Below, piece by piece: positions 1-64,000 of a stretch of DNA of 64,000 nt. The position numbers and the translations under genes were made by a program. Numbering within the stretch: position 1 is the first letter of the stretch; each line of letters opens with the position of its first letter. The notes under the pieces were generated by a model. That model made no database searches and was not told where the DNA came from. It saw only the letters and a program-made list of their open reading frames with translations. The stretch is from the IMG/VR virus record IMGVR_UViG_3300047321_000238, positions 1-64,000 of that record, one strand, 5' to 3'.

Positions 1-25
1 TTAGCTTCTTTGTAATTTCATTCAT
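1..25 (-). CDS. 5' end of next late gene (runs off the window)
   Basis: ATG (cat at 23-25) with AGGAGGA RBS at 32-38, overlapping the stop of the upstream giant gene. Confidence 0.55.
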
Positions 26-37
26 ACTATTTCCTCC

Positions 38-3000
38 TTAAAGTGCAGGTGATATCATAACTGTATAAGTGTTATCTCCCATAGAAGTATCCTCTTTATA
101 GTTAAATACTCTTGTTGGAGTCGATTGATCTTTAATAATTATTTCTTGCTCATCGTGTAATTTCTTTAATATATTACCAAAGCCATCGTATCCTTTAACC
201 TGTATAGTGAATGAATATCCTGTATTAGACCAAGAACTTTTTTCATTAAGTCTAGTAGCATTATGGATTATTATATTATGAGCATGTAGATTTTCTAATG
301 TACTAGTTTTAGCTAAAGCATCAGGTTGTAATTCTAAAGCAACACTTTGAACAATTAGTGTTAATACATGTCTTGCGTCAGGTCTTAAGAATGGTATATC
401 GTAAACAGGTAGTATGCCGTCTCCTTGCTCTATCTTCTTACATCTTACAGAAGATCCTTCAGTTCCTAAAGTTGCTGGAGCTACTTTCATTTCTATAGTT
501 CCTATTGCATTTCCTGAAGCATCTTTACTATTACTCTCTTGTTGAGCAGAGAATAGTAATACTTGTCTTGAATTATCTGATGGAGCATTTAATAATTGCA
601 TGTCGCCTTCTTGGAATATATAAACTAATTCTTTTTCTATTCTTGCATCTGTTGAAGGATCCGATACATCAAGGAAACAATTGTTTTTATATGCAACTCT
701 TCCTTCTTGACTTATTGGATTACCTACTCTAGGCACTAAGAATAATTGCTTGTAAGCATCCACAGAAGAGACTTCTTGTTTAACTACACTCTTTACCATC
801 TTGTTAGATAAATCAGCTTTCTCTGCATTAGTTGAACTAGTTGCACTTCCAAAAGCAGAATCTCTTTTATAACTATTAACTGTTTCTTTCATTTGAGTAG
901 TGTCAACCAAACATTCTAATACAAATGGATATACACTTCCGTATTTTCCATCGAAGAATTTAGCAGCCATATCTTCAATGAATCCAGGTTGGCTATAAGT
1001 AGGAGAATCAAATACACTACCTTTGTTACCATTTAATCCTGCAGTCATAACTAAGTTATTCTTCATAACAGGGAAGACTGTTAATACTTGAAGGTTCTTT
1101 AACTTTCTTTCAATATACTCTTGTGCATATTTAGTTAAAACAACTTGAGCAGCTAACCATATTAAGTTAGAAGACACTAAAGCTTTTAGGGCCCCTGCAC
1201 CTTTTCTAACAGTATTAACTTCTGCAAATGTTTTACCTAATGTTCCGAAATTCTCTAATGACACTGTTGAAGCTTCGAAGACAGTCTTATCAAGTGTTTT
1301 TAAACTCTTTAACAAGTCAGCCGTAGCACCTGCCTCTTCAGTAAAGTCATCTACATTGTTTGAAGCTACTATAAGATTAGCTATAGCTTCATCAAAGTTT
1401 GCACTTCCTGCTACTACCTTACTATCTTTTATAGTTTCCAAATAGTCCATTGCAGTTTTTAAAGCTCCTTCTTCTGCATACTTATCTTTTGGAACAGCTG
1501 CTATGATGTTTTGAATATACTCTGCGTCTATAGCTACGTTTCCCATTGTAGCTTTTGCTTTTCCAATTGATGCTATATATTCATCACATTTAGTAATTGC
1601 ATTTTCGATCTTTTGTTTTGCTTTTAAATCTAATCCATTTTGTAAAATACTTGTGTCCTTTAATGCTTCTTGTAATTGAGTCTTTAATACCATAGGATCT
1701 ATCTTACTTAAAGCAGCAGATTGACCTTGTATATCTTCAAAGAACTTAACTAAGTCTGTACTGCTTGCAAATGAATGACTTGTTGGCAAAGCTTTGTATG
1801 CTTTTTCTAAAGTACTTATAGAACTATAGATTAAGTAATCTGAAGCTGTAGCACTAAATGCTGAACCTAACTTTCCAAGTACTCCATCAGCAACTCCACT
1901 ATAAGTGGCTAACTCATCTGCTCCTGCCATAGTTTTTATGCTATTAACAATATTCTCACTGAACTTAACACCACTACTTACCGATTGAGCTGCAGAGAAA
2001 TATAATGATCTAGTTATATTTGCAAATCTAGCAGACAATGTTGCAACAGTTATGAAGTTTGCAATAACAGGTAAAGCTACTGCTTTAATAGTACTATGAG
2101 CTATCTTCTCATATTTGTCGTCAACTGCTACTACGCAATCAGGAGCAAGAGAAGTAGTAAATCCAGTATCTACTGAGAATGTTTGTACAACTGTTTCTAT
2201 TTCAAACATACCTTGCATATCTTGATAAGTGTCATAAACAAACATTTTGTCATATGGTTTAACTGCTGGATCTCCCATTACTATAAGTTCTCCAGTATAC
2301 ATATCTTTAACTGTATTCTTTAATCCATTAGCAGTAGCTCTCCATGCAGTCTTGTATCCTTCTTCAGTGAAAGTCTCTGTTAATTTACCAGCAACAGGAA
2401 TTGTAAAAGGTAAATCAAAACTTTTGTGTTCAAAGTTACAATTGATTGTTGTCATCTTTTGGTTTTCAGGATATATATCTATATCTAAATACATTGGCCC
2501 AACTGTTTGAGTTGAAGCTGATAGCCAGTCATCTCCTTTATATATTCCAACTGCTACTGTTCTAATTTCTTTATCTGAAGCAGCTATCTTATTTCCAATG
2601 ATATCTGTGTGTGAAGTATATATATGATATTGTTGGAATGGCTTTCTCTTTTCAACTATTTTGCCGTCTATTGTTTTAGCATAGTCATAAGCACAATAGT
2701 ATCTAGGAGCTCCATAGAATATTGAACTTCTTAAGTTAAATGGAACTACAGCGGCTATATGCTCTGGAGATACTGAAGCAGCTATTCCCATTAGGTCCCA
2801 ATAAGATTTTCCTCCTTCTAATCCGACCTTTATCTTAGGAGATGTTTCCATAGCCCATAAAGATTCATTACAACTAGTTTCACCAGATGTACCCCAAGAA
2901 GGTTTGTTTATAGCTTCGTAAATGTTTTGTTCCATTTCTCCATTAGTTAAGAATACTTCTTTATAATACTTATCTCCAAAGTGAACAATACCAAATGGAT

Positions 3001-6000
3001 TATCATTAAAGAATCTTGAGTTAGACCAGTCTTTAATTAAAGACTTGATCCATGTTCCACTTGATGTTAACGGATTGATAAGCAAATCTCTAGGAGTAGT
3101 ATGCTCATTGAACAATCCATAAAGTCCTCCAAGCATATTCTCAGTATATTTTAAGTCTGCTACAGTATCTGCATCAGCTGCATTAAACATATCTGGATTA
3201 GCAAGTTCTACTCCATCTCCTTGACAGATTACATTCATCATATCGCCTTCAGTTGCTACTTCAGCAACAGCTCCATTGAATAAGATTGGTAGTCTAGAGG
3301 CATCTCCTTCATAACCCATTCTTAAATGAACTCTTGCACCTGGTTTAAGCTTTGCTCTATTGAAGTCTCTTGCTTCTGTTCTTCTAGTAAATTCTTTAGT
3401 ATAGTAATCTCTAGGAGAGAATATACTATTCCAAGCATCTCTGAATGTGTATTGGTATTCATCTTTCATATCTTCATCTTCTGAAGTGAAAGTACCAAAC
3501 AAGTTAGTCATCATGATGTTTGCAGTATCTGCAGCTATCTTTCTAGACTTAACAACTTGGAATTCAGATATAGAAGAAGTATCATAGAAGTTATCTTGTA
3601 GATGCCACATACCTAAGTCTCTTCCTTCATCTATTAATAGCATATAATAAGTAGGGAATGCTCTTGCCATTCTACCTCTCATATCATGCATTACCATGTC
3701 ATAGAATGAATGCATTAAGTATATCTTAGGAATTTCTGCAGCTTTAAGATACATTCTTTGTGACTTATTTGCAGTACTATATTTCTTAAGTGGATCGATA
3801 CGTTTGTTCCATGCATTCTTATTATTGTATTCATCAAAGTCTAAATAAGAAAAGAATCTTCTCATAATTAAATCTGTTTTATTTAGCTTGTTGTAGTTCA
3901 AGTAAGATGCTTTCATACTTTCAATATAGTTACTATATTCAGATAAATTTCCTCCAACGATAGCTTCGTAAATAGGAGTATTAAATTCACCGATTGCTAG
4001 GGCCCCTAAAGTTGTAAACAATCCACATACTAAATTAATCTTAGTTATTGGAAGAGCTTCTTTAAGATCTTTTTTCATTTGCTCTAGCTTATCTTGTATT
4101 GCAGCATTTGCATCATCATCTTCTTTTCGAGTTTCAACTTCTCTTCTAAAAGTGTTTTCTTCACTTAAGAAACTTGCACCATATCCCATAATGCCTTTGC
4201 TTAAATTCCAGAATCCCATTAAAGGATTGTTAACAGATGACATTATACTATTTGCATCTTGTGCTGATTCAGAATTATCTCCATTTAATATGTCAGTTAC
4301 ATTTTTTAAATAATAGAATGATGCTGGTAGAAAACTTTGCTTGTCATCATCTAATAATTTGTAGAACCATACTAACATTATTCTATACATAGCTATACTT
4401 GCATATCCAAATGATTCAACTTGTTCTTTGTTATCCCAAGTTTCATCAGATATTCCTTTTATATATTCAGCTATTCTAGTTGCTTCTTGATCAGCTTTCA
4501 TTTCTCTAGAAGGATCTTTTTCTATTTCCTTTTTATAGAATATATTGTAGACACTTCTGTTGTAATAAGGATCTAAGAATCCATGTTCACCCGATAGTAT
4601 TGAAGATTTATATATAGCACCTAAATACTTAGGATCGTATTTCTTTATAGCAAATGGGCCATAAACCAAACCATTAGCTACTTCTTCATCAGTTTCAGCT
4701 ATTACATAATCAGACATACCTTGACCGTCACAAGTAGTTAAGATGTTTCTTGTATTGTATTTAGTTCCATCAGCTTTGATTGCTTGAACAGTACTTGTAC
4801 CTATCCATTCATCTATCTTCTTTGTTTTGTCATCTTTATCAAAATCTAAAACTGAAGCTCTTCCTGTAGCAGCACTTGATAATGCTGTTCTAAGTTTATG
4901 ATTCATAAAGTATGGTACAGAACTAGTAATAACATATTGATTCTCAGGATTAGTATTCTTGCTTATAGGAGTTCCGCTATCTAACTTATCTCCATTCACA
5001 GTGAATGCTTTGAATGCTTTATCTACAGGTCCTATTGCCAAGATGTCTTCTGTTATATAGTTTATTAAATTGTACATATCTTCTGGCATTATATTTTTAG
5101 AATCTCCAGTTGTAATAGGTTTATTTAATAGTCTCTTAATTAGTTTCTTTAAACCTTCGTTAGTTGTTTTGATAACATCGTCAACTGGTACATCTTTTCT
5201 AAGTGATCCGTCATCCATTACTTCAGTTGTATTACCACCAGATATTATATGACTTGCTTCATCATAAGGAATACTATCTTTTATAGAAACTTTAATTTGA
5301 TGATTGAAATCATAAGTTGAATAACTAGAAGCTTCAAGACTTTCTTGTAAGTCTAATATTATTTTAGTTTTTGCAACATTTTGTTTTTGCTTTGCAGATA
5401 CGTGATCTGTAATTTCCTTTGATGCATAAGGAGCAGAACCTGACAATGATTTTTCAGCATCATCATATACCTTTTGTATTTCTGCAGCATACGCTGATGA
5501 ACCTCCAAGATCTGTTATTAACTCTGTAACTTTTTCATCTCTAGTTAAATTTAATGACACTTGTGCTTCATCGCCATATAAGTCTCCTGAAATATCATGC
5601 ATTAGTTTATCATTAGCAGGATCACTAAAGAAGGTTACTATAGATTTTCTAAACATTTCAGAACTATAAGCATGTAGATATACAAAGTAGAAATCAGCAT
5701 CTGGAAATACTCTTCCTTGTTCATTTTTATATCTTATAAAGTAATAACCTAATCTCTCTAATTCACTTAAAGTAGGTAATTCTAAATCAGGATATAATTC
5801 AACTTTTGATAAAACATTTTGAAAGTCAAAGAAGTTCTTAGACAATATTGAATTGTCGTTGTTAGTATGAGATGTATCTACATCTATCTTCTTTAATGCT
5901 TCTCTGTTTCTAAGTGTTCTATCTACAGAAGTTAATCTTATAGATACTGAATATAATCCTGGAAAATTAGGAACTGTATTTATATCAACTGATTCAACTA

Positions 6001-9000
6001 TTACTTCATTGATACCAGCAAGTCTTGCCATTTCACAATCTATTCTAAGAGGAGAACATGTCATAATCTTTCTATAATTGATTAATCTATCTACGCAGTT
6101 TCTAGGTAAAGATTGAAGATTAGAAATAGTAGTCTTATCTTTAGTCTTTATATTTATTTCAATAGAAGTATCAGATGCTCCGATATATTGAGACACATAA
6201 CCATCCATAGAAGTTAAAGACATTTTATTAAAGTTATTGTTATATATAATCGAAACATTTTCTACTATGCAATTCTCTATTGGATATGGATCGAATAACA
6301 TAGACTTAGAAGTTTCTAAATCCATAGAATCTTTCATTGCAGCTAATGCTTGATTTTGTTGGAATAATTCATCTCCAGTTAATAGCGTATCTGTTAACAC
6401 GTTTCCTTTTTCATCAGTTATAAGGCCATAGTCATTAGCTATACTATCTAATAGATTTGTATCAGCATCAATATAAGTATAAGTGTCAAAAGATCCTGGA
6501 GCAACTATATTAAATGCCCCTGTTAGACTATATTGTACGGTTGTAGTTTTACTATCTGATTTTGTAGTTTTAGTATCTTTATATACTAAACCAACAGAAA
6601 ACCCAACAGTGAAAGCATCGTCTACTAATAATGTATCTGTAGATATAGCAAAACTTTTAGCATATTCTTGTTTTACTTTTCTTAATATATCTGGACTGCA
6701 TTTTGACCAATCGATGATTAGTTTTAAACCAAGCATTAAATTAATAGCCGTATCTGAATTTAATACTTTAGATTCTCTAATAACTATTCCATAATCTTTA
6801 ATTATAGAAGTATCAAAAGTTGTTTTATCTTCAAAGATCTTTTTTAAGTTATTTTCTAAAGGAGCTAAGTACTTATTAAAGAAAGCTGTAGGACTTATCC
6901 CATCAAAGTAAAATCCTTTTTCTCCCTTATATGATTTTGAATCATACTCTCCAGCTATATAATTATCAAAGTTATAATCAGCTATATCTCTTTCAAGATA
7001 AGGTGAATAATAATCTGTATCTGCATTATAAACTGCATTTATTTTCTTTATATCATCGTTAGCTACAGCTAATGTTTTTACAACTGCGGAATTCATTTTA
7101 GCAATCTTAGCTAAGAATGCTTTTTCATCAGCAGTATAAGTTACTACAGTTTCAAAAGGTTTCTTTTCTAAAGCTTCTTTTAATTGCTTTCTCATTTTTA
7201 AATGTTCTTCATTAGCAATATAGAAATCTATTAATGGACTCTTAAACTTCATTGGTTGAAGTACTGTCTTTTGTCCTAAAGTAGCTTCTAAATATGGCTC
7301 AGAGTTATAGTCAAGTAAAATAGCAGCTTCTCCATTTTGAATAGCTCTTTGATAGTAGTATCTCATAACTGGAAAATGAATTGTTTGTGCAAACAAATTC
7401 GTAGTTAAGTCTTCTTTTTTATCAATGTTTGGAGGTAGTATTTCTGGCATGAATTGTCTATATTCAAAGTCTTGTAATCTAATAGTAGCTTGAATAGTTC
7501 TTGGAAAATTAGGTACAGTACTTATTTGTATGCTACTTAAACTTACCGCTTCTATATTTAATACTTGGTTTATATAGTTATTTGTAATTGGTAAGTAAGG
7601 AGTGAATTTAAATTGAGCTATTAATGCTCTTAATCCATTCATATAATACTTCATAGTTTCTCCAGTAGGAAGTGTTTCTTCATAAGGAACTCCATTGATT
7701 CCTGCATCACCATTAAAGTATAATTGCATTTCTATTATTCTTTCTGACTTTGGAATAGTCTTAGTTATAGCACCCTTTGCTCTAATCAAAGATGTTCTTT
7801 GAGAATTAGTTTGAGAAACTAATCTAATTGAAGTTGGAGGCACCATTAACAAACAGTCACCTATAAGTGCTGTGTATTCTTTTAAGCAACTCATATCTGA
7901 ACCTGTAATTGCCCTTTGTATCTTTTCTCTATCGTCTCCTCCATGTTCGCTATGAAAGTCATTAAACTCATCTACATATATTTGAGCATTCTTATCATAA
8001 GACCACATTTTAAATGCACCAGAGTTATAATTGAAGTTAGATTCATTTGCAGGAGAACTACTATAAGAAGGTAGAATTACATACTCATTAAATTGACTAG
8101 CTAAAAACTTAGCCACATTAATCCATAATCCACTTCCATATTTAGGATCATCAGATTTAATATACATAGCACCAAGTCCACGCCTATTAAAGTCTTGTCC
8201 AAAGTAATCGTAACCTAATCTAGTATAAGCCTTACCTTGTGTATTTGTAGCTTGATTGTACAAATATTCAAGAGCGAAAGATGGATCGTCAGACATTCTA
8301 ATTGCATCACCTCTATACTCTTCAGGTACAGCATCTTTTTGTTGCTTAAAGGTTGTCCCATCTAATACAAAAAGCATAGCAGTAGCACCCTTAATCATAT
8401 CTTCAAGCATTGCTTTCGCGTCTAAAGATTGTTTGTGATAATCTTGATCTCTATCTTTTCCATCAGCTGGTTCATCTAAGAAACAAATAGCATATATAGG
8501 CAGAGGAATTTTATTTCCATTATCATATGTTTCATCTAGCTCTACATCTTTCTCTATTATTTCATAATAAACTTCTTTATCTCCAGAATTAATTACTAAA
8601 AAAGTAACATATTTATCGTCTTTTCTTACGTTTGCATATTCTAAATCGACAACACCTGTCTTTTTATCTATTATAGGAGTATAGTCAAAATAAACAAAAG
8701 AAAAATTAGCTCTATCTAATGTTTTATATTTATTAAGGATAGTACCTGCAGTATCACTGAATATTTTATCATCAGGATTATTATATGTCGTTATATTAGT
8801 ATTTGACATTAAATCACCAAATTTAGCATATATTATCTTAGGTTCTGCAGGTACATAAGTAACACGGCAATGAGGGATTTCGGGTGCATTTACACCCAAT
8901 ATTCTTATACCAAGTTTATCAACAGTAGTCGATAAACCCATAGTATTATATAAGAAATTTTTAACAGTAGGATATTCTAATCCGTCTCCTGCAAAGATAA

Positions 9001-9283
9001 AAGGTCTACCTCCATCTTCCATATAATCATATTTTGTACCTACTGTATCTCCATCTGTTACAGTAACTTTACTTGAAGAAATAACAAATACGTTTTCTGC
9101 TTCATGATAACCTAATTGTTCTGAGAATGGATTCTCTAAGAAATATTGTCCACCATCTTTTCCGTCTAACATTTTCTTAGCGATATCTATAATCATGTCA
9201 TTATCTAAGTACTCTGACATGTCAGGAGTCTTTGTCCAATTTTCATTTATTATAGATTCTGTTTTCGTTTTAACATCTGCCAT
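38..9283 (-). CDS. Giant virion protein (3081 aa): N-terminal thermonuclease (SNase)-like domain plus baseplate-hub (gp27/Mu gp44-like) region
   Basis: SNase motifs VTDGDTV, IRILGVNAPEI and DFNRRGLG; hub-like segment GELIVMGDPAVKPYDKMFVYD...GMFEIETVVQTFSVDTGFTTSL; located in the tail module; GGAGG RBS. Confidence 0.6.
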   Translation of the reverse strand: MADVKTKTESIINENWTKTPDMSEYLDNDMIIDIAKKMLDGKDGGQYFLENPFSEQLGYHEAENVFVISSSKVTVTDGDTVGTKYDYMEDGGRPFIFAGDGLEYPTVKNFLYNTMGLSTTVDKLGIRILGVNAPEIPHCRVTYVPAEPKIIYAKFGDLMSNTNITTYNNPDDKIFSDTAGTILNKYKTLDRANFSFVYFDYTPIIDKKTGVVDLEYANVRKDDKYVTFLVINSGDKEVYYEIIEKDVELDETYDNGNKIPLPIYAICFLDEPADGKDRDQDYHKQSLDAKAMLEDMIKGATAMLFVLDGTTFKQQKDAVPEEYRGDAIRMSDDPSFALEYLYNQATNTQGKAYTRLGYDYFGQDFNRRGLGAMYIKSDDPKYGSGLWINVAKFLASQFNEYVILPSYSSSPANESNFNYNSGAFKMWSYDKNAQIYVDEFNDFHSEHGGDDREKIQRAITGSDMSCLKEYTALIGDCLLMVPPTSIRLVSQTNSQRTSLIRAKGAITKTIPKSERIIEMQLYFNGDAGINGVPYEETLPTGETMKYYMNGLRALIAQFKFTPYLPITNNYINQVLNIEAVSLSSIQISTVPNFPRTIQATIRLQDFEYRQFMPEILPPNIDKKEDLTTNLFAQTIHFPVMRYYYQRAIQNGEAAILLDYNSEPYLEATLGQKTVLQPMKFKSPLIDFYIANEEHLKMRKQLKEALEKKPFETVVTYTADEKAFLAKIAKMNSAVVKTLAVANDDIKKINAVYNADTDYYSPYLERDIADYNFDNYIAGEYDSKSYKGEKGFYFDGISPTAFFNKYLAPLENNLKKIFEDKTTFDTSIIKDYGIVIRESKVLNSDTAINLMLGLKLIIDWSKCSPDILRKVKQEYAKSFAISTDTLLVDDAFTVGFSVGLVYKDTKTTKSDSKTTTVQYSLTGAFNIVAPGSFDTYTYIDADTNLLDSIANDYGLITDEKGNVLTDTLLTGDELFQQNQALAAMKDSMDLETSKSMLFDPYPIENCIVENVSIIYNNNFNKMSLTSMDGYVSQYIGASDTSIEINIKTKDKTTISNLQSLPRNCVDRLINYRKIMTCSPLRIDCEMARLAGINEVIVESVDINTVPNFPGLYSVSIRLTSVDRTLRNREALKKIDVDTSHTNNDNSILSKNFFDFQNVLSKVELYPDLELPTLSELERLGYYFIRYKNEQGRVFPDADFYFVYLHAYSSEMFRKSIVTFFSDPANDKLMHDISGDLYGDEAQVSLNLTRDEKVTELITDLGGSSAYAAEIQKVYDDAEKSLSGSAPYASKEITDHVSAKQKQNVAKTKIILDLQESLEASSYSTYDFNHQIKVSIKDSIPYDEASHIISGGNTTEVMDDGSLRKDVPVDDVIKTTNEGLKKLIKRLLNKPITTGDSKNIMPEDMYNLINYITEDILAIGPVDKAFKAFTVNGDKLDSGTPISKNTNPENQYVITSSVPYFMNHKLRTALSSAATGRASVLDFDKDDKTKKIDEWIGTSTVQAIKADGTKYNTRNILTTCDGQGMSDYVIAETDEEVANGLVYGPFAIKKYDPKYLGAIYKSSILSGEHGFLDPYYNRSVYNIFYKKEIEKDPSREMKADQEATRIAEYIKGISDETWDNKEQVESFGYASIAMYRIMLVWFYKLLDDDKQSFLPASFYYLKNVTDILNGDNSESAQDANSIMSSVNNPLMGFWNLSKGIMGYGASFLSEENTFRREVETRKEDDDANAAIQDKLEQMKKDLKEALPITKINLVCGLFTTLGALAIGEFNTPIYEAIVGGNLSEYSNYIESMKASYLNYNKLNKTDLIMRRFFSYLDFDEYNNKNAWNKRIDPLKKYSTANKSQRMYLKAAEIPKIYLMHSFYDMVMHDMRGRMARAFPTYYMLLIDEGRDLGMWHLQDNFYDTSSISEFQVVKSRKIAADTANIMMTNLFGTFTSEDEDMKDEYQYTFRDAWNSIFSPRDYYTKEFTRRTEARDFNRAKLKPGARVHLRMGYEGDASRLPILFNGAVAEVATEGDMMNVICQGDGVELANPDMFNAADADTVADLKYTENMLGGLYGLFNEHTTPRDLLINPLTSSGTWIKSLIKDWSNSRFFNDNPFGIVHFGDKYYKEVFLTNGEMEQNIYEAINKPSWGTSGETSCNESLWAMETSPKIKVGLEGGKSYWDLMGIAASVSPEHIAAVVPFNLRSSIFYGAPRYYCAYDYAKTIDGKIVEKRKPFQQYHIYTSHTDIIGNKIAASDKEIRTVAVGIYKGDDWLSASTQTVGPMYLDIDIYPENQKMTTINCNFEHKSFDLPFTIPVAGKLTETFTEEGYKTAWRATANGLKNTVKDMYTGELIVMGDPAVKPYDKMFVYDTYQDMQGMFEIETVVQTFSVDTGFTTSLAPDCVVAVDDKYEKIAHSTIKAVALPVIANFITVATLSARFANITRSLYFSAAQSVSSGVKFSENIVNSIKTMAGADELATYSGVADGVLGKLGSAFSATASDYLIYSSISTLEKAYKALPTSHSFASSTDLVKFFEDIQGQSAALSKIDPMVLKTQLQEALKDTSILQNGLDLKAKQKIENAITKCDEYIASIGKAKATMGNVAIDAEYIQNIIAAVPKDKYAEEGALKTAMDYLETIKDSKVVAGSANFDEAIANLIVASNNVDDFTEEAGATADLLKSLKTLDKTVFEASTVSLENFGTLGKTFAEVNTVRKGAGALKALVSSNLIWLAAQVVLTKYAQEYIERKLKNLQVLTVFPVMKNNLVMTAGLNGNKGSVFDSPTYSQPGFIEDMAAKFFDGKYGSVYPFVLECLVDTTQMKETVNSYKRDSAFGSATSSTNAEKADLSNKMVKSVVKQEVSSVDAYKQLFLVPRVGNPISQEGRVAYKNNCFLDVSDPSTDARIEKELVYIFQEGDMQLLNAPSDNSRQVLLFSAQQESNSKDASGNAIGTIEMKVAPATLGTEGSSVRCKKIEQGDGILPVYDIPFLRPDARHVLTLIVQSVALELQPDALAKTSTLENLHAHNIIIHNATRLNEKSSWSNTGYSFTIQVKGYDGFGNILKKLHDEQEIIIKDQSTPTRVFNYKEDTSMGDNTYTVMISPAL

Positions 9284-9326
9284 TTAAATATCCTCCCCTT
9301 ATGTTTTATGTATTTAAGATGCTCCA

Positions 9327-12300
9327 TTACAGAGCATCTTTTATAGCTTTCTGAATATCTCTATCATTAATATTACCGTAGTTATCATTGATATTCATGC
9401 TTATATTTACAGAAGATGAAGTTCCGCTAGATATTGCTTGTTGAATAGCAGATATCGCATGGTTCTTACCTTTATCTGATCTAGCATTAATATTAACAAC
9501 ATAACCTTGTTGGCCTCCCATACTAGATGGCATCATACCTTGATCCATTAATCCTTGTTGTGGTTGTTGATAATCATTAGCTTCTTCCATAGCTTGAGTA
9601 TCTGCAGGTCTTGGTCTTCCTCCTACATATCCTAACATCATAACTCCTGCAGCAATTCCTACTGCACCCATTGCTATCTTGCTACCTTTAGCAGCTTTAA
9701 ACAAATCTGCAGCACCTTCAACAATTTTTCTACCGATACCTTTTGCTTCATCACCAAGTTCTTCTTCAGCTCCAGTTACGACTTTATCTATAATGTTTGG
9801 TCCTCCCATTATAGAATTTTTAGCTACATCGTTCATATCTAAGAATTTAAATATATCACTAATATCTGAATCAGATTTCTTCATAATATTAATATATGAG
9901 TCTTGAACGTTTGGAAGATTAGCTGATGATACAGGTCTAGTAATTGCTCCAGTAACACCTGCCATAGATTGTCCTACAGAAGAGTACTTTAAAAAATCTC
10001 CTGTATGTGCAACATCTTTCAAAGAACCTATTGTGTTTACAAAATCTCTTACCATTCTAGATTGTAACTTCTCTTTATTTTCCTTACTTTCCATCATAGT
10101 AGAGAAAGCTTGTTTAGTCAATGATTTTCCGCCATTTAATTCCTCAGCGGCTATATTTTGGAACGTCTTAGATTTATTCCAATAGTAATCATGGTCTACA
10201 TCCTCTACAACATATTTTTTAGACCATGCTTTCATGTCTTCTAAATGTTGATTCATATCTCCTTTTTTTCTAATGAAATTTTCAACACTATTGTTCCATT
10301 GTTTAGCTTTGTCTGGATCAAGTCCTTTAATAGAAGACTTAGAAGAGATAGCAGCTTCTTCTGTTAAATACATCATGTTATATAACAATGATGATTTGTA
10401 ATTATAATCTTCAGAAGTTTTATCCAACGCTGTCATTGCAATGTTCTTAACTTTATAGTTAGTTACATTTGTTTCACCGATACCATTTTTAGCAGCCTTA
10501 GCTACAAACTCATCTTTGTTTTGTTGATAAGCAGTTGCTATACGATATTCATCTACAGCATTCTTATAACCTGCATGGTCATCTTTAAACTGTTCTTTAA
10601 ATTTATCAATTACTACTTGATGACTTCCAGTATCCATTGCTAATTTAACATTATTAGAATGTTTAATTAACATCTTTTCCATATCTGAAAGAGAATAGTT
10701 TTTTGTATCCATCATAGCACTATAGACTTTTCCATCTATAATTCTTTGACTTGCAATATCTTCAATTCTATTTCCAGCTGTTGCAATTCCTTGTTCTTTT
10801 GCAACTCTATCTCTTACTTTTTGATCCCAATGGTGATTTTCATTAACAGCTCTTGTCATTAACATATCTTCTTGAGATTGTATGAATTCACTTTTTGAAG
10901 TATTTCCGTTATATACATAATTAGAATAAGACTTTCCATTATTATCAGTTATTCTAGCTATCGCAAAATTATCTCCATCATGGTCCATCTTCATAGAAGC
11001 TCCAGTATGACCTAATGCTTTTAACTGATTGCCTCTAAGAGTTGTATCTAGATATCCCATAACAACTTTATCTGAAGATTCTTGGTTACGAGGGAATCTA
11101 GTAGCTAAGAAAGTATCTCCATTAGTAGATAAATGTTTGACCATTTTCTCTTTAGCATCTGTTGCATTTACGAAATCTTTACCAAGAAATTCTTTCATAA
11201 AATCTTCTTTAAAGTATCCCATCTTTTCGAATGCTTCATGAGATGCACTTACCGCATCAATTAATTGACCTTTTGAATAACGTTTAAGTAACGTCTCTCC
11301 ATCGAACATAGCAGTATCTAAAAATGTTTTACCATTTAGATTCTTTAAGTTTTCATAAGTATCTTCACCTAAAGCCAGGTTCGTATTTATAGTTAAACTC
11401 GAAGCTTTACCAAAAACTGATTGAGAAAGTCTAGTAGATATTAAATCACCAGCTAAACCGTTTTTACTTGTTACATCATGCTTTTGCATTTCTTTGATTT
11501 CGCCAACAAGCTTTCTAGCATAATTTTGTTCACGAATTAAGTCATCTGAACCTTCTTTAAGATTTCCGCTATTAATTCTTTGTAATGAACTTTGTAAACT
11601 ACCTAATGATTTAATATGGTTAGTCTTAATTAAACTATCTTCAAAATGACGTTCTGGCATTCTAGCTATAGCTAAATGTTCTTCATTCCCACCTAATCCA
11701 GTCTTTATCATAATGTTATGACTATAAGGATTATTAGCTGCAGAAACTATAGTATTTCCTTGACCACCTATATCTAAATCTAACCAACCAGCTTCATGAG
11801 GTTTTAAGTTACTTAGATCAACTTCTTTAAAAGCATTGTATGCATTTTTGTTATTTGATACTAAAGCATCATATTTATCTTGTGAATAAACTTTAGAATT
11901 GAAGTCTAAAGCTCTAACTCCTTGTTGATAAGAATAAAGCTTTTCTGCTTTTTCTACAGATATCTCATGAGTTGAATCTTTATAGCTTTCTAACAAATGC
12001 TTATGAGTACGTTTATCTTTTCCTTTAAGGTCAGATAATCTTGTTTCTCCATATCCTATTAAAGTTCTACCTCTTAGTATTGAAGTAACTGGATCTAACA
12101 TACTTTTATTTAAATACTTTTCAGATATCTCTCCACTTTCATTTAAAGCATGCCCAAAGTATTTGTTGAATTCTGTAGGATTCATTCTTTCACGAGCTAA
12201 AGCCATTGAATCATTGTTATAGAATTCCTTTTGTAAATTCAAGTTCATTCTATTATCAAACTTTAAACCTTTTTGATTAGCTATGCCTTCAATTTGATTG

Positions 12301-15300
12301 TCTATATCAGCTATCCTAACTGAGTGGTCAAGTGTTTTATCTTTCCTCATTTCAGCTGTTAATTGATTACGTTCTTTAGATAATTCATTAATATCTACAT
12401 TGCTTGAGTAAGTTCCAGATTGATGATCGTATGCTTGAATTGTATGAGAGTAACCTGAATGGCCAACAACATTCTTCTTGTCATTTAACACAAGATTTTG
12501 ATTATTCAATACTTCTTGTAGAATCTTACCTTCTCCTCTTACTAACCCATACTTTGCAAAGTCCTTATCGAAGCCAGCTACATTAATCCTATCTACATCA
12601 TCAGTTATTAATGTACCATTCTTTATTTTTAACTTATCTCCAAAAAGAGCTTTATAGTATTTTCCAAGATCCTTTTTATTAATCTTCTCATTTCGTTGTA
12701 AACTCTCTATAATGTTAGTAGCAGCTAATGAAATAGATTCATGCTTAGTTGCTTCTAAACTTGTAGTTTGAGCTACTCCTTTAAATGCTGGGAATAATTC
12801 TTGTAATGTATCTGAGAAAGCAAATCTTTCTTTAAGTATTCTATCTTCAAAATTCTTTCCTAATTGAGGTGTTAAAAAATCTTCTATATATTCTCTTGAT
12901 AGGTATTGTCCATGAAGTCCTTTAAAGTTTTTAGATTCTAAATCTTTTGCTAAAGTAGAATCGATTGAACCAATAGCCATATCCATTGAATCAACAGTTG
13001 ATTTTTCTGAAGCATCATTATAAATCTTATGACCAAAGTTATCGTATTTATTAATAACTTGATAGTTGAAATTATACTCTTCATTTAAGAAGTCTAAAGC
13101 TGCTTGACCAGTTAGCTTTCTACTTTTAATAGCTTTATTAAGTTCTCTTTGAGATACGACATCTCCATGCTTATTAAAGAATCTACCTCTAAATACACCA
13201 TCAAATTTAGATTGAACTATATTCTTTTCTGAACCGAATGCTCCTAAGACTTGTTCTCTCTTTACTTCATATCCTAATTGATATTTAATATTGCCGTCTG
13301 CATCTATTGTAGGAACTAATTTATGACTTTCTTTAATTGCATTAATAACACTAATGTTTTGATTATGAGCTATTATTAATTCTTTTTTTGCATTAATTAA
13401 TTGTGAATTAGTTTTATAGAAAGCAGCGTATTGTACTCTAGAATCCATTATAGATTGTTGTTCATAAGTACTTAAACTCATTGCTTTCTCTGCTAATGCT
13501 TCGGAAGCTTTACTAAGTTCAGCTTGTGTTAATTTTCTTCCATAATTATTAGACAAGAATTTGCTGAATCTATTTGATTTACCTTCTCTTACTTTTATTA
13601 CATCATCAATAAATTGATTCTTTAAAGTATTAGAATCCATTTGCATATATTTCAATGTTAACCCGCCAGTGTATTTTCCATTGTGGTTAACATATTTGTC
13701 TCCAGCAGAAGACATTAACTTACCGCCAATTGACATGTTTTTTGCTAGTTCTGAATCTTTCTTTAGATATTCATTTATATCTTTTTTAAGATCACGTCTA
13801 TCATATAATACAGTGTTTTCTCTTTGAATAGAAACAGATCTTCCTGTCTTATCGAACTTAGCTATACCATGTTCGTATGAACTATTATCAACAGTTAAAA
13901 TACCTTTAGCTAAGTTTGTATCTTGAGTATGAGGATTTACTGTTTTAGCTAATTCCTTTAAATTTAAGCCATCGATATTTCCTAGATCAGCTCTTTCTTG
14001 AAGCATTGATAATATAGGATTAAGATATTCATCAAAGAATAAATTTTGTTCAGAAGCTAATAATTTGTTAATTTTATCAGGTCTGTAGTCTCCTTTTTTC
14101 ATTTTCTTAATCAAGTCTTTCATGCTTGCAGAAGACTTATCACTTATATTATAAGTTGTTTCTATTTCACTTAATAATCCAGAATGTTGTAATTCAGGCA
14201 AAATACCTACTATTGGATTAGTATTAAAATACATTGCTCTTTTTATTGTATTACTAAAATTAGCATTTTCTTTTCTAGGACCAATTTCTCTTAATACTCC
14301 TGAATCTTTTTTTATCTTATATAAAAGAGATTGAATAATATCTCTATCTCCGTCTCTTGCACTTTTAATAACTTCTTTATAAGTTCTAGTTTTACCTAAA
14401 GCTTCTTGTACATTTGAAGTTATTCTTACATGATCAAGAACATCATGAGCTGAGACATTACCTGGCTTACCTGTTCTAGATAGAATTTCATTTACATTTA
14501 AACTGAAGTTAGTTGCATAATCATTGTTGTTGATTCTATGATTAATAACTCCATCATTTAAAACGTATTTATACATATCAAAGAAATGTTGTTCTCCATT
14601 TCCATTCGTAAAGAACATGTTAGCATTTTTACCTCTACCATTTACGCCTAGAGTTATACCAGTGTCTTTAAGACCTTCAATCAATTGTTCTACTCTAGTA
14701 GTGGCATCTTGCTTACTGAATCCATATTGAGCCTTCATCCATTTTTGTTGATCTGAATTTAAACCCTTAATTTGCTTTTCAAAATCATTTTGTGAAAACG
14801 TCATGAAATAATTGTTTACTACATCTGAAACTAAAGTCTTATTTTTTTCATCAGCAATATAAGTTCTAGAGTTAACTGATTTCATTTCATTAGTAATTAA
14901 TGATTTTAATTTACCTGGCTCAACTCCTGCAATCATACCTGTTAAAGTATCTACATTAGAGTAATCTTGTATAGTTCTAGCAAACTCTAATCCAAAAGCA
15001 GGATTGTTTTTTCTTTCAACATCTACAAATGAATGCAATCTTGTTGTCATTTCATGATTTAATTGTGAATAATTACCGCCATTTTGGTATGAGAATACTT
15101 CTTCTTTTGATAAACCATTCCATACTCCTTTAAATCTAGGATCTTCCCCTATAGCATCATAAGCTGAATTTAAAGCAGTGAAACCAGCATTAGCTTTCTT
15201 GGATTCTTTTACATTCTTAAAGTCATTGCCATGGAACATGTTTAATAAACCATCATTCTTTGTTAAATCTAAAGAAATGAATTTGCTATTTTCTCCAGCA

Positions 15301-17930
15301 ACAGTATAACCTTGATGTGTTTTTTCTATCTCTGGAAATAAGTCTCCTCTTAAGAAATCTATTTTCTCTAATTCATCTCCTGTAAATATAGAAGATTTAG
15401 AATTACTTAATGTTTCAGTAGTTGCTCCAGGGAGTTGTTCTAATACATTGCTCATTACGCTTTGGAATATAAGATTCTTTTGAGCTTTTAATGCTTTAGA
15501 ACTAACACCTTTTGTTCCTTGACTTAAACCTAATTCAGCAAACACATCTTCCATAGTATTTAACAATGGACTTAACGCTTCTGAGTATTTATCTGTTATT
15601 AATGCATTTGCAACAGTTTCAGGCATCAGTCTCATTTCTTTAGTATTATGATCTTCCCACCCTAATGTTGCAGTTAGGTTTTCCATAAGTCCTTGAGTGA
15701 TATTAATTCCTGCAGTTTTATTCTTAGATATCATTTCTGCAATAGTTTGAGAAACTCTTTGATGAGTTGCGTTAGCAGCATTAGTTGTATATCTATGAAG
15801 TTTAGCTACATCTTCATACTCTAGTTTTCTAAGTTTTGATGCAGGACTATCTACATGCATTCTATAAGAACTTCTATCTTTTATCATTTCCCATGCTTTA
15901 TCTGGATCTTCTATGCTCTCTAAAATTACAGCTCCATTTTCATTTTTCATTGTTTTTAAATTTAGAGCTTTAAGATTGTCTTTCATGATATGCTCTTCAC
16001 CGTTTTCGCCAGCACGAGCTACATACGTTCCAGTCATAGTAGGTATTTGGTTCTCATTAGTTAATAGCGTATAGAAAACTGTAGAATCTTCGTAAGTAAC
16101 ATCTTTACCAAACTTAGCTTCAATCATTTTCTTAGTTTCATAAGGAGTAGATTTCATTACAGTTAATTTATCTAAAGTTGAGTATTCTTGATAGTATTGT
16201 CTATCACTAGGTATAGGTAATCCTAAATCTGTGAATGCTTTTTTCCATGCATCTCCTTCATGATTTAAATCAACACTAGAGAACTCGTGAGTATATAAAG
16301 CACCTGACTTAGGACCGTATCCTTGAATATCTTCTTTAGTTACTTTTCCATCAGCACTTATTCTGAAACCATCATAAGTTTTATATGAACCATCTATTGG
16401 ATTATGAGAAAAACTTAATCCACCCTTATTAGAATTCCAATTCTTTTTTCCTGTCTTATCCATAAGGAATACAGCTTTTCCGCCATTTCTATCTGTCATA
16501 GGAATATTATGTTTTAAGTCAGTTAATTTGCTATTAACTTTCTTAGTCATTCCAAACATATATTCACCATAAGACATATCTTTACCATTTATATTTATAG
16601 AATTGTCTGCAAATATATGAAATAAGTTATTTTCATCAGCCTGTGCATTATGGGCAGATACTGACTTGTTTCTTCCTTTATTAAATAGGAAGTTAAATTG
16701 ATCTTCAGTAGCTATACCGAATTTTCCAGTAGCTTGCATTCCTTGTGGTATATGAGAAGCTTGACCAAAGTTTTCTTGAGCATATTTTACAGATTGATAT
16801 AAATCTACATGCTTTCCAGCTTCGTGTCCTACATTTTCTCCTAATATCATTCTTGCACCTGGATCATCGAATATGTCACCATTTTGAGATATAGCAACAC
16901 GATTGTTATATGTTAATCCAGGAGTACTGTTGCTTATTCCTCCATATACTAAATCAGTATATTGTTTAGTATATTTTTTCTTATAATCAGATAATGTTCC
17001 TAATCCATTTTCAGCCAAGTATTGTTCTTGACGCTTACCTATATTTCTATATTCATCAAGACCAATTAAAGCGTTATCTATATTCTTTGTTATATTATCT
17101 GGATCATCAGCACCCGTAATTCTAAATTCAAATCCATTATCTTCATTTTGTTTCACTTTAAAAGTAGGATCACTTAATAAACTTAATCTGCTAATATATA
17201 CGTTATCTCTACCAGTAAGTTCATTAGGAGTTTTACCTCTTAAGCTTGTAATATAATTTTTTACCTCTTGGTGTTCTTCATGTGTAAAACCAGCTACACT
17301 ATTAAGAGTATCTATTGGATTTTTAGATTTAACACCGTTTGCGTTTACTCCCCAAACAGAAGCTGAGAATTCAGTAATATAATCGAATTGTTGATGTCCT
17401 TCCGCATTTACTCCACCTAAAGTTTCTAAATCGTAACTTATAATATTTCCACCATTTTTCATGATGTCCATATAGTTATTGAAAGATCTATATAAGTCTT
17501 GGAAATCAGTCATTTCTGTTTTTGTTGTTCTATTATAATTAGTATAATTAATATCATGAGCCATACCTATAACATTTTTAATTAGTTGAGCACCAGATTC
17601 TTGTTTAGTTAAAGTAGATAAGTTTCCTGATATGCCTTGAAAGAATCCGCCTTTATATAAATTTCCATAAACAGCTTCTCCGATTTTAGAATCACTTTTA
17701 AAACTAGTAGGCTTCTTAAAATCTTTTGATTCTGTAGATAGAACTGTTATAGTATCACTAAAATCTGTTATAAAATCTTTCATCCCTGGATGTATTCCAG
17801 CAACAGTATTTCTTTCTTGATCGCTCATGCCTTTATATAAATCACTATCTAGTATTTTTCTTCTATTATTAGTTTGTTCTTTATTAAATTGATTTGCACT
17901 TTTTCTACTAAGCCACAATTTTTTAAACAT
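9327..17930 (-). CDS. Giant single-chain two-barrel RNA polymerase-like protein (2867 aa) with N-terminal DEDDh exonuclease domain; candidate virion RNAP
   Basis: Beta'-like: KNGLAGDLISTRLSQS, TRFP and MDHDGD. Beta-like: YEQQSI and GHKIYNDASEK (K-x7-K). DEDDh: YDLET, NGDIFD, HNAQAD. C-terminal hydrophobic helix. Confidence 0.7.
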   Translation of the reverse strand: MFKKLWLSRKSANQFNKEQTNNRRKILDSDLYKGMSDQERNTVAGIHPGMKDFITDFSDTITVLSTESKDFKKPTSFKSDSKIGEAVYGNLYKGGFFQGISGNLSTLTKQESGAQLIKNVIGMAHDINYTNYNRTTKTEMTDFQDLYRSFNNYMDIMKNGGNIISYDLETLGGVNAEGHQQFDYITEFSASVWGVNANGVKSKNPIDTLNSVAGFTHEEHQEVKNYITSLRGKTPNELTGRDNVYISRLSLLSDPTFKVKQNEDNGFEFRITGADDPDNITKNIDNALIGLDEYRNIGKRQEQYLAENGLGTLSDYKKKYTKQYTDLVYGGISNSTPGLTYNNRVAISQNGDIFDDPGARMILGENVGHEAGKHVDLYQSVKYAQENFGQASHIPQGMQATGKFGIATEDQFNFLFNKGRNKSVSAHNAQADENNLFHIFADNSININGKDMSYGEYMFGMTKKVNSKLTDLKHNIPMTDRNGGKAVFLMDKTGKKNWNSNKGGLSFSHNPIDGSYKTYDGFRISADGKVTKEDIQGYGPKSGALYTHEFSSVDLNHEGDAWKKAFTDLGLPIPSDRQYYQEYSTLDKLTVMKSTPYETKKMIEAKFGKDVTYEDSTVFYTLLTNENQIPTMTGTYVARAGENGEEHIMKDNLKALNLKTMKNENGAVILESIEDPDKAWEMIKDRSSYRMHVDSPASKLRKLEYEDVAKLHRYTTNAANATHQRVSQTIAEMISKNKTAGINITQGLMENLTATLGWEDHNTKEMRLMPETVANALITDKYSEALSPLLNTMEDVFAELGLSQGTKGVSSKALKAQKNLIFQSVMSNVLEQLPGATTETLSNSKSSIFTGDELEKIDFLRGDLFPEIEKTHQGYTVAGENSKFISLDLTKNDGLLNMFHGNDFKNVKESKKANAGFTALNSAYDAIGEDPRFKGVWNGLSKEEVFSYQNGGNYSQLNHEMTTRLHSFVDVERKNNPAFGLEFARTIQDYSNVDTLTGMIAGVEPGKLKSLITNEMKSVNSRTYIADEKNKTLVSDVVNNYFMTFSQNDFEKQIKGLNSDQQKWMKAQYGFSKQDATTRVEQLIEGLKDTGITLGVNGRGKNANMFFTNGNGEQHFFDMYKYVLNDGVINHRINNNDYATNFSLNVNEILSRTGKPGNVSAHDVLDHVRITSNVQEALGKTRTYKEVIKSARDGDRDIIQSLLYKIKKDSGVLREIGPRKENANFSNTIKRAMYFNTNPIVGILPELQHSGLLSEIETTYNISDKSSASMKDLIKKMKKGDYRPDKINKLLASEQNLFFDEYLNPILSMLQERADLGNIDGLNLKELAKTVNPHTQDTNLAKGILTVDNSSYEHGIAKFDKTGRSVSIQRENTVLYDRRDLKKDINEYLKKDSELAKNMSIGGKLMSSAGDKYVNHNGKYTGGLTLKYMQMDSNTLKNQFIDDVIKVREGKSNRFSKFLSNNYGRKLTQAELSKASEALAEKAMSLSTYEQQSIMDSRVQYAAFYKTNSQLINAKKELIIAHNQNISVINAIKESHKLVPTIDADGNIKYQLGYEVKREQVLGAFGSEKNIVQSKFDGVFRGRFFNKHGDVVSQRELNKAIKSRKLTGQAALDFLNEEYNFNYQVINKYDNFGHKIYNDASEKSTVDSMDMAIGSIDSTLAKDLESKNFKGLHGQYLSREYIEDFLTPQLGKNFEDRILKERFAFSDTLQELFPAFKGVAQTTSLEATKHESISLAATNIIESLQRNEKINKKDLGKYYKALFGDKLKIKNGTLITDDVDRINVAGFDKDFAKYGLVRGEGKILQEVLNNQNLVLNDKKNVVGHSGYSHTIQAYDHQSGTYSSNVDINELSKERNQLTAEMRKDKTLDHSVRIADIDNQIEGIANQKGLKFDNRMNLNLQKEFYNNDSMALARERMNPTEFNKYFGHALNESGEISEKYLNKSMLDPVTSILRGRTLIGYGETRLSDLKGKDKRTHKHLLESYKDSTHEISVEKAEKLYSYQQGVRALDFNSKVYSQDKYDALVSNNKNAYNAFKEVDLSNLKPHEAGWLDLDIGGQGNTIVSAANNPYSHNIMIKTGLGGNEEHLAIARMPERHFEDSLIKTNHIKSLGSLQSSLQRINSGNLKEGSDDLIREQNYARKLVGEIKEMQKHDVTSKNGLAGDLISTRLSQSVFGKASSLTINTNLALGEDTYENLKNLNGKTFLDTAMFDGETLLKRYSKGQLIDAVSASHEAFEKMGYFKEDFMKEFLGKDFVNATDAKEKMVKHLSTNGDTFLATRFPRNQESSDKVVMGYLDTTLRGNQLKALGHTGASMKMDHDGDNFAIARITDNNGKSYSNYVYNGNTSKSEFIQSQEDMLMTRAVNENHHWDQKVRDRVAKEQGIATAGNRIEDIASQRIIDGKVYSAMMDTKNYSLSDMEKMLIKHSNNVKLAMDTGSHQVVIDKFKEQFKDDHAGYKNAVDEYRIATAYQQNKDEFVAKAAKNGIGETNVTNYKVKNIAMTALDKTSEDYNYKSSLLYNMMYLTEEAAISSKSSIKGLDPDKAKQWNNSVENFIRKKGDMNQHLEDMKAWSKKYVVEDVDHDYYWNKSKTFQNIAAEELNGGKSLTKQAFSTMMESKENKEKLQSRMVRDFVNTIGSLKDVAHTGDFLKYSSVGQSMAGVTGAITRPVSSANLPNVQDSYINIMKKSDSDISDIFKFLDMNDVAKNSIMGGPNIIDKVVTGAEEELGDEAKGIGRKIVEGAADLFKAAKGSKIAMGAVGIAAGVMMLGYVGGRPRPADTQAMEEANDYQQPQQGLMDQGMMPSSMGGQQGYVVNINARSDKGKNHAISAIQQAISSGTSSSVNISMNINDNYGNINDRDIQKAIKDAL

Positions 17931-18000
17931 ATATTCAAATCCTTTCTCTACATTGCTATAAATTCCTATTACTATAGAAATGTAATAATATAATAAATAA

Positions 18001-18020
18001 GACCTACAAAAAAGTAGGTC
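18001..18020 (-). terminator. Probable intrinsic terminator
   Basis: gacctac-aaaaaa-gtaggtc hairpin followed by a T-rich run on the minus strand, just after the 18036 stop. Confidence 0.55.
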
Positions 18021-18035
18021 CTATCCAGTTTTATT

Positions 18036-18293
18036 TTATTCTATTGTTTTAGTCTTTTTATTCTTCTTGACAATTGGTTCTTGAATAGCTACAACTGGTT
18101 CATCTATAGGTACTTCTTCAACTGTTTTTTGTTTCTCTAATTCATTAGAAATTATAATTAACATCTCTGAAGCCCCTTGAAGTTTATATATCTCTGCTTC
18201 TATTGCAGAAATCTCATTCTTCTTTGAAACAATGTCATTCCCCTTAAGTTTAAGTTGTGCTTGTACATTTTCATACATTGCTTGAAAATCCAT
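18036..18293 (-). CDS. Small coiled-coil hypothetical protein
   Basis: 85-aa ORF, GAGGA RBS, heptad-like N-terminus. Confidence 0.7.
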   Translation of the reverse strand: MDFQAMYENVQAQLKLKGNDIVSKKNEISAIEAEIYKLQGASEMLIIISNELEKQKTVEEVPIDEPVVAIQEPIVKKNKKTKTIE

Positions 18294-18316
18294 TTTAAAA
18301 TCCTCCTCTTATTATA

Positions 18317-18775
18317 TTATACGAATGTAAAGTCTGAACCTAATGTAACCCAATTTAAACCTAGTTTATATTTGAGTACATTATTTACTGAATCTATCCA
18401 TATTGTTGCACCAACAGGTTCAGTATCACTAGTTACTATTCCTGCCGATGTAGACATAGCAGTGTTTATCTTAGCTAATTCATTTGATATTTTAGTTGAA
18501 GTCCATAAGTAAGATAATCCTGTTTTTGTATCATCAACTGATCTATTACCAACTGTGTCAGCATTTCCTCCATCTGCTGTAAAGCCTGGAGGAATATTAG
18601 TTAAACTACTGAAGTCATGTGAATGATTTTCATCAGCTTTATTGTTTAACAAGTCTGTTAATGTTTGTATCTTTAATGAAATGGTTATCCCATCTGCAGT
18701 AAGTATCGCATCTTCGTGAGTTTTAGGATATATGATTTCATTGTCTACATTTTTTATAAACGTAATCTTTGGCAC
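18317..18775 (-). CDS. Short tail-fibre-like structural protein
   Basis: IYPKT, KADENHSHDF and GGNADTVG motifs typical of Firmicutes phage fibre repeats; GTG start with GAAGG RBS. Confidence 0.5.
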   Translation of the reverse strand: MPKITFIKNVDNEIIYPKTHEDAILTADGITISLKIQTLTDLLNNKADENHSHDFSSLTNIPPGFTADGGNADTVGNRSVDDTKTGLSYLWTSTKISNELAKINTAMSTSAGIVTSDTEPVGATIWIDSVNNVLKYKLGLNWVTLGSDFTFV

Positions 18776-18849
18776 AATAAAAACCTTCTTTCTATTTTTA
18801 TTATTTCTAATATATTACTTTGGTAATGCTTAAAATACATATATTTAAT

Positions 18850-21800
18850 CTAAAATAATTTGTATAAAGCATTTTGAACTTTTTGATTTAAATTATATTG
18901 TGTTACTCTTCCGATGTTGGTTATTACTTGTAACCCTGAAGCAGAGGTAGGTTCTACGGATACATCTACGCTATGCAAGCCAACGCCATTTAATAATCCT
19001 AACATATCTCTTTGTAGAGCAAGAGGAGATGGACCATTATGAATATCTTTTATCTCTGGAGCTTTTTGGTATGCAGGTTCATTTTTATTTGAATCATACA
19101 TTCCAAAGTCAGATAATAACATACCTTCATTTTCTATAGTCTTCATCTTAATATTTTCTAAGTTCTCATCTGGCCTCCAACCTGCCCAAAACATATTAGG
19201 TAGATTGTGATTACTAAAGAAAGATTTATTAGATTTAGCTTTATCAACTTTTTCTCCCCATAAAACTTTTAAAGCTTTTTGTTTGTAAGGAGAAATCATC
19301 TTAAGTATCTTCTTCCTAGCTCTAGGATCTTTCTCTTTAGCAAACTCTAAGAAATAGTCTCTATCGTATTTAGGTAAAGCTCTAAGTACATCAGCCGCTG
19401 AAGAGTTATTTGTTAAACCATATATAGTTGTGTCTGCAGCTTTCTTATAAGCTAAAGCTGCTTTAGTATATTTGCCCATTTTATAATACTGTTCAGGAGT
19501 TTGTAACTTATATATTGCATTGCTAATATTGTAATCAAGTTGTTTCTTTACTTTAGCATCGATAGTATATTTATCTACTCTTTCTTTTTGCTTCTGTAAT
19601 CTTAATATTGCTTTCTGATTCTTTTTTTGATTGTATTCAAATTTGTTAACAATAGCTGCAATATTAACGCCGTCTTTTCTCTTAGATAGTCGTGCTGCTT
19701 TATTATATAAACCCATGTACTTCATGTATTCTAATCTGTCAAAGTACTCTTCTAATTCCCACTTCTTTTTAGTGTTCTTAGGAATGTACTTGCCAAACAT
19801 CTCATGATAGTTAAAGCTAGGATTTTTAATAGCTGATAATCCTACTCCGATAACTGCTCCAGCAATTGCCCCTTTTCCACCGCCAATTGTTTCTCCTTCT
19901 TTTTCTGCTATCTTTAATGCATTAGCTAAACCAGGAAACTTATTAGCTGGAACTTTTAATTGTCTAGCAACTGCGAATCCAGCCATACCGAAGTTAGCTG
20001 CACTTGCAATAGGATTATTTAAATGAGCAAATCCATAACCTAAAAATCCAATGGTTGCTGATATATTTGCACCATTCTTAGAATTCCAAACAGAAGCTTT
20101 AGATCCCCAATTCATTCTAGGAATTGCTCCAATAATTCCACCAGTTAAAGCATATGGATTAGTGAAAGCGAATAAAGCATGTGATGCCCATTTAGCTTTT
20201 CCTTCTAAACCTTTAGCTCTAGCTTGATTAGACCAGTACCAACTTGCTAAACCAAGAGCTTGAACTCCTAACCCTTTAGACCAACCAGTTTGTAATGTTG
20301 GCATAATGAATCCTTTAATAGGATGTCCCCATGTAGAATAGTTTGTTCCATATACTTGTTCTTTCTTATAAGATTCCATTGGATCATCTATTCTTAAATA
20401 CTTGTTATGAAGATAAGGAATTTGAGCATGAGCAATTCTTTCAAATATAGGGCCCATCATCTTATTAGAATCACCAGCAGCAAATAATTGATCAGCTAAA
20501 GTATCTTGACTATATTTCTCTTTAGCTTTCTTTTCTTCCCACATCTTCTTTGAGATACTTTCAGCTCCAACATTAACTAATGCACTAATAGATCCAGTAT
20601 TATCTCTTTGTCTAAATTTATTGTTTTCGTATTGTAATTCTACAATCATACCTGGCTTTAAGTATTCATGAATATAACTTTTCTTATTTTCATCATTAAG
20701 AGGCTTGACTCCAGCTAGAGTATATTGTTCATCACTACCGACTACTGTAAATCCTCCAGCATTAGCTACAGTGTTAATAACAGCGTGTCTAGTTTCCATC
20801 TTCTTTCCTGCAAATTGATAATTGTAGAATTTGTGATCGCTAGATTGAACCTTAACCCTCTTTTCTATTTGAGCCATTTCAGTTTTCATTTGAGGAGTTA
20901 ATGATGTTTCTTTCGCAATCTTTTTCCATGTCTTATACTCATCTGAACCAGGAGATATATCTGCTAAGATTTTGTATCTATCAAATGCACCATATCTTCC
21001 ATAACTATCTGGATGTAATTTATTTAAAGTTTCATATCCAGCACCAGGAAGTCTAGCTTCTCCTTTAGTTACTTTCGTATAAGGATCTCCTGTTTGATAT
21101 CTTTCAGGCATCCATAATGGCATAGTATTTCTAAGTGGATTAACTTGTTCGATATCATGGTTTTCATGTGGGAAGAAACGTCTAGCGATTTCCATGAAGT
21201 CTCCACCCATACCGCCTACGCCTTCATCCCAGAATCCTCGAACAAAAGAATTCATTTGTCCAGCTTTTTCTAATTGATATCCATGGCTAGCAGGTAACAT
21301 TGAATCAGCTAAGAATCCATACATACCTGATAATTGTTTAGCTGAGTACATTATGCTAGAAACATAATCACTCTTAGAACCTATTTCATTAACATGTATA
21401 TCATTAAGATATTTATCCTTAGCATTAGCAGCAGCCATAGTGAACGGTATATTTTGTAGTTTAGTATTTTCATTTATAACGCCGTTATCTTGGAATTCGT
21501 TAGCATTATTGCCTCTTGTTTTAATACCTTGATTAACTCCAGCTATTAATGACATTGCAGTTGAACCTGTTGTTAATCCACTAGTTACAAGTCTAGATAA
21601 GCCACTAGTTAACATGTCGCTAATAACTCCACTAGGTTCTTGATTTACATTAACATATTGAACTTGAGTGCCACTACCTCCACCTCTTATAACTGGAACA
21701 ACTGTATGATCAACTCCAGCTAGAGTTTCAGGATATCTTTCTCCATCAAATCCTGCAGATGTTACTTTACCTCTACTATTAAACTTAAGACTATATACAG

Positions 21801-24800
21801 ATTCACTCATTGAAGGCATAGACTTAGCTTTATAATCCATTGGTGTAAAGCCAGCTGGATCAACTCTAATAACTCTGTTTCCAGGTGCTTGTGCTTTGAT
21901 GTCGTTGTTTCTATTAGCTATTATTGATCTAACATCTAACAACGTACCGCTAAGTTCTGATTGATGCATTCTTCTTATAGGCTTTATTAATTGACCTATA
22001 GTAGGATTTAATACTGCTCCCCATGGAGTTTCTTCTTCGAATAACGAGCCTGTTACAGGATATGGTCTATCCCAATAATGTTTTTCTTCAAGCCAATAAG
22101 GATTAGCTAAATATCTTAATGGAGATAATGGATGTCGAAGAGTAGGAATTAAACTGTGTTTCCATTTCTCATCTTCTGAACCATATAGAGAAACATCTTT
22201 ATAATGACTATATGCTTGTCTTATTTTATTTGGTTCATAGTAAGATACTTTTCCTCCACGGAATTCAGAAGCAGAACCGAAACTCCACCATCTACCTTTT
22301 CTAACTGGATCTTCACCATTCTCTAAATAATCAAGATATTCATCTTTATCTTTATAGTCTCCAAGCCAGTAATTAGTAATAGGATTATACATTCTAGAAC
22401 GTCTATGATTGTCAGCCATTCCAGTTACTTGAGCAAATGTTTTAACTCCTACTCCAAAATTAGCTCTGAAGTTATAGTAGTCTTGAACAAAAGAAGTACC
22501 AGTTAAGTTTTCAGCTTCAAAGTTTAAATAACTAGCAGCATAACCTATTCCCATTATAGGCAGTATTCTTTTAAGTCCTAAGAATTTAATTTGATCTAGT
22601 ACACTTCCAGTGTTAGCTTTTGATGCACCTAATCCAAACTTCTCCATTGGAGTTATAAGTCTGTTAAGCATATGGTATGGTAAGAATGTAGCAGTAGTTA
22701 TATCTTTAACATTATTTCTTCCAGCAAAGAATTGTTTACCAAATCCCCTAGCTGCTGCAGCTGCTTTAGTAGAATCATTTAAGCTTTTAATAACATCAAG
22801 AGCTGATATAGATTTTCTCATTGTAACCCATTGATTATTTCTATGACCTTTTTGTATTGAGTTATCTTCTTCTATTACAACGTCTTTTCTCCAACTAGAA
22901 TTACTCTTTATGAAAGAATTGATTCCTGTTCTAAATTCGCTTAAGAACATATCTGTTTGAGCATTCTCAGAACTACCTTTTATTATATGACCAAAGTGTG
23001 ACATGATAGATTGTTTTTTTAGTCTATCTTGAACCTCATGTTGTGCTGAAGAGAATGATGCAGTTTCTTGTTGAAGAATACCCCAATTGAATATATTCTT
23101 CAGATTCTTTCTATCTGCTCCAGTGATATTCATCTTGCTTATTTTACTATAACTTATAGAATATCCTTGAACAAAATTTCCAATATAACTATTCTGATGT
23201 GCAGAATCTCTTAATAAAGCTTCTTTTACTACTTCTCTTTTAAGTAAATCGTTATATTTAAGAATGTTCATTCCATTCTTGTCACCAAGGTTTCCAATTT
23301 GAGCTATAGTATTTATTGAAGATATATTCTTCTTATACTTATTAACTAGAGACTTTAGATCACGATTCATAAATTCATCGTATTCATTTTCTATTAAATG
23401 GCCTGCAATATTATCATGGTTTAATGAGCTTAATACCATTCTTGCATGAGGGCCCAATGTCTTTTGTAATTCATTAATTGTATTTTTAGAAGGAGCGAAT
23501 GTTCTATGATTATATAAACGATTAACTTGATTTACATCTTTACCAAACTTCATCGCTGCTTCTTCATCTATCTTTGCATAAGTATCGTGACTAAACAATC
23601 TTTTAGGTACATTACCAACCCAACTCGAACCTTCACTAAACTTACTAAAGAATCCTCTGAACCTTTCAAGTTCATTTGTTCCTGTTGTATTAAAGTCTAA
23701 CCATTTAAGAGTCTTGTTGTCTTGAACTTTAGTGTCAAAGTTACCTTGTATTCTATTGTTCATTACATTGAAAGAACCATGTCTTCCAGACATAAGATAT
23801 AAATTGTCAGCTTCTTTTACATGCACTAAGTCACCATTATTATATTGGAATATTTTATTTCCTATTTTAAAATGGTCGAATCCTAACATTCCACTTTGTG
23901 ATCCAGTTAGATTTCCTAATACTGAATCAAAAGAACCTTGTGGTAAGTAGAAGAAATCTGGTGCTTTCTTATTGTCTATAAAACTTCTAGCAGAAAATAG
24001 TTTACCAGCGATTGTATCAGCAAACTCTTCTTTAACTTTGTAGCTTAAATCATTAATAGCTTTTGTAGAATAAAGTTCTCCATTTTTATTTACTCTTAGA
24101 GTAGCATTATCGATAACCATATCATTAAATCTATTATCATGTTGAACTAAAGCATGTAATGTATCAATAATATTATCATGACTTCCTTCAAACAGTTCAG
24201 AGTTCTTTATACTTGTTGTTTTGTTATCTACTCCGCTTAACAAGTCTCCAACAGTGGCTGCTCTATCTAAAGTATTTTTAAAGAATGTATCTTTCTTATT
24301 AGTATACTTATCTATAAGCTCTTCTTTATACGTATTTAATAATTGACCTTTAAATTTATCTTGATACTCAGTACTAAACTCTTCTTCTAATCTTTTAGAG
24401 TTATTTAAAGCTTGTTCCATAACATTCATGATGTCATCTTTATGCTCTTCTAAGATAGAACCATTAATCCTATCTTCAAATTCTGATCTGACCAAACTAG
24501 TTCCTTCGGCAGATTCTTGTAGATAAGTACTCTTTTTATTTAAACTCTCATCAACCATTTTGGTTAACTCTGAAAAGAACTCTCCTGAATTTGCTTTTGC
24601 ATTTTCATTTAGTTTTATATTATCAGTAAGAGATGTCATTACATGATTCTTTTGAACAGCATCAAACATTTCATCAGCTAAGTATGTTCCATCAGTTTTT
24701 AGTTTATTATAATGAAGTGCAGAAGATAATAATCCTCTACTATAATCAAGCTCTATACCTGTTTCTCTTCTAGTTGCATTCCAAGTGCTATCATCATTTA

Positions 24801-25035
24801 AAACATTCTTCTTAATGATACCACCTATTGCTTCATAGTCTAAATCTTTAAACGCCTTAGTAGATAAATCATCAGATACTTTGCTTATAGTTGTGCCTAA
24901 GTCTCCTATTGCTTTAGATAGGTATTTCATATTACCAGAATCTTTTAAGGCAAATGCACCTGCAGTAATGCCAGCTACAGCTAAACCTATATTTTTCAAT
25001 CTACTTGATCTTTCATCGTTGTCTGCATATTTCAA
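18850..25035 (-). CDS. Giant virion protein (about 2060 aa), positionally the tape-measure or an ejected protein; degenerate SNase-like domain
   Basis: Follows the two tail-chaperone genes; several Gly/Ala hydrophobic segments; likely TTG start at 25035 behind GGAGGTGA (ORF track starts at 25050). Confidence 0.55.
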   Translation of the reverse strand: MKYADNDERSSRLKNIGLAVAGITAGAFALKDSGNMKYLSKAIGDLGTTISKVSDDLSTKAFKDLDYEAIGGIIKKNVLNDDSTWNATRRETGIELDYSRGLLSSALHYNKLKTDGTYLADEMFDAVQKNHVMTSLTDNIKLNENAKANSGEFFSELTKMVDESLNKKSTYLQESAEGTSLVRSEFEDRINGSILEEHKDDIMNVMEQALNNSKRLEEEFSTEYQDKFKGQLLNTYKEELIDKYTNKKDTFFKNTLDRAATVGDLLSGVDNKTTSIKNSELFEGSHDNIIDTLHALVQHDNRFNDMVIDNATLRVNKNGELYSTKAINDLSYKVKEEFADTIAGKLFSARSFIDNKKAPDFFYLPQGSFDSVLGNLTGSQSGMLGFDHFKIGNKIFQYNNGDLVHVKEADNLYLMSGRHGSFNVMNNRIQGNFDTKVQDNKTLKWLDFNTTGTNELERFRGFFSKFSEGSSWVGNVPKRLFSHDTYAKIDEEAAMKFGKDVNQVNRLYNHRTFAPSKNTINELQKTLGPHARMVLSSLNHDNIAGHLIENEYDEFMNRDLKSLVNKYKKNISSINTIAQIGNLGDKNGMNILKYNDLLKREVVKEALLRDSAHQNSYIGNFVQGYSISYSKISKMNITGADRKNLKNIFNWGILQQETASFSSAQHEVQDRLKKQSIMSHFGHIIKGSSENAQTDMFLSEFRTGINSFIKSNSSWRKDVVIEEDNSIQKGHRNNQWVTMRKSISALDVIKSLNDSTKAAAAARGFGKQFFAGRNNVKDITTATFLPYHMLNRLITPMEKFGLGASKANTGSVLDQIKFLGLKRILPIMGIGYAASYLNFEAENLTGTSFVQDYYNFRANFGVGVKTFAQVTGMADNHRRSRMYNPITNYWLGDYKDKDEYLDYLENGEDPVRKGRWWSFGSASEFRGGKVSYYEPNKIRQAYSHYKDVSLYGSEDEKWKHSLIPTLRHPLSPLRYLANPYWLEEKHYWDRPYPVTGSLFEEETPWGAVLNPTIGQLIKPIRRMHQSELSGTLLDVRSIIANRNNDIKAQAPGNRVIRVDPAGFTPMDYKAKSMPSMSESVYSLKFNSRGKVTSAGFDGERYPETLAGVDHTVVPVIRGGGSGTQVQYVNVNQEPSGVISDMLTSGLSRLVTSGLTTGSTAMSLIAGVNQGIKTRGNNANEFQDNGVINENTKLQNIPFTMAAANAKDKYLNDIHVNEIGSKSDYVSSIMYSAKQLSGMYGFLADSMLPASHGYQLEKAGQMNSFVRGFWDEGVGGMGGDFMEIARRFFPHENHDIEQVNPLRNTMPLWMPERYQTGDPYTKVTKGEARLPGAGYETLNKLHPDSYGRYGAFDRYKILADISPGSDEYKTWKKIAKETSLTPQMKTEMAQIEKRVKVQSSDHKFYNYQFAGKKMETRHAVINTVANAGGFTVVGSDEQYTLAGVKPLNDENKKSYIHEYLKPGMIVELQYENNKFRQRDNTGSISALVNVGAESISKKMWEEKKAKEKYSQDTLADQLFAAGDSNKMMGPIFERIAHAQIPYLHNKYLRIDDPMESYKKEQVYGTNYSTWGHPIKGFIMPTLQTGWSKGLGVQALGLASWYWSNQARAKGLEGKAKWASHALFAFTNPYALTGGIIGAIPRMNWGSKASVWNSKNGANISATIGFLGYGFAHLNNPIASAANFGMAGFAVARQLKVPANKFPGLANALKIAEKEGETIGGGKGAIAGAVIGVGLSAIKNPSFNYHEMFGKYIPKNTKKKWELEEYFDRLEYMKYMGLYNKAARLSKRKDGVNIAAIVNKFEYNQKKNQKAILRLQKQKERVDKYTIDAKVKKQLDYNISNAIYKLQTPEQYYKMGKYTKAALAYKKAADTTIYGLTNNSSAADVLRALPKYDRDYFLEFAKEKDPRARKKILKMISPYKQKALKVLWGEKVDKAKSNKSFFSNHNLPNMFWAGWRPDENLENIKMKTIENEGMLLSDFGMYDSNKNEPAYQKAPEIKDIHNGPSPLALQRDMLGLLNGVGLHSVDVSVEPTSASGLQVITNIGRVTQYNLNQKVQNALYKLF

Positions 25036-25109
25036 TAATTTCACCTCCAAAAAAAAGATAATAATAAAAGCTTGTTAACTTCTATTACTATCTCTTTTAA
25101 TCTCTATAA

Positions 25110-25895
25110 CTATCGACCAACTCTTAAAGCTGGCGAAACTACATCTAATGAATCAACCATTCCACTTTCACCTTCTGTTGCTATTGTATCAGCATCCCAA
25201 TTAATTTCAGGGAACTTCTTTTTCATCTCAGCAAGTTTTTCAGGTGTTAATGCTTCTTTCTTTTTAGTAGTTTTCACTTCTTTAGGTTGATTTTCACTCG
25301 CCTTCACATTGGAGGTGAGTGCTTCTTGTTGCTCTGAAGCCGCTTGCCCACTAGCTTCTTGTTGTTGAAGCAAGTCATAATTAAATTCCATACCTCTTAA
25401 ATTTTGAAGTTTCCATTCAGCTCTAGATAAATATTTAGATGTTCTTTCTACATCCCAATTCTCTATATCTTCAATATCGTATTGAGGAAAAGCTTCATTT
25501 ATTAAGCATGGGATTTGATTCTGCAAATCAAACATTTCAGATCTATAGTAATCCATTATTGCAGTTCTGCTTTCCAAGTCTGCTAAGAAGGAGTTTTCCA
25601 TAATAGTTGTAAATAATCTATTACCAATTCCAGCAGGTAGATCATCTATATCTATAGTTTTAGAATCAGGATAAAGTAAGCATTTAACCATTACTTCATC
25701 CTCTTTATCCATAGTAGATAATGATTCATTTTCAGATATATCTTTATAATCTTTTCTTCCTAGTGGTTTGTATATATAGATTTCACCATCTAAATGTATC
25801 CAATAGACAGTCCTGTACTTAGCTTTTAATTCTTCTATCAATTCAATGATATCTACACTTTGTTCAACTAAACCTCTATCGTTTGTAAGTTTCAT
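25110..25895 (-). CDS. Probable tail assembly chaperone (long)
   Basis: Lies between tube genes and the tape-measure-like gene; YKPLGRKDYKDI...LLYP resembles the neighbouring ORF; own RBS GAGGGTGA. Confidence 0.5.
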   Translation of the reverse strand: MKLTNDRGLVEQSVDIIELIEELKAKYRTVYWIHLDGEIYIYKPLGRKDYKDISENESLSTMDKEDEVMVKCLLYPDSKTIDIDDLPAGIGNRLFTTIMENSFLADLESRTAIMDYYRSEMFDLQNQIPCLINEAFPQYDIEDIENWDVERTSKYLSRAEWKLQNLRGMEFNYDLLQQQEASGQAASEQQEALTSNVKASENQPKEVKTTKKKEALTPEKLAEMKKKFPEINWDADTIATEGESGMVDSLDVVSPALRVGR

Positions 25896-25908
25896 TTAGA
25901 TCACCCTC

Positions 25909-26340
25909 TTATAAAGATTCAGTTGCTGATATTTCAAATCCTGAATATTTTAAAATTTCTTCAGATAATACTGTAGCTAGTCCAGCTCTTGAATCGATTA
26001 AGTCACTTGCGTTAGCAGGATATAGTATAGCCATTTTAGCTATAGCTTCTTGCTTTGCTAAGATTTCAACTTCTTCATCTGCATCTAATAATTGTTTGTA
26101 TTCTTTTCTCTTTATTGGCCTCCAGATTACAAACTCATCGTCATCAACAGTGTTTTTGAATACCTTACCGTATAGTGCTTTCCATTCAGGAATTAATTGC
26201 TCTAAGTTTTCTGCAGTAACAGGTGTTGCTACAGGTGCTTTCTTGTCTTTTAAGATAGGCAATTTTGCTGGTGCTTCTGGTATCACCTTTTCAATTTTTG
26301 TTTCTACTTCTGTGTTTTCAATTGTATCATTAAGTTTCAT
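25909..26340 (-). CDS. Probable tail assembly chaperone (short)
   Basis: WRPIKRKEYKQL...ILYP; acidic; position. Confidence 0.5.
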   Translation of the reverse strand: MKLNDTIENTEVETKIEKVIPEAPAKLPILKDKKAPVATPVTAENLEQLIPEWKALYGKVFKNTVDDDEFVIWRPIKRKEYKQLLDADEEVEILAKQEAIAKMAILYPANASDLIDSRAGLATVLSEEILKYSGFEISATESL

Positions 26341-26417
26341 TTTTTATTCCTCCTAGATTTTATTTGCTTTCATCATAATTTGATTACTATATTTAATCGT
26401 TGATATAACATACTATT

Positions 26418-27467
26418 CTATTTTTTTATTTTAAATTCTATAGTATATTGTTGTTGAACTACTTGTCCCTTAGTAGCTCCTGTCGTAGCTTTACTATTAT
26501 ATTTACATATGACTATTCCAAGCATAGTTGATTTAGTTGAGCATTCTTTATTAAATGCAGTTACAAAGTCTGGACTGACTGAATATATTAACCTAGTACT
26601 ATCAATAACAGTTAATTTCATTAATGTTGAAATTAATTTATTTGTGTAAGTTCCTGATAACTGTAAAGTACCTTCAGTGAATATTACTTTTTCGTCAGAA
26701 GTCATAGTTATTAAATTAGAAGCAGGATCTATTGTTCCTGTTATAGTAATGTAAGATGTATTAGTAGCAGTAGTTATCAAATTCTCACTAGTGACACTTG
26801 AAGGATTAGCTTCAGCAGCATCTGAAAAGGCTTCTTTAACATCCCTTGCTATAAATGAATACATCTCTTGTACAGGATCACCATTATAATCTAATTGAAT
26901 ACTTGAACCAGTGATTTGCACAGTATCTAAAACAAGATAAGTTCCATACATACCTTTTGCTCCAGATAGAGCGTCTGCTTTTGTTTCACCAAATCCTACA
27001 ACTATATCAAAGCCTTTATCCCATACAGGTAAGTGAAGTCTCTTTCTAAAGTCAGAATAAAAATCACATGTGGCAGGATTGTCTTCTCCATACATTCTTC
27101 TAGACATCTTTTGAAAGTTCGTATTTGATTGCAGTTTACTTAAGAAGTTTCTCTCAGTAAAGTTAATAGCAAATTGCCCTTGAACTATTCTTGAACCTAC
27201 AGCCATATCATCAAATGTATAAGAGTTGTAACCATAGATAGGTAATGATTGTTGTTGAATAGACCATGCGATATTAGTTACTTCATCTATGAAGACATCT
27301 CCAAAGTATATCTCTGCATCCACTGCAGAGTAATACCTAGTCTTACCATTTACACTAGTTACAATAGGAGGTAGCTTTTCTAATGTTTGGCCGCTACCAC
27401 TTCTAGTATTATCCCATCCTTGATAAGTAGTGCCATTCTTAGTGTTCTTATTGTTATATTGATACAT
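26418..27467 (-). CDS. Tail-tube-fold structural protein (baseplate/tube initiator-like)
   Basis: YSAVDAEIYF...PIYGYNSY...GSRIVQGQFAINF...FDIVV...YSFIARD aligns with the tube protein at 30271-30927. Confidence 0.55.
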   Translation of the reverse strand: MYQYNNKNTKNGTTYQGWDNTRSGSGQTLEKLPPIVTSVNGKTRYYSAVDAEIYFGDVFIDEVTNIAWSIQQQSLPIYGYNSYTFDDMAVGSRIVQGQFAINFTERNFLSKLQSNTNFQKMSRRMYGEDNPATCDFYSDFRKRLHLPVWDKGFDIVVGFGETKADALSGAKGMYGTYLVLDTVQITGSSIQLDYNGDPVQEMYSFIARDVKEAFSDAAEANPSSVTSENLITTATNTSYITITGTIDPASNLITMTSDEKVIFTEGTLQLSGTYTNKLISTLMKLTVIDSTRLIYSVSPDFVTAFNKECSTKSTMLGIVICKYNSKATTGATKGQVVQQQYTIEFKIKK

Positions 27468-30190
27468 TATAGCACCTCCATGTATTTCTCATTTTTATTT
27501 ATAATTAATATATTTGATTTGCTATTAAGTGAATTTTCTATTGCAACAATTATTACAATGTTTGATTGATAGTTATTCAATTGTATTGCGTTAGAATTTT
27601 CTAAATTAATATTCAATATTTGATCCAAATCATAAATCAATATTGTTCCTGTTTTAGAACTATCAAATGATATTGTACTTGTGTTGTAATTTATATTGTT
27701 AATGAATGAGTTATCTATATCACTAAATATTCCAATGTATTTCTTTATACTATATAAGAAGTTAAGTAAATTAACTTTAGGTATTACATTGGTGCTTAAA
27801 ATATCTATTACAGCAGAAACTATTTCATTGATTGTTATATCCTCATTATTCTCTATAGTACCTAATATGACATCTTGAATATCTACTGGCAATTCCTTTT
27901 TAGCTATTGTATTAATAATTTCTATAAAGTCTTTTGATTCATACTTAGTTATATTATCCACTGGATCAGTTCCAGGGATGTATACGAAAGTAGTCACGTT
28001 TGATAATTGCACGCCTTCAGAATTCTCTATCCATAATGCATAAGCAGCATTCTCTTTTATACCATTAGATAATGGAGATATAGTAATTGCCGTATCTTTA
28101 CTTGAAAAAGGAACTTTATAAATATCATTGTTATTTACTATATCATTATAAGTAGCGATTGCTAAATAAAACGTAGTATCATTATTAGTTATATTATTTA
28201 AGAAGGTTTGTACTATTACATCTGTATCTATAGATAGTATAGTTGGAGCAGTTATCTTATCGTTAGATATCTTTTTTGCATTAACAAGAAAAGCTCTTTG
28301 TTGTTCTATAGTTGAAATAGTATCTTCTAAATCATTATCAACAGTAGCATTCAATTTAGATATAGTACTAGCAGACATAGTATCTTTTATTATATCTTTA
28401 TTAATATATGCTTCTTTTTCTTTAGCAGTCATTACATAGAATTCTACTTTAGTTGATCTTACATTGCTTATAATTGCTTGCACGTAATGTTTTACTCCTG
28501 GCTTACCTATAAACTTAAAGCAATTAGTTTTGCCATTTATAGTTTTAAAGTTATAAGAACTTATAGTAGCCGCATATTGTTCTATACTATCGTAGTCTCT
28601 AAAGAACTCTGCACTAGTAATGTTCTCATCAAATTGAAAAATGTTGTCATAATTCTCATCTAAATAGAATGTCGGTGCTGGAACGTTGAGACTTTTATTA
28701 ATAGCTGAAACTGTATTATTGTTCATCTTAATTGAAACAGTAAGTATTAAGCTACTCATAAGTATCTTCTTTTCCAGTGCTAGTTTATCTTCTTTATAAG
28801 TAGAACTTCCTAAATCTAAAACAGCTAATGCATTTGTATAATTAGATTTAGCTTTTGATATTGCTTCACTAGGAGTTAAATCTGGATCTTCGTTATCTTC
28901 TACTAAGTTAACATAATCACTAATACTATCTTCTATAGATAAGACTTTCTTATTAGCTTTTAAATAACTAATCAAATCTTCGTATGCTTCATAATCACCT
29001 AAAGTTTTAAATGAAATAGTTTTAGAACTATCGTTGTCATCGCTATTATAAGTTCTTACATTGTAAGTTGAGTTTGGATCCAGGTTCTTTATCTTAGCTT
29101 TTTTGTTAGTTATATTATAAGAATCTAAATCGCCATTAGCCAAAGTACTTAGTAATACTTTATTGTGCTTTGAGTTACTTGTAGAAATAGTAACAGATGT
29201 AGAAGTTAACTTATCAATAACTGGAGTCATAGTTACGCTTGTGCTTGATTTTCTATACTTCTTAATTACAAACTTAACTGTATTTGATTTCTTATCAGAA
29301 TCATTAATAAAGTAAGCTGTGTAAGTACCTGGATAGAATATTGAAGATACATAAGTTACTAAAGAATCTCCCGCTTTTATTTTAATCTTTGTTTCTTCAT
29401 CATCTGCATCCGTTACATATATTGTTCCACTTTGTTGTGCTGGACTTAAGAAGAAATCAACAATACCTTTATTATTTGCTCTCGTTGGTTGCTTTGCAGA
29501 AACTGTTAACGTAACTGGTTCTGATGATAGTTTATTCAAATAGTCTGTTGTAGTTGTATCTAGTGCCGCATTATAAAAGACATTTGGAGAATCTGTATTT
29601 ATATAATCTATTGTATCAGTAAGCTTATATAATTTTTCATTTGCACTCCTTGTGTATTCCATTTCATCAGTAAGGTATGCTAAATCAGTAGCAAAGAACT
29701 GATAAGTATTTTCTGTAAATACATCATTAATAGACATTACTTGCCCTTCATTAAGCAATCTAATTCCGTATATAGCTAATTTAGATCTATAACCATATTC
29801 ATTAGCTGCAGATATTATTATATCGAAAGGAGGTAATTCATCTACTAGATATACAGTACCTGCTGTGTGATTTTTATTTATGTTTTCAATAAGATCTTGA
29901 GAAAAATGTTTATTAAAAACAGAGAAAACTAATGAACCTGCGATTGTTCTAGGGCCCATAACATAATCTTTAGCATTAACATTTCCTATACTTCTTATTG
30001 GTCTTTTCTCCATATGTATAGAATATGATACTGTTTGTAGTTCACCTACGACTTTATTATAAGTTTTCATTTCTGTTGATTTTGTATCTTGGTTGTATAC
30101 TGCATTTGATATTGAGATGGAAGCTACCATGTCGCAACCAGAAAAAGTTTCATTACTATATTTATAAGTTTGTGTATTTTCTTGTGCCAT
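27467..30190 (-). CDS. Tail-tube-like N-terminal domain fused to beta-sandwich/FN3-like extension (907 aa)
   Basis: FSGCDMVA, VGELQTVSYS, RTIAGSLVFSVFN and DELPPFDIIISAANEYG closely match the tube protein; NLDPNSTYNVR is FN3-like. Confidence 0.6.
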   Translation of the reverse strand: MAQENTQTYKYSNETFSGCDMVASISISNAVYNQDTKSTEMKTYNKVVGELQTVSYSIHMEKRPIRSIGNVNAKDYVMGPRTIAGSLVFSVFNKHFSQDLIENINKNHTAGTVYLVDELPPFDIIISAANEYGYRSKLAIYGIRLLNEGQVMSINDVFTENTYQFFATDLAYLTDEMEYTRSANEKLYKLTDTIDYINTDSPNVFYNAALDTTTTDYLNKLSSEPVTLTVSAKQPTRANNKGIVDFFLSPAQQSGTIYVTDADDEETKIKIKAGDSLVTYVSSIFYPGTYTAYFINDSDKKSNTVKFVIKKYRKSSTSVTMTPVIDKLTSTSVTISTSNSKHNKVLLSTLANGDLDSYNITNKKAKIKNLDPNSTYNVRTYNSDDNDSSKTISFKTLGDYEAYEDLISYLKANKKVLSIEDSISDYVNLVEDNEDPDLTPSEAISKAKSNYTNALAVLDLGSSTYKEDKLALEKKILMSSLILTVSIKMNNNTVSAINKSLNVPAPTFYLDENYDNIFQFDENITSAEFFRDYDSIEQYAATISSYNFKTINGKTNCFKFIGKPGVKHYVQAIISNVRSTKVEFYVMTAKEKEAYINKDIIKDTMSASTISKLNATVDNDLEDTISTIEQQRAFLVNAKKISNDKITAPTILSIDTDVIVQTFLNNITNNDTTFYLAIATYNDIVNNNDIYKVPFSSKDTAITISPLSNGIKENAAYALWIENSEGVQLSNVTTFVYIPGTDPVDNITKYESKDFIEIINTIAKKELPVDIQDVILGTIENNEDITINEIVSAVIDILSTNVIPKVNLLNFLYSIKKYIGIFSDIDNSFINNINYNTSTISFDSSKTGTILIYDLDQILNINLENSNAIQLNNYQSNIVIIVAIENSLNSKSNILIINKNEKYMEVL

Positions 30191-30211
30191 TTAATATTCC
30201 TCCCTAAAAAA

Positions 30212-30248
30212 ATATAAGAGATGTAGCTCTTGTCCACATCTCTTATAT
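30212..30248 (-). terminator. Intrinsic terminator after tail tube gene
   Basis: atataagagatgt...acatctcttatat inverted repeat followed by a T-run on the minus strand. Confidence 0.7.
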
Positions 30249-30270
30249 ATTACAGTCTATATTCTTTTTA

Positions 30271-30927
30271 TTACCATGAAGCACTTATTGCTGAATCTTT
30301 TTCATCATCAAGAGATTTCATGTAATCAATTCTTCTAGCTACAAAAGTATAAGCTTTTTCAGTAGAAACTGAATCGATAGAATATCCTGAACCTTCGTTA
30401 AGTAATTCTACTCCATAGATAACAAGTACAGCTCTTTGGCCATATTCATTAGCAAATGTAATAGTAATATCAAATGGAAGGATTTCATCAGCATATATTG
30501 GAGTATATTTTCCAACTAAATCTGAAACCTTACCAGCAGTTGTTCCATTAGTATTAACTGTAGCGGAACCACCTGAGGCGTAACTAGACATTTGAGAGTC
30601 CCAATCTTCGATAGAAAGATATTCTCTTGAACCTTCAGATTTGAATTTTTGAATTCCTAAAGTTTCACCGCTAAGTTTTTCTTTGAATTCTTCGATTAAT
30701 GCATCTCTGTTAAACACTGTAAATACAAGTGTTCCAGCGATACCTCTCTTTCCTCTTGAGAAAGATCTTGGTTCAGCACTACCCATTGTATAAACTGGAG
30801 CCTTTTCTCTAGATACGCTGTAAGTGATACCTTGAAGTTCACCAACAACTTTACCATTAAAAGCAGCTACAATATCGCATCCACTAAAAGTAGTATAAGT
30901 TTTAGTATAAGTTTCTGTTAATGCCAT
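30271..30927 (-). CDS. Tail tube protein
   Basis: 218 aa, immediately after sheath; beta-rich tube-like motifs; strong RBS. Confidence 0.7.
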   Translation of the reverse strand: MALTETYTKTYTTFSGCDIVAAFNGKVVGELQGITYSVSREKAPVYTMGSAEPRSFSRGKRGIAGTLVFTVFNRDALIEEFKEKLSGETLGIQKFKSEGSREYLSIEDWDSQMSSYASGGSATVNTNGTTAGKVSDLVGKYTPIYADEILPFDITITFANEYGQRAVLVIYGVELLNEGSGYSIDSVSTEKAYTFVARRIDYMKSLDDEKDSAISASW

Positions 30928-30985
30928 GTCATATTCCTCCTTCTATTTTAGTTGGAGCGAATACTTTCGTATCCACCCCAAGTTA

Positions 30986-33934
30986 TTATTCAGTTATTGT
31001 GATGTTGTTTTTGATTTCTTTGATTTCATAAATTGGAACTATTGCATAGTCGATATTTATGATACCTAACTTAGTAGTTGCCTTGTCTAAGATTAGTTTG
31101 AAATCATATGCTTCGATTAAAGTTCCCTTGATTGTATCAAGTTGAGATTTAATAGCAGCATTTAATGAGTTTTGGTGTGATAAGTGATTTTGTTTACCAA
31201 TGAATGGTTCACAAGCTGATCTTATTAAACCTTCCATAGCATCTGAGATTCTTGAAGCAGACAATCTCTTGTATACTGAATCAGCAGGAGCCATAGTGAT
31301 ACCATCAGTTATAACCCAACCTTTTGTATAAGACTTCTTGATTGTTACAAAACCAGCAGTAGTTAAAAGTCCTAATTGGTAATTAGTGAACTCGTAAGTT
31401 AAGTCAGGGATTGTAATAGGTTGACAAGTAGATGATTGATCTAAAGGTAGACCAGAAACCATACCTGCATAACCAGCAGCCATATTTATTACAGTTGTGT
31501 AGTTACTGTCAGTAGTTAAAGAATATTGTCCAGTGATAACTGAAATCTTTCTACCTATTGGATATGGCATGTTGTTTTTATCTAACATGTTTGAACCATT
31601 TCCTTTTTTAGCAACTAGAGATGATACAAGTTTTAAAGCAACTAGTTCTTTAACTTTCTTTGTAATTGCATCTACACTTGTATCAAGTAAAACCTTAGTT
31701 CCTATCACACCGTGAGTTGGAGAAGTTTTTAATGAAGTGTAAGTACAATGTTGAGCTAAGTGTCTAGCGAAGTTATCATCAGTTCTGAAAGGTATTAATA
31801 GAGTAGTATCATAAGTTATTACTTTATTAACAAATGTGTCTGACAACTTAATTGCAGCTAATGCAGCTCCAGCTAATAAAACTCCTGTGTCGTCTCTCAT
31901 TATGTCTGAGATACATTCTTGAGATTTTAGTATATCTAGAACAGTTATTGTTAAGATCTTTTGGAAGTCTTTATCTTCAGTCAATAGGTCTACAACTTCA
32001 TCGATTGTTAAGAAGTCGAATTGGTTAGACTTGATAACTATATCGTTCATGTTGTAAGTGTTACTTACTGAAACTAAAAGCTTGTCTTCTTCAGTTGAGA
32101 AAACTTGATCTACTGTTCCCATTATTGCTACATCTAATGTTAAAGGATCTACTGCAGCTATAACGAATGAACCGTTACTTACACTTACAATTACATAACC
32201 TTTGCTGTTAATGTCAGTTAAAACTATTTCTTTGAAAGCATTGAATCCAAGTAATGGATTGCTTGTTAGTGTTTCATAGTCGTCACAAACATATATTTTT
32301 CCACCAGCTAATATTAATGAATCGAATAGTAAGTCTGTAGCTCCAACAACATCAGCAGTGTGCATACATGTTAACTTTCCATTAGTATAAGTGTATAAAA
32401 GATCTAATGGTGTAGCATAATCAGTTGTATCTCCAGTTACTAAGAATAAAGAACCTTCTTCGTAAACTTTAGATGCATCGATATCTGCAAAGTCTAATAA
32501 TGTAGCTTCTCTTACAGTTCTAGTAGAATATAAATCCGCTTTTACTGTATCTAAAGCTGTTACTTCAGCGTCAGTCATTTCTACGAATGATACAGTGTAA
32601 TCTCTAGTTTCTTTTAAGTCTTTTGAATCAACTTTAGCAGAAACAGATACAGCATCATTTAATAGTTTTACAGATTCAGTTTTAGCAAATTTGAATGCGT
32701 CAGCTTTAGGTAATGTTCCTTTTATTACTTGTTCAGCATAAACTTTAGTTAAAACTCTGTAGTTAGTATCTACATTTTCTAAAGTAGAATATATACCATC
32801 AGCTATTTCAGCTTTCTTAGTTGCTTTATCTGTAACTTCTTTAACCTTAGCTTTTATTTTCTTACTACCATCTGATAATGTAACTTCTTTAACATCGATG
32901 TAAGAATTAATAGCAAAACCTGCTCCTAATTTCTTATAAAGTTCAAAGTCAGCTATATCAACTTCTTCGTAATCTATTGAGTTCTTTAAGAAGTAATCAT
33001 CGATCATTCCTGCTGATTCTAAGAAATCAAATTGACCTACAGATGATATTCCTAATATTTCATTTAAGTTTGCGTCTTCAGAGTAAAGTGGTACATCTTG
33101 AGATACATTAGTGTTTAAAGTTAACTTCTTGTAGAAGATTCCTTCAAATCCAGTGTAAGGTATTCCATCTAATACTATGTCAGTTTTAGTTTCAGCGATT
33201 ACGCCTGTAGCGTTTGCACTTCTACCTACTGTGTAAAGACCTGGGAACATATCTCCAACTCTTAAACTCTTTGCATCGATAGAAGATAAAGTAACATCAT
33301 TACCGTCTTCATCAACGATAGCTAATCTAAGAACGTTATTGTAAGTATAGTTGTTTACTAATGAGATTAACTCAGTTAATTCAGTTTCAGCAGTTATACC
33401 GTTGCTATATAAATCGACAGTGTTAATTATTACTGAATCAGAAGATTCAACCACACCTTGTTTCTTTTCGTTTATAGTAGCTCTTTCTGATGGTTTGTAG
33501 ATTGTCATAGCCATTTCATAAGAATCCTTATTAAATAACATACTTAAATCTTTGTTTGAGTTAGATGGGAAAATACCACGAACTCTTAATTTAAGATTAG
33601 TATCTACAGCTAATTGATAATCTTTGTAGATGTCTTTACCAGATACTCTACATGCATAGATTGTTCTACAACCTCTGTCCCAAGCATCTTGGATGTTTGC
33701 AACTAAAGTAGTTTCTTTTCTAGAAGCAGAATCATATACTTGTCCAAATACATATTGTGAATGTTCTGGGCTATATACTTCTACAACTTTGCCTACTGGA
33801 CCATTGAATGCTGTACCTATAACCATAACAGAATCAGTAGTTCCAAATAAACTTGTGTCATACCCGCTTGAATAATCGCTTATAATTTCGGTTACAACTC
33901 CTGGTAATACAATGTCATCGTCAAATAAACTCAT
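30986..33934 (-). CDS. Tail sheath protein (982 aa)
   Basis: N-terminal LPGVVTE..VMVIGTAFNGP; C-terminal AAGYAG..DGITMA..EPFIGK..IVPIYEIKEI sheath signatures. Confidence 0.85.
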   Translation of the reverse strand: MSLFDDDIVLPGVVTEIISDYSSGYDTSLFGTTDSVMVIGTAFNGPVGKVVEVYSPEHSQYVFGQVYDSASRKETTLVANIQDAWDRGCRTIYACRVSGKDIYKDYQLAVDTNLKLRVRGIFPSNSNKDLSMLFNKDSYEMAMTIYKPSERATINEKKQGVVESSDSVIINTVDLYSNGITAETELTELISLVNNYTYNNVLRLAIVDEDGNDVTLSSIDAKSLRVGDMFPGLYTVGRSANATGVIAETKTDIVLDGIPYTGFEGIFYKKLTLNTNVSQDVPLYSEDANLNEILGISSVGQFDFLESAGMIDDYFLKNSIDYEEVDIADFELYKKLGAGFAINSYIDVKEVTLSDGSKKIKAKVKEVTDKATKKAEIADGIYSTLENVDTNYRVLTKVYAEQVIKGTLPKADAFKFAKTESVKLLNDAVSVSAKVDSKDLKETRDYTVSFVEMTDAEVTALDTVKADLYSTRTVREATLLDFADIDASKVYEEGSLFLVTGDTTDYATPLDLLYTYTNGKLTCMHTADVVGATDLLFDSLILAGGKIYVCDDYETLTSNPLLGFNAFKEIVLTDINSKGYVIVSVSNGSFVIAAVDPLTLDVAIMGTVDQVFSTEEDKLLVSVSNTYNMNDIVIKSNQFDFLTIDEVVDLLTEDKDFQKILTITVLDILKSQECISDIMRDDTGVLLAGAALAAIKLSDTFVNKVITYDTTLLIPFRTDDNFARHLAQHCTYTSLKTSPTHGVIGTKVLLDTSVDAITKKVKELVALKLVSSLVAKKGNGSNMLDKNNMPYPIGRKISVITGQYSLTTDSNYTTVINMAAGYAGMVSGLPLDQSSTCQPITIPDLTYEFTNYQLGLLTTAGFVTIKKSYTKGWVITDGITMAPADSVYKRLSASRISDAMEGLIRSACEPFIGKQNHLSHQNSLNAAIKSQLDTIKGTLIEAYDFKLILDKATTKLGIINIDYAIVPIYEIKEIKNNITITE

Positions 33935-33948
33935 TTAAATTTCCTCCT

Positions 33949-34596
33949 TTATTCTTGAGCTAAGATTTCAATTTCTTTAATCTTCTCTCTAAATATTACT
34001 GTTAGTTTTTCTATTTCTACATAGTAACAAAGATTTCTTACAGATAAAGTTTCTCGTAGTTTTTCGTGAACTTCATCGGTATAGTGTTTTTGAAAGAATA
34101 TCTCCGCAACACCATTCTTTTTAAAGAATCCTGTATACGATGTAATTAGCTCTTCAAACTTTTCCATTACCTCTTCAGCTTCACTATATACACTTGTAAA
34201 AATATTAAATTGGACAAGGCATTTAAATTTTTGGCCCCATACTTCACCTAATCTTTCATCTTCAGATGCATAAGCTGCTTCTACAATAGACTCTCTTATC
34301 CTAGGTTTTAATTCATTCTTTGGTTCTCTATTCTTTATCTTATAAGAGATAATAGGTTTTTCTATTTTCTTCATTGCATCTAATTGTAGAACCTTACCTT
34401 CATCAGGAATGAATATAACGTCCTTCATGGTTAAAGAAACTAACTTATCTACCATCTTAATGAAGTCAAATAGTGTTGCAGACTTATCTGCTTTCTGTGG
34501 GTAAGACTTGGTATTACTTTGTATAACATCTTTATCGTTAGAACTAATCTCTGACATATAATCTTTTTCTTTGAGCAGTGCTTCAAAGTTATCCAT
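33949..34596 (-). CDS. Probable tail terminator/completion protein
   Basis: Position before sheath; alpha/beta pattern QFNIFT..EAEEVMEKFEELI. Confidence 0.45.
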   Translation of the reverse strand: MDNFEALLKEKDYMSEISSNDKDVIQSNTKSYPQKADKSATLFDFIKMVDKLVSLTMKDVIFIPDEGKVLQLDAMKKIEKPIISYKIKNREPKNELKPRIRESIVEAAYASEDERLGEVWGQKFKCLVQFNIFTSVYSEAEEVMEKFEELITSYTGFFKKNGVAEIFFQKHYTDEVHEKLRETLSVRNLCYYVEIEKLTVIFREKIKEIEILAQE

Positions 34597-34599
34597 ATT

Positions 34600-35622
34600 C
34601 TAAACCTCCAATGTAACATTGATTTCTTCGATAGAGTTGTATGGTTTCACAGAAAGATATATATAGACAATAATTCTATGATCATTAGTTGTGGTATAAT
34701 TAATCTTTAAGATCTTGTATGACTCTATCAATACTTCAACAAAATTACTCATTATCTTATTTACTTTGTTTTCGATTTTTATTTGCATATAACTAGTGAA
34801 TAGTGTTCCAGAGAATTCAGAGAAGTCTAGTTCTCTTTTAATCTTCTGAATGATTAAGTGAATTGGTACGAATTTTTCTGGAGCAGGTTGAGTTCTGAAA
34901 TTTAAGAAATTCTCGATACTTGTTTTCGCTAATGTATCATATGCAAAATAAATAATCTCTTGTCCATAAATATCAAAGTTATTAATATCATAAACAACAT
35001 CGCCTATATCCATTTGGGGATAATATTTTAAATCACTTTGCATTAGAATACTTGCTAGAGCTACATTTGCAAAATTATATTTTTTCAAACAATTTAATAC
35101 AAAGCAAAAGTTATCTCCATACTGTATTTTATCTTTTGATGATTGTTTAAATAAGCTATTAATTGAATTCATTTCATCCAAGTATTGTTCGATGCCCTCA
35201 TATAGAGATGCATGCTTGTCTGTAAAAATTAATTGTGTAAGCTTGTCTCCAATTATATTACTGTACAATTCGCACAAATAAACTTCTTTATTTAAATTAG
35301 TTTCATAAGTTTCTGAAAAATTAAACAAAGGAGTAATGTATGCAAACTCTGTACTAGCAATTAAACCAAGCACATTAATGTAATCAGTAAATAGATAACA
35401 GTTGCAAAGATATATATTACGGGCCCCTAACGCATATGCTTCTTTAAATGCATAAGTTAAATCAGAATCTGCACCGTATAAGTATTCTACATCTTCAACA
35501 AGAACACACTTAACTATTTCTTTGTTTTTATATTCTGACTCTCCCTTACCTATGATAAGGAGAGCAGTCCCCATATCACTAGTTTCTGTTATTCTTTTGT
35601 CTGTAGTACTTAAGTTAACCAT
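34600..35622 (-). CDS. Short sheath-like paralog (340 aa)
   Basis: ALLIIGKG..LYG..AFKEAYALGARNIY and C-terminal VKPYNSIEEINVTL mirror both ends of the sheath. Confidence 0.5.
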   Translation of the reverse strand: MVNLSTTDKRITETSDMGTALLIIGKGESEYKNKEIVKCVLVEDVEYLYGADSDLTYAFKEAYALGARNIYLCNCYLFTDYINVLGLIASTEFAYITPLFNFSETYETNLNKEVYLCELYSNIIGDKLTQLIFTDKHASLYEGIEQYLDEMNSINSLFKQSSKDKIQYGDNFCFVLNCLKKYNFANVALASILMQSDLKYYPQMDIGDVVYDINNFDIYGQEIIYFAYDTLAKTSIENFLNFRTQPAPEKFVPIHLIIQKIKRELDFSEFSGTLFTSYMQIKIENKVNKIMSNFVEVLIESYKILKINYTTTNDHRIIVYIYLSVKPYNSIEEINVTLEV

Positions 35623-36101
35623 GGGAACTCTCCTTTCTGTGCATCAGTTAATTTATTATTTATGATGTGCATAAAATTCTTTAATACTTTATCATGATCT
35701 TCTGTTTTTAATACAGAAGTAACTTGCTTATGAGTTATCTCTCCACCTAGTCCTACCAATATGGCACTTCTATAAACATAATATATTTGACCTCTATCAA
35801 TGATATAGTTATTTTCCCAAAAATCATATTTGTTATCTACATAATAAGTTCTCATGATTCTTGAAGTCTTAGACGATAGTGTTGCTCCACCTTTCATCTC
35901 TTCATAACAAGCTCCTCGCATCTTCTTAATCTTAACTTTAAAACCAGTACCTAAACATTTCTTGCATGCAGGATCTGGTTGTTTAGTTGAATGATTAACA
36001 CAAGAGCATTTAAAGTTTTCATCTTGTTGAACTACAAAGAAGTTGTAAGCACATTGTTCTATAGTTTGTTTTATCTTATCAGTAAAGACAGCTGTTTGCA
36101 T
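35610..36101 (-). CDS. Head-tail joining/neck protein with Zn-finger
   Basis: CSC...CKKCLGTG cysteine cluster; position in neck region. Confidence 0.45.
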   Translation of the reverse strand: MQTAVFTDKIKQTIEQCAYNFFVVQQDENFKCSCVNHSTKQPDPACKKCLGTGFKVKIKKMRGACYEEMKGGATLSSKTSRIMRTYYVDNKYDFWENNYIIDRGQIYYVYRSAILVGLGGEITHKQVTSVLKTEDHDKVLKNFMHIINNKLTDAQKGEFPWLT

Positions 36102-36721
36102 TAGCGACCAACTCCTCTATCAAATTCAACTCCAACAGGTTGATTTATATAAGTACTAGGATAATATCCTTTAACTGCAGTTTGCATTTTAGCTCTACCT
36201 TCGTTATGGTATCCTTTTACTCCATCCATCCATTTATTAACTTCATCAAGGAAACTCTTTAGTAACTTAGAAATATCTCTATTAGTTTCTTTGTCTGCAA
36301 ATGTAACATCCCCAACCTTACCTGATATACCAACAGTAGTAGATTCTTGTACTGAGAAGTTTAATAGACATTCATGAGCAGCTCTATATTTTACAAATTG
36401 AGTTACTTCAAATGGAATATCGTTCTCATCTATCTTTCCACCTTTTATATATTCTGCGTACTTAGAAGCTTCTCTTATATTATAAAGTATAGTTGTATCT
36501 GGTACGCCAATATCAGCTATTAACGATTTAACTGCATTGATATCTGAAAAGATTGGAGATAATTTAGTATACAAAGTAAATGTCTTAGTTATTGTGTTTC
36601 CATTTAAGTCTTTAATGTTCTTGAGAGTTATCTCATAAATAGAATTATCTTTCCATCCCTTTTCAGGAATAATCTCTAAGTACTTATCTGTAGCATTTGA
36701 TTTGCATTTTACGAGTTCCAT
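36101..36721 (-). CDS. Probable head-tail connector/adaptor
   Basis: Ig-like N-terminus, helical core and KVGDVTF strand typical of connectors; position. Confidence 0.4.
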   Translation of the reverse strand: MELVKCKSNATDKYLEIIPEKGWKDNSIYEITLKNIKDLNGNTITKTFTLYTKLSPIFSDINAVKSLIADIGVPDTTILYNIREASKYAEYIKGGKIDENDIPFEVTQFVKYRAAHECLLNFSVQESTTVGISGKVGDVTFADKETNRDISKLLKSFLDEVNKWMDGVKGYHNEGRAKMQTAVKGYYPSTYINQPVGVEFDRGVGR

Positions 36722-37545
36722 TATCTCACGTCCTTTCTAGTTATCACTATGTTATCTATAGACATATCATTTAGATAATTGCTAAAAACTATAAGCATAC
36801 CTTCTTCAGGAGTAACTCCTTGCTCTGGATATTCTACAATAGTAAAAGGATCACTAATATCTATTTCTGGCTCTTCATCATCGCCTAGGTCCGTGTCTAT
36901 ATCGATATAGCCTGCTTCTTCATCGGTAGGAACAGCAGGAGTTATATCTTTACTTCCATATATAAATGAAATTGTTTCGCTCCATATACTGTAATTACTT
37001 TCGTCAACTTGAACTCTAGCTCTTATGAAGTACTGACCAGTTTCTTTTAAGAACATAATCATATTGTCTTTATCTATAGTTGCTTTATTTGTTACATTGA
37101 AAAAAGCATTGTCTGTAGCTACTTCTACATAGAATAAGTTAACTAAACTCTCAGGCATATCTGCAGTCTCTACTAATTTGATTTCTAGTTTTTGAATCTC
37201 TTCGAACACTGCAGGAGAAGTAATTTTAACTTCTGAAACTACATTGGAATCAAACTTGAGTCTCTTTTTAATGTTTGTATCTAATGAGTCATCTGTAACT
37301 GATGTTATTCCAGATACACCTAATATATAATCTGTATTAGGAATAGGCCATTCTTTTAAAGTTATTACTAAGCTTTCGAAATCTATATCGTAATCAAATA
37401 AGACAGGCGTCTTAGTCTCTCTTTCATATACTTGAATAATAATACCTTCGTTGTTGTTTTCATTAATAGCTTTATTCGCCGTCACTATAATTTGTTTGCT
37501 TTTAGTTATAGCATCTATACTTATAATAGAAAATTCTTGATACAT
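36721..37545 (-). CDS. Ig/FN3-like structural protein
   Basis: FYVEVATDNAF and GQYFIRARVQ...YSIWSE FN3-type motifs. Confidence 0.45.
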   Translation of the reverse strand: MYQEFSIISIDAITKSKQIIVTANKAINENNNEGIIIQVYERETKTPVLFDYDIDFESLVITLKEWPIPNTDYILGVSGITSVTDDSLDTNIKKRLKFDSNVVSEVKITSPAVFEEIQKLEIKLVETADMPESLVNLFYVEVATDNAFFNVTNKATIDKDNMIMFLKETGQYFIRARVQVDESNYSIWSETISFIYGSKDITPAVPTDEEAGYIDIDTDLGDDEEPEIDISDPFTIVEYPEQGVTPEEGMLIVFSNYLNDMSIDNIVITRKDVR

Positions 37546-37590
37546 TTAAATCACCCCTTCAAATAAAAAAAAGGGAAGTTGAGAAGAAGA

Positions 37591-38025
37591 TTACTCTTCT
37601 CTCTTCTTCCTTTTTGATTTAGGTTTTATATCTAATTCTGTTTCTTCAACTTCATTGATTTCAACTTCTTTAGCTTCTTCAACAATTTCTTCTACTGCTT
37701 CAACTTTTACTTCTTCTACAATAGGTTCTACTATTGGTTCTGCTACTATTTCTTCAACTGCTCTCTTAACTTCTTCTGCTTTAACTACTGGTGCAGTCAC
37801 TTTAACTTCTACCATTGGTGCAACTGGTGCAGCATCAACATTAAAGGATCCTGTAACTAAACTTAGAATCTTATTTGAAACAGCTCTTTTAATTCTGTCT
37901 GTCTTCATATAATCATATATATCTGTCATAGGATTGCCCATAGTAAGATGCGTACTAGTTAATTCATCATAGAAAGCAACTTGTCCTGGAGCAAGTCTTA
38001 CGACTGCTATTATCTTTGACATCAT
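37591..38025 (-). CDS. Hypothetical head-associated protein with acidic low-complexity tail
   Basis: ORF with RBS directly after the capsid gene; E/V/P-rich C-terminal half. Confidence 0.55.
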   Translation of the reverse strand: MMSKIIAVVRLAPGQVAFYDELTSTHLTMGNPMTDIYDYMKTDRIKRAVSNKILSLVTGSFNVDAAPVAPMVEVKVTAPVVKAEEVKRAVEEIVAEPIVEPIVEEVKVEAVEEIVEEAKEVEINEVEETELDIKPKSKRKKREE

Positions 38026-38053
38026 ATCACTCCCGTTTTAATATTTTTAAAAA

Positions 38054-38086
38054 GTTAGATAGAAAACATAATGCTCTCTACCTAAC
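38054..38086 (-). terminator. Probable terminator after major capsid gene
   Basis: gttagatagaaaacat/atgctctctacctaac imperfect hairpin plus minus-strand T-run. Confidence 0.5.
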
Positions 38087-38093
38087 ATAAACA

Positions 38094-39308
38094 TTATATT
38101 GTTTTTGTATTTACTGTGATAGTTGGTGGTACTGGATAAGATGGAGCAACTGCAATTCCCTTAGCAACTGTTATAGCTAGTCCATTATTCAAGATTCCGA
38201 TTCCATATCTTTCTTTACACTTAAGGTTTCTGATATCTTTTTCAGGATCAGTCCAGTTCTCAGTAGTTAATCCTTCTTTTTGAACGATAACTCCTACTTC
38301 AGATCTGTCTAAGCAATACATATCAAACTTCTTGTTTTGTTTGTCGAAACTAACAAATGGAGAGAAGTTCATAGTTAAAGGCATAGGTAATCTGTTTTGA
38401 ACTTGTTCTGGTTTCATTATAAGCTTTTGTCCATTACCATTAGCTTGAAGTCCAGCAAATCCTGGAGTTCCTTGTATTTGGTTGTTGAAGTGTACATCGT
38501 TACCGCCGAATGCTCCGTAGCTCATTCCGTTTCCGATCATACTGTTTCTAGCAAATACTACCCAAGTTAAAGGATGCATGATTACGTCTGTAGGAACAAA
38601 ACCGTTAGACATTACTGTTAAAGCCATATCTAAGAAATCTTCAACTGATAATGTATCGTTGTAATCTCCGTTTTCGTTTCTTCCTGTAGTTCCTGCTTCA
38701 GGTACTTGAGCTCTGATGTTGTTATTGAAAACTTGATGACAGTTAGATGAGAATGTATTGAATATCCATTCTTCTTTATATCTAGCCATAGCTTTACCCA
38801 TTTTTCTAACATTAAGACCTAAGATATCCCATGAGCTATCTGTAACAGCTTCTTCAGTTATAGCAACTCTAGTACCGATTTTCTTAACTCTGATTTCTAG
38901 AGTTGAGTTTTCGATAGTATTCATATCTACAACTTGTTCAGCGTATCTTCCGCCTTCTCCTACTTCGTGTGCATATAATTCACCAACAACTGGGATTACA
39001 TATACTGCTGAGTTTCCTCCTTCAACATTGATTGTTGAGAAAAAGTTTGTACCTAAATATTCAGGTTCTGCAGCTTCTCTTAATTTACCTTCGATTATTT
39101 TAGGAATTAATTTAATTGTATCAGTAGTAGTTAATGCTTCTTGTAAAGATGCTCTACCCTTTTGGAAATCTCCACCTAAATTTCTAACCATTTTTTCCAT
39201 AAGATCAATTGTCTTTGTTTCGATGCTAGGTTTCTTTCCTTCAGCAAGTTCAGCGTTAACAGTAGATCTCATAGTTTCTATTTTATTTAAAGTTTCTGTT
39301 AAATTCAT
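38094..39308 (-). CDS. Major capsid protein (HK97 fold)
   Basis: 404 aa; EVGEGG..Y, KKIGTRVAITEEAV, PTDVIMHPLTW and KERYGIGIL; follows protease and decoration genes; strongly biased codons. Confidence 0.85.
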   Translation of the reverse strand: MNLTETLNKIETMRSTVNAELAEGKKPSIETKTIDLMEKMVRNLGGDFQKGRASLQEALTTTDTIKLIPKIIEGKLREAAEPEYLGTNFFSTINVEGGNSAVYVIPVVGELYAHEVGEGGRYAEQVVDMNTIENSTLEIRVKKIGTRVAITEEAVTDSSWDILGLNVRKMGKAMARYKEEWIFNTFSSNCHQVFNNNIRAQVPEAGTTGRNENGDYNDTLSVEDFLDMALTVMSNGFVPTDVIMHPLTWVVFARNSMIGNGMSYGAFGGNDVHFNNQIQGTPGFAGLQANGNGQKLIMKPEQVQNRLPMPLTMNFSPFVSFDKQNKKFDMYCLDRSEVGVIVQKEGLTTENWTDPEKDIRNLKCKERYGIGILNNGLAITVAKGIAVAPSYPVPPTITVNTKTI

Positions 39309-39421
39309 CTTAATTTTTCCTCCTCATTATCTAATCATTTATATTTGTGGAAGTACACTCTCATGCACTTCTCACAACTATATTACTAATCAAATTTATT
39401 TTATTACTATTCTTATTGAAA

Positions 39422-41047
39422 TTATTTTTGTAATAATACTGATGCATATCCCATACATCCGTCCCAATCCATGAATGTTGGAACACCAGCTAGTCCACGT
39501 TTATTGAATTTAACATAAACATTTAATGGAGCAGTTAGAGTTTCAGCATGGAAAGCAGCTTTATCAGCAATTTCTAATACTAAGAATCCTTGTAATTCAT
39601 CCATGTACTTAACTGAAATTTCTTCAGTTGCAGTAGATGCAGCTCCTATGAAAGGTTTAAGTCCTTGTCCAGCCATTGTTACTGGTGTAAAGTCTGCGTC
39701 TACTAATTCAACAGCAGTCTTTGTAGTAACAGCGATTTGAACTGTTCCTTTTTCTACATTAACTTCAGACATCTTGTAGAACATATCAACATAAGCAGCT
39801 TCTGAAACAGCTTTCTTAATATCTCCAACGTTTTCTGGTCCGTAAGGTCTAGTAACAGCATTGTAACCATCAGTTAAACCTGGAATACCATTTTCTAATT
39901 GGTGTTCTAATCCGAATCTTAAGTCAGATTTTCTAGCACTAGATGCTAGCATGTGTAAGTCATGTTGAGTCATTGTTTGATCATATCCGTAACCTCTTGG
40001 ATCAAATGGATCTAATCCTGGAGTAGCTTGAGTACCACCGTTAACTGCTCCGCCACCGTTTGGTGCATAAGGAGAGTTTTCGTTAATATCTTCGCCTCTT
40101 CTGTTGTTTCCTCTCCACATGAAAGGATTAGTTTGATCGAAGTTCATTCTATCACTTAATGCCCATTGAGCATATTTAGCAGCACCTGCTGGTAATAGAT
40201 CTCTTGATACTGAGTAGATTTGTCCAACTAATTGTTGTCTTTCAACTTCAATTTGAGCAGCTGTTAAAGTAGCTAATACTTCAGCTCTACTTAATGGAGA
40301 AACTACGAATCTACCATTTTCATCTGATTTAAGTAAATCTCCTGGTAAGATGTTTCCGTAGATTGATCCCCATGGATTTGCTTCAGCTTTATCTTTTAAT
40401 GCGAATAAAGGTAATTCTACTAAAGCGTCTGTTAAAACAGCTCCTGGTTGCATACCATTGAATGCATCATCATCTCTAGTGTATTCATTTCTTGATATAA
40501 TACCTATTGGTTTATTAGCTGGTCTGTAATCGATAGTTGAAACTCCCGCAAGAGCAATCTTTCCAGTAGCAGCATCAGTAGTAATGTTTAATGCAGATAC
40601 ATCTACACTGTTAGAAACATAAACTTGTTCTCCACCAGCAGCAGCAACATATTTACCTGATACAGGTTCCCATGTTTTCTTGTCAGCTTTTAAAGAAACT
40701 ATAGATCCACCATTAGCTATTGTTAAAACATTATAAGACTTGTGCGTATCGAAATCTAATTGATTCATATGTGGATCAACTGCAACTAATCTACCTTTAG
40801 GCATAACTAATTGATTGTATCCAATTGCATATCCATATCTAAATAGTACTGGAAGTCTTCTATCCAATTCCCATTTGATATTTGGAACGTCATGTTCTGA
40901 AGTAGATAAATTCATGTTTGATCTATTTATTCTATCTTCGTCACCTCTGTAACCTGGTAAGTTCGATTTAAAAGTTTCTCCTCTAGCTCCAGGTTGTAAT
41001 GTATCCTTACCTTGATTTGTATATGGGTATAATGCCATATTGTTCAC
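39422..41047 (-). CDS. Abundant head structural/decoration protein (likely start ATG 41038)
   Basis: Between protease and capsid genes; highly biased codons; MPKGRLVAV and PGDLLKSDENGRFV motifs. Confidence 0.55.
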   Translation of the reverse strand: MNNMALYPYTNQGKDTLQPGARGETFKSNLPGYRGDEDRINRSNMNLSTSEHDVPNIKWELDRRLPVLFRYGYAIGYNQLVMPKGRLVAVDPHMNQLDFDTHKSYNVLTIANGGSIVSLKADKKTWEPVSGKYVAAAGGEQVYVSNSVDVSALNITTDAATGKIALAGVSTIDYRPANKPIGIISRNEYTRDDDAFNGMQPGAVLTDALVELPLFALKDKAEANPWGSIYGNILPGDLLKSDENGRFVVSPLSRAEVLATLTAAQIEVERQQLVGQIYSVSRDLLPAGAAKYAQWALSDRMNFDQTNPFMWRGNNRRGEDINENSPYAPNGGGAVNGGTQATPGLDPFDPRGYGYDQTMTQHDLHMLASSARKSDLRFGLEHQLENGIPGLTDGYNAVTRPYGPENVGDIKKAVSEAAYVDMFYKMSEVNVEKGTVQIAVTTKTAVELVDADFTPVTMAGQGLKPFIGAASTATEEISVKYMDELQGFLVLEIADKAAFHAETLTAPLNVYVKFNKRGLAGVPTFMDWDGCMGYASVLLQK

Positions 41048-41087
41048 TCTCCCTTAATTTTTTGTTATTAATATTTTTTAATAAGTT

Positions 41088-42407
41088 TTAACCTAATAGT
41101 ATACTAGATAAAATATCTCTTACGCTTTCTGTCATATCATTATTACTATCTGATTTTGCTTCATTCACATTGATGTTTTGTTTTTTTACAATTTCTTCGG
41201 ATTTTAATCCTTCATCTTCTACTTTTGTAATGTTTTTAACACCATTGATACCTGATAACTCTTCTTTTAAATCTAATATAGAATCTTTTATTGATTCAGT
41301 AGATCTGCTAGTTAAACTTTCTTTTAATACAACTGGTTTGTTAAGAGCAGTTCTAAGAACGTTTAAATTCTCTTCAGCTGATTCTCTTAATTCAACTTTC
41401 ACGCTTATAAGATTACTCTCTGCAGCTTCTTTTAACACAATCTCTTGCTTTAAAGATTTTTCTACTGTATCTAATCTATCAACTATAATAACTAAGTCAG
41501 ATTTAGATTTAGCCAAGTCTTTAGCAACAGTTTCTTTCTCTGTTTCTAATTTAATTACTTTAGCTTTTAATTCTGCTATCTCAGCATCCTTAGCTGTGAT
41601 TATTGATTCCTCAACTTTTTCTTTAGTCTCAGTAGCTGTTGCTTCAACGACTTGGTCTTTCTTAACCTCTTCTTCTATTTTTTGACTTTCTTGTACTTCT
41701 AAGTTTTGTTTGTTATCTTCCATTTTTTTAAACTCCCCTTCTCTTAAATTTAGGCTTTCTGATAATCCTACTTGTTTATTTTGTTTTACTTTATACGTTC
41801 TAATATTATGAGTGTATATGTCAGAAGGAACGATAACGTATGAAAGTTCTTTTGCTTCCATTTCGTAAACTTCCCAATAACATGTTTTGTTATTTTCATA
41901 AACTGCTCCTCTATCATGTCCACATACAGAATCTCCATTTTGATCTAATTCAATTTGTTCTCCACATATTGAACATCTTACGTCATGAGCAGTGACTCCT
42001 ACAGAAACAGTTTTAAGTCTGCCATCTTGTATTTGTTCTTTACCTTCTTTATCTGGAACATTACATGTAAATAATAATGCTGGTGTTCCAGATCTAGTAT
42101 TTTTAGTTACTTTTTCAGCACTAACTACTCTACCGATTATTTTACCGTTCTGCTCGTTATGATGCATGATTAACGGTTTTTGATAAGGCTTTGTCCAACT
42201 TGGAATGCTTGAATCCAAAGCTGACTCCATGTACCAAGTAAAGTTTCTAGTAGGGCCAACGTGTAGTCCTTCTATCTCTTGCATTATAGAATCTTCAGAT
42301 ATAGGATCTATATCCACTACGTATTCTTTACAGTCTAAATTAGTGTTTTTTGTTGCACCTTTATTTAGAACTTTACTTCCTACATATTCTTGTAACTCAA
42401 TTGCCAT
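41088..42407 (-). CDS. Prohead protease with C-terminal scaffold coiled coil
   Basis: MHHN..IIGRV, TVSVG, CSICG..CGH and ELSYVIVPSD; long acidic coiled-coil tail. Confidence 0.75.
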   Translation of the reverse strand: MAIELQEYVGSKVLNKGATKNTNLDCKEYVVDIDPISEDSIMQEIEGLHVGPTRNFTWYMESALDSSIPSWTKPYQKPLIMHHNEQNGKIIGRVVSAEKVTKNTRSGTPALLFTCNVPDKEGKEQIQDGRLKTVSVGVTAHDVRCSICGEQIELDQNGDSVCGHDRGAVYENNKTCYWEVYEMEAKELSYVIVPSDIYTHNIRTYKVKQNKQVGLSESLNLREGEFKKMEDNKQNLEVQESQKIEEEVKKDQVVEATATETKEKVEESIITAKDAEIAELKAKVIKLETEKETVAKDLAKSKSDLVIIVDRLDTVEKSLKQEIVLKEAAESNLISVKVELRESAEENLNVLRTALNKPVVLKESLTSRSTESIKDSILDLKEELSGINGVKNITKVEDEGLKSEEIVKKQNINVNEAKSDSNNDMTESVRDILSSILLG

Positions 42408-44621
42408 TTACTTTGCTCCTTTCTTAAATGTGATTTTGCAACTACAAAAAGAATGGAATGGAGGAATCTCATCAACATTAATAGCTTTTAATTCAATCGT
42501 CTTATTATATTGTTTACTGTCTTCCGAATCACCAAAGTCTACATAAGCTTCTTGATATTTAAATGCTTCTCCTGTTTTTAAGTACGAGTACCAATATACT
42601 TTAGGTAGAATATATTCTAATAAGTATCTAACTCTATATTCCAGTACATCGAAAACATCATTAACATGATTTTCGCTAGTGTCATCCTTTATTCTCTTTT
42701 TAATGTCTTGCAATGTTTTTTGTAATGTGATTCTTGCTTCGTCTTCGAATTGCATTAAAGTAATTCTGACTGTAGGTAATATTAGCTTTTTATTCTGAAG
42801 CGTTTCTATATCATCAGTAGCTTTATTAATACCTTCTAAAGAATACAATTGCATATTTAATTTGACTTCTTCAATTAGATTTGTTAAAGCCAATGGGAAT
42901 ATTAAATCGATATCTTCTGGATTATCGATAATATCATTACGCAAGTTATTGTATTTTATATATACCGACTCAAAACTTTTTTTGTGTTTTGTCTTAGAAT
43001 TTTTTGCTTTCTCTTGCAAACTCAAACTTTCCTTAATCTTTACAGATGTTTTACCATGCTGATTTGAAGGAGTATTTGTATTACTTATTGACTTATTTGG
43101 TTTGCTACTTTTGCTTGTACCATTTCCTTTTGGATTAACTCCTTTAGAACCTGAACCTGTTACAGCTTTTGATTTAGCAGCAACTGCAGCTTGTTTAGCT
43201 TGAGCATCCGCGGTTATCTTAGCTGTCTTTAATGCTGTATCTGCATTAAACTTAGCTTGTTCCATTTGGATATCTCCTTGTTCTTGTGCAATCTCAACCG
43301 AAGCATCAGTTTGAACATTAATCATATCTTCTTGTGCTTTGCCTATAATCATGTTTTGATATAATCTTTCTTCATCAACAGTTTCCTTCTTACCGATTTC
43401 TCTTCTCATTTCTTCGAATGTAATCATGTTAGATTGGAACTTGTTCATTTCATGATTCTCTAACTTAATTCTTGTATCAATAGAGATTTCATTAAATACA
43501 AAACTTACTCTGTCATCTTCATTAGTAACTGGATTGAATCCACCTTCTAATAGTAATTCGTTGATGACAAAATTCTCTAGGAATATAGAGAATATCTTTT
43601 GAATGTATTTAACTGTATCATGAGCTTGTGATTCCATAGTGTCAGCATTACTTCCTGTAGCACCTCTACCCATTTGAGATTGAGATACTCCCAAAGCAGA
43701 GAATACCCTGTTTTCAAAGTATGTTAAATATGCAGATGCATTAAGAGCTGTTCCTTGTGCACCAATCGCTTTTATTTCTGTCTTTTCGTTTGTTACAACA
43801 GAACCATCAAGTGGCATACTTTCTATTTCACGTTTTGCTTCATCTATTTCTCTATCTGTAGCTTGGAATCCTGTTAGAGGTTTACCAATTATCCATTGAA
43901 ATAGAGGCATTGAAAATCTGTGAATTAAAGTCATTATATTTCCTTCAATTCTTCTAAGTATCTTTACATCTTCCATTGCTGCAAGCATTCTTGGTGTACC
44001 AAAAGCATTAGATGCTTCTTTATCAAGATAGAAATGTATTACTTCTGTAACATCGTATATCTTTTCTTTTCCATCTACTTGTTGAATGTATTTCTTAATC
44101 TCACCATTAATTCCTCTTTGTACAGAAACTGTAGCTGGATCAATCTTAAAATAACCGCCTATAGGGTTGTCCTTATAAAATCCTTTTGCTTGAACTCCAT
44201 CCATGATATTCTTAACTCTTGATTTAATAATAAAAGCATTTGAATATTTAATAAGATCATCGCCTATTTCCTGAAACAAAATGTCTACAGGTTTTCCAGT
44301 AGAAAAACTCATTATATAAAGTCTTGTCTTGATATAGTCTGTTGCCTTTTCATTTTCTGATTTGAGTAAGTACCCAGCTTTAAATAACATATAACTATAT
44401 TTCATTATTGACATTTTGATATAAGAGTCAGCTTCAGCAGCTTCTCTAATTTCTGCTAAGTCGTATTCAGGTGCAGATAGATTTTCTCTCGTATCTGCAT
44501 CCCCCTTAATAAGACTAATTGCTTTAACTAAATAATTCTTATAATTATTTTTATTTACATTTGAACTAGGTGACTCTGTGAAATTTCTATTGTTAGCTTT
44601 TGACTTAAAAAAGAAACCCAT
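42408..44621 (-). CDS. Portal protein with C-terminal MuF/gp7-like extension
   Basis: DLIKYSNAF, EVIHF..AFGTP and ALGVSQSQMG portal motifs; terminal IPPFHSFCSC. Confidence 0.8.
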   Translation of the reverse strand: MGFFFKSKANNRNFTESPSSNVNKNNYKNYLVKAISLIKGDADTRENLSAPEYDLAEIREAAEADSYIKMSIMKYSYMLFKAGYLLKSENEKATDYIKTRLYIMSFSTGKPVDILFQEIGDDLIKYSNAFIIKSRVKNIMDGVQAKGFYKDNPIGGYFKIDPATVSVQRGINGEIKKYIQQVDGKEKIYDVTEVIHFYLDKEASNAFGTPRMLAAMEDVKILRRIEGNIMTLIHRFSMPLFQWIIGKPLTGFQATDREIDEAKREIESMPLDGSVVTNEKTEIKAIGAQGTALNASAYLTYFENRVFSALGVSQSQMGRGATGSNADTMESQAHDTVKYIQKIFSIFLENFVINELLLEGGFNPVTNEDDRVSFVFNEISIDTRIKLENHEMNKFQSNMITFEEMRREIGKKETVDEERLYQNMIIGKAQEDMINVQTDASVEIAQEQGDIQMEQAKFNADTALKTAKITADAQAKQAAVAAKSKAVTGSGSKGVNPKGNGTSKSSKPNKSISNTNTPSNQHGKTSVKIKESLSLQEKAKNSKTKHKKSFESVYIKYNNLRNDIIDNPEDIDLIFPLALTNLIEEVKLNMQLYSLEGINKATDDIETLQNKKLILPTVRITLMQFEDEARITLQKTLQDIKKRIKDDTSENHVNDVFDVLEYRVRYLLEYILPKVYWYSYLKTGEAFKYQEAYVDFGDSEDSKQYNKTIELKAINVDEIPPFHSFCSCKITFKKGAK

Positions 44622-44632
44622 TTAATTAACAC

Positions 44633-44935
44633 CTACTTTACTATTACTAAGATATCTGTCTCCTTTAGAATTAGAAATCTGTCGTCCCCTACAGCAATTT
44701 CTGATCCTGCAAACTTATTAAATATTACTGTTTGTCCAGCTTCAACACTTAATGGTATTAAATCTCCATTAGCTGTTAATCTTCCTTGACCTACTGCAAT
44801 GATAACTCCTTGGTCTGGTTTGGCTTGACCTGGATTATTATTAGCTATAAAGATACCACTCTTAGTAGTAACCTCTTTTTCTACTTCTGGAAGTTGAATT
44901 ATAATATTATCGTTTATTGGTTGTAATGTCATCAT
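44633..44935 (-). CDS. groES: Co-chaperonin GroES
   Basis: LQPINDNIII, TKSGIFI, GVIIAVGQGR, VIFNKFAGSEI and LILKETDIL. Confidence 0.92.
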   Translation of the reverse strand: MMTLQPINDNIIIQLPEVEKEVTTKSGIFIANNNPGQAKPDQGVIIAVGQGRLTANGDLIPLSVEAGQTVIFNKFAGSEIAVGDDRFLILKETDILVIVK

Positions 44936-44937
44936 TT

Positions 44938-45864
44938 TTAGTTCCCTCTCTCTTCATACTTATTTATTGTTAATACACTCTTGTTTTGTTTTAATAAAGT
45001 TTGAGTGCTCTCATTCATTAATATTACGCTCGAATTTAGATATTTATATAATGCATAGAAATTTTCTTTATATTTTTTATCAGCAACCTTTTTACTTTCT
45101 AATAATAATATATTAGAAGTTAGTGCTAAATCGTTGTCGTTATCAAGTTTTCCTATGTCATAATATCTTTCTATTAACTTTTCAGCTAGTTTAATTCCCC
45201 TTACGTGTAAGATAGTTGCATCCATGTCAAATAACTTTTTATGCAATCTGATAGTTTGATCAAATGAAATACTTGATTTTGTCAAGAAATCTGTCACATG
45301 TAATAAGTCCTTGTTATTAATATCTATTGAACTGTAACTTTCTAAGTTATGATTCTTATCACTCATATCTAAAGAAGCTAATGCGGTATACATATAACTT
45401 TGAGTAGCTTGATTTAATTTTTCTAAATAATCTTTATATATATCTAGAAAATCAGTTCGGTATTTATCTCCAATTACTTTTGACTTCTTTTCTAAAGGAT
45501 CAGTAATGTCGATATAAATATCTGTACCCTTAACAAATGGATCAGTTGGAAAATCATCATCTGGATCTACTGTAGAAGATGTAACAGTTGGATCTGGAAT
45601 TATATCTGGTTCTGTTATATCGTAAGCCACGTTGCTGTACTCTTCTTGTAACGCGATATATGGCGATAAATATGTTTCTTTAATTACTTGTGGAATCCAC
45701 TTTAAATTATTATCGATAGTATTTAGCAAGTTATTTATTATAATGGCGGTAGGTGTACTTGTGTCTACTGAAGGAATTAAACTAGATGAATCATCAAATG
45801 TTCCCTCTGTATAATAACTCTTTTTATTTTCTATCGATGGTTGATATAATATATCTTTACTCAT
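44938..45864 (-). CDS. Hypothetical protein (about 308 aa)
   Basis: ATG 45864 behind AGGAGG; the ORF-track extension to 45921 overlaps a terminator. Confidence 0.7.
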   Translation of the reverse strand: MSKDILYQPSIENKKSYYTEGTFDDSSSLIPSVDTSTPTAIIINNLLNTIDNNLKWIPQVIKETYLSPYIALQEEYSNVAYDITEPDIIPDPTVTSSTVDPDDDFPTDPFVKGTDIYIDITDPLEKKSKVIGDKYRTDFLDIYKDYLEKLNQATQSYMYTALASLDMSDKNHNLESYSSIDINNKDLLHVTDFLTKSSISFDQTIRLHKKLFDMDATILHVRGIKLAEKLIERYYDIGKLDNDNDLALTSNILLLESKKVADKKYKENFYALYKYLNSSVILMNESTQTLLKQNKSVLTINKYEERGN

Positions 45865-45890
45865 TTTTGTTTTGCCTCCTATATTAAAAT

Positions 45891-45918
45891 AAGCACTAGA
45901 GGGGGAAATTCTAGTGCT
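45891..45918 (-). terminator. Probable terminator after terminase
   Basis: agcactaga...tctagtgct stem, T-rich tail on minus strand. Confidence 0.6.
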
Positions 45919-45975
45919 CATTCCGTATAATATATGATGAAAGGGAGGATATATATAGAACGTATTTCTACGTAA

Positions 45976-47727
45976 CTACCACATTGATCTTCCGCCGCCA
46001 CCGCCAGCTCTCTTACCCCAAGAACTACTTCTTGTTGAAGCACTGCTTCGATAACCTTGAGATACTTTATACCATGAAGGTCTGTCTCCTCTTAAGTCAT
46101 CAGATGGTGGTTGTAATGGAACTCCGTTGCTAGAATAACTACCTTGTATTTGATTAAACATACTGTTCAATCCTGCTTGGCCTGGAATCTTACTTGAGAA
46201 ACTCATCTTTGTTGCAACTTCCATATCTTTTATAGTACCAGTCAATTCTTTGAATTCTAATACCATTGCTAAATATGCAAGTCCCATAGCATCAATATAA
46301 TGCTCTTCCTTAGATGAGAACACAGGCTTTCCGTCTGCAGAGATTCTTTCAACTTCATAGTTAACTAGTTGAGTATATAAAACTGTATCTAATGGTGACA
46401 TCATCATTCTATCTCTTTCAAAGCACAATGTTAATTGGTTTACCATAAATGGTTTCATTGGTTGTTTACTAACTTCTCCTGTTACAGGATCTACTATATC
46501 TATTACGTTAGAAAACTGCCATCTCTTAACTTTATTCTTTAATCCTGATTCAGGATGTTCATCTCCATATATATGAAGTCTTTCTATTTGATATTCTCCA
46601 GATCCTGCATCACAATAGATAAAGGCTGGTCTATAAATATCATTTAGTTCGATTATAGTGTTAACAGCATTGTCATAACTATAGTCGGCTCTTGCTAGTT
46701 CTACCCTTTTGATTACCTGGAATTTTTCCTTTATTACATTGTACTCTAAAATAATTATAGAAGATGATGCCCCATATTTATCCCAATCTATCCCCATTGT
46801 TCTAAATGGATTATACATTGGCTTGTTTAATTTATCATAAGAAAGCATTTTAGGAAATCTTTTTTCTCTTTCGCATAATAATTGTTGTTCATAATCTAAT
46901 TTATTATAAGCATAATATTCGAAAGTTAAAGATGCATCTAGTCTATCTTTAGGGAATACTCCTTTGTCTTGTGTACCAAAGTCAGCTTCTATTTCGTGTA
47001 CGTAAGCTTGAGCTGTTAATTGTGCTCTAAACTCAGAGGCCATTCTATCACACCAGTTTGGATTATGCATCGATGGATGATAGTGTTCTACAAATCCCAT
47101 GTTCTTATCTGTACATGCATTATAGAAATGCGATCTCTTACCTGTTGGGGTACTACTCATAGTAGTTCCTATATTAGGTCTTTCTGCAGCAATTGTAGTT
47201 ACAGCATCATAACAAACGTCAGACATATAATCTACTTCATCTAGATATAGCCAGTCAGCTTTTTGTCCACGGACAGAAGAAGCATCATTACCAGCAGTAA
47301 ATCCAATAATAGCTGATTCGTTCTTAAATTTAATTATAAATGGATTCTTTGTATTCGTAACCACTTCACTCGCTATCAATGGTGAAGATCTAAGTATTTC
47401 GTTTATACGCATGAATATTAATCTGATTTGATTTTCGTATGGAGTAACTACAACTATTCGATAGTTCTTTCTAGTGCACGCTCTCCAAAGCATGTCCACA
47501 ACCATTGTTTCCGTTTTACCTGTTCTTCGTCCGCATCTATAAACTTTCTTTAAACTTGGATCTCGAAGCATTTGAACTTGATACCAACGGGCGAGCCATG
47601 GTTCCTCTTTCTTTGTTATCGGATTAAATATTCTAAGAAATACTTGGGCCCACTTAACAGGATCGTTTAATACTTCTTGCATATTCTTTTTTTCTATCTC
47701 AGACATTTTCTGTCTTAATATTGCCAT
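45976..47727 (-). CDS. terL: Terminase large subunit
   Basis: Walker A CGRRTGKT, Walker B LYLDEVD, STPTG, nuclease MGIDWD and HYIDA. Confidence 0.92.
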   Translation of the reverse strand: MAILRQKMSEIEKKNMQEVLNDPVKWAQVFLRIFNPITKKEEPWLARWYQVQMLRDPSLKKVYRCGRRTGKTETMVVDMLWRACTRKNYRIVVVTPYENQIRLIFMRINEILRSSPLIASEVVTNTKNPFIIKFKNESAIIGFTAGNDASSVRGQKADWLYLDEVDYMSDVCYDAVTTIAAERPNIGTTMSSTPTGKRSHFYNACTDKNMGFVEHYHPSMHNPNWCDRMASEFRAQLTAQAYVHEIEADFGTQDKGVFPKDRLDASLTFEYYAYNKLDYEQQLLCEREKRFPKMLSYDKLNKPMYNPFRTMGIDWDKYGASSSIIILEYNVIKEKFQVIKRVELARADYSYDNAVNTIIELNDIYRPAFIYCDAGSGEYQIERLHIYGDEHPESGLKNKVKRWQFSNVIDIVDPVTGEVSKQPMKPFMVNQLTLCFERDRMMMSPLDTVLYTQLVNYEVERISADGKPVFSSKEEHYIDAMGLAYLAMVLEFKELTGTIKDMEVATKMSFSSKIPGQAGLNSMFNQIQGSYSSNGVPLQPPSDDLRGDRPSWYKVSQGYRSSASTRSSSWGKRAGGGGGRSMW

Positions 47728-47777
47728 ATGATTTAGTCACCTCTATTATTAATTATATTTATATTTATATAAACATA

Positions 47778-47802
47778 TAGCCAGGTCATTTCTGCCTGGC
47801 TA
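47778..47802 (-). terminator. Probable terminator hairpin
   Basis: tagccagg...cctggcta perfect 8-bp stem in intergenic gap. Confidence 0.55.
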
Positions 47803-47840
47803 CTGTAAGTATCTAATTGTGCACTTAATGATGGTGTTTA

Positions 47841-48197
47841 TTAATATTTAATATCTATAGAAACTTCTGAAGGAATCAAATCAGAATTATAGTCATCTTG
47901 AAGTTTTTCCATCTTTTGTTCCATTTGTAGTTGAACTTCTTCTAAGAAACTTTCGATATAGCCAGCAGTTATATCAGTATCAATTTCTAATGAAGCATCA
48001 AACTTTGCTTTAGCTTTAAATCCTGTCATAATTCTTTTTGCGAATTTAACTGAATTTCCACCATAGTTTTTGTCTATTTCAATAATTGGTTCTCCTAATT
48101 GTTCTAGCATTTGCTTTTCTCTATCTGTGAAAAAGAAAGTTTCTAGTTCAATAGTGACCATCTTATTTTTAGTAAACTTTTTGATTTTAAGTTTCAT
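47841..48197 (-). CDS. Hypothetical protein (paralog of neighbour)
   Basis: ORF with RBS; similar layout to 48218-48709. Confidence 0.65.
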   Translation of the reverse strand: MKLKIKKFTKNKMVTIELETFFFTDREKQMLEQLGEPIIEIDKNYGGNSVKFAKRIMTGFKAKAKFDASLEIDTDITAGYIESFLEEVQLQMEQKMEKLQDDYNSDLIPSEVSIDIKY

Positions 48198-48217
48198 GGA
48201 TGATCATCTCCAATCTA

Positions 48218-48709
48218 TTATTGTAAATCTACAGTAAATGTTCCTGCAGGTACAGTCTTTTCAAAAGTAGTTGCTTCTGCTTTCCAGTCAGCTACAGCTT
48301 TTTCAATTCTATCTTGCATAGTTTTTTCAAACAATTCACATTTAAGTTCTGCTACTTTTAAAGCAGGTAATACAGTTGCTACGTCAAATTGAACTTGAGC
48401 TTCTAATTTGCCATCACATTTGAACACTAAAGAACTAGTCTTAGTAAGTTGTACAACATTAGTAGGAGTAGCAAATTTAAATGCAATTGTATCTACGCCA
48501 ACTACTCCAGTTAAAGATGCAGAGAAATCTCCACTAACGTCTTTAGTTATAAAACCTGAAAATAAACTTCCTGTATCTACTGATACTGCACCGAAATCAT
48601 TTTCCAAACCAGCTTCTATAATATCGTCTGGATCATCTTGTACAAATTTTCTAACAACAGTAGAAGTAAAAGCTTTATTAGTTAAATCTCTTAATACATC
48701 AAATTTCAT
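48218..48709 (-). CDS. Hypothetical protein
   Basis: ORF with AAGGA RBS. Confidence 0.65.
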   Translation of the reverse strand: MKFDVLRDLTNKAFTSTVVRKFVQDDPDDIIEAGLENDFGAVSVDTGSLFSGFITKDVSGDFSASLTGVVGVDTIAFKFATPTNVVQLTKTSSLVFKCDGKLEAQVQFDVATVLPALKVAELKCELFEKTMQDRIEKAVADWKAEATTFEKTVPAGTFTVDLQ

Positions 48710-48823
48710 TATTAGTCACGTCCTTTATATATATTTCACCATCATCAAGTGCAATCTACACATAATCATTACTTCATATTTTTCTGTTTTTAACATAGTA
48801 CTGAAAACGTTAATTACTTTTTT

Positions 48824-49393
48824 TTAGTTATACATTATATTGTATGTCTCTATGCCTGCTAGGAAGAAATGTACATGAGTAGGAAAAGTAGAAGTTACTA
48901 CATTAAGCATCTCATCATTAGTAGAATCATTTGTGTTATAATCATCAAAGAACACTTCTGGATTCATTCTAAATCCTAATAAGTTTTGTGAGTTGTTATT
49001 ATAGAAGTATATAATTGTACCAAAATTAAATTCGATACTATATCTATTATGTCTAACAACTTGTCCCATAAGATCTGAACGATTTAATAGTTCTATCATT
49101 GCTTCTTTCATATAACGACATTGATTATTTGTTCTACTTATAATAAGCTTAGTGTTATGTGTTTGATTTAAGAATATGCTTTGATATACTTTTAAGAGCA
49201 AGGCAGTAGATGTACCACTTTGTCTTGGTTGAGCCGCATACATTGTTTGTGAATTACTAGCAGTCTCAGCTATCAAAACATCTAATTGATAATCATTTAA
49301 ATAATACCCACATAAACGTCTTAGGTTTTCCCTTCTTCTGTTATATCTATATTCCTCAGTTTGCATATCTTGTACTAATTTTAATATCTCCAT
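48824..49393 (-). CDS. Terminase-ATPase-like domain protein with degenerate Walker A
   Basis: LNDYQ (Q-motif), PRQSGTST (K replaced by T), LLGFR and VFFDDY; start 49393 behind GGAGG. Confidence 0.55.
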   Translation of the reverse strand: MEILKLVQDMQTEEYRYNRRRENLRRLCGYYLNDYQLDVLIAETASNSQTMYAAQPRQSGTSTALLLKVYQSIFLNQTHNTKLIISRTNNQCRYMKEAMIELLNRSDLMGQVVRHNRYSIEFNFGTIIYFYNNNSQNLLGFRMNPEVFFDDYNTNDSTNDEMLNVVTSTFPTHVHFFLAGIETYNIMYN

Positions 49394-49429
49394 AACGTAA
49401 CATCCTCCAAACATTTAATTAATAGCTAT

Positions 49430-50257
49430 TTATTGACCATATGCTTTTTGTTGACCATATAATTCTGAGTTACTCATTTGGCCGCCTCTACCAAACATCG
49501 AGAATATTAATCCCCCACCAACTGCTATAGGTATAGCTTGTTTCAAGAACGAATCCATTTTACCTTGAGTCTGTTTTTGCTCTTCCTTTTTTGTACTTTT
49601 TATTTGATTCTTTAATTGATCGTTATTTTCTGCATACATTTTTCTTAAAACTTCAGGATCTTTTATATTTACAGGACCATGATCTGGTATTTTTGGGCCA
49701 AAATGCTCTTTTGGAATTGTATTATTAAATTCATTCATAAAATTAACTCTGCCAGTTCTCATAGTGTCAGCAATATTTTCTGAAGATCTTCCATTTAAAT
49801 AACTTAATGCATTACCTAATTTAGTATCAGTAGCTGCAACGTTGTTTCTTGTTTTATTAGCTCTTAACTTACTAATTTGATAATCTAAATCAGGATCTGC
49901 CTTACTAACTTTTAAAGTTTGTCCCATATCAGCAGCTCTTTGATTCCACATTTTTTCGTTATTTATAGTTTTTTGTTTTTTCATTGCATCATCATAAAAA
50001 GCATTTGGTCCTTTTGAATTCCTAAAAATACTTAAATCAGGTTCTTCAGTAACATTATCTAGAACATTTTTAACATACTTACTTTCATTTTGTTCAAATT
50101 TTCTTCCTTGTGACATTATAGTATGTTCTAAAGAATTTGCTTCGAATTTTTTACCCTGATTAAGTATTAATTCGCGAACTGATTTTGCTGTTCCTCTTTT
50201 TAATTCAAGATTTATTCCTTTAGTTGCAAGTTGTTCTGCAATATTTCCAAAACCCAT
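49430..50257 (-). CDS. Hypothetical protein with C-terminal hydrophobic helix (possible internal virion protein)
   Basis: ORF with RBS; AIPIAVGGGLIFSMFG. Confidence 0.6.
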   Translation of the reverse strand: MGFGNIAEQLATKGINLELKRGTAKSVRELILNQGKKFEANSLEHTIMSQGRKFEQNESKYVKNVLDNVTEEPDLSIFRNSKGPNAFYDDAMKKQKTINNEKMWNQRAADMGQTLKVSKADPDLDYQISKLRANKTRNNVAATDTKLGNALSYLNGRSSENIADTMRTGRVNFMNEFNNTIPKEHFGPKIPDHGPVNIKDPEVLRKMYAENNDQLKNQIKSTKKEEQKQTQGKMDSFLKQAIPIAVGGGLIFSMFGRGGQMSNSELYGQQKAYGQ

Positions 50258-50286
50258 TATATTTCACTTCCTTTCTTAGCTATTAA

Positions 50287-50721
50287 TTACCTATTTAAAT
50301 AAGCAGCTTCATTTCCCATTAATGTTTGTTGTAAATTGTATTGACTTGCTTTAGCCATTTGCATTCCTGCTTGTCTCATTGTGAAAGCTTGATTGTAATC
50401 ATTAAAGCTAGAATTAACAAAAGGAACTTGTTTTCCTTGTTGATTCATTTGTCTTGTTAATTTACCTAATGATTCATATCCTTCTACGGCCATCTTAGGA
50501 AGTGCTGGTAGTAATTGCATTGCCATCGTTGGTACAAAACCTAATGATTGATACAATGCGAAATTTCCTACACCAGCAACTGTTGCTCCTAATCTACTTG
50601 AACCACCTTCTCTTGCAGTCTTGTAGTCAGATGCAGCAAAAGCAACGTCCATACCAACACCAATCATTGAACCAAGACCTATCTTTTCTAAAGCACCTTT
50701 TGCAAAAGGGATCTTCGCCAT
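50287..50721 (-). CDS. Gly/Ala-rich membrane-like protein
   Basis: ORF with RBS; hydrophobic GxxxG segments; Gln/Met-rich tail. Confidence 0.6.
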   Translation of the reverse strand: MAKIPFAKGALEKIGLGSMIGVGMDVAFAASDYKTAREGGSSRLGATVAGVGNFALYQSLGFVPTMAMQLLPALPKMAVEGYESLGKLTRQMNQQGKQVPFVNSSFNDYNQAFTMRQAGMQMAKASQYNLQQTLMGNEAAYLNR

Positions 50722-50732
50722 ATTATTTCCTC

Positions 50733-51362
50733 CTATCTATTTTTGAACATAGAGAATACTAAGTCTCCAGTTGCACCTGCATTGTTTGAATAACTTCCTC
50801 CACTAGATTGTTGTTGTACTGGAACTATTGGTGTAGCATTTCTTATTATTCCATCATTAGTTCCCATTCTACTTTTCTCAAAAGCACTTACTCCATCAGC
50901 AAGACCTTTAAATGCAGATGCTCCAAGTATTAATGGAATAGCAGTTGCTTTATTTAATTTAAATTCTCCTAAGTCTCCTAAGCCAACTGGACCTTTTGGA
51001 GCTTTTATCATTCCTCTACCAACAGTGCCTAATGCGTTTACACCAATCATTGCAGCACCAGCTACACCCAAAGCAGCACCTGAAGCTACAGTTGCTCCAC
51101 CAAATGCTGCAAGTCCTGCTCCCCATGCTGCTCCTCTACCAGCAGCTTTTCTTGGATCAACTTGACCATCTTGATCTGCAAGTACTGCACCAGCAGTAGC
51201 TCCAGCTAACACTGTTCCTACTACGGCAGCAGCACGATTATCAAATTGATGCATTAGAGATTTTCCTGGTACTTTAGCTATATCCATACTAATCTCTCCA
51301 ACAGCACGAGCAGAACCTAAACCTAATTTACCTATACCTTTTAATATACCACCTAAGCCCAT
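50733..51362 (-). CDS. Gly/Ala-rich membrane-like protein
   Basis: Several glycine-zipper-like hydrophobic segments. Confidence 0.6.
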   Translation of the reverse strand: MGLGGILKGIGKLGLGSARAVGEISMDIAKVPGKSLMHQFDNRAAAVVGTVLAGATAGAVLADQDGQVDPRKAAGRGAAWGAGLAAFGGATVASGAALGVAGAAMIGVNALGTVGRGMIKAPKGPVGLGDLGEFKLNKATAIPLILGASAFKGLADGVSAFEKSRMGTNDGIIRNATPIVPVQQQSSGGSYSNNAGATGDLVFSMFKNR

Positions 51363-51378
51363 AAGCTATTTCATCTCC

Positions 51379-51723
51379 TTATACAAATGGAACTCCTACT
51401 AAATTAGTACTACCGTTACCATCTTTATATATTCCACCACCAGTTAATACTCGTCCTGCGGCAGCTGCTCCTAAATAAGATCCAGCTATTTTACCAGCAT
51501 CCCACTTAGTAACTTTACCTTCTGTATCGAAATTTTTACCGAAGGTCTTTGTTAATGATTCCATTCCTTCTCCTCGTAAGGCTCTGCCTGCAGCTTCTAA
51601 TCCACCAAAGCCATTGTTAGCTATAGCATTAATAGCTTTATTAGATCCATTTCTTTTTGTACCATTATATGCTGCTTTAACTAGTGCGGCAGCTTCTTTA
51701 GCAGCATCATCGTATAAACCCAT
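51379..51723 (-). CDS. Gly/Ala-rich small protein
   Basis: ORF with AAGGAG RBS. Confidence 0.6.
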   Translation of the reverse strand: MGLYDDAAKEAAALVKAAYNGTKRNGSNKAINAIANNGFGGLEAAGRALRGEGMESLTKTFGKNFDTEGKVTKWDAGKIAGSYLGAAAAGRVLTGGGIYKDGNGSTNLVGVPFV

Positions 51724-51743
51724 ATTAATTCACTCCTTCTTTA

Positions 51744-52445
51744 TTAATTTTGTTCTTTGACATCTACAAACTCTGCAGGAGCTTCATCGATTATGAATTC
51801 TGCATTACCTGACATAACTGTATTAATCATATCAGTTAACGAATCCTTATCACTAATCTCACCTTTCTTATTCTTTCTAGTAGCAAGCATTAAATCATAT
51901 ATCTCATTTCTTTTTCTTTCTGTTCTTTCTAATGCTTCCCAATGTTTTGATATCTCAGGTTTGAAATAAACCTCACCTTGTTCACTAACACCAGCAAATA
52001 CATCTTCTACTAGAACGCCTGCTTTATTAAGTAAGGCTTTGCATCTCTCAATCATAATGTCGTGATTAATTAATGATATAACTAAATTCTTATCAGTGAA
52101 ACTTGCATCTTCTAGATCAAAGTCATTTTCATATCCAGCATATCGTAACTCAATTTGGGCCGTCTCTACTGGACACGGTTCACCAAGTGGTGCCAAATTA
52201 TATGGAAGCAAACTACAAGTTTCTGCATACGGACATCCGTCAGCTTTACAACTAAGCGGTATTCTAGCATACATTCCCGTTTTTGTAGATAACATACTCA
52301 TAGCAGCTCTTTTAGCTTCAACTCCTACAGCAGAGTAACCCCACATATTTTCTAAGTTCTTTTCAAAGTTTTCTCTATTTATCATAGCCTCACACTGAGT
52401 ATCATCTACAGCTAAATCAGATTGTAATACTTCTTCTTCATCCAT
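51744..52445 (-). CDS. Cys-cluster protein, possible terminase small subunit
   Basis: CKADGCPYAETC..PCPVE, then helical segment ending LATRKNK; near the start of the late module; function inferred from position only. Confidence 0.35.
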   Translation of the reverse strand: MDEEEVLQSDLAVDDTQCEAMINRENFEKNLENMWGYSAVGVEAKRAAMSMLSTKTGMYARIPLSCKADGCPYAETCSLLPYNLAPLGEPCPVETAQIELRYAGYENDFDLEDASFTDKNLVISLINHDIMIERCKALLNKAGVLVEDVFAGVSEQGEVYFKPEISKHWEALERTERKRNEIYDLMLATRKNKKGEISDKDSLTDMINTVMSGNAEFIIDEAPAEFVDVKEQN

Positions 52446-52861
52446 TATTTATCACCACCAGTCTCTTCTTCTATTTCCTCTACCTTGACCATACCCTTAT
52501 ACTGTGGTCCGATATCTCCCATAATAGGATGTTCATCTTTATACATTTCATCTTCGATCATTTTCATCTCAGAAGGATATAGTATAAATTTAGCACCATC
52601 TTCTTCAATTCCTAAGATTTCTAATTTAGTACAAGTGAAATAATATCCTATATTATAATCATCACTTCCGAAACTTTCTTGATATACTTCTACTCCAGTC
52701 AATTTAAATCTCTTTGTTTGTATTGAAGTAATGTCATCAAAGTACAGATGTGTCAAAATAATACCTTGAATCTTAAATCCTGATCTATCCTCATTAGGTA
52801 CTCTATCAAATGTCACTTTTCCATTTACAGAAAGATCATTGTTTATTATTATGTTTGCCAT
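52445..52861 (-). CDS. Hypothetical protein, first gene of late module
   Basis: ORF with AAGGGGG RBS. Confidence 0.65.
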   Translation of the reverse strand: MANIIINNDLSVNGKVTFDRVPNEDRSGFKIQGIILTHLYFDDITSIQTKRFKLTGVEVYQESFGSDDYNIGYYFTCTKLEILGIEEDGAKFILYPSEMKMIEDEMYKDEHPIMGDIGPQYKGMVKVEEIEEETGGDK

Positions 52862-53140
52862 GTTAAATTCCCCCTTGTTCTTTTCTTTTCTCTATATATT
52901 ACTATCTATATCTCATATATTAATAACGTCTTGCCATATATTACTTATTCTAAATATTCTATTTAATTTCCAAATATTACCTTATATAGAGATGAAAAAT
53001 TTATAAAAAATAATTTTAAAAAATAGAAAAGTTGAACTTTTAAAAAAAGCCTATAGGGAAAAACGAAAAATATAAAAAATTTCTAGGGGAAGTAGGTATA
53101 TATATATATGTATATATGTTGAAAATGTAGCCCCATGGGT
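52862..53140. promoter_or_regulatory. Divergent late/early control region with three TATTAC(T/C) copies, A-tracts and a TA run
   Basis: Strand switch; TATTACT at 52897 and 52939, TATTACC at 52975; A5-A7 tracts 52995-53080; (TA)n 53097-53117. Confidence 0.5.
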
Positions 53141-53394
53141 ATCATTATCATTATCAAGTTGAACTGTTTCAGTAACCGAGTTGAATGGAATAACATGCAA
53201 CGTCATGCCACAACTCATGGAGGATCATGAAAAACTTATCTCTATCTGTCAAGATAACCTTAACTTTAAAAGACTTATTAATAACTAGTACAGTAAAGGC
53301 TTATATATGTGCATACATATATAGGTCTTATAGTGTACTAGATACACAAGCAATAGACTACATATAGTAGGTGAGCATAAGGAGGACAACTAGT

Positions 53395-53850
53395 ATGACA
53401 ACTTTATCAATGGAGGCTTTAATGAGCTTAAGCAAAGAAGAATTAGCAAGAATGGTTATGGACTTACACAAAGACACATTAACAGGATGTTATAAAAGAG
53501 AAGTATTAGATACAGTGAAACAAGACTTATACACTGTAGCGTTTGTTGATGTTAATGGATTAAAGGCTATTAATGATACACAAGGTCATGAGTATGGAGA
53601 TAAGCACATACTAAGTGTAGTAGATAGTATCAATGCTAATGTAAGGAAACAAGATACTGTAGTTAGGTATGGTGGAGATGAATTCATAATCATATTCAAT
53701 GACTGTAGTATAGACAATGCTAAAGGTGCTATATCTAGGATAACATCTGCATCAGTGGGTATAGCACAACATACAGACTTAGATATGGCAATTAAACTAG
53801 CTGATATGGACATGTATAAGAACAAAAGAAACTACTATGATGTAGTATAG
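53395..53850 (+). CDS. Minimal GGDEF diguanylate cyclase
   Basis: DTLTG, FVDVNGLKAINDTQGHEYGD, RKQD I-site, RYGGDEF, SVGIA and ADMDMYKNK; ATG 53395 behind AAGGAGG. Confidence 0.9.
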   Translation: MTTLSMEALMSLSKEELARMVMDLHKDTLTGCYKREVLDTVKQDLYTVAFVDVNGLKAINDTQGHEYGDKHILSVVDSINANVRKQDTVVRYGGDEFIIIFNDCSIDNAKGAISRITSASVGIAQHTDLDMAIKLADMDMYKNKRNYYDVV

Positions 53851-53878
53851 ATACTCATATACGAAAGGATGAATAAAC

Positions 53879-54136
53879 ATGAAAACAACAAAGAATGAAG
53901 CATTACTTATACTAGCACAAAGGATAATGGATCAACGTATTAAGCCTATGATAGATAAGGCTATTAGTATGGACCATGATAGTAAGCCTATAGCATATAG
54001 ACCTGAATTAGACAATAACGATTATGCTGAATACATAGCATCTAAGGACAAGACATTAGTACACATAAATAAACACACACGAAAGGATGATGAAACATGC
54101 ATTACTACGAATACAACGATACAGAGGACAAGATAA
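53879..54136 (+). CDS. Hypothetical early protein
   Basis: GAAAGGA RBS plus ATG. Confidence 0.6.
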   Translation: MKTTKNEALLILAQRIMDQRIKPMIDKAISMDHDSKPIAYRPELDNNDYAEYIASKDKTLVHINKHTRKDDETCITTNTTIQRTR

Positions 54137-54288
54137 TCCACTTACTAGTAGCAGCAATAGGAGAAGGCTTATATAAACAAGCTATATCAGAATGTGCTAT
54201 AGAGTATGGACAAGCAACAACAGATAAAGCAGTAACAGTATTTAATGAACAATACGCTAACTTAATCAGATTAATAGGAGGAAGATAA
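54097..54288 (+). CDS. Hypothetical early protein
   Basis: GAAAGGA RBS plus ATG. Confidence 0.65.
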   Translation: MHYYEYNDTEDKIIHLLVAAIGEGLYKQAISECAIEYGQATTDKAVTVFNEQYANLIRLIGGR

Positions 54289-54289
54289 C

Positions 54290-54559
54290 ATGGAAAACAG
54301 AAGAATAGAGGCAATCATGTATATGAAATTCAACAATAACGATAAAAGAGGTGCTTTATTACAAGCTAATAAGAAAGGGGTAGTAGTAGTGGACAAGCCA
54401 TTTAAAGAAGTACTAAAACAAGTAGTTATAGAAAGTGCCCATATAGTAGAGGTAGCACCTATAGTAACTCATACAGAAGAAGTAGAAATAACGTTATTAT
54501 GGCAATCTCAAATACATGCTAATTACCTAAAACAAAGAGGAGGAAAACAAAATGATTAG
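54290..54559 (+). CDS. Hypothetical early protein
   Basis: AGGAGG RBS; coupled to neighbours. Confidence 0.6.
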   Translation: MENRRIEAIMYMKFNNNDKRGALLQANKKGVVVVDKPFKEVLKQVVIESAHIVEVAPIVTHTEEVEITLLWQSQIHANYLKQRGGKQND

Positions 54560-54872
54560 GAAGAGCAAAACAATATTCAAATTCTTTATGAACAAGTACA
54601 ATTTAGACTTATCAACTACAAAAATCTATATAATTGATCTTGTAGGAAAGAATGGTGCTTATGATTATATAGAAGATGAAGTCTATATAGATCATACTTT
54701 AAATGCAATAACTAGAGAACTAACATTAGTACATGAACTTACTCATAAGATTGTTTATGTACTAGAGTTAGATGTTATAGATGAAGAAGCATATTGTAAA
54801 GAAGTTACATTAGAATACGTCAAACAAGAATTTAATGAAGTAGCTGTAACTTTAGTAAAAAATGAAATATAG
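54552..54872 (+). CDS. Small HExxH metallopeptidase-like protein (ImmA/IrrE-like)
   Basis: G-x-Y...VYID...RELTLVHELTH...EEAYC. Confidence 0.6.
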   Translation: MIRKSKTIFKFFMNKYNLDLSTTKIYIIDLVGKNGAYDYIEDEVYIDHTLNAITRELTLVHELTHKIVYVLELDVIDEEAYCKEVTLEYVKQEFNEVAVTLVKNEI

Positions 54873-54884
54873 GAGGAATTAATA

Positions 54885-55085
54885 ATGATGAAAGTAAAAG
54901 AAATAAAAACAGAACGCGTATCAAGAGAATATGTAGTTGAACAATTTGGTGAAGAAGAAGTAGCCAGAATGGAAAGAGATTGGATGTTAGGTGTCAAAAG
55001 AAAATTAGTTAAACATTCTCTTAGCACAAGAATAAAAAGAAAAGTAGTTGATTTAATTAATAGCTTATTAAACAAATTAATTTAA
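54885..55085 (+). CDS. Hypothetical early protein
   Basis: AGGAGG RBS. Confidence 0.6.
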   Translation: MMKVKEIKTERVSREYVVEQFGEEEVARMERDWMLGVKRKLVKHSLSTRIKRKVVDLINSLLNKLI

Positions 55086-55095
55086 TGTAGGGAAT

Positions 55096-55125
55096 AAGGA
55101 ATATGGAGAGATCTGTATTCCTTTT
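55096..55125 (+). terminator. Intrinsic terminator
   Basis: aaggaatatgga-gaga-tctgtattcctt followed by T-run. Confidence 0.65.
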
Positions 55126-55188
55126 ATCGTGCATTAAAGCACATTGGTTAGCTGTAATCCTTAATATAGCAAGAAAAGGAGAACAATT

Positions 55189-55479
55189 ATGATAAAGTAC
55201 AAGGACCTAGATTCATTGGAAGGAGTTGAACTTGAGAAGGCTATTTTTGAAGTAAATCTAAATAGCATTAATGAGTTAACTCAAGAACAAAAAGCAATCT
55301 TGTGTAAAATCAATTACAAGAAAGCAGAAGCTCAAGAACCAGAATCAGAAGTAATGTCATTGGTTGATCTAATCAGCAGTAAGTTATTCAAAAAGAAAAA
55401 GTTCAATCAAAAGAAAACAGACCTTAAAGACAGGTTACAAGGTTGTATTAAACCAATAAAAAAAGAAGGAGAGATGTAA
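55189..55479 (+). CDS. Hypothetical early protein
   Basis: AAGGAG RBS. Confidence 0.6.
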   Translation: MIKYKDLDSLEGVELEKAIFEVNLNSINELTQEQKAILCKINYKKAEAQEPESEVMSLVDLISSKLFKKKKFNQKKTDLKDRLQGCIKPIKKEGEM

Positions 55480-55480
55480 T

Positions 55481-56017
55481 ATGTCAATATTAATCGTGCT
55501 AGCTATGATATGCATTATTATGGCTACAAAAGAAATCAGGAAAGAAAAAGCTCATAATAAAAAAAGAAAGGAAATCAGAAGTAAAAAACAATTAACTTCA
55601 GTTCCAGTAGATGCTGTAGATAAGTTAAATGCATTCTTAGAAGTAGATAAGTCTAAGGATAAAGAATTTAAATTAGCTGCACTGTTTATAGAAGACGAAT
55701 CAGGACACATATCTATTGAAGATGTAGATCTTAGAGGAGATTCAGCTGAAAACATTAAGTTATCAGATTATGCTATTAATAAAAAGAAATATATAGCTGA
55801 TCAAATACTATTTAATAGTAATGCTGTTAAGTTAATAGCTAATAAAGTTAATAGTATGGTAGCTGACACTGAAAGATACTATGCATTCGAAATAACTAAA
55901 GAGAATGTGGAAGCAGGAAGACATGGAAAAACAAAGAAGAAGATAGTAAATGATTTTGTTATGTTATTAGATTTAAATGAAAAGGAACTTAAGAGAATTG
56001 CTAATCTAAGTTTCTAA
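55481..56017 (+). CDS. Hypothetical protein with N-terminal membrane anchor
   Basis: MSILIVLAMICIIMA followed by a basic stretch. Confidence 0.6.
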   Translation: MSILIVLAMICIIMATKEIRKEKAHNKKRKEIRSKKQLTSVPVDAVDKLNAFLEVDKSKDKEFKLAALFIEDESGHISIEDVDLRGDSAENIKLSDYAINKKKYIADQILFNSNAVKLIANKVNSMVADTERYYAFEITKENVEAGRHGKTKKKIVNDFVMLLDLNEKELKRIANLSF

Positions 56018-56045
56018 TGTAAAAGGTGAAAGGTGGATAAACAAA

Positions 56046-56663
56046 ATGGAAAACATCAATAAGAATTTAGACTTCATGGACTTAACAGGAAACGTAAAGG
56101 ATATGAGAATTATCAATAATACACAAGTTGGTATATTCTCTGTTGTGCAAAAGCATTTAACAGAATCATATTTTCACACATCAAGAGGATATATCAAAGT
56201 TGATCCTGTTGTATCTATAATATGTGTTGAACATGCTAAAGGTAAAATGGAACTATTAGCTGGAATCAAGATGTTAGAAACAGTCCAAATGATTAACTAT
56301 TTGATTGAAAAGAATTTCACAATTGCTGAACTTCCTACAGAAGTTGCAAAGATCAGAAACTACAGAGCTATTATAAGAACTGTAGAAAATAAGTTGAAGT
56401 TCGAAGCTAAACAATTATTAGTAGCTAAAGAAGCAGAGAATAAAGAAATAGAGAATAAAGAAATAGAAACTACTGTAGTTGTTGAACCAATCAAAAAACA
56501 ACTTCCTAAGATGAAGACTCTTTCTGATATACCTTCATATAGAGAAGTTGCTTTAACAGTTGAAGAAAAGAAGATAATGCAAAGCATTGTTCACACTAAA
56601 GATATAGCATCATCTTTCTTCAACAAAAGTAAAATAATCAATATCTTTAGCAAAACTAAATGA
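56046..56663 (+). CDS. Hypothetical early protein
   Basis: GAAAGGTGG RBS; 205-aa ORF. Confidence 0.65.
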   Translation: MENINKNLDFMDLTGNVKDMRIINNTQVGIFSVVQKHLTESYFHTSRGYIKVDPVVSIICVEHAKGKMELLAGIKMLETVQMINYLIEKNFTIAELPTEVAKIRNYRAIIRTVENKLKFEAKQLLVAKEAENKEIENKEIETTVVVEPIKKQLPKMKTLSDIPSYREVALTVEEKKIMQSIVHTKDIASSFFNKSKIINIFSKTK

Positions 56664-56724
56664 TAGATTATATACGTACTAAAGACAAATAAACTCCACC
56701 AGACCTTAGCAAGCAAATTCGCTT

Positions 56725-57156
56725 GAAAGGAGGTGATGCCTGGCAAGATATACGAACTTGGGTAGGCTGCTTGAACATGTTGTGCTTTTGATGCAGCAAC
56801 AGTTGGTTGGGTGGGACAGAAACACAACAATGGGGGATGAAATAAACAGATTTCACTAACGAAAGGAAGAAACAAACAGAATGATATTTTCAAAACTAAA
56901 GACGCTAAAGGAAGACTCGGCAAATTACCAACAACTATTCAGCCTGGAGGTTGATGAATTAAATTTTCTTCAATCTCTAGAAAGGAGGTTGATAATCTAA
57001 ATTTTTATCAGCCACCGAAAAGGAGGTTGGTAAGGATTATGACGTAACTTTACACATATCATTTAAGGAGGTTGATACTCACACATGGACTAATATTAAA
57101 GGAGATGATGCTTGGCAAGAAATAGAAATGACTATAAATATGAAAGGAGGTGATGC
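56725..57156 (+). repeat. Array of 7 (A)AAGGAGGT(T)GAT motifs; candidate ncRNA or leader
   Basis: GGAG(G/A) cores at 56729, 56946, 56984, 57022, 57067, 57101 and 57146 with no long ORF. Confidence 0.75.
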
Positions 57157-57298
57157 TAAATCTAAGACTAATAAGACTACTGAAGGATTGTTCGTAATCT
57201 TTCAATGCATGGGCCTATAGTATTTGAACTTAGGCACTATGAGTGACAGGGATAATGGGGTACAAATAAAAATATATGATGAAAAGGATGGATACAAA

Positions 57299-60200
57299 AT
57301 GATAAACACAAACACATTAACTAATGGAACTACTACAACAAACACAAATGAAGGGATGGATGTACAAATGGTAAATATCAATGTAACAAACGTAGCTAAA
57401 ATAGTAGGGGTATCAAATGAAGAAGTTGTAGCATTAGCTATAAGATTAGGTTTAGAAGTTTCAACATCAGGTAAGAAAATAAACAATGTTATTTCTACTG
57501 CAATTGTAGTTGAAGCTGTTAATGATTTAATAGCTAAAGATGAAGTTGCAGTTACAAATATAGTAAACAATAATGAAGGGATGGATGTAAAAATGGTTAA
57601 CAAGATTAAAGAGGAAATAATGGAAATGGTTTATTCTGAAATGAACAAGGAAATAGCTAAACAAGAAATTAGAGACGAATACTTAAACAGAGTTGCAACT
57701 GTTGCAGCTATAGTTGATGAATCTAATAAAAAGTACAAAAGAAATACTTTAAGCAAAGTAGAATTAGTTGATTATGTAGTAGCTAACAATATCGAAGTTA
57801 ATGACAAAGAATTAAGAGCACTATATTCTCAATTAAATGCTGCAAGAGATAAAGAAGCTAAATCAGAATTAGTTCACAAGATCATAGATCAAATGAATGA
57901 AGGTAAATTCACTTATAAAATGTATGCAACTGCTAATAAGTACAAGCACCTTTTATCTGAAGATGATACAATTACTTTTGAATTAGCATTAGATGTAGCT
58001 CTTAATAAGGCTTCTATGAAGAACTACAAGAACCTATTAGCTGTTAAAAGATGGACTAAAGATATCACTGTTGCATTATTAAGAAGAGTTGTTTGCTATA
58101 CTGGTAATCAATATGAAACAGAAGTAGCTCCTCAAATGTTCAGTTCTCTAATCAGAGCTTGTGATGTTACAGTTAAAGATGTTGCAGATTCTAAGATGAC
58201 TTTAAATGGATACACTACTGATGAGTTACTATTATTCTCATTCGATAAAGATGTATTAAAATTAACTGGAAATAATGACAGAGAAGTATTAGCTAAAAAA
58301 GATTACCTAGCTAAAGTATTCTATATCATTGCTGGATTATCTGAACAAAAGGTTTATATAGTTGAAAGAAAATCAGGTATTGCAGATGTTTATACTAATA
58401 TCAACAAGATCAAATTAAATGAAGGTGAAGTTATAAAACAATATGAATTCTTAGGAATAACTCCATCTGGTTTAAGATCTGGAACTATGACATTAGCTAT
58501 CACTAAAGAAATTCACGCTGATGGAACTGTTGTTGAAAGAGATAGAAGAGTTGAAATCATGGACAAAGCTTCTGATAATTCATTCAGCATTAACTTTATC
58601 GTAGGTGCGAATGAAAATGGACAAGCTATATTCAAAGATTGCGAATCAGTACTTGATGCATTTAAAGAAATGTCTAGAATGATGTTATGTGCTACATCTT
58701 CAAAAGTGCTTGGTAAATTAGACTCTTATGTTGTATTAGATAATTTATCTTTTGGTGCAGGATATAATGCTAAAGATACTAACTCTCCTGCTAAAATGGG
58801 TGAAGAAAATTTCGTAGATTGTCAAGATACTACTGATGGTTTAGGATTAATATCTAATGATATGTTAAAAGAAAATCTTCAAGCTATGAACATTCCATGC
58901 TCAATTAAAGACTTATTAGGAATGACATTCCAAGCTAGAGGTGGCGGATTAAAGATTGCTGCAATGTCAAGATCTAAAGAAGCTATTAGACTAGAAGCAA
59001 AAGCATCATTAAGCAGAGGAGCATCTGTATTAAGAGCTGTATTCAAAGGACAAGAAGTTAAAGCTAAAGATCTAACTGATGAAATGTTAGATAACATGCA
59101 AGGATTGTTTGATGGTAATGGTATGAAGTTAATCGATCACAATGCTGAAATCGAATTAGTAATGCTTAAGAAAGCTTATTCATCTGACTCTAAATTATCT
59201 GATGTTGTTAATATTATAATGATGGTTAATGATGAACAAGCTACTACAGCATTATTATCTTCTAAAATAAAAAGTCAAATCTTAGACAAATTAAAAGACA
59301 TTGGTATAAACGTAGATTACAATGCAGAAACTGATGAAGTTATCAGCGTAAAATGTGATCTTAAGAACTTAAAAAGAATCAACAATGACAGTCAAACAGT
59401 TGAATGGATGTTTAGATCTCTTCCTGAAACTATGATTGCATTAGCTCCTGGTGTTCAAAAGACAAACTTTAATAGCTTATTGAAAGGTTTAGCTAACCTA
59501 ATCAACGAGCTTAATGTTGAAGTTAATTGTGAATATACTGTTGTTCAATCAGATCCAGCAGTTAGATTTGGTGTAAGAATAATAAAAGAAGATGAAGTAT
59601 TCTGCCCAAGCTTAATAGAAGTAAATAAAGTATCAGGTGTTAGACATCCAGTATCAAACTTATTTGCTGTTTCTACATTCAAGACACTTACTCTAAAAAC
59701 TATCTTAAAGAGAATTGATAAATTGAATGTATCTCTTGAAGTTAAAAACATGTTATTTGAATTCTACAAAGGAGTAGAAGGTTATGCTATAATACCAGCA
59801 TCTCACTACTACATGGAAAAACATGATGGAATGGATTTCGATATCGATGCTATGCAATTTTTCTTAGATCAAGAAGTAGTAGCAATACTTGAAAAGACTT
59901 CTGATATAGGAACAATAATTGATAGATCTATTGATGAAGAAATGGATTGTTCTATTAAGGAATCTAATGATGACCATGCTATCAAAGCTTTCTACAAAGA
60001 TATTAACAAGAAAGATTTCCACCCTATAGCTTATGATGTAAAAGTATCTGAAGAAAAGATAGCACCAGTTAAAGCATTAAAAGGAATGGTTATGCCTAAG
60101 AAGATTAATGTTGCTTCTACTGAAGATAATCATTACAAGAAAAATGCAAATGGAAGATACTCATTAGACTTCTCTTCAGTTGCTATGATGGTATTAGATT

Positions 60201-62242
60201 ATTTCTTAAACCCAATAGATTCAGTTGGTATCATGGCAACAAACTTCTATAATAATGCTAAAATACTTATGGCATTAAAATCAATTAACACTGAAATCAC
60301 TAAAGAAATGAAACAATTCATAGTTCAAGGAATGAGAACAATGTTTTCTTGTAGTGGTTTAAAGAAGTATTCTTCTCCAATCAGAAAGAACAATGACGGA
60401 ACAAAATTTAACTACAACGATAGAAATAAAGTTGTTCTATGCAAAGATGTTTGTCACAAAATAATCAAAACATTTATCAACTCTAAAGGAGATTTTGCAG
60501 ATTGTATTCAATTCTTAATTGATGTATGTATTTGTAGTAGATATCCAGCTGAAACTTCTATTGATAGTGCTAAGAAAATGTATAAAGTTATAAACATGTT
60601 TGCATTATCTGGTTGTATTAAAGCTATGGGTTGTAAAAATGCTGTTAAATTCTTAAACTTTGATCCATATATGTTAGATGACCAAGGTAACTCTATTGAA
60701 GAAGTAGAAACTACAAAAGCATTCACTAACATTATTGACATCTTTAATGCAGCTCAACCAAAAAATGCTCTACAATATTCAACAAACAATTTCTTTGGAT
60801 TAAAATTAATAAAAGAAGAAATGTCATGTGTTGGTTGGGAAGATGCTGATAAGGCTATGTTAGCTTTCAATACAGAGAAAAAAGTAGCAGGTATTAAAGA
60901 TCCTACTTATCTATTAAAAGAAAGACTAATGAACTTTGCTAATTCAGTTATAGTATTTGCAGCTAAAGAATTAGAAGCATTTGTTAAATCAGATGAAGCT
61001 AATGCTATCAGAAAAGAATTCAAAGGTTTCTACAATTCAGAAGATAATTATTTCAGAGTTGATAAAGTAGTATCTAACATCGTTGGTACTTATATCACAT
61101 TAACTGAATCAATCAAAGCTTCAGAAAATGATGAAATAGATGATATAACTGCAAAGAAATATCTTAAGACAAATGCATTACAAGCTCTAATGAACACAGC
61201 TAAACTTTCATTTAAAACAGCTAGAAAACCAGTATCTGATGAAGAAATTGGAGCAGGTGTGTTCTATTATATGATTACTTCTTTTGAAAAAGAAAAAGAC
61301 AATGTATGTACTTCAGTTAACTCTAAGATTCTTGATATCTTCCAAAAAGAGATATTAGCATTCTTAAAATCTAAAGGATATGATATGCTTGCTGCTGAAG
61401 AAATATTATATGCTGTTAATCCTGTAACTAACAGACAAGTTAAATTAAATACAACAGAAGGATTAACATGTTCTGCATATAATGGTCATGGTACAATTGA
61501 ATTAGAAGATGGTTCAATCTATTTATTAACTCTAAAGAATAAGAAAGCATCTTTTGATAATGGTACTATTTCTATAGTAGATGATAAGTATGTTGTTGTT
61601 CAACAAAGAAAAACTTTAGAAGAAAATATACAATCAGGATTCTACTTTGGTGCTAAAATGGAAAAAGGAATATTCAACAAAGCTAATCTTCTAATGCAAG
61701 ATATTAAAAAGACTACTGGTGATTACAATGAATACAAAGCAGCATTAGCAGAAATAAATCCTAATAACATTTTAGCTGAGACACAATATGATGAAATTCT
61801 TTTCAGAACAAGAAGAGAAATGGACGAAAGAGGAAAATCATATACAGCTAATCTTTTAATTGGTATGAAAGATGATCAAGAATGTTTAATAGCTGAGTTA
61901 TACCTTAATACAATCGTTGCTCAATTATTACAAACTGCTGAGTTATCTGAAAGCAATGTAAGATTATTCATGACTGAAAATAGTTGTACTGTTAACATTA
62001 TTGAAGACTCTCTATTAGCTGAAGTTGAATCAGTTAGCACTCCTGACACTATAAGTGATTCATTTGGATTAGATGACTTAGAAGGATTCAGTAACTCAAT
62101 AATAGATTATTCTTGTTATGATGTTACTCCAGTTCAAGAAAACTATGATGAAAAACAATTCGTTGCAATTACAACAAACTACGATATTCCTCAAGTTGAC
62201 ATGTGCAATGACGAAAACTATTTAAATGGTTTAACTCAATAA
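57299..62242 (+). CDS. YonO/cRdRP-like single-subunit DNA-dependent RNA polymerase (about 1647 aa)
   Basis: TDGLGLIS, FQARGGGLK, VRHP and DGMDFDID in the order found in the cRdRP/YonO family; likely ATG 57299 behind GAAAAGGA (ORF track starts 57224). Confidence 0.8.
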   Translation: MINTNTLTNGTTTTNTNEGMDVQMVNINVTNVAKIVGVSNEEVVALAIRLGLEVSTSGKKINNVISTAIVVEAVNDLIAKDEVAVTNIVNNNEGMDVKMVNKIKEEIMEMVYSEMNKEIAKQEIRDEYLNRVATVAAIVDESNKKYKRNTLSKVELVDYVVANNIEVNDKELRALYSQLNAARDKEAKSELVHKIIDQMNEGKFTYKMYATANKYKHLLSEDDTITFELALDVALNKASMKNYKNLLAVKRWTKDITVALLRRVVCYTGNQYETEVAPQMFSSLIRACDVTVKDVADSKMTLNGYTTDELLLFSFDKDVLKLTGNNDREVLAKKDYLAKVFYIIAGLSEQKVYIVERKSGIADVYTNINKIKLNEGEVIKQYEFLGITPSGLRSGTMTLAITKEIHADGTVVERDRRVEIMDKASDNSFSINFIVGANENGQAIFKDCESVLDAFKEMSRMMLCATSSKVLGKLDSYVVLDNLSFGAGYNAKDTNSPAKMGEENFVDCQDTTDGLGLISNDMLKENLQAMNIPCSIKDLLGMTFQARGGGLKIAAMSRSKEAIRLEAKASLSRGASVLRAVFKGQEVKAKDLTDEMLDNMQGLFDGNGMKLIDHNAEIELVMLKKAYSSDSKLSDVVNIIMMVNDEQATTALLSSKIKSQILDKLKDIGINVDYNAETDEVISVKCDLKNLKRINNDSQTVEWMFRSLPETMIALAPGVQKTNFNSLLKGLANLINELNVEVNCEYTVVQSDPAVRFGVRIIKEDEVFCPSLIEVNKVSGVRHPVSNLFAVSTFKTLTLKTILKRIDKLNVSLEVKNMLFEFYKGVEGYAIIPASHYYMEKHDGMDFDIDAMQFFLDQEVVAILEKTSDIGTIIDRSIDEEMDCSIKESNDDHAIKAFYKDINKKDFHPIAYDVKVSEEKIAPVKALKGMVMPKKINVASTEDNHYKKNANGRYSLDFSSVAMMVLDYFLNPIDSVGIMATNFYNNAKILMALKSINTEITKEMKQFIVQGMRTMFSCSGLKKYSSPIRKNNDGTKFNYNDRNKVVLCKDVCHKIIKTFINSKGDFADCIQFLIDVCICSRYPAETSIDSAKKMYKVINMFALSGCIKAMGCKNAVKFLNFDPYMLDDQGNSIEEVETTKAFTNIIDIFNAAQPKNALQYSTNNFFGLKLIKEEMSCVGWEDADKAMLAFNTEKKVAGIKDPTYLLKERLMNFANSVIVFAAKELEAFVKSDEANAIRKEFKGFYNSEDNYFRVDKVVSNIVGTYITLTESIKASENDEIDDITAKKYLKTNALQALMNTAKLSFKTARKPVSDEEIGAGVFYYMITSFEKEKDNVCTSVNSKILDIFQKEILAFLKSKGYDMLAAEEILYAVNPVTNRQVKLNTTEGLTCSAYNGHGTIELEDGSIYLLTLKNKKASFDNGTISIVDDKYVVVQQRKTLEENIQSGFYFGAKMEKGIFNKANLLMQDIKKTTGDYNEYKAALAEINPNNILAETQYDEILFRTRREMDERGKSYTANLLIGMKDDQECLIAELYLNTIVAQLLQTAELSESNVRLFMTENSCTVNIIEDSLLAEVESVSTPDTISDSFGLDDLEGFSNSIIDYSCYDVTPVQENYDEKQFVAITTNYDIPQVDMCNDENYLNGLTQ

Positions 62243-62252
62243 TATCAACATT

Positions 62253-62280
62253 AGAGTCTCATTAATTTGAGGCTCTTTTT
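62253..62280 (+). terminator. Intrinsic terminator after RNAP gene
   Basis: agagtctca-ttaatt-tgaggctct followed by TTTT. Confidence 0.75.
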
Positions 62281-62306
62281 ATTTTAAATTTGAAAGGATG
62301 ATTATA

Positions 62307-63398
62307 ATGAAAACAATTAATAACAAACAATTAGAAACAGGAAAGAAAATAGTAAATCAATTAGGAGTTAACAAAACTGCTATAGCACTAACTCATTATA
62401 ATGTAGAAAAGAACAATATTGATATCAGAATGTTTTTGTACTCAGATGAAGACATTACAATATATACAACTGGTAGATTGTTTTTAGGAACATATAAAAA
62501 GGAAGATAAAAAGTTCTCATTCGATCCTGCTACTAAACTACCTTATGTTGTAGGATGCAATAACATTAAGACTCGTAGAGAAGTTAAGGATGCTATTAAG
62601 AAAGTATTATCTACTCATGCAGATGTATTAAAAATGAGTAATGGATACAAAAACTTAATTAATGATGTAGAGGATGTTTTACTTTATGTTATCAAGAGTG
62701 GAATTATTAAAGGCAGCTACTTACCACTTGAGGCACAACTAAAACATAATTGGATCATGAATCCAGACACAATAATTGTAGAGGGTGAGTCAGTAGCTAA
62801 ACATGAAATAGCAGTAACAACAGATACTAATACAAAAACAGAAGGAGAAGTCAAAATGAATATAATGAGTGCGGCACATAAACTAAGAAAAGAAATGGAA
62901 ATAGAAGATAAAGAATATGCATCTTACAGCTATAAACTTAAAATGAAGATTGCATTAAAGTATGCATGGGATACATGTCATATTAATAAAGTAGTAGCTA
63001 TTAAAGAAGTAGCTATTACTGTAGATAAAGTGATAAACATAAATACACGTAGACCAGAGCCAACAGCTAAGGATGAAGTTATGGCAAGTAAGCTTGAACC
63101 ATTAACAGCTAAGTGCGACAATGGCAAGAAAAGAATCAAAGGAGAAACTTATATTGTATCCACACCAGGACACGTTAATATAGAAGATCACATTGGAACA
63201 GTGATTAAGGCTTTTGATATATCCACTCAAATATTAGGCAGAAAAACATTAGCTGAGTTAAATGTGAAATTCACTGAAAGAAAGTTTGCAGAGAGCAGAT
63301 TTTACAGAGAGAATGCACATAAGTTAATTATTGTTACTAGCCATAAAGATGAATATGAACAAATTAAAAACCCAAGAGGATTTATACTTGTTAAATAG
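62307..63398 (+). CDS. Hypothetical protein, possibly a two-part fusion
   Basis: GAAAGGA RBS; internal GAAGGAG-N8-ATG at 62841-62858. Confidence 0.65.
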   Translation: MKTINNKQLETGKKIVNQLGVNKTAIALTHYNVEKNNIDIRMFLYSDEDITIYTTGRLFLGTYKKEDKKFSFDPATKLPYVVGCNNIKTRREVKDAIKKVLSTHADVLKMSNGYKNLINDVEDVLLYVIKSGIIKGSYLPLEAQLKHNWIMNPDTIIVEGESVAKHEIAVTTDTNTKTEGEVKMNIMSAAHKLRKEMEIEDKEYASYSYKLKMKIALKYAWDTCHINKVVAIKEVAITVDKVININTRRPEPTAKDEVMASKLEPLTAKCDNGKKRIKGETYIVSTPGHVNIEDHIGTVIKAFDISTQILGRKTLAELNVKFTERKFAESRFYRENAHKLIIVTSHKDEYEQIKNPRGFILVK

Positions 63399-63404
63399 TA
63401 TTGC

Positions 63405-63905
63405 CCCCTTCGGGGATAGATCAGTGCCATTCCTTCGGATAAATATAAATAAGCTCCCTCCGCTCGCAGTCCCTTCGGGAACAAATAAACTAACTTCGTT
63501 AGTAGAAATAAGCTTCGCAGACTAATCGTGCGGATTCTATGAGAGCTATATTGAAACTAAGTTCTTATTGAACTATTTAGTTCTCATAATAAATTCGCTA
63601 CACTCATAGTCTTAGTCATGCGTGTTATCTGAGATTATCCTTAATCCCAAATCTCATCTTATCCCAATAAACTCACTACGTTCGTAGTTTTAATCATGCG
63701 GATATCTTGAGACATTTATATGCTTACTCATAGTTATAAACTTACTTACGAGTGACATTATAAATTCAATTAGCTATTAATTAGCTACTACATACATACA
63801 ACAAGGGGGAAATAATAGGAGACTTGCGTTTAATCCATTTCTCAGGTTAAATCTATATGCTCTGTATGTATAAAATAAGCTACGCAGTTTAATCATGCGT
63901 ATTAT
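63405..63905. repeat. Non-coding cluster of C-TTC-G hairpins and TAATCATGCG-type repeats
   Basis: Hairpins at 63405, 63431, 63470, 63489, 63512, 63675 and 63879; repeat cores at 63523, 63613, 63691 and 63890. Confidence 0.65.
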
Positions 63906-64000
63906 TCGTGTAACTCTAATGCTGAAAATAGAGTGTAGACTTAGCAGGTTCTTCTATTGCTTGCTATATGTTGAACGTATAAATGGAATCCTTATATATT

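What the first reader, a model, noticed from the sequence alone, without database searches (positions are those of the whole stretch)
9327..17930. Hidden single-chain beta/beta'-type RNA polymerase inside the virion module (candidate injected RNAP)
Seen, in N-to-C order: YEQQSI (about 13449-13466), a GYEVKREQVLG segment, GHKIYNDASEK (about 13002-13034), KNGLAGDLISTRLSQS (about 11420-11465), TRFP (RFP at 11091-11099) and MDHDGD (DHDGD at 10971-10985). Established: cellular RNAP beta has FEDSI, GAEVxxGDIL and GDK-x7-K, with two catalytic-centre lysines 8 residues apart as here. Beta' has KQGRFRQNLLGKRVDYS, then R-x-P about 35 residues before NADFDGD; here the gap is 38. Inference: both double-psi barrels are fused in one 2867-aa chain. 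Its location among tail genes and its C-terminal hydrophobic helix (IAMGAVGIAAGVMMLGYVGG) suggest it is packaged and ejected to transcribe early genes, conceptually like crAss-like phage gp66 but in a Firmicutes myovirus. Routine annotation would probably call it hypothetical or tape measure.
Basis: partly seen in the sequence, partly recalled or inferred. Interest (0 to 1): 0.92.

Follow-up and report, generated by a model that had tools for sequence, protein, structure and literature searches.

The report
Hidden virion RNA polymerase, jumbo phage
A 2,867-residue "hypothetical" protein encoded among the tail genes of a 248-kb phage contains a cell-type (two-barrel) RNA polymerase fused to a DNA-polymerase-style exonuclease, which suggests the phage injects its own transcription enzyme and adds an unrecognised lineage to the few known virion RNA polymerases.

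Summary
ORF 9327-17930 (-) encodes 2,867 aa and every motif sits at the stated coordinates. No sequence library recognises the protein (Pfam, PHROGs, PDB, GenBank phages).

In 161 family members, K1635, E1642 and K1643 are kept in 156-159, and R2278, P2280 and D2316/D2318/D2320 in 160.

An AlphaFold model of residues 1420-2600 (pLDDT 88.8) matches only two-barrel RNA polymerases:

The gene occupies the slot of Bacillus phage 0305phi8-36 gp146, a "hypothetical tape measure" found in virions by mass spectrometry. Bacillus phage WH1 gp095 is a sequence homologue at the same position.

The genome also encodes a second, YonO-like RNAP candidate (57224-62242) and a sigma factor.

Best reading: a virion-delivered early RNA polymerase, a new variant of the crAss gp66 / P23-45 gp96 kind. 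Packaging, ejection and activity are inferred, not shown.

The parts
9327..17930 (-). Whole ORF of 2,867 aa: giant multidomain protein (candidate virion RNA polymerase)
   Evidence: There are 55 close and about 168 cluster-level homologues, nearly all 2,600-3,300 aa with the same layout.
17994..18027 (-). Terminator-like hairpin directly upstream of the ORF
   Evidence: 14-pair stem followed by a T-run; 0.2 expected in shuffles.
17965..17973 (-). AGTAATAGG, a near copy of the AGTAATATA motif found upstream of many structural genes (possible late promoter). The AAAGGA ribosome-binding site lies at 17940-17945.
   Evidence: Read from the sequence; function is inferred.
16521..17453 (-). DEDDh (DnaQ/epsilon-like) 3'-5' exonuclease domain, residues ~160-470. 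Catalytic D167, E169, D355, H427 and D432 are invariant.
14760..16520 (-). Residues 471-1057: confidently folded alpha/beta domains of unknown function
   Evidence: pLDDT mostly 80-95. No convincing fold match.
13956..14759 (-). Residues 1058-1325: possible N-terminal extension of the RNAP module (beta-lobe-like)
10131..13673 (-). Residues 1420-2600: two-barrel RNA polymerase catalytic core
12951..13295 (-). Beta-like double-psi barrel, residues ~1546-1660, with the basic pair K1635 and K1643 (GHK-x7-K)
   Evidence: Beta-strands fall at model residues 135-229. K1635 is kept in 156 of 161 members and K1643 in 159 of 161. Single-chain RNAP alignments span model 1-1150.
11445..11999 (-). Clamp-like domain, residues ~1978-2162
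10836..11465 (-). Beta'-like double-psi barrel, residues 2156-2365: K2156-x-G ... R2167, R2278-F-P, and the metal-binding D2316-H-D-G-D2320 (10971-10985)
   Evidence: Isolated DPBB domains superpose on model 750-946 at about 2.2 A. Beta' alignments start at model 736-737 opposite beta' 333-336. R2278, P2280 and D2316/D2318/D2320 are kept in 160 of 161 members.
10776..10889 (-). Long helix directly after the catalytic barrel, residues 2348-2385 (bridge-helix position)
   Evidence: helix at model 929-966. The assignment is inferred from position only.
10272..10406 (-). Two helices flanking a low-confidence loop, residues 2509-2553, with invariant E2524, I2528, S2529 and K2531 (trigger-loop-like)
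   Evidence: The assignment is inferred.
9618..9680 (-). Single hydrophobic helix, residues 2751-2771, followed by the conserved GGRPRPAD
9330..9533 (-). Conserved C-terminal domain, residues ~2800-2867, shared with positional counterparts in related phages (candidate virion-incorporation or anchoring module)
   Evidence: The C-terminal HMM hits WH1 gp095 at E 5.5e-10 and Moorella CDS0031 at E 2e-4. The same helix-plus-domain pattern is visible by eye in 0305phi8-36 gp146, where the HMM hit is not significant.
18850..25050 (-). Upstream giant gene (2,066 aa), counterpart of 0305phi8-36 gp145, with several Gly-rich hydrophobic stretches. It is the more tape-measure-like of the two.
38..9283 (-). 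Downstream giant gene (3,081 aa), counterpart of the baseplate hub with cell-wall-degrading domains
   Evidence: phrog_20474, DUF6046; synteny.
57224..62242 (+). Second, non-virion RNAP candidate (YonO/QDE-1-like), 4 kb into the opposite-strand gene block
   Evidence: RHP...KHDGMDFDIDAxQ is invariant. It holds the only PF05183 signal in the genome. Atlas features point to viral PF05183 clusters. It co-occurs with vRNAP homologues on the same contigs.

Best explanation
The ORF encodes a single-chain, two-barrel (beta/beta'-type) DNA-dependent RNA polymerase embedded in a giant multidomain virion protein.

Shown:
- Residues 1420-2600 fold as a two-barrel RNAP core.
- A beta-like barrel carries the basic pair K1635/K1643.
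- A clamp-like domain is present.
- A beta'-like barrel carries RFP and the Mg-binding DHDGD.
- Residues ~160-470 are a DEDDh 3'-5' exonuclease with a complete, invariant catalytic set.
- The C-terminus carries one hydrophobic helix and a small conserved domain.
- The gene lies between the tail chaperone / gp145-like gene and the baseplate hub.

Inferred:
- The protein is made late with the tail proteins and built into the virion through its C-terminal module.
- It is ejected into the cell with or ahead of the DNA, the hydrophobic helix possibly engaging the membrane.
- It transcribes the first phage genes without host RNAP.
- Those first genes include the YonO-like second RNAP (57224-62242), which takes over early/middle transcription.
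- A phage sigma factor then redirects host RNAP, probably to the late (structural) genes.
- The exonuclease acts on nucleic acid ends at entry. Its target is unknown.
For: Fold:
- AF2 pLDDT 88.8.
- Every top hit in four independent libraries is a two-barrel RNAP.
- In BFVD the top hits are giant phage proteins and phage RNAP subunits.

Catalytic residues:
- They are the best conserved positions across 161 members.

Exonuclease:
-.

Virion context:
- Terminase, portal, capsid, sheath and tail genes lie on the same strand.
- The same gene order is conserved in close and distant relatives and in cultured phages.
- The counterpart in 0305phi8-36 (gp146) was identified in virions by mass spectrometry according to its GenBank record.
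- WH1 gp095 is a sequence homologue (E 4.8e-9; C-terminal module E 5.5e-10) and is annotated as a virion structural protein.

Precedent:
- P23-45 gp96, a tail-tape-fused vRNAP with DFDGD, transcribes the pre-early genes, including the nvRNAP gene.

Two-RNAP logic:
-.
- Sigma factor.
- The nvRNAP candidate sits 4 kb from the strand-divergence point.
Against: - There is no direct evidence of packaging, ejection or activity for this protein or any family member.
- Sequence homology to the MS-verified gp146 is not statistically significant. Only the exonuclease motifs, the C-terminal pattern and the position are shared, and gp146 lacks the RNAP module.
- WH1's 'virion structural protein' label may be homology-derived.
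- The folded core (about 130 kDa, with a clamp) is too bulky for a tail-tube lumen unless it is partly unfolded.
- Residues 140-2600 are globular rather than an extended tape-measure helix, so the storage site (head or tail) is unknown.
- No early-promoter motif was found.
- Substrate (NTP or dNTP) and template are not deducible.
Confidence: 0.65

Rival explanations
1. It is a two-barrel nucleotide polymerase with a different job: a primase, an RNA-dependent RNA polymerase, or a PolD-like DNA polymerase whose fused epsilon-like exonuclease proofreads. It would act on the incoming genome or in replication rather than in transcription.
For: - A DnaQ-type exonuclease is the classic partner of DNA polymerases.
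- The best fold match, QDE-1, has both RNA- and DNA-templated activity.
- The residue two positions before the first Asp is K, not the N of NADFDGD.
Against: - The exonuclease also occurs in counterparts that have no polymerase module (0305phi8-36 gp146 and Moorella CDS0027), so it does not need the polymerase.
- All characterised phage single-chain two-barrel enzymes (YonO, gp66, gp96, gp64) are DNA-dependent RNAPs.
Confidence: 0.12
2. It is an active RNAP that is not packaged. It would be a late-expressed, non-virion enzyme that merely sits in the structural operon.
For: - Packaging was not tested.
- A terminator-like hairpin and a separate promoter-like motif precede the gene, so it could be regulated apart from its neighbours.
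Against: - The position between the tail chaperones / gp145-like gene and the hub is conserved across very distant relatives.
- The C-terminal module is shared with virion proteins.
- A separate nvRNAP candidate already exists in the early region.
Confidence: 0.08
3. It is essentially a structural tail or ejection protein (tape measure) in which the RNAP-like region is a catalytically dead scaffold.
For: - It occupies the locus annotated as tape measure in 0305phi8-36.
- It has a C-terminal hydrophobic helix typical of tape-measure and ejection proteins.
Against: - The Asp triad, RxP and the Lys pair are the most conserved residues of the aligned RNAP-core region in 161 sequences, which is the signature of purifying selection on catalysis.
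- The protein is globular, not an extended helix.
- The neighbouring 2,066-aa protein looks more like a tape measure.
Confidence: 0.05

Closest known systems
Thermus phage P23-45 gp96, the tail-tape-measure-fused virion RNAP (PDB 8H2M/8H2N; Chaban et al. 2024, PMC10770324)
   Same: - Single-chain two-barrel RNAP hidden in a giant tail-module protein.
- DxDGD metal motif with an RxP upstream.
- Undetectable by sequence searches.
- The phage also encodes a second, non-virion two-barrel RNAP.
   Different: - No detectable sequence homology.
- The host phage is a siphovirus with a 5,002-aa true tape measure, and the RNAP is at its N-terminus. Here the phage is a jumbo myovirus and the RNAP is central (residues 1420-2600).
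- This protein has an N-terminal DEDDh exonuclease.
- No extended tape-measure region was predicted for residues 140-2600.
- A clamp-like domain is present, whereas gp96 is clamp-less.
crAss-like phage phi14:2 gp66 virion RNAP (PDB 6VR4; Drobysheva et al.)
   Same: - Giant virion-module protein with both barrels in one chain.
- Proposed to be ejected to transcribe early genes.
- Aligns over model 1-1153 against gp66 902-1651.
   Different: - gp66 carries DFDxD and belongs to a podovirus of Bacteroidota.
- gp66 has no exonuclease domain.
QDE-1 / YonO / P23-45 gp64-type single-chain two-barrel RNAPs (Pfam PF05183 clade; PDB 2J7N, 7Y7P, 8F5M, 8F72)
   Same: - No SBHM 'flap' insertion is evident between the beta-like motifs.
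   Different: - There is no PF05183 or other Pfam hit.
- This protein is about three times larger, lies in the tail module, and has extra exonuclease and C-terminal modules.
- The genome's actual PF05183-like gene is the other one, at 57224-62242.
Bacillus phage 0305phi8-36 gp146 ('hypothetical tape measure protein', found in virions by mass spectrometry)
   Same: - Same locus: tail chaperonins, then gp145, then gp146, then the hub.
- Similar size (2,537 aa).
- DEDDh motifs, a C-terminal hydrophobic helix and a small terminal domain.
   Different: - gp146 has no RxP...DxDxD and no RNAP module.
- Sequence similarity is not significant.
- The only known RNAP of 0305phi8-36 is orf99, of the PF05183 type.
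Bacillus cereus phage vB_BceM_WH1 gp095 and Acinetobacter phage vB_AbaM_ME3 ME3_36 (both annotated without function)
   Same: - WH1 gp095 (2,515 aa) has the same locus and carries RYP...ADHDGD. It hits the RNAP profile at E 4.8e-9 and the C-terminal profile at E 5.5e-10.
- ME3_36 (1,603 aa) has the same locus, carries REP...GGDHDQD and a C-terminal hydrophobic helix, and gives a BFVD fold hit at E 1.4e-8.
   Different: - Both are far more divergent than the metagenomic family.
- No exonuclease motifs were found in either.
- Neither has been described as an RNAP in the papers searched.
Coliphage N4 vRNAP and phiKZ/AR9 multisubunit vRNAPs
   Same: - The concept is the same: a virion-carried RNAP makes early transcription independent of the host.
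- N4 vRNAP is likewise a ~3,500-aa protein with a central polymerase and terminal domains for ejection and encapsidation (abstracts; established knowledge).
   Different: - N4 vRNAP is T7-like (right-hand fold), not two-barrel.
- The phiKZ/AR9 enzymes are split into 4-5 subunits. Their beta' fragments are only local fold matches here.

Membership tests
Two-barrel (double-psi beta-barrel) RNA polymerase superfamily | Two double-psi beta-barrel domains forming one active-site cleft | tested here: met
   The AF2 model superposes on QDE-1, gp62/gp64, gp96, gp66 and PolD over model residues 1-1150. Isolated DPBB domains fit model 750-946 at about 2.2 A.
Two-barrel (double-psi beta-barrel) RNA polymerase superfamily | DxDxD metal-binding triad in the beta'-type barrel, preceded by [RK]xP within 20-100 residues (the filter used by Chaban et al.) | tested here: met
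   R2278-F-P lies 38 residues before D2316-H-D-G-D. These residues are kept in 160 of 161 members. The filter is quoted.
Two-barrel (double-psi beta-barrel) RNA polymerase superfamily | Two conserved basic residues in the beta-type barrel | tested here: met
   K1635 is kept in 156 of 161 members and K1643 in 159 of 161. Both lie on adjacent strands at model 215-229. Their placement at the active site is inferred.
Two-barrel (double-psi beta-barrel) RNA polymerase superfamily | Template-dependent rNTP polymerisation | not testable with these tools
   Needs biochemistry.
Pfam PF05183 RdRP / YonO family | Significant match to the family profile | tested here: not met
   There is no Pfam hit for this ORF. 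The genome-wide PF05183 scan signals only in the other gene, at 58796-58972.
crAss-like gp66 vRNAP family | Sequence homology to gp66 and the DFDxD motif | tested here: not met
   [not shown]
P23-45 gp96-type tape-measure-fused vRNAP | RNAP domain fused to a bona fide extended, length-determining tape measure with a metallopeptidase | tested here: not met
   Residues 140-2600 are predicted to be globular. No peptidase domain was found. Only the locus, the C-terminal hydrophobic helix and the DxDGD motif are shared.
P23-45 gp96-type tape-measure-fused vRNAP | Presence in virions and transcription of pre-early genes | not testable with these tools
   Only indirect evidence is available: the positional counterpart gp146 was found in virions by mass spectrometry.
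DEDDh (DnaQ-like) 3'-5' exonucleases | RNase H-like fold with Exo I (DxE), Exo II (Nx2-3[FY]D) and Exo III (Hx4D) motifs | tested here: met
   [not shown]
Phage tape measure proteins | Gene directly after the tail chaperone pair; largely extended alpha-helical protein; length proportional to tail length | tested here: inconclusive
   The locus is one giant gene removed from the chaperone-like genes, as for gp146. The predicted structure is globular. Tail length is unknown. The linker at residues 2600-2750 was not modelled.

The most novel reading that the evidence does not exclude
0305phi8-36-like jumbo myoviruses carry a previously unrecognised, independently evolved lineage of tail-module virion RNA polymerases. 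It comprises about 168 clusters at 50% identity and includes cultured Bacillus and Acinetobacter phages.

In this reading, a clamp-bearing two-barrel RNAP core was inserted into an ancestral exonuclease-bearing ejection or 'tape measure' protein. The result is a single injected polypeptide that couples an active epsilon-like 3'-5' exonuclease to transcription. It would launch a three-tier programme: vRNAP, then a YonO-like nvRNAP, then host RNAP with a phage sigma factor.
Probability: 0.45. Interest if true: 0.85.

Novelty: new variant of a known kind. Interest (0 to 1): 0.78.

Why it matters
Only a few routes to host-independent early transcription are known in phages: N4-type vRNAP, phiKZ-type multisubunit vRNAP, crAss gp66 and P23-45 gp96.

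This finding would add a widespread lineage of large myoviruses that no sequence library recognises. It would give a testable function to the largest "hypothetical" gene of cultured phages (WH1 gp095, ME3_36). It would also show that the giant tape-measure-locus proteins of the 0305phi8-36 group are enzymatic cargo rather than rulers.

The fusion of a two-barrel RNAP with an epsilon-type exonuclease has not been described in the literature searched. It bears on how two-barrel polymerases diversified, including the RNAP to PolD question. The clamp-bearing core raises the mechanical question of how such a protein is stored and passed through a contractile tail.

Tried and rejected
- Sequence libraries gave nothing for the ORF:
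  - Pfam and PHROGs.
  - phmmer and profile searches against PDB sequences.
  - megablast and tblastn against 50,697 GenBank phages.
- Atlas feature searches of the N-terminal half and the RNAP core were uninformative, with scores of 0.76-0.83 and no families.
- Profile-profile comparison of the vRNAP and nvRNAP families showed no similarity.
- hhalign and HMMs against 0305phi8-36 gp146 and Moorella CDS0027 stayed non-significant, apart from the Moorella C-terminal fragment. Homology to the MS-verified gp146 therefore rests on position and motifs.
- The A2 profile found nothing in the Moorella, 0305phi8-36 or ME3 genomes.
- The A3 profile found nothing in four cultured relatives, and a final alignment search did not extend the nvRNAP family.
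- Pfam on all nvRNAP family members gave no PF05183 hit, and the PDB profile search for that family gave only noise.
- Foldseek of the 1,200-residue N-terminal model against the PDB was insignificant. Only the non-Foldseek search resolved the exonuclease.
- A k-mer search for an early-promoter motif found only Shine-Dalgarno words and a late-gene motif.
- I considered and rejected a classical tape measure because the models are globular.
- I considered and rejected a T7/N4-type RNAP because no such fold matches appeared.
- The Chaban et al. survey table of viruses with two RNAPs was searched by catalytic-motif and phage-name terms (DHDGD, DFDID, 0305phi8, YonO). The matches were all of other kinds: phiKZ-related and other jumbo phages, a crAss-like virus, and YonO-type siphoviruses.
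Full report
**1. Observation**

The minus-strand ORF 9327-17930 is intact, 2,867 aa, with an ATG start. It is preceded by an AAAGGA ribosome-binding site, a terminator-like hairpin (17994-18027) and an AGTAATAGG motif. The only discrepancy is two bases in one motif. The R2278 to D2316 gap is 38 residues, and K1635 and K1643 are eight residues apart.

**2. Nothing in sequence libraries recognises the protein**

- Pfam and PHROGs give no credible hit.
- phmmer and a 56-sequence profile find no PDB chain.
- megablast and tblastn against GenBank phages find nothing.

A routine pipeline would therefore leave it hypothetical.

**3. It belongs to a large, uniform, unnamed family**

A word-seeded search returned 55 proteins of 22-57% identity. 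All are about 2,800-3,050 aa and all are unannotated, from contigs of up to 370 kb. An exhaustive profile search of 1.84 billion representatives found 168 clusters. Nearly all are 2,600-3,300 aa with the matched module at residues ~1,400-2,700.

- K1635, E1642, K1643
- K2156, G2158, R2167
- R2278, P2280, S2286
- D2316, D2318, G2319, D2320

Extending to 161 members, K1635/E1642/K1643 survive in 156-159 and R2278/P2280/D2316/D2318/D2320 in 160. All 160 database members of at least 2,400 aa have RxP...DxDxD. The middle residue of DxDGD varies freely (H, F, N, S, A, Y and others). This is what purifying selection on an RNAP active site would produce.

**4. Structure of the core**

An AlphaFold2 model of residues 1420-2600, built with this alignment, is confident (mean pLDDT 88.8, pTM 0.87).

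- Foldseek against the PDB: the top 50 are all largest or beta' subunits of RNA polymerases. They include the AR9 and phiKZ non-virion RNAPs (E 5e-5 and 8e-5) and bacterial, archaeal and Pol I enzymes.
- Swiss-Prot AlphaFold models give beta'/RPA1 for all 30 top hits.

A long helix follows the catalytic barrel in the bridge-helix position. A helix / disordered loop / helix element carries the invariant E2524, I2528, S2529 and K2531 in a trigger-loop-like arrangement. Both of these assignments are inference.

**5. The rest of the protein**

A second model, of residues 140-1339 (pLDDT 84.7, pTM 0.73), is globular throughout. Foldseek on the whole model was uninformative.

The C-terminus has the protein's only strongly hydrophobic segment (residues 2751-2771). 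The conserved GGRPRPAD and a conserved terminal domain of about 65 residues follow it.

**6. Genomic context**

The window is the first 64 kb of a complete 247,883-bp virus genome of 30.5% GC. Its ends overlap by 127 nt.

Terminase, portal, capsid, sheath, tube paralogues and tail proteins lie on the same strand. Then come two chaperone-position genes, a 2,066-aa protein, two small ORFs, this ORF, and a 3,081-aa hub/lysin protein. The order is the same in a 57%-identical relative and in a 22-25%-identical one.

The nearest terminases are from Moorella phage MTATph1 (43%), Bacillus phages WH1, Edson and 0305phi8-36 (29-36%), and Acinetobacter phage ME3 (28%). All four phages whose structural modules I inspected share the same block:

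- **0305phi8-36.** The order is tail chaperonins gp143/144, then gp145 (virion), then gp146 (2,537 aa, 'hypothetical tape measure protein; identified as virion protein by mass spectrometry'), then the gp147 hub. Hardies et al. assigned the tape measure role mainly from length, and noted that only the last ~60 residues align between relatives. gp146 has DEDDh motifs, a C-terminal hydrophobic helix and a terminal domain, but no DxDxD.
- **Moorella phage MTATph1.** The counterpart is split by an IS21-type insertion. It keeps the exonuclease and the C-terminal module (HMM E 2e-4) and lacks the RNAP.
- **WH1.** gp095 (2,515 aa, 'virion structural protein') has RYP...ADHDGD. It is hit by the RNAP profile (E 4.8e-9 per genome, the only hit) and by the C-terminal HMM (E 5.5e-10).
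- **ME3.** ME3_36 (1,603 aa) has REP...GGDHDQD and a C-terminal hydrophobic helix. Its predicted structure is among the top three BFVD matches (E 1.4e-8).

So the locus encodes a virion protein with a shared C-terminal module. Its interior carries an exonuclease, an RNAP core, or, as here, both.

**7. A second RNAP and a sigma factor**

The 1,672-aa ORF at 57224-62242 (+) lies 4 kb into the opposite-strand block, which runs to 185 kb. It has RHP and KHDGMDFDIDAxQ invariant in 11 homologues. Those homologues occur on the same contigs as vRNAP homologues, for example the 166,432-bp and 138,770-bp contigs.

It holds the only PF05183 signal in the genome, although below the family cut-off. The same search of control genomes signals only in B. 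subtilis, the host of the SPbeta prophage that encodes YonO. Its language-model features point to viral PF05183 clusters (score 0.90, 173 features shared). 0305phi8-36 likewise has a PF05183-type orf99.

A sigma-70 region-2 domain over the Pfam cut-off lies at 132.6 kb. An AGTAATATA-like motif precedes many structural genes.

**8. Mechanism**

*Shown:* the fold, the conserved catalytic residues, the exonuclease, the context, and sequence homology to a protein annotated as a virion structural protein in WH1.

*Inferred:* late synthesis, incorporation into the virion via the C-terminal module, ejection, transcription of the first genes including the YonO-like RNAP, and a later hand-over to host RNAP with the phage sigma factor. 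The model follows P23-45, where the tape-fused gp96 transcribes the pre-early genes including the nvRNAP gene.

*Unknown:*
- where a clamp-bearing core of about 130 kDa is stored
- how it passes through the tail
- what the exonuclease targets
- which promoter is used; none was found

**9. Rivals**

- A polymerase with another role, such as a primase, an RdRP, or a PolD-like DNA polymerase with a proofreading exonuclease. It is not excluded, but it is disfavoured by the ranking of fold hits and because the exonuclease also occurs without the polymerase.
- A non-packaged late RNAP. It is disfavoured by the conserved locus and the shared C-terminal module.
- An inactive structural relic. It is contradicted by near-absolute conservation of the catalytic residues.

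**10. Novelty**

I found no paper describing this family or its cultured members as RNA polymerases. I searched the two-RNAP survey table of Chaban et al. by catalytic-motif and phage-name terms. The matches belonged to phiKZ-related and other jumbo phages, a crAss-like virus and YonO-type siphoviruses.

The kind of system is known: a single-chain two-barrel RNAP hidden in a giant virion protein (crAss gp66, P23-45 gp96). The lineage, the host phage type (a jumbo contractile-tailed phage of the 0305phi8-36 group), the central position of the core, the clamp and the fused DEDDh exonuclease are new. I therefore rate it a new variant of a known kind, with high interest.

Noticed in passing
window 57224-62242 (+): A 1,672-aa ORF with RHP...KHDGMDFDIDAxQ invariant in 11 homologues. 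It holds the only (sub-threshold) PF05183 signal in the genome, and its Atlas features match viral RdRP-family clusters. It is a probable YonO-like non-virion RNA polymerase near the start of the opposite-strand gene block. One homologue carries a Rho_N/SAP-like N-terminal domain.
   Followed up: partly
G000:C1:132600-132743 (outside the window): A sigma-70 region-2 domain over the Pfam cut-off, in a 416-aa ORF. The phage probably also redirects host RNA polymerase for one gene class.
   Followed up: no
window 18811, 25081, 30246, 33992, 39379, 52895, 52937 (minus strand); also 17965-17973: An AGTAATATA-like 9-mer lies 31-100 nt upstream of many structural genes. It is a candidate late-promoter element, reminiscent of a -10-only late promoter.
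   Followed up: partly
window 18850-25050 (-): A 2,066-aa protein, counterpart of 0305phi8-36 gp145 (a virion protein). It has several Gly-rich hydrophobic stretches near residues 800-830 and 1560-1700, and no family hit. It is the more tape-measure-like of the two giants.
   Followed up: partly
window 38-9283 (-): A 3,081-aa protein with DUF6046 and a 580-residue match to phrog_20474 ('endolysin'). It is the counterpart of the hyperplastic baseplate hub gp147 of 0305phi8-36.
   Followed up: no
L005:15593-23140 (Bacillus phage vB_BceM_WH1 gp095) and L004:23173-27984 (Acinetobacter phage ME3 ME3_36): Two cultured phages carry unannotated proteins at the same locus with RxP...DHDGD / DHDQD. The WH1 protein is a profile-level sequence homologue and the ME3 protein is a fold-level match. 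Both are ready experimental models for this enzyme.
   Followed up: partly
L001:30512-37868 (Moorella phage MTATph1): The counterpart gene appears split by an IS21-type element (a transposase CDS0028 and an IstB-like ATPase CDS0029). The exonuclease-bearing N-part lies in CDS0027 and the conserved C-terminal module in CDS0031.
   Followed up: partly
window 26418-30927 (-): Three adjacent ORFs of 349, 907 and 218 aa all hit phrog_9206, which is labelled 'major head protein'. By position after the sheath they are tail-tube paralogues, as in 0305phi8-36 gp140/141, so the PHROG label looks misleading.
   Followed up: no
genome ends (window 1-127 and G000 247757-247883): The exact 127-nt end overlap is typical of an assembler k-mer. 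The record is a closed circle in assembly terms, and the true physical ends and terminal repeat are unknown.
   Followed up: yes

What the first reader, a model, noticed from the sequence alone, without database searches (positions are those of the whole stretch)
9327..62242. Two architecturally different single-chain two-barrel RNAPs in one phage: a possible host-independent transcription cascade
One RNAP is beta/beta'-like and sits in the virion module. The other is cRdRP/YonO-like and sits in the divergent early region. Inference: the injected RNAP transcribes the plus-strand early genes, including RNAP 2, which then transcribes the minus-strand late genes, including RNAP 1. This parallels N4 (T7-like enzymes) and phiKZ/AR9 (multisubunit enzymes) but uses two single-polypeptide two-barrel enzymes. 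I found no convincing sigmaA -35/-10 pair before the early genes, which is consistent but weak.
Basis: inference. Interest (0 to 1): 0.85.

Follow-up and report, generated by a model that had tools for sequence, protein, structure and literature searches.

The report
Two single-chain RNA polymerases, jumbo phage
A 248-kb metagenomic jumbo phage encodes two unrelated-looking single-polypeptide two-barrel RNA polymerases, one inside a giant tail protein and one in the early region, but it also carries a sigma factor and sigma-type late promoters, so it probably still needs the host polymerase for late genes, as the known phage P23-45 does.

Summary

B is flanked by orthologues of Bacillus phage 0305phi8-36 gp145 and gp147. 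It is therefore the positional counterpart of that lineage's putative tape-measure protein, which was detected in virions by mass spectrometry. Both genes co-occur, about 45 kb apart on opposite strands, in all three large related viral contigs.

Host independence is unlikely. The genome encodes a SigB/F/G-like sigma factor. The late operons, including the one holding B, are preceded by a conserved bipartite TTAATA-N14-AGTAATATA motif.

No transcription data exist. I rate this a new variant of a known kind.

The parts
9327..17930 (-). Gene B: 2867-aa giant protein at the tape-measure position of the tail module. It holds an embedded two-barrel RNAP core and is the candidate virion RNAP.
   Evidence: ORF. 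It has 29 metagenomic homologues of 2755-3056 aa. It is flanked by orthologues of 0305phi8-36 gp145 and gp147 (blastp; annotation). hhalign to Bacillus phage WH1 gp095 'virion structural protein' gives E 3.3e-5 over TNRYP...KADHDGDN.
10011..13493 (-). RNAP core of B (residues 1480-2640), with both barrels in the order beta-like then beta'-like.
12996..13034 (-). Beta-like barrel motif FGHK(1635)-x7-K(1643)ST.
   Evidence: K1635, E1642, K1643 and T1645 are invariant in 23 sequences. In the model the motif lies in a beta-hairpin, strands 155-159 and 163-169. The G-x-K-x7-K-[GS] spacing matches E. coli RpoB GDK1065MAGRHGNK1073G, and the motif is unique in B.
10971..10985 (-). Catalytic-type DHDGD (residues 2316-2320), preceded by TRFPxxQE (R2278, P2280) 38 residues upstream.
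   Evidence: Invariant. In the model it lies in a loop between strands 823-827 and 842-847. For comparison, E. coli RpoC has NRAPTLH...NADFDGD.
16626..17453 (-). N-terminal DEDDh 3'-5' exonuclease-like domain of B (residues about 160-435).
   Evidence: D167, E169, N350, D355, H427 and D432 are invariant. Three of 21 homologues hit Pfam RNase_T, best E 6.9e-5. The window's own copy does not reach significance.
9327..9698 (-). C-terminal module of B: a Gly/Ala-rich hydrophobic segment, a P/Q linker and a conserved terminal domain of about 60 aa. The module is shared with the lineage's putative tape-measure proteins.
   Evidence: Hydropathy and end-sequence comparison with WH1 gp095 and 0305phi8-36 gp146. 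blastp of B against WH1 gp095 C-termini gives E 8e-5. The weak hhalign to gp146 covers the last 55 residues.
57224..62242 (+). Gene D: QDE-1/RDR/crAss-gp66-type single-chain two-barrel RNAP, the candidate non-virion early RNAP. The likely true start is 57299.
   Evidence: The profile search finds 34 close and about 150 distant relatives. Two of the distant relatives carry Pfam RdRP PF05183 above the cut-off.
58286..61288 (+). Polymerase core of D (P0001 residues 330-1330).
59834..59848 (+). Catalytic-type DFDID of D, with RHPxS at 59642-59656.
   Evidence: D517, D519, D521, R453, P455 and S457 (alignment numbering) are invariant in 31 sequences. Motif position.
62253..62286 (+). Intrinsic-terminator-like hairpin plus T-run directly after D. 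Together with the long leader it suggests a monocistronic unit.
   Evidence: It is the only terminator-like site found in 52.4-64 kb.
56946..57076 (+). Leader of D with four copies of GGAGGTTG[AG]T, including a 38-nt tandem repeat. Role unknown.
   Evidence: These are the only four occurrences of the word in the 248-kb genome.
52895..52965 (-). Three tandem copies, 21 nt apart, of the bipartite late-promoter-like motif TTAATA-N14-AGTAATATA at the head of the minus-strand block.
   Evidence: 0-2 mismatches.
39379..39407 (-). The same bipartite motif, 71 nt upstream of the major capsid gene.
   Evidence: MCP assignment.
30246..30274 (-). The same bipartite motif, 56 nt upstream of ORF 27467-30190.
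18811..18840 (-). Partial copy (AGTAATATA with a weak upstream half) between gene C and the small ORF that precedes B. It is the nearest candidate promoter for B.
18850..25050 (-). Gene C: orthologue of 0305phi8-36 gp145 and WH1 gp096 (virion protein), upstream neighbour of B.
   Evidence: blastp E 5e-69 and 4e-54. The 0305phi8-36 annotation notes mass-spectrometry detection.
38..9283 (-). Gene A: orthologue of the 0305phi8-36 gp147 baseplate hub with lytic domains, downstream neighbour of B.
   Evidence: blastp E 1e-60 and 1e-79. phrog_20474 at 3.7e-163.

Best explanation
The phage is a complete 247.9-kb jumbo myovirus of the Bacillus phage 0305phi8-36 / Moorella MTATph1 lineage. It carries two single-chain two-barrel RNA polymerases and most likely uses them in a three-step relay that ends on the host enzyme.

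Step 1 (inferred). The RNAP core embedded in the giant protein B, which sits at the tape-measure position of the tail module, is delivered with the DNA. It transcribes the first plus-strand genes, including D.

Step 2 (inferred). D is a QDE-1/YonO/crAss-gp66-type enzyme made from a monocistronic early unit. It transcribes the long plus-strand replication (middle) block, which includes a phage sigma factor gene.

Step 3 (inferred from the sigma gene and the promoter architecture). The SigB/F/G-like phage sigma directs host core RNAP to bipartite TTAATA-N14-AGTAATATA promoters in front of the structural operons, including the operon that contains B.

What is shown: both proteins have the fold and the invariant catalytic motifs of two-barrel RNAPs. 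B occupies the position of a protein that mass spectrometry detected in virions of a cultured relative. The two genes co-occur. A sigma gene and a conserved, strictly intergenic bipartite motif exist.

What is not shown: enzyme activity, packaging of B in this phage, and which enzyme reads which promoter.
For: Genome context:
- The record is complete, with direct terminal repeats, and its large terminase is 43% identical to that of Moorella phage MTATph1.

D:
- Fold.
- Invariant motifs.
- Link to Pfam RdRP through distant relatives.
- Positional analogy to 0305phi8-36 gp99, an RdRP-like RNAP at the start of that phage's early arm.
- A terminator follows D.

B:
- Fold.
- Motif.

B as a virion protein at the tape-measure position:
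-.
- WH1 gp095 carries the same DHDGD.

Co-occurrence:
- Both genes lie about 45 kb apart on opposite strands in G001, G002 and G003.

Sigma factor:
-.
- Sigma-like ORFs are present in all three relatives.

Bipartite motif:
- All 10 copies with at most 1 mismatch are intergenic and correctly oriented. There are 140 matches at up to 3 mismatches, against 91 +/- 10 expected.
- The motif is conserved in relatives: 8/3/5 hits against 2/1/0 controls, on the strand of the virion module.

Other:
- No canonical Rpb1, Rpb2 or T7-type RNAP domain was found elsewhere in the genome.
- Mechanistic precedent: P23-45 (PMC10770324).
Against: - The second barrel of B is supported only by a motif and by whole-model alignments to single-chain RNAPs.
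- No early-promoter motif could be found, so steps 1 and 2 have no cis-element support.
- 0305phi8-36 gp146 lacks any DxDxD, and WH1 lacks a detectable gp99- or D-like gene. The pairing is therefore not universal in the wider lineage.
- The bipartite motif could in principle be the promoter of D rather than of the sigma holoenzyme. SPbeta YonO, a relative of D, transcribes late genes (PMC5467207 abstract, and my own knowledge).
- A few copies of the motif also precede plus-strand genes such as NrdD.
- No RNA data for this phage exist.
Confidence: 0.5

Rival explanations
1. This is a fully host-independent two-step cascade. Injected B transcribes the early genes, including D. D then transcribes all late genes, including B, and the bipartite TTAATA-N14-AGTAATATA element is D's own promoter.
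For: - Both RNAP candidates are real.
- There are no good sigmaA promoters in the early arm.
- The YonO-type enzyme of SPbeta transcribes late genes (PMC5467207).
- The motif is conserved across relatives that also conserve D.
Against: - The genome and its relatives keep sigma-70-family genes with regions 2 and 4. Such factors only work with host core RNAP.
- The motif has the two-block, 14-nt-spacer geometry typical of group-3 sigma promoters.
- In the two best-studied analogues, N4 and P23-45, late genes are read by host RNAP (N4 from my own knowledge).
Confidence: 0.2
2. Only D is a working transcriptase. The RNAP-like core in B has another role, such as primer synthesis or transcription-coupled pulling of the 248-kb DNA into the cell, or it is a structural relic. 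Early genes are started by host RNAP at weak or atypical promoters.
For: - B's fold evidence is weaker.
- The 0305phi8-36 counterpart gp146 has no DxDxD at all, yet that phage is viable.
- B also carries an exonuclease-like domain, which suggests a nucleic-acid-processing role beyond transcription.
- Hardies et al. raised injection as a possible role for a phage RNAP.
Against: - All catalytic-type residues of both barrels are strictly invariant across 23 homologues down to 26% identity. This argues for retained polymerase chemistry.
- Sigma-70-type sites are not enriched in the early arm.
- B and D co-occur strictly in this clade.
Confidence: 0.2
3. B is not a polymerase at all. In this reading the DHDGD and K-x7-K motifs, together with a DPBB-like fold, are chance or convergent features in a large tail or ejection protein.
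For: - There is no Pfam, PHROG or PDB sequence hit.
Against: - Of 48,161 chains, the best matches are almost exclusively two-barrel RNAPs, and all 50 best Foldseek hits are beta'.
- Two separate motifs appear with the correct spacing and order.
- All key residues are invariant.
Confidence: 0.08

Closest known systems
Thermus phage P23-45 gp96 (tape-measure-fused virion RNAP) plus gp64 (non-virion RNAP), Chaban et al. 2024, PMC10770324
   Same: - Two single-polypeptide two-barrel RNAPs in one phage.
- One is part of a giant tail-lumen or tape-measure-type virion protein.
- The other is encoded among the first genes expressed.
- Late genes are left to host RNAP.
   Different: - The host phage here is a 248-kb myovirus of an unrelated lineage.
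- The RNAP core sits in the C-terminal half of B (residues 1480-2640), behind an exonuclease-like domain, rather than at the N-terminus.
- B and D show no mutual similarity, whereas gp96 and gp64 cluster as paralogues.
- D is closer to QDE-1/RDR2 than to gp64.
- A phage sigma factor, rather than small host-RNAP modifiers, would redirect the host enzyme.
Bacillus phage 0305phi8-36 gp99 and SPbeta YonO (RdRP-like single-chain DNA-dependent RNAPs)
   Same: - D shares the fold class.
- D occupies the same genomic niche as gp99: a monocistronic gene at the start of the early arm of a jumbo myovirus with syntenic structural genes.
   Different: - There is no significant sequence or profile similarity between D and gp99 (hhalign probability below 1%, although the motifs line up).
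- Pfam PF05183 does not hit D itself.
- D is about 450 aa longer.
- D's family often carries an N-terminal Rho_N/SAP-like motif.
crAss-like phage phi14:2 gp66 virion RNAP (PDB 6VR4)
   Same: - A QDE-1-like two-barrel enzyme with a DFDID catalytic motif, the same pentapeptide as D.
- It is carried in a giant protein next to the tail genes.
- Foldseek E to D is 1e-5.
   Different: - In crAss phages the QDE-1-like enzyme is the virion enzyme.
- Here the QDE-1-like enzyme (D) is in the early arm, and the virion-module enzyme (B) is of a different type with more beta/beta'-like motifs.
phiKZ/AR9 virion and non-virion multisubunit RNAPs; coliphage N4 vRNAP/RNAPII/host relay
   Same: - The logic of an injected polymerase followed by a phage-made polymerase.
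- B's best Foldseek hits are the AR9 and phiKZ nvRNAP beta'-N subunits.
- As in N4, the last step probably uses host RNAP.
   Different: - The enzymes here are single chains, not 4-5 subunits, and are not T7-like.
- No Rpb1 or Rpb2 Pfam domains are detectable.
- The phiKZ and AR9 groups lack sigma factors (PMC7824862).

Membership tests
Two-barrel (double-psi beta-barrel) RNA polymerase superfamily: D | DPBB-A loop with a DxDxD metal-binding triad | tested here: met
   DFDID is invariant in 31 sequences. In the model it lies in a loop before strand 522-526.
Two-barrel (double-psi beta-barrel) RNA polymerase superfamily: D | Overall fold superposes on solved two-barrel RNAPs across both barrels | tested here: met
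Two-barrel (double-psi beta-barrel) RNA polymerase superfamily: B | DPBB-A loop with DxDxD, preceded by an R-x-P strand | tested here: met
   R2278, P2280 and DHDGD 2316-2320 are invariant in 23 sequences. The spacing of 38 residues compares with about 35 in E. coli beta'.
Two-barrel (double-psi beta-barrel) RNA polymerase superfamily: B | Second barrel supplying two basic residues | tested here: inconclusive
   The invariant GHK-x7-KS motif has the same spacing as RpoB K1065/K1073 and lies in a beta-hairpin. No residue-level superposition on a beta barrel was obtained.
Two-barrel (double-psi beta-barrel) RNA polymerase superfamily: B | Overall fold superposes on solved two-barrel RNAPs | tested here: inconclusive
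Cellular-type RdRP / QDE-1 / YonO clade (Pfam PF05183): D | Significant match to the PF05183 model | tested here: not met
   D itself has no Pfam hit. Only distant relatives reached by D's profile (P0081, P0085) pass the cut-off. The structure places D nearest this clade.
Multisubunit-RNAP beta/beta' clade: B | Match to the Rpb1 or Rpb2 domain models | tested here: not met
   No PF00623 or PF00562 match anywhere in the genome, and none in B. The resemblance is limited to motif pattern and to beta' being the best Foldseek class.
Multisubunit-RNAP beta/beta' clade: B | SBHM/flap insertion in the beta barrel | not tested
   No residue-level structural alignment was available.
Virion-packaged, tape-measure-fused RNAP (P23-45 gp96 type): B | The polymerase is part of a protein present in virions | not testable with these tools
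   Indirect only. The positional counterpart 0305phi8-36 gp146 was found in virions by mass spectrometry. WH1 gp095 and its KLEB27-3 homologue are annotated as structural.
Virion-packaged, tape-measure-fused RNAP (P23-45 gp96 type): B | The gene occupies the tape-measure slot after the tail chaperones and before the hub | tested here: met
   The synteny sheath, tube paralogues, C (gp145 orthologue), B, A (gp147 hub orthologue) is shown. The C-terminal module is shared with gp146. The tape-measure assignment of gp146 is itself tentative.
Virion-packaged, tape-measure-fused RNAP (P23-45 gp96 type): B | Transcribes the first-entering genes, including the second RNAP gene | not testable with these tools
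   No RNA or ChIP data exist. No early promoter motif was found.
Sigma-factor-directed late transcription by host RNAP | Phage sigma-70-family protein with regions 2 and 4 | tested here: met
   Genome 132408-133655(+). Pfam r2 and r4 both match. TIGR02937 scores 83.8 bits against a cut-off of 42.9, and the best subfamily is SigB/F/G.
Sigma-factor-directed late transcription by host RNAP | Bipartite promoter upstream of late operons | tested here: met
   TTAATA-N14-AGTAATATA. All 10 copies with at most 1 mismatch are intergenic and lie 17-76 nt before same-strand starts. The motif is conserved in relatives.
Sigma-factor-directed late transcription by host RNAP | Transcripts start 5-9 nt downstream of the -10 block and are rifampicin-sensitive | not testable with these tools
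   Only a DNA run holds this phage. The RNA runs hold 5-12% of the words of the capsid gene, so they represent relatives at best.

The most novel reading that the evidence does not exclude
B defines a previously unrecognised family of virion RNA polymerase. In this reading it is a single-chain two-barrel enzyme with beta/beta'-type active-site motifs, fused to a DEDDh exonuclease, and built into the tape-measure-position protein of jumbo myoviruses. Cultured Bacillus phages WH1, Edson and KLEB27-3 would carry the same enzyme. It would transcribe DNA as the DNA leaves the tail and hand over to an unrelated QDE-1-like RNAP and then to a phage sigma on host core. One virus would then use three mechanistically distinct transcription machineries in sequence.
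Probability: 0.35. Interest if true: 0.75.

Novelty: new variant of a known kind. Interest (0 to 1): 0.6.

Why it matters
Current reviews treat jumbo phages in two classes: those that carry phiKZ/AR9-type multisubunit RNAPs, and those that lack RNAPs and rely on sigma factors (PMC13282480). This genome and its relatives combine two single-chain two-barrel RNAPs with a sigma factor.

This would extend the tape-measure-fused virion RNAP idea, so far known only from long-tailed Thermus siphoviruses, to a widespread clade of jumbo myoviruses. These are metagenomic contigs of 245-370 kb, and this record comes from a rhizosphere metagenome.

The DHDGD module is also present in cultured Bacillus phages (WH1, Edson, KLEB27-3), so the hypothesis can be tested directly at the bench. 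B and D are both very divergent from every curated RNAP model, which makes them useful data points for the deep history of two-barrel polymerases.

Tried and rejected
- Sequence-model searches on B and D all came back empty: Pfam, PHROGs, PDB phmmer/hmmsearch and tblastn against 50,697 phages.
- hhalign of B against D found nothing, so paralogy as in P23-45 cannot be claimed.
- hhalign of the D family against 0305phi8-36 gp99 lined up the right motifs but was not significant.
- The B profile found no match in 0305phi8-36 or Moorella MTATph1. The D profile found none in 0305phi8-36, MTATph1 or WH1.
- tblastn with gp99 found SPbeta-like phages but not WH1.
- The ESM Atlas search of B's N-terminal domain gave only sub-threshold metalloprotease leads. 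I rejected them.
- Early-promoter hunting failed. I tried shared k-mers among early intergenic regions, comparison of the leaders of D in four genomes and a home-made EM motif search. These recovered only Shine-Dalgarno sites, T-rich terminator tails, tRNA arms and small stem-loops.
- Rfam found nothing in 52-64 kb.
- The sequencing-run search found one DNA run, probably the source sample, and RNA runs holding only 5-12% of the capsid-gene words. I did not use read laying, because contigs of relatives could not show start sites.
Full report
CONTEXT. The window is the first 64 kb of a complete 247,883-bp IMG/VR virus record with a 128-bp terminal overlap. The window encodes these structural genes:
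- large terminase, 45976-47727(-)
- portal, 42408-44621(-)
- major capsid protein, 38094-39308(-)
- tail sheath, 30986-33934(-)
- several virion proteins

The phage is therefore a jumbo myovirus. Its terminase is closest to Moorella phage MTATph1 (43% identity) and to the Bacillus phage 0305phi8-36 group: WH1, Edson, KLEB27-3 and 0305phi8-36. Genes run on the minus strand up to about 53 kb and on the plus strand from 53 kb to about 185 kb. The rest of the genome encodes GyrB/GyrA, RecA, UvrD, an SNF2 helicase, the anaerobic ribonucleotide reductase NrdD, an NAD-dependent ligase and a DNA polymerase III alpha subunit. The only DNA run that holds the sequence is a rhizosphere metagenome.

THE OBSERVATION. 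Both ORFs are present as described. Neither matches any curated sequence model, any solved-structure sequence or any deposited phage genome. Both have metagenomic homologues. Gene D (57224-62242, plus strand) has 9 homologues by word search and 34 close cluster representatives by exhaustive profile search. Gene B (9327-17930, minus strand) has 29 homologues, many on contigs of 245-370 kb.

GENE D.
- Sequence motifs. Across 31 homologues the invariant residues include R-H-P-x-S and, 64 residues later, D-F-D-I-D.
- Predicted structure. An AlphaFold2 model of the core (1001 residues) is confident, with pLDDT 85.7 and pTM 0.84.
- Foldseek matches. The model matches QDE-1 along its whole length (E 1.4e-9). 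It also matches plant RDR2, the crAss-like phi14:2 virion RNAP gp66 (1e-5) and the P23-45-type non-virion RNAPs.
- Link to Pfam RdRP. D's profile reaches about 150 distant proteins over both barrels, and two of nine tested carry Pfam RdRP PF05183 above the cut-off.

D is therefore a QDE-1/YonO/crAss-type single-chain two-barrel RNAP, although it is too divergent for PF05183 itself.

D also sits exactly where the related phage 0305phi8-36 has its long-known RdRP-like gp99. That is a large gene on its own transcription unit at the head of the early arm (PMC7824862). D has a leader of about 440-640 nt. It is followed by the only terminator-like hairpin in the region.

GENE B. The family alignment has 23 sequences, down to 26% identity to B. 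It shows four conserved parts.
1. An N-terminal set of DEDDh exonuclease motifs: D167, E169, N350, D355, H427, D432. Three of 21 homologues hit Pfam RNase_T, with best E 6.9e-5.
2. FGHK1635-x7-K1643-ST.
3. TRFP(2278-2280)...MKMDHDGD(2316-2320).
4. A C-terminal module.

I fetched E. coli rpoB and rpoC to check the motif analogy. Beta has GDK1065-x7-K1073-G, and beta' has NRAPTLH-x29-NADFDGD. B therefore reproduces both signatures, with the same spacing and in the beta-then-beta' order.

The model of residues 1480-2640 has pLDDT 80 and pTM 0.71. All 50 best Foldseek PDB hits are the largest (beta'-type) subunits of multisubunit RNAPs, led by the AR9 and phiKZ non-virion RNAPs. The E-values are only about 1e-3.

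An independent scan of 48,161 chains ranks the hits as follows:
- phiKZ nvRNAP
- P74-26 gp62
- M. tuberculosis beta'
- plastid PEP
- AR9
- vaccinia, archaeal and eukaryotic largest subunits

The single-chain enzymes align across the whole model (residues 4-1161). That is what would be expected if both barrels are present.

These scores are modest and I treat B as probable, not proven. However, B is not a clear member of the multisubunit clade either, because no Rpb1 or Rpb2 domain is detectable.

WHERE B SITS. The gene upstream of B (C, 18850-25050) is an orthologue of 0305phi8-36 gp145 and WH1 gp096. The gene downstream (A, 38-9283) is an orthologue of the baseplate hub gp147 and WH1 gp094 (blastp E 1e-60 to 1e-79). 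B is therefore the positional counterpart of 0305phi8-36 gp146, annotated 'hypothetical tape measure protein; identified as virion protein by mass spectrometry', and of WH1 gp095 'virion structural protein'.

B, gp095 and gp146 share a C-terminal module: a Gly/Ala-rich hydrophobic segment, a P/Q linker and a terminal domain of about 60 aa. WH1 gp095 also shares the catalytic barrel, TNRYPTINKQ...KADHDGDN (hhalign E 3.3e-5). In contrast, 0305phi8-36 gp146 has no DxDxD at all.

The polymerase module is thus an insert or retention in some members of a conserved giant tail protein. This is the same design principle as the tape-measure-fused virion RNAP gp96 of Thermus phage P23-45 (PMC10770324).

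CO-OCCURRENCE. Pattern and profile searches of IMG/VR found three large related records: two complete at 245 and 247 kb, and one 154-kb fragment. All three encode both a B and a D homologue, 43-47 kb apart on opposite strands, as in the window. A fourth hit is a 37.6-kb fragment and cannot be judged. In the wider lineage the pairing is not universal. 0305phi8-36 has gp99 but no catalytic motif in gp146. WH1 has the DHDGD protein but no detectable gp99- or D-like gene.

DOES THE CASCADE HOLD? No transcript data exist for this phage, so I looked for cis and trans elements.

First, the genome encodes a 415-aa sigma-70-family protein with regions 2 and 4. It lies directly after gyrA in the plus-strand block (genome 132408-133655). 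It scores 83.8 bits on TIGR02937 against a cut-off of 42.9, and its best subfamily is SigB/F/G. Sigma-like ORFs are present in all three relatives. A sigma factor is useful only with host core RNAP.

Second, k-mer enrichment in intergenic DNA revealed AGTAATATA, which is preceded 14 nt upstream by TTAATA.
- With at most one mismatch there are 10 copies in the genome. All are intergenic and all lie 17-76 nt upstream of a start codon on the same strand.
- With up to three mismatches there are 140 copies, against 91 +/- 10 in Markov simulations.
- Copies head the minus-strand block (three in tandem at 52895-52965), the capsid gene, ORF 27467-30190 and several operons of the second minus-strand block at 205-225 kb. 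A few distal plus-strand genes such as nrdD also carry one.
- A partial copy lies just upstream of the small ORF preceding B.
- The motif recurs in the relatives above a reversed-pattern control, on the strand of their virion modules.

A two-block element with a short spacer is the architecture read by group-3 sigma factors. That statement rests on my knowledge of SigB/F/G promoters and was not tested here. I therefore think late genes, including B, are most likely read by host core RNAP plus the phage sigma. This contradicts 'host-independent' and 'RNAP 2 transcribes the late genes'. I cannot exclude that D itself recognises this element.

Third, the early arm shows no enrichment of sigmaA-type sites: 53 against 65.5 +/- 8.2 in shuffles. 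I could not find any recurrent early-promoter motif. Steps 1 and 2 of the relay therefore rest only on analogy with P23-45 and N4.

COMPARISON AND NOVELTY. The closest described system is P23-45. It has a virion two-barrel RNAP fused to the tape measure and an early-encoded single-chain two-barrel RNAP, with host RNAP for late genes. The present case differs in five ways:
- the virus lineage and morphology (a jumbo myovirus)
- the position and partners of the polymerase core within the giant protein
- the lack of kinship between the two enzymes
- D being QDE-1/RDR-like
- the presence of a sigma factor

D-type enzymes in this lineage were known (0305phi8-36 gp99; YonO). I found no paper that describes the B family or the DHDGD module of WH1 gp095 as an RNAP. 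That search covers only open-access text. I rate the finding a new variant of a known kind, with moderate to high interest, because cultured Bacillus phages make it testable.

Noticed in passing
window 53371-53850 (+): The first gene of the plus-strand (early) arm encodes a GGDEF diguanylate-cyclase-like domain protein of 159 aa (Pfam E 1.3e-20; TIGR00254 above its cut-off). A phage-made cyclic-dinucleotide enzyme expressed first could manipulate host signalling or defence.
   Followed up: partly
window 56946-57076 (+): The word GGAGGTTG[AG]T occurs four times in the whole 248-kb genome. All four lie in the leader of RNAP gene D, and two lie within a 38-nt tandem repeat. The word AAGGAGGTGATGC also repeats nearby, at 56727 and 57144. 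This may be a regulatory array or a set of small ORFs. No Rfam family matched.
   Followed up: partly
window 16626-17453 (-): The giant protein B starts with an apparently intact DEDDh 3'-5' exonuclease signature that is invariant in all homologues. Three of 21 homologues reach Pfam RNase_T. An exonuclease fused to a putative virion RNAP has, to my knowledge, not been described.
   Followed up: partly
window 52895-52965 (-): Three copies of the bipartite TTAATA-N14-AGTAATATA element are stacked 21 nt apart (two helical turns) at the head of the minus-strand block, facing away from the early arm.
   Followed up: yes
window 45976-47727 (-) and 48824-49414 (-): Two separate ORFs give terminase-large-subunit PHROG hits: the main 583-aa one and a weak 196-aa one about 1 kb upstream. 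In WH1 the annotated TerL is about 975 aa. The terminase may be split or interrupted here.
   Followed up: no
window 26418-30927 (-): Three adjacent ORFs of 349, 907 and 218 aa share an N-terminal domain that PHROGs labels 'major head protein' (phrog_9206). By synteny with 0305phi8-36 gp140-142 they are more likely tail-tube paralogues, so the PHROG label looks misleading.
   Followed up: partly
outside the window: genome 115.0-120.0 kb (L014 11087-15952): A cluster of 16 tRNA genes on the plus strand, two of them with odd anticodon loops according to ARAGORN.
   Followed up: no
outside the window: genome 69273, 71455, 71803 (+), and window 64059: A GTTTTTCTT(C/T)TGCACGC element, partly a small stem-loop, recurs in early-arm intergenic regions just upstream of Shine-Dalgarno sites. 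It could be an early regulatory or promoter element but has too few copies to judge.
   Followed up: partly
L026 38027-41683 and L028 22624-30237 (Bacillus phage 0305phi8-36); L027 24593-32140 (phage WH1): Distribution within the cultured lineage is mosaic. 0305phi8-36 has the RdRP-like gp99, but its tape-measure-position protein gp146 has no DxDxD. WH1, Edson and KLEB27-3 have DHDGD in that protein but no detectable gp99 homologue.
   Followed up: partly
P0006-P0009, L009, L011 (homologues of D): Many D-family proteins begin with a Rho_N/SAP-like helix-extended-helix motif (PF07498), for example MMNLTVKELKGLAKEAGIKGYSTMRKAELV. This suggests an N-terminal nucleic-acid-binding module.
   Followed up: no

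What the first reader, a model, noticed from the sequence alone, without database searches (positions are those of the whole stretch)
16630..17445. Intact DEDDh 3'-5' exonuclease fused to the N-terminus of the candidate virion RNAP
Seen: IISYDLETLG (ExoI), QNGDIFD (ExoII) and SAHNAQAD (ExoIII, HxAxxD) in the correct order. Established: this is the DnaQ/RNase T catalytic set. I do not know of a characterised two-barrel RNAP with such a fusion. Inference: it may proofread or trim transcripts, process genome ends on injection, or degrade host nucleic acid or nucleotide signals.
Basis: partly seen in the sequence, partly recalled or inferred. Interest (0 to 1): 0.75.

Follow-up and report, generated by a model that had tools for sequence, protein, structure and literature searches.

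The report
Exonuclease fused to giant phage polymerase
A jumbo phage carries a 2,867-residue tail-module protein with a conserved DNA/RNA-trimming (DEDDh 3'-5' exonuclease) domain at its front and an RNA-polymerase-like core further along; this combination has not been described, and a cultured Bacillus phage has it too.

Summary
The three motifs lie at window 17415-17444, 16866-16886 and 16635-16658 on the minus strand, inside one intact ORF (9327..17930, 2867 aa). Residues 135-470 form a DnaQ-like DEDDh exonuclease:
- A 61-sequence profile hits only DEDD exonucleases in the PDB.
- D167, E169, D355, H427 and D432 are invariant in 54/54 full-length homologues that share only 16-46% identity.

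No Pfam model reaches threshold, and the domain has a roughly 100-residue insertion.

The fusion is universal in the family. The partner module has invariant K-x7-K and R-x-P-x35-DxDGD motifs. It aligns in register with the catalytic motif of the solved P23-45 tape-measure-fused virion RNAP (hhalign P 0.0074; 0/60 shuffles reach the score). RNAP identity is therefore likely, not proven.

The gene sits where the Bacillus phage 0305phi8-36 lineage has its tape-measure-like virion protein. Bacillus phage KLEB27-3 gp034 is a cultured member. The biological role is inferred only. My preferred reading is 3'-end resection of entering DNA to expose single-stranded template. This is a new variant of known kinds; interest 0.65.

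The parts
9327..17930 (-). Whole gene: 2867-aa giant protein (exonuclease + RNAP-like core + conserved C-terminal module)
   Evidence: Intact ORF. The family has at least 64 representative clusters, nearly all 2500-3400 aa. 32/32 homologues found through the RNAP-like region have the same architecture.
17529..17930 (-). N-terminal leader, residues 1-134; function unknown
   Evidence: It aligns among the close homologues, with M1 and K4 invariant. It has no database match.
16521..17528 (-). DEDDh (DnaQ-like) 3'-5' exonuclease domain, residues 135-470
17415..17444 (-). ExoI motif IISYDLETLG (catalytic D167, E169) on strand beta-1
   Evidence: D and E are invariant, 62/62 and 54/54. The motif lies in model strand 27-40. 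It aligns to FDLETTG of Plex9.1.
16914..17291 (-). Insertion of roughly 100-125 residues (about residues 214-339; helices plus a beta-hairpin) between beta-3 and beta-4 of the exonuclease fold
   Evidence: Secondary structure of the model compared with the 174-residue epsilon domain. The insertion contains family-conserved V244, R248, G290 and Q301.
16866..16886 (-). ExoII motif QNGDIFD (N350, F354, catalytic D355)
   Evidence: D355 is present in 61/61 (one gap) and 54/54. It aligns to GHNSRRFD of Plex9.1 and GHN-SFD of RNase T.
16803..16805 (-). D376, the invariant Asp of the 'xDTL'-type strand after ExoII
   Evidence: 62/62 and 54/54. It aligns to VDTL of Plex9.1.
16635..16658 (-). ExoIII motif SAHNAQAD (H427-x4-D432: the DEDDh type)
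   Evidence: H and D are invariant, 62/62 and 54/54. The motif aligns to AHDASED of Plex9.1 and AHSARYD of RNase T.
13494..16520 (-). Middle region, residues 471-1479; function unknown
   Evidence: No Pfam or PHROG hit. The only leads are weak language-model ones to internal-virion or cargo proteins.
10671..13493 (-). Two-barrel RNA-polymerase-like core, residues 1480-2420
   Evidence: Conserved block. hhalign to P23-45 gp96 vRNAP scores 32.8, P 0.0074, in register on the catalytic motif, and 0/60 shuffles score above 21.4. There is no HMMER-level hit in the PDB or Pfam.
13002..13028 (-). K1635-x6-E1642-K1643: candidate two-lysine motif of the beta-like barrel
   Evidence: K, E and K are invariant in 54/54. 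The K-x7-K spacing is the same as I recall for E. coli beta (own knowledge, not tested).
10971..11099 (-). R2278-x-P2280 ... D2316-H-D2318-G-D2320: candidate metal-binding motif of the beta-prime-like barrel
   Evidence: R, P, D and D are present in 53/54 and D2318 in 54/54. The motif aligns in register to RIP...DFDID of phi14:2 gp66 and to RNP...DFDGD of P23-45 gp96.
9330..9863 (-). C-terminal module, residues 2690-2867, with one hydrophobic Gly/Ala-rich segment (about 2751-2771); the most conserved part of the family
   Evidence: Conservation profile and hydropathy. There is a weak collinear match to the C-terminus of the 0305phi8-36 gp146 'tape measure' and to KLEB27-3 gp034.
18850..25050 (-). 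Upstream giant neighbour (2066 aa), positional counterpart of 0305phi8-36 gp145
   Evidence: Gene order. No family hit.
38..9283 (-). Downstream giant neighbour (3081 aa), positional counterpart of the baseplate-hub giants (0305phi8-36 gp147, KLEB27-3 gp035)
   Evidence: Gene order. DUF6046 at residues 1011-1121.

Best explanation
Residues 135-470 of the 2867-aa protein are a catalytically competent DnaQ-like DEDDh 3'-5' exonuclease. It would use two-metal-ion hydrolysis of the 3'-terminal nucleotide, with D167/E169/D355/D432 binding the metals and H427 acting as general base. The domain carries a family-specific insertion of about 100 residues. It is permanently fused to a single-chain two-barrel RNA-polymerase-like core (residues about 1480-2420) and to a conserved C-terminal anchor. 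The protein is encoded at the tape-measure position of a 248-kb contractile-tailed jumbo phage of the 0305phi8-36 / KLEB27-3 (Bacillota phage) lineage. What is shown: domain identity, conservation, and universality of the fusion. What is likely: the partner is a virion RNAP of the P23-45 gp96 kind, and the protein is ejected with the DNA. What is inferred only (my estimate about 0.3-0.35): the exonuclease works on DNA, not on the transcript. In this reading it resects the 3'-ending strand at the entering genome end, or at nicks, so that the polymerase module receives single-stranded template. Polymerases of this clade prefer single-stranded template: phi14:2 gp66 transcribes ssDNA and denatured DNA but hardly dsDNA.
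For: Invariance of all five DEDDh residues plus D376 comes. The profile matched only DEDD exonucleases in the PDB. The high-confidence model has Pol III epsilon, PolC-type, DinG, TREX and ExoI exonuclease domains on top of an unbiased search of 48,161 chains. The fusion is universal: searched from the exonuclease side; 32/32, searched from the polymerase side. RNAP-like motifs are invariant and match P23-45 gp96 in register. Tail-module synteny with a virion protein verified by mass spectrometry (0305phi8-36 gp146) and with KLEB27-3 gp034, annotated 'structural protein', comes. Four points favour the DNA-resection role. First, gp66 prefers ssDNA (bioRxiv 10.1101/2020.03.07.982082). Second, some crAss-type vRNAPs carry fused SF1 helicases, another way to make single strands. 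Third, the best structural neighbours are DNA exonucleases. Fourth, 0305phi8-36 gp146 and Moorella phage CDS0027 seem to carry the exonuclease without a detectable DxDGD core, which suggests a job independent of transcription chemistry. The domain is also about 1000 residues away from the polymerase core.
Against: No activity or substrate is known. No Pfam exonuclease model reaches its threshold, and Foldseek E-values are weak. The RNAP assignment has no fold evidence, and there are no HMMER-level matches. hhalign to the gp66 family is not significant. Virion presence is not demonstrated for this protein. The match of 0305phi8-36 gp146 to the exonuclease profile is weak. DEDDh enzymes act on RNA as readily as on DNA, so the fold does not tell the substrate. 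The physical genome ends and early promoters of this phage are unknown.
Confidence: 0.72

Rival explanations
1. Transcript proofreading or 3'-end rescue. The exonuclease removes misincorporated or backtracked 3' nucleotides of the RNA made by the fused polymerase, as coronavirus nsp14 ExoN (also DEDDh) does for its RNA polymerase. Alternatively it trims transcript 3' ends.
For: A physical fusion of a DnaQ-like exonuclease to a polymerase is the classical proofreading arrangement, and the top structural hits are the proofreaders epsilon and PolC. Both modules are equally invariant and never separate within the family. A solitary ejected polymerase has no Gre/TFIIS-type partner (inference).
Against: Two-barrel RNAPs cleave backtracked RNA in their own active site (established knowledge), and fidelity of a few early transcripts is not an obvious selective need. 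About 1000 residues separate the two modules. Relatives seem to keep the exonuclease without a DxDGD core (weak evidence).
Confidence: 0.2
2. An ejected effector that acts independently of transcription. It enters with the DNA and degrades host or defence nucleic acids that have free 3' ends. Examples are host DNA at nicks, mRNA or small RNAs, retron or other defence-associated DNA/RNA, and linear oligonucleotide signals or their linearised products.
For: Giant ejected polymerases commonly collect accessory enzymes: NADAR, 2OG-Fe(II) oxygenase and SF1 helicase hits occur in crAss-type vRNAP homologues. Phage DnaQ-like exonucleases are common, and one Atlas cluster couples an Acb1-like 2H phosphoesterase with RNase_T. 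The exonuclease appears without the polymerase core in relatives. It is the only DEDDh domain detectable in the 248-kb genome.
Against: Only one or a few copies per virion would be delivered, which gives little capacity for bulk degradation. Cyclic signals lack a 3' end. There is no specific link to any defence system.
Confidence: 0.2
3. The polymerase module synthesises DNA, or primes DNA synthesis, rather than making mRNA. It would be a PolD-like use of the two-barrel fold, with the DEDDh domain as its proofreader.
For: Archaeal PolD shows that two-barrel cores can be proofread DNA polymerases (PMC7281927 and 10.1101/2023.08.09.552591, both only as listed). The nearest structural neighbours of the exonuclease are replicative proofreaders. 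The phage's two DnaE-type Pol III alpha genes have no detectable epsilon partner.
Against: The best polymerase match is to a demonstrated RNAP. The gene sits in the tail module, not the replication module. DnaE PHP domains can proofread by themselves (established knowledge).
Confidence: 0.05
4. The domain is a degenerate or purely structural relic, or the motifs are a chance resemblance.
For: No Pfam or PHROG hit for the single sequence. Foldseek ranks Hsp70 ATPase domains first.
Against: All catalytic residues are invariant across sequences that are only 16-46% identical. The Hsp70 alignments have TM about 0.2 and rmsd 15-17 A, whereas DEDD exonucleases superpose at 2.9-4 A. The shuffle test gave 5/20,000.
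Confidence: 0.03

Closest known systems
DnaQ / Pol III epsilon-type DEDDh exonucleases (E. coli epsilon 1J53; also PolC and DinG exonuclease domains, TREX1/Plex9.1, Exonuclease I, RNase T)
   Different: About 100-125 extra residues are inserted between beta-3 and beta-4. Sequence is so divergent that no Pfam model passes. The domain is part of a 2867-aa tail-module protein rather than of a replisome or a free enzyme.
Thermus phage P23-45 gp96, the tape-measure-fused virion two-barrel RNAP (PMC10770324)
   Same: It is a giant tail-module protein at the tape-measure position that carries a single-chain two-barrel RNAP. The catalytic segment aligns in register (L..GD...R-x-P...DFDGD) with hhalign P 0.0074. 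This phage also has a second candidate RNAP elsewhere (window 57224..62242), as P23-45 has its non-virion RNAP gp64.
   Different: gp96 has the polymerase at the N-terminus (residues 327-1124), and that paper does not mention an exonuclease. P23-45 is a siphovirus of Thermus. Here the phage is a jumbo myovirus, the polymerase core is central, and a DEDDh domain comes first.
crAss-like phage phi14:2 gp66 virion RNAP (PDB 6VR4)
   Same: It is a giant ejected single-chain two-barrel polymerase encoded in a block of giant structural genes. The R-x-P-N-Q..SS...D-x-D-x-D segment has nearly identical spacing (38 vs 39 residues) and aligns in register.
   Different: No statistically significant similarity. 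gp66 has DFDID, this family has DxDGD. gp66 has no exonuclease. Some crAss homologues carry other accessory domains instead. phi14:2 is a podovirus of Bacteroidota.
Bacillus phage vB_BauM_KLEB27-3 gp034 (OM634661.1, 'structural protein', 2434 aa)
   Same: It is a true member of the same family. The exonuclease profile matches with E 4.5e-14 at residues 77-370, with all DEDDh residues present. The polymerase profile matches with E 6.6e-9, including DYDGD at 1933. The gene has the same position between tail tube/chaperone genes and the giant baseplate protein.
   Different: It is shorter and very divergent: tblastn with the window protein does not find it. It was not previously annotated with either domain.
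Bacillus phage 0305phi8-36 gp146 ('hypothetical tape measure protein', virion protein by mass spectrometry)
   Same: Same gene position. There is a weak collinear match of the C-terminal module. A DEDDh-like motif set occurs in the right order: DIETTG at 1223, GQNVADAD at about 1446, HLARAD at about 1685.
   Different: The exonuclease-like region lies in the middle, and the match is not significant on its own. No DxDGD motif was found. That phage's RNAP (orf99) is a separate gene (PMC2147016).
Coronavirus nsp14 ExoN and arenavirus NP exonuclease
   Same: These are DEDDh exonucleases used by viruses together with, or beside, an RNA polymerase (PMC7968707 abstract).
   Different: They are RNA viruses with right-hand polymerases and separate proteins. 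This is a functional analogy only.

Membership tests
DEDDh (DnaQ-like) 3'-5' exonuclease superfamily | ExoI motif D-x-E on the first beta-strand | tested here: met
   D167 and E169 in YDLETLG. They are invariant in 62/62 and 54/54 and lie in model strand 27-40.
DEDDh (DnaQ-like) 3'-5' exonuclease superfamily | ExoII motif with a catalytic Asp at the start of a helix | tested here: met
   N350-x3-F354-D355. D is present in 61/61 and 54/54. It sits at the start of model helix 217-229 and aligns to HN..FD of Plex9.1 and RNase T.
DEDDh (DnaQ-like) 3'-5' exonuclease superfamily | ExoIII motif H-x4-D (the h subclass, not Y-x3-D) | tested here: met
   H427-NAQA-D432, invariant, located before and within model helix 295-307.
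DEDDh (DnaQ-like) 3'-5' exonuclease superfamily | RNase H-like alpha/beta fold superposable on solved members | tested here: met
DEDDh (DnaQ-like) 3'-5' exonuclease superfamily | Co-location of the five catalytic side chains around two metal sites | not testable with these tools
   Model coordinates are not exposed. Co-location is inferred only from the close superposition and from matching secondary-structure positions.
DEDDh (DnaQ-like) 3'-5' exonuclease superfamily | Metal-dependent 3'-5' exonuclease activity | not testable with these tools
   A biochemical assay is needed.
Pfam RNase_T (PF00929) | Score above the curated gathering threshold | tested here: not met
   No hit for the window protein. 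Only 3 of 61 family members give sub-threshold hits, best E 0.003. A six-frame scan of the genome finds nothing. It is therefore a separate, undescribed family within the superfamily.
Single-chain two-barrel RNA polymerases (P23-45 gp96 / crAss gp66 / QDE-1 / YonO clade) | DxDxD metal-binding motif in the beta-prime-like double-psi barrel, preceded by R-x-P about 35-39 residues upstream | tested here: met
   R2278, P2280, D2316, D2318 and D2320 are conserved in 53-54 of 54. Spacing is 38 residues, versus 39 in gp66. Alignments to gp66 and gp96 are in register.
Single-chain two-barrel RNA polymerases (P23-45 gp96 / crAss gp66 / QDE-1 / YonO clade) | Second barrel contributing two conserved basic residues | tested here: inconclusive
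   K1635 and K1643 are invariant in 54/54, upstream of the DxDGD barrel. No alignment or fold ties them to the beta-like barrel.
Single-chain two-barrel RNA polymerases (P23-45 gp96 / crAss gp66 / QDE-1 / YonO clade) | Significant sequence or structure similarity to a solved member | tested here: inconclusive
   hhalign to gp96 gives P 0.0074, score 32.8, against a maximum of 21.4 in 60 shuffles. The comparison to gp66 is not significant. HMMER against the PDB and Pfam finds nothing.
Single-chain two-barrel RNA polymerases (P23-45 gp96 / crAss gp66 / QDE-1 / YonO clade) | Template-dependent RNA synthesis | not testable with these tools
   A biochemical assay is needed.
Tape-measure-position, ejected tail proteins | Gene located between the tail tube/chaperone genes and the baseplate hub gene | tested here: met
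   In the window the order is sheath 30986-33934, small genes, 2066-aa ORF, this ORF, then the 3081-aa ORF. The same order holds in 0305phi8-36 (gp143/144, gp145, gp146, gp147 hub) and in KLEB27-3.
Tape-measure-position, ejected tail proteins | Presence in the virion | not testable with these tools
   The evidence is indirect only. The positional counterpart 0305phi8-36 gp146 was found by mass spectrometry (record note). KLEB27-3 gp034 is annotated 'structural protein', with the basis not stated.

The most novel reading that the evidence does not exclude
The exonuclease and the two-barrel polymerase form one functional machine that no known system has. One version is a DNA-dependent two-barrel RNAP with a dedicated DnaQ-type proofreading or 3'-end-processing site. 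The other is a virion-delivered two-barrel enzyme that makes DNA (PolD-like) with its own proofreader. In either version it is delivered through a contractile tail as part of the tape-measure protein.
Probability: 0.12. Interest if true: 0.9.

Novelty: new variant of a known kind. Interest (0 to 1): 0.65.

Why it matters
Virion RNA polymerases are how some phages start infection without the host enzyme, and only a few kinds have been characterised: N4, phiKZ/AR9, crAss gp66 and P23-45 gp96. This family adds an architecture in which an invariant DnaQ-type exonuclease always travels with the polymerase-like core in a tape-measure-position protein of jumbo myophages.

If the exonuclease prepares template, it would explain how ssDNA-preferring two-barrel polymerases get started on an incoming duplex genome. 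That question was left open for gp66. If it edits RNA, it would be the first dedicated proofreader on a two-barrel RNAP.

The family is large: at least 64 clusters at 50% identity, mostly from metagenomes. It now has a cultured member, Bacillus phage KLEB27-3, so the question can be tested directly. The exonuclease domain is also a compact, previously unrecognised DEDDh family with its own insertion.

Tried and rejected
Several searches led nowhere, and some results were examined and rejected.

- Single-sequence searches found nothing: Pfam, PHROGs and PDB phmmer on the whole protein and on residues 1-533, and tblastn of three parts of the protein against 50,697 phage records.
- A six-sequence profile against the PDB gave only noise. 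The model built from that shallow alignment was poor (pLDDT 64).
- Foldseek on both models ranked Hsp70/actin-type ATPase domains first. I rejected these because TM is about 0.2 and rmsd 15-17 A. They probably reflect the shared RNase H-like sheet plus a helical insert.
- Three routes failed to establish the RNAP claim. HMMER with a 28-sequence profile against the PDB and Pfam found nothing. Language-model look-alikes gave only weak leads. hhalign against gp66 alone, or against a 120-sequence gp66 family profile, was not significant, although the sub-profile aligned in register.
- The search for related loci with gp66 returned only gp66 itself.
- The PF00623 scan gave no usable beta-prime sequences.
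- The second candidate RNAP (57224..62242) matched nothing: PHROGs, Pfam, PDB, tblastn against the phage records, hhalign to the family, and BLASTP to gp96.
- tblastn with the gp146 exonuclease-like region found only 0305phi8-36 itself.
- No paper on KLEB27-3 is in the library.
- I considered the idea that the domain is the missing epsilon partner of the phage's two DnaE polymerases. I set it aside as unlikely given the gene's place in the tail module.

Full report
**Context.** The window is the first 64 kb of a 247,883-bp virus record (IMG/VR, direct terminal repeats, estimated 100% complete). Its first 127 bp repeat at the end, as in a circular assembly. GC content is about 31%. Positions 38-52,861 are one minus-strand block of virion genes: large terminase 45976-47727, portal 42408-44621 and tail sheath 30986-33934. 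The nearest large terminases belong to Moorella phage MTATph1 (43% identity) and to Bacillus jumbo myophages of the 0305phi8-36 group. The phage is therefore a contractile-tailed jumbo phage, probably of a Bacillota host (inference). It is not a crAss-like podovirus.

**Observation.** The finding lies in an intact ORF, 9327..17930 on the minus strand, 2867 aa.
- IISYDLETLG is residues 163-172 (window 17415-17444).
- QNGDIFD is residues 349-355 (16866-16886).
- SAHNAQAD is residues 425-432 (16635-16658).
- A permissive version of the three-motif pattern occurs in 5 of 20,000 shuffles of the protein.

**What the domain is.** Single-sequence searches (Pfam, PHROGs, PDB) were blank. A word-indexed search found five homologues, and all five catalytic residues were invariant in them.

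An exhaustive HMMER search with the domain profile against 1.84 billion cluster representatives found 64 proteins. Almost all are 2500-3400 aa with the domain at about residues 130-480, and none is a cellular exonuclease.

In 62 aligned representatives (16-46% identical to the query), conservation is as follows:
- D167, E169, H427 and D432 are each 62/62.
- D355 is 61/61, with one gap.
- D376, the Asp of the 'xDTL' strand typical of DnaQ-like enzymes, is also 62/62.

In the 54 full-length members all six residues are 54/54.

The 61-sequence profile searched against PDB sequences returned 23 hits, every one a DEDD exonuclease. They include the TREX1 homologue Plex9.1 (E 4.6e-4), RNase T, Exonuclease I, TREX2, and the PolB and PolC exonuclease domains. 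The alignments pair the motifs as follows:
- fDlETlG with FDLETTG
- GhNianFD with GHNSRRFD
- hlDtl with VDTL
- aaHnAeaD with AHDASED

A model from the shallow alignment was mediocre (pLDDT 64). With the 61-sequence alignment it reached pLDDT 95.3 and pTM 0.92. An aligner that does not depend on Foldseek compared that model with 48,161 PDB chains. The top matches were:
- Plex9.1, Exonuclease I, 3'hExo and TREX1

All 50 listed matches are DEDD-type folds.

The catalytic residues sit where the fold requires them. D-x-E is on beta-1. The ExoII Asp is at the start of a helix. D376 ends beta-5. H-x4-D lies before and within the last long helix.

Foldseek ranked Hsp70 ATPase domains first, but with TM about 0.2 and rmsd 15-17 A, so I discount them. 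ESM Atlas shape neighbours are phage RNase_T-type exonucleases.

The domain differs from canonical members in two ways. It has an insertion of about 100-125 residues between beta-3 and beta-4 that carries its own conserved residues: V244, R248, G290 and Q301. It also fails every Pfam threshold. It is the only DEDDh domain detectable in the genome.

**The fusion partner.** D-x-D-G-D occurs at about residue 2300 in most family members. In the full-length alignment the following are conserved:
- K1635, E1642 and K1643: 54/54
- R2278, P2280, D2316 and D2320: 53/54 each
- D2318: 54/54

The single outlier sequence (P0067), which deviates at all four positions, is probably misaligned.

The R-x-P ... 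DxDGD spacing is 38 residues, versus 39 in phi14:2 gp66.

HMMER against the PDB and Pfam found nothing. That agrees with the published remark that two-barrel RNAP families share little beyond the DxDxD region (PMC10770324).

hhalign of the 941-column profile gave two results:
- Against gp66 (identified as PDB 6VR4), the single best alignment fell exactly on the catalytic segment, but with E 0.46. A gp66-family profile did not improve this.
- Against residues 1-1200 of P23-45 gp96, a solved tape-measure-fused virion RNAP, the single hit again fell in register on L..GD...R-x-P...DFDGD. The score was 32.8 with P 0.0074, and 60 shuffled gp96 sequences scored at most 21.4.

I take the polymerase identity as likely (about 0.8) but not proven. 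No structure could be predicted because both prediction slots went to the exonuclease.

A search from the polymerase side found 32 homologues of 2574-3022 aa. All carry the exonuclease domain. The one partial case is truncated at the N-terminus and sits on a short contig. The fusion is therefore universal as far as the family can be detected.

**Virion and tape-measure context.** In 0305phi8-36 the order is tail chaperonins gp143/144, gp145 (1930 aa), gp146 (2537 aa, 'hypothetical tape measure protein', found in virions by mass spectrometry), then gp147 (baseplate hub) (PMC2147016). The window has the same order: small ORFs, a 2066-aa ORF, the 2867-aa ORF, then a 3081-aa ORF.

A profile of the conserved C-terminal 178 residues, which contains the only strongly hydrophobic segment (about 2751-2771), matches the extreme C-terminus of gp146 collinearly but weakly. 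This fits the report that only the last 60 residues of gp146 are conserved with its prophage counterparts.

gp146 also shows a DEDDh-like motif set in the right order in its middle. However, the profile match is weak, and gp146 has no DxDGD.

Scanning isolated relatives with the exonuclease profile gave the following:
- **Bacillus phage vB_BauM_KLEB27-3 gp034** (2434 aa, 'structural protein') is a clear member. The exonuclease profile scores E 4.5e-14 at residues 77-370 with all catalytic residues present. The polymerase profile scores E 6.6e-9 at 1715-1963, including DYDGD. The gene order is the same.
- **Moorella phage MTATph1** carries part of the exonuclease in CDS0027. The next gene is a transposase, and the C-terminal module lies in CDS0031.

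**How it most likely works.**
- *Shown:* a conserved, intact DEDDh active site on the right fold, always linked to the polymerase-like core.
- *Established for the superfamily:* two-metal hydrolysis of the 3'-terminal nucleotide of DNA or RNA, which requires a free 3' end.
- *Inferred:* the protein is ejected with the DNA, as tape-measure proteins and P23-45 gp96 are.

For the biological role I prefer 3'-end resection of the entering genome end or of nicks, to expose single-stranded template (about 0.3-0.35). The reasons are:
- gp66 transcribes ssDNA and denatured DNA well but barely transcribes dsDNA.
- Some crAss-type vRNAPs carry fused SF1 helicases.
- The nearest structural neighbours are DNA enzymes.
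- The exonuclease is about 1000 residues from the polymerase core.
- Relatives may keep the exonuclease without the polymerase.

The rivals are transcript proofreading or trimming (0.2), an independent anti-host or anti-defence nuclease (0.2), a proofread DNA-synthesising two-barrel enzyme (0.05), and a dead relic (0.03). Degradation of cyclic nucleotide signals is unlikely because they lack a 3' end.

**Novelty.** Full-text searches for combinations of two-barrel or virion RNAP, tape measure, DEDDh/DnaQ and exonuclease found no description of such a fusion. The papers on P23-45 and gp66 do not mention an exonuclease. The library lacks most subscription journals, so this is absence in what was searched, not proof.

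The parts are each of a known kind. The combination, the divergent exonuclease family with its insertion, and its presence in jumbo myophages are new. I therefore call it a new variant of a known kind, with interest 0.65.

Noticed in passing
window 57224-62242 (+): A 1672-aa ORF in the oppositely oriented gene block carries R-H-P ... about 60 aa ... DGMDFDIDAMQ, which resembles the NADFDGDQM-type catalytic motif. It may be a second, non-virion two-barrel RNAP, as in P23-45. It has no hit in PHROGs, Pfam, the PDB or the phage records, and no significant hhalign match to the virion family.
   Followed up: partly
OM634661.1 35003-42307 (L021:17004-24308): Bacillus phage vB_BauM_KLEB27-3 gp034, annotated only as 'structural protein', is a cultured member of the exonuclease-polymerase family. 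Its annotation could be updated, and it offers an experimental system.
   Followed up: yes
EF583821.1 52623-60236 (L005:6624-14237): 0305phi8-36 gp146, the 'hypothetical tape measure protein', has a DEDDh-like motif set in its middle: DIETTG at 1223, GQNVADAD at about 1446, VLDTL, and HLARAD at about 1685. Its C-terminus weakly matches this family, but it has no DxDGD motif.
   Followed up: partly
OR602862.1 30512-37868 (L022:16513-23869): In Moorella phage MTATph1 the exonuclease-bearing ORF (CDS0027) is followed directly by a transposase gene, and the family's C-terminal module appears in CDS0031. The giant gene looks interrupted by a mobile element.
   Followed up: partly
G000:C1:172122-175307 (+) and 185519-188974 (-); 127905-132404 (+): The phage encodes two DnaE-type Pol III alpha paralogues (PHP, alpha, finger and HhH domains) and gyrase B and A subunits. 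No epsilon-type exonuclease is detectable anywhere else in the genome.
   Followed up: partly
L006 and L007 (ENA ERZ25039478 contig_9150, 370,505 bp): One metagenomic contig carries two diverged copies of the giant gene: P0014 at 473-9067 and P0077 at about 251.5-260.3 kb. These are either true paralogues or a chimeric assembly of two phages.
   Followed up: no
homologues of phi14:2 gp66 (P0102-P0195): Many crAss-type virion RNAP homologues carry precomputed Pfam hits to accessory enzymes. These are NADAR (PF08719), 2OG-Fe(II) oxygenase (PF13532) and SF1/PIF1-type helicase domains, so domain accretion on ejected polymerases seems common.
   Followed up: no
model of window 16521-17528 (-), model residues 11-237: Foldseek repeatedly aligns the first half of the domain (the sheet plus the helical insertion) to lobe II of Hsp70/DnaK nucleotide-binding domains at low TM. 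This is probably only the shared RNase H-like core with a helical insert.
   Followed up: partly
ESM Atlas cluster (row 5): A phage protein cluster combines a 2H phosphoesterase/Acb1-like domain with an RNase_T exonuclease. This hints that some phage DEDDh exonucleases work downstream of signal-linearising enzymes.
   Followed up: no
window 27467-30190 (-): A 907-aa ORF lies two genes downstream of the tail sheath gene, after a 218-aa ORF. Its N-terminal 175 residues match a PHROG labelled 'major head protein'. Genes with the same label lie just after the sheath genes in Moorella phage MTATph1. The label may be a tail-tube mis-annotation that has spread through databases.
   Followed up: no
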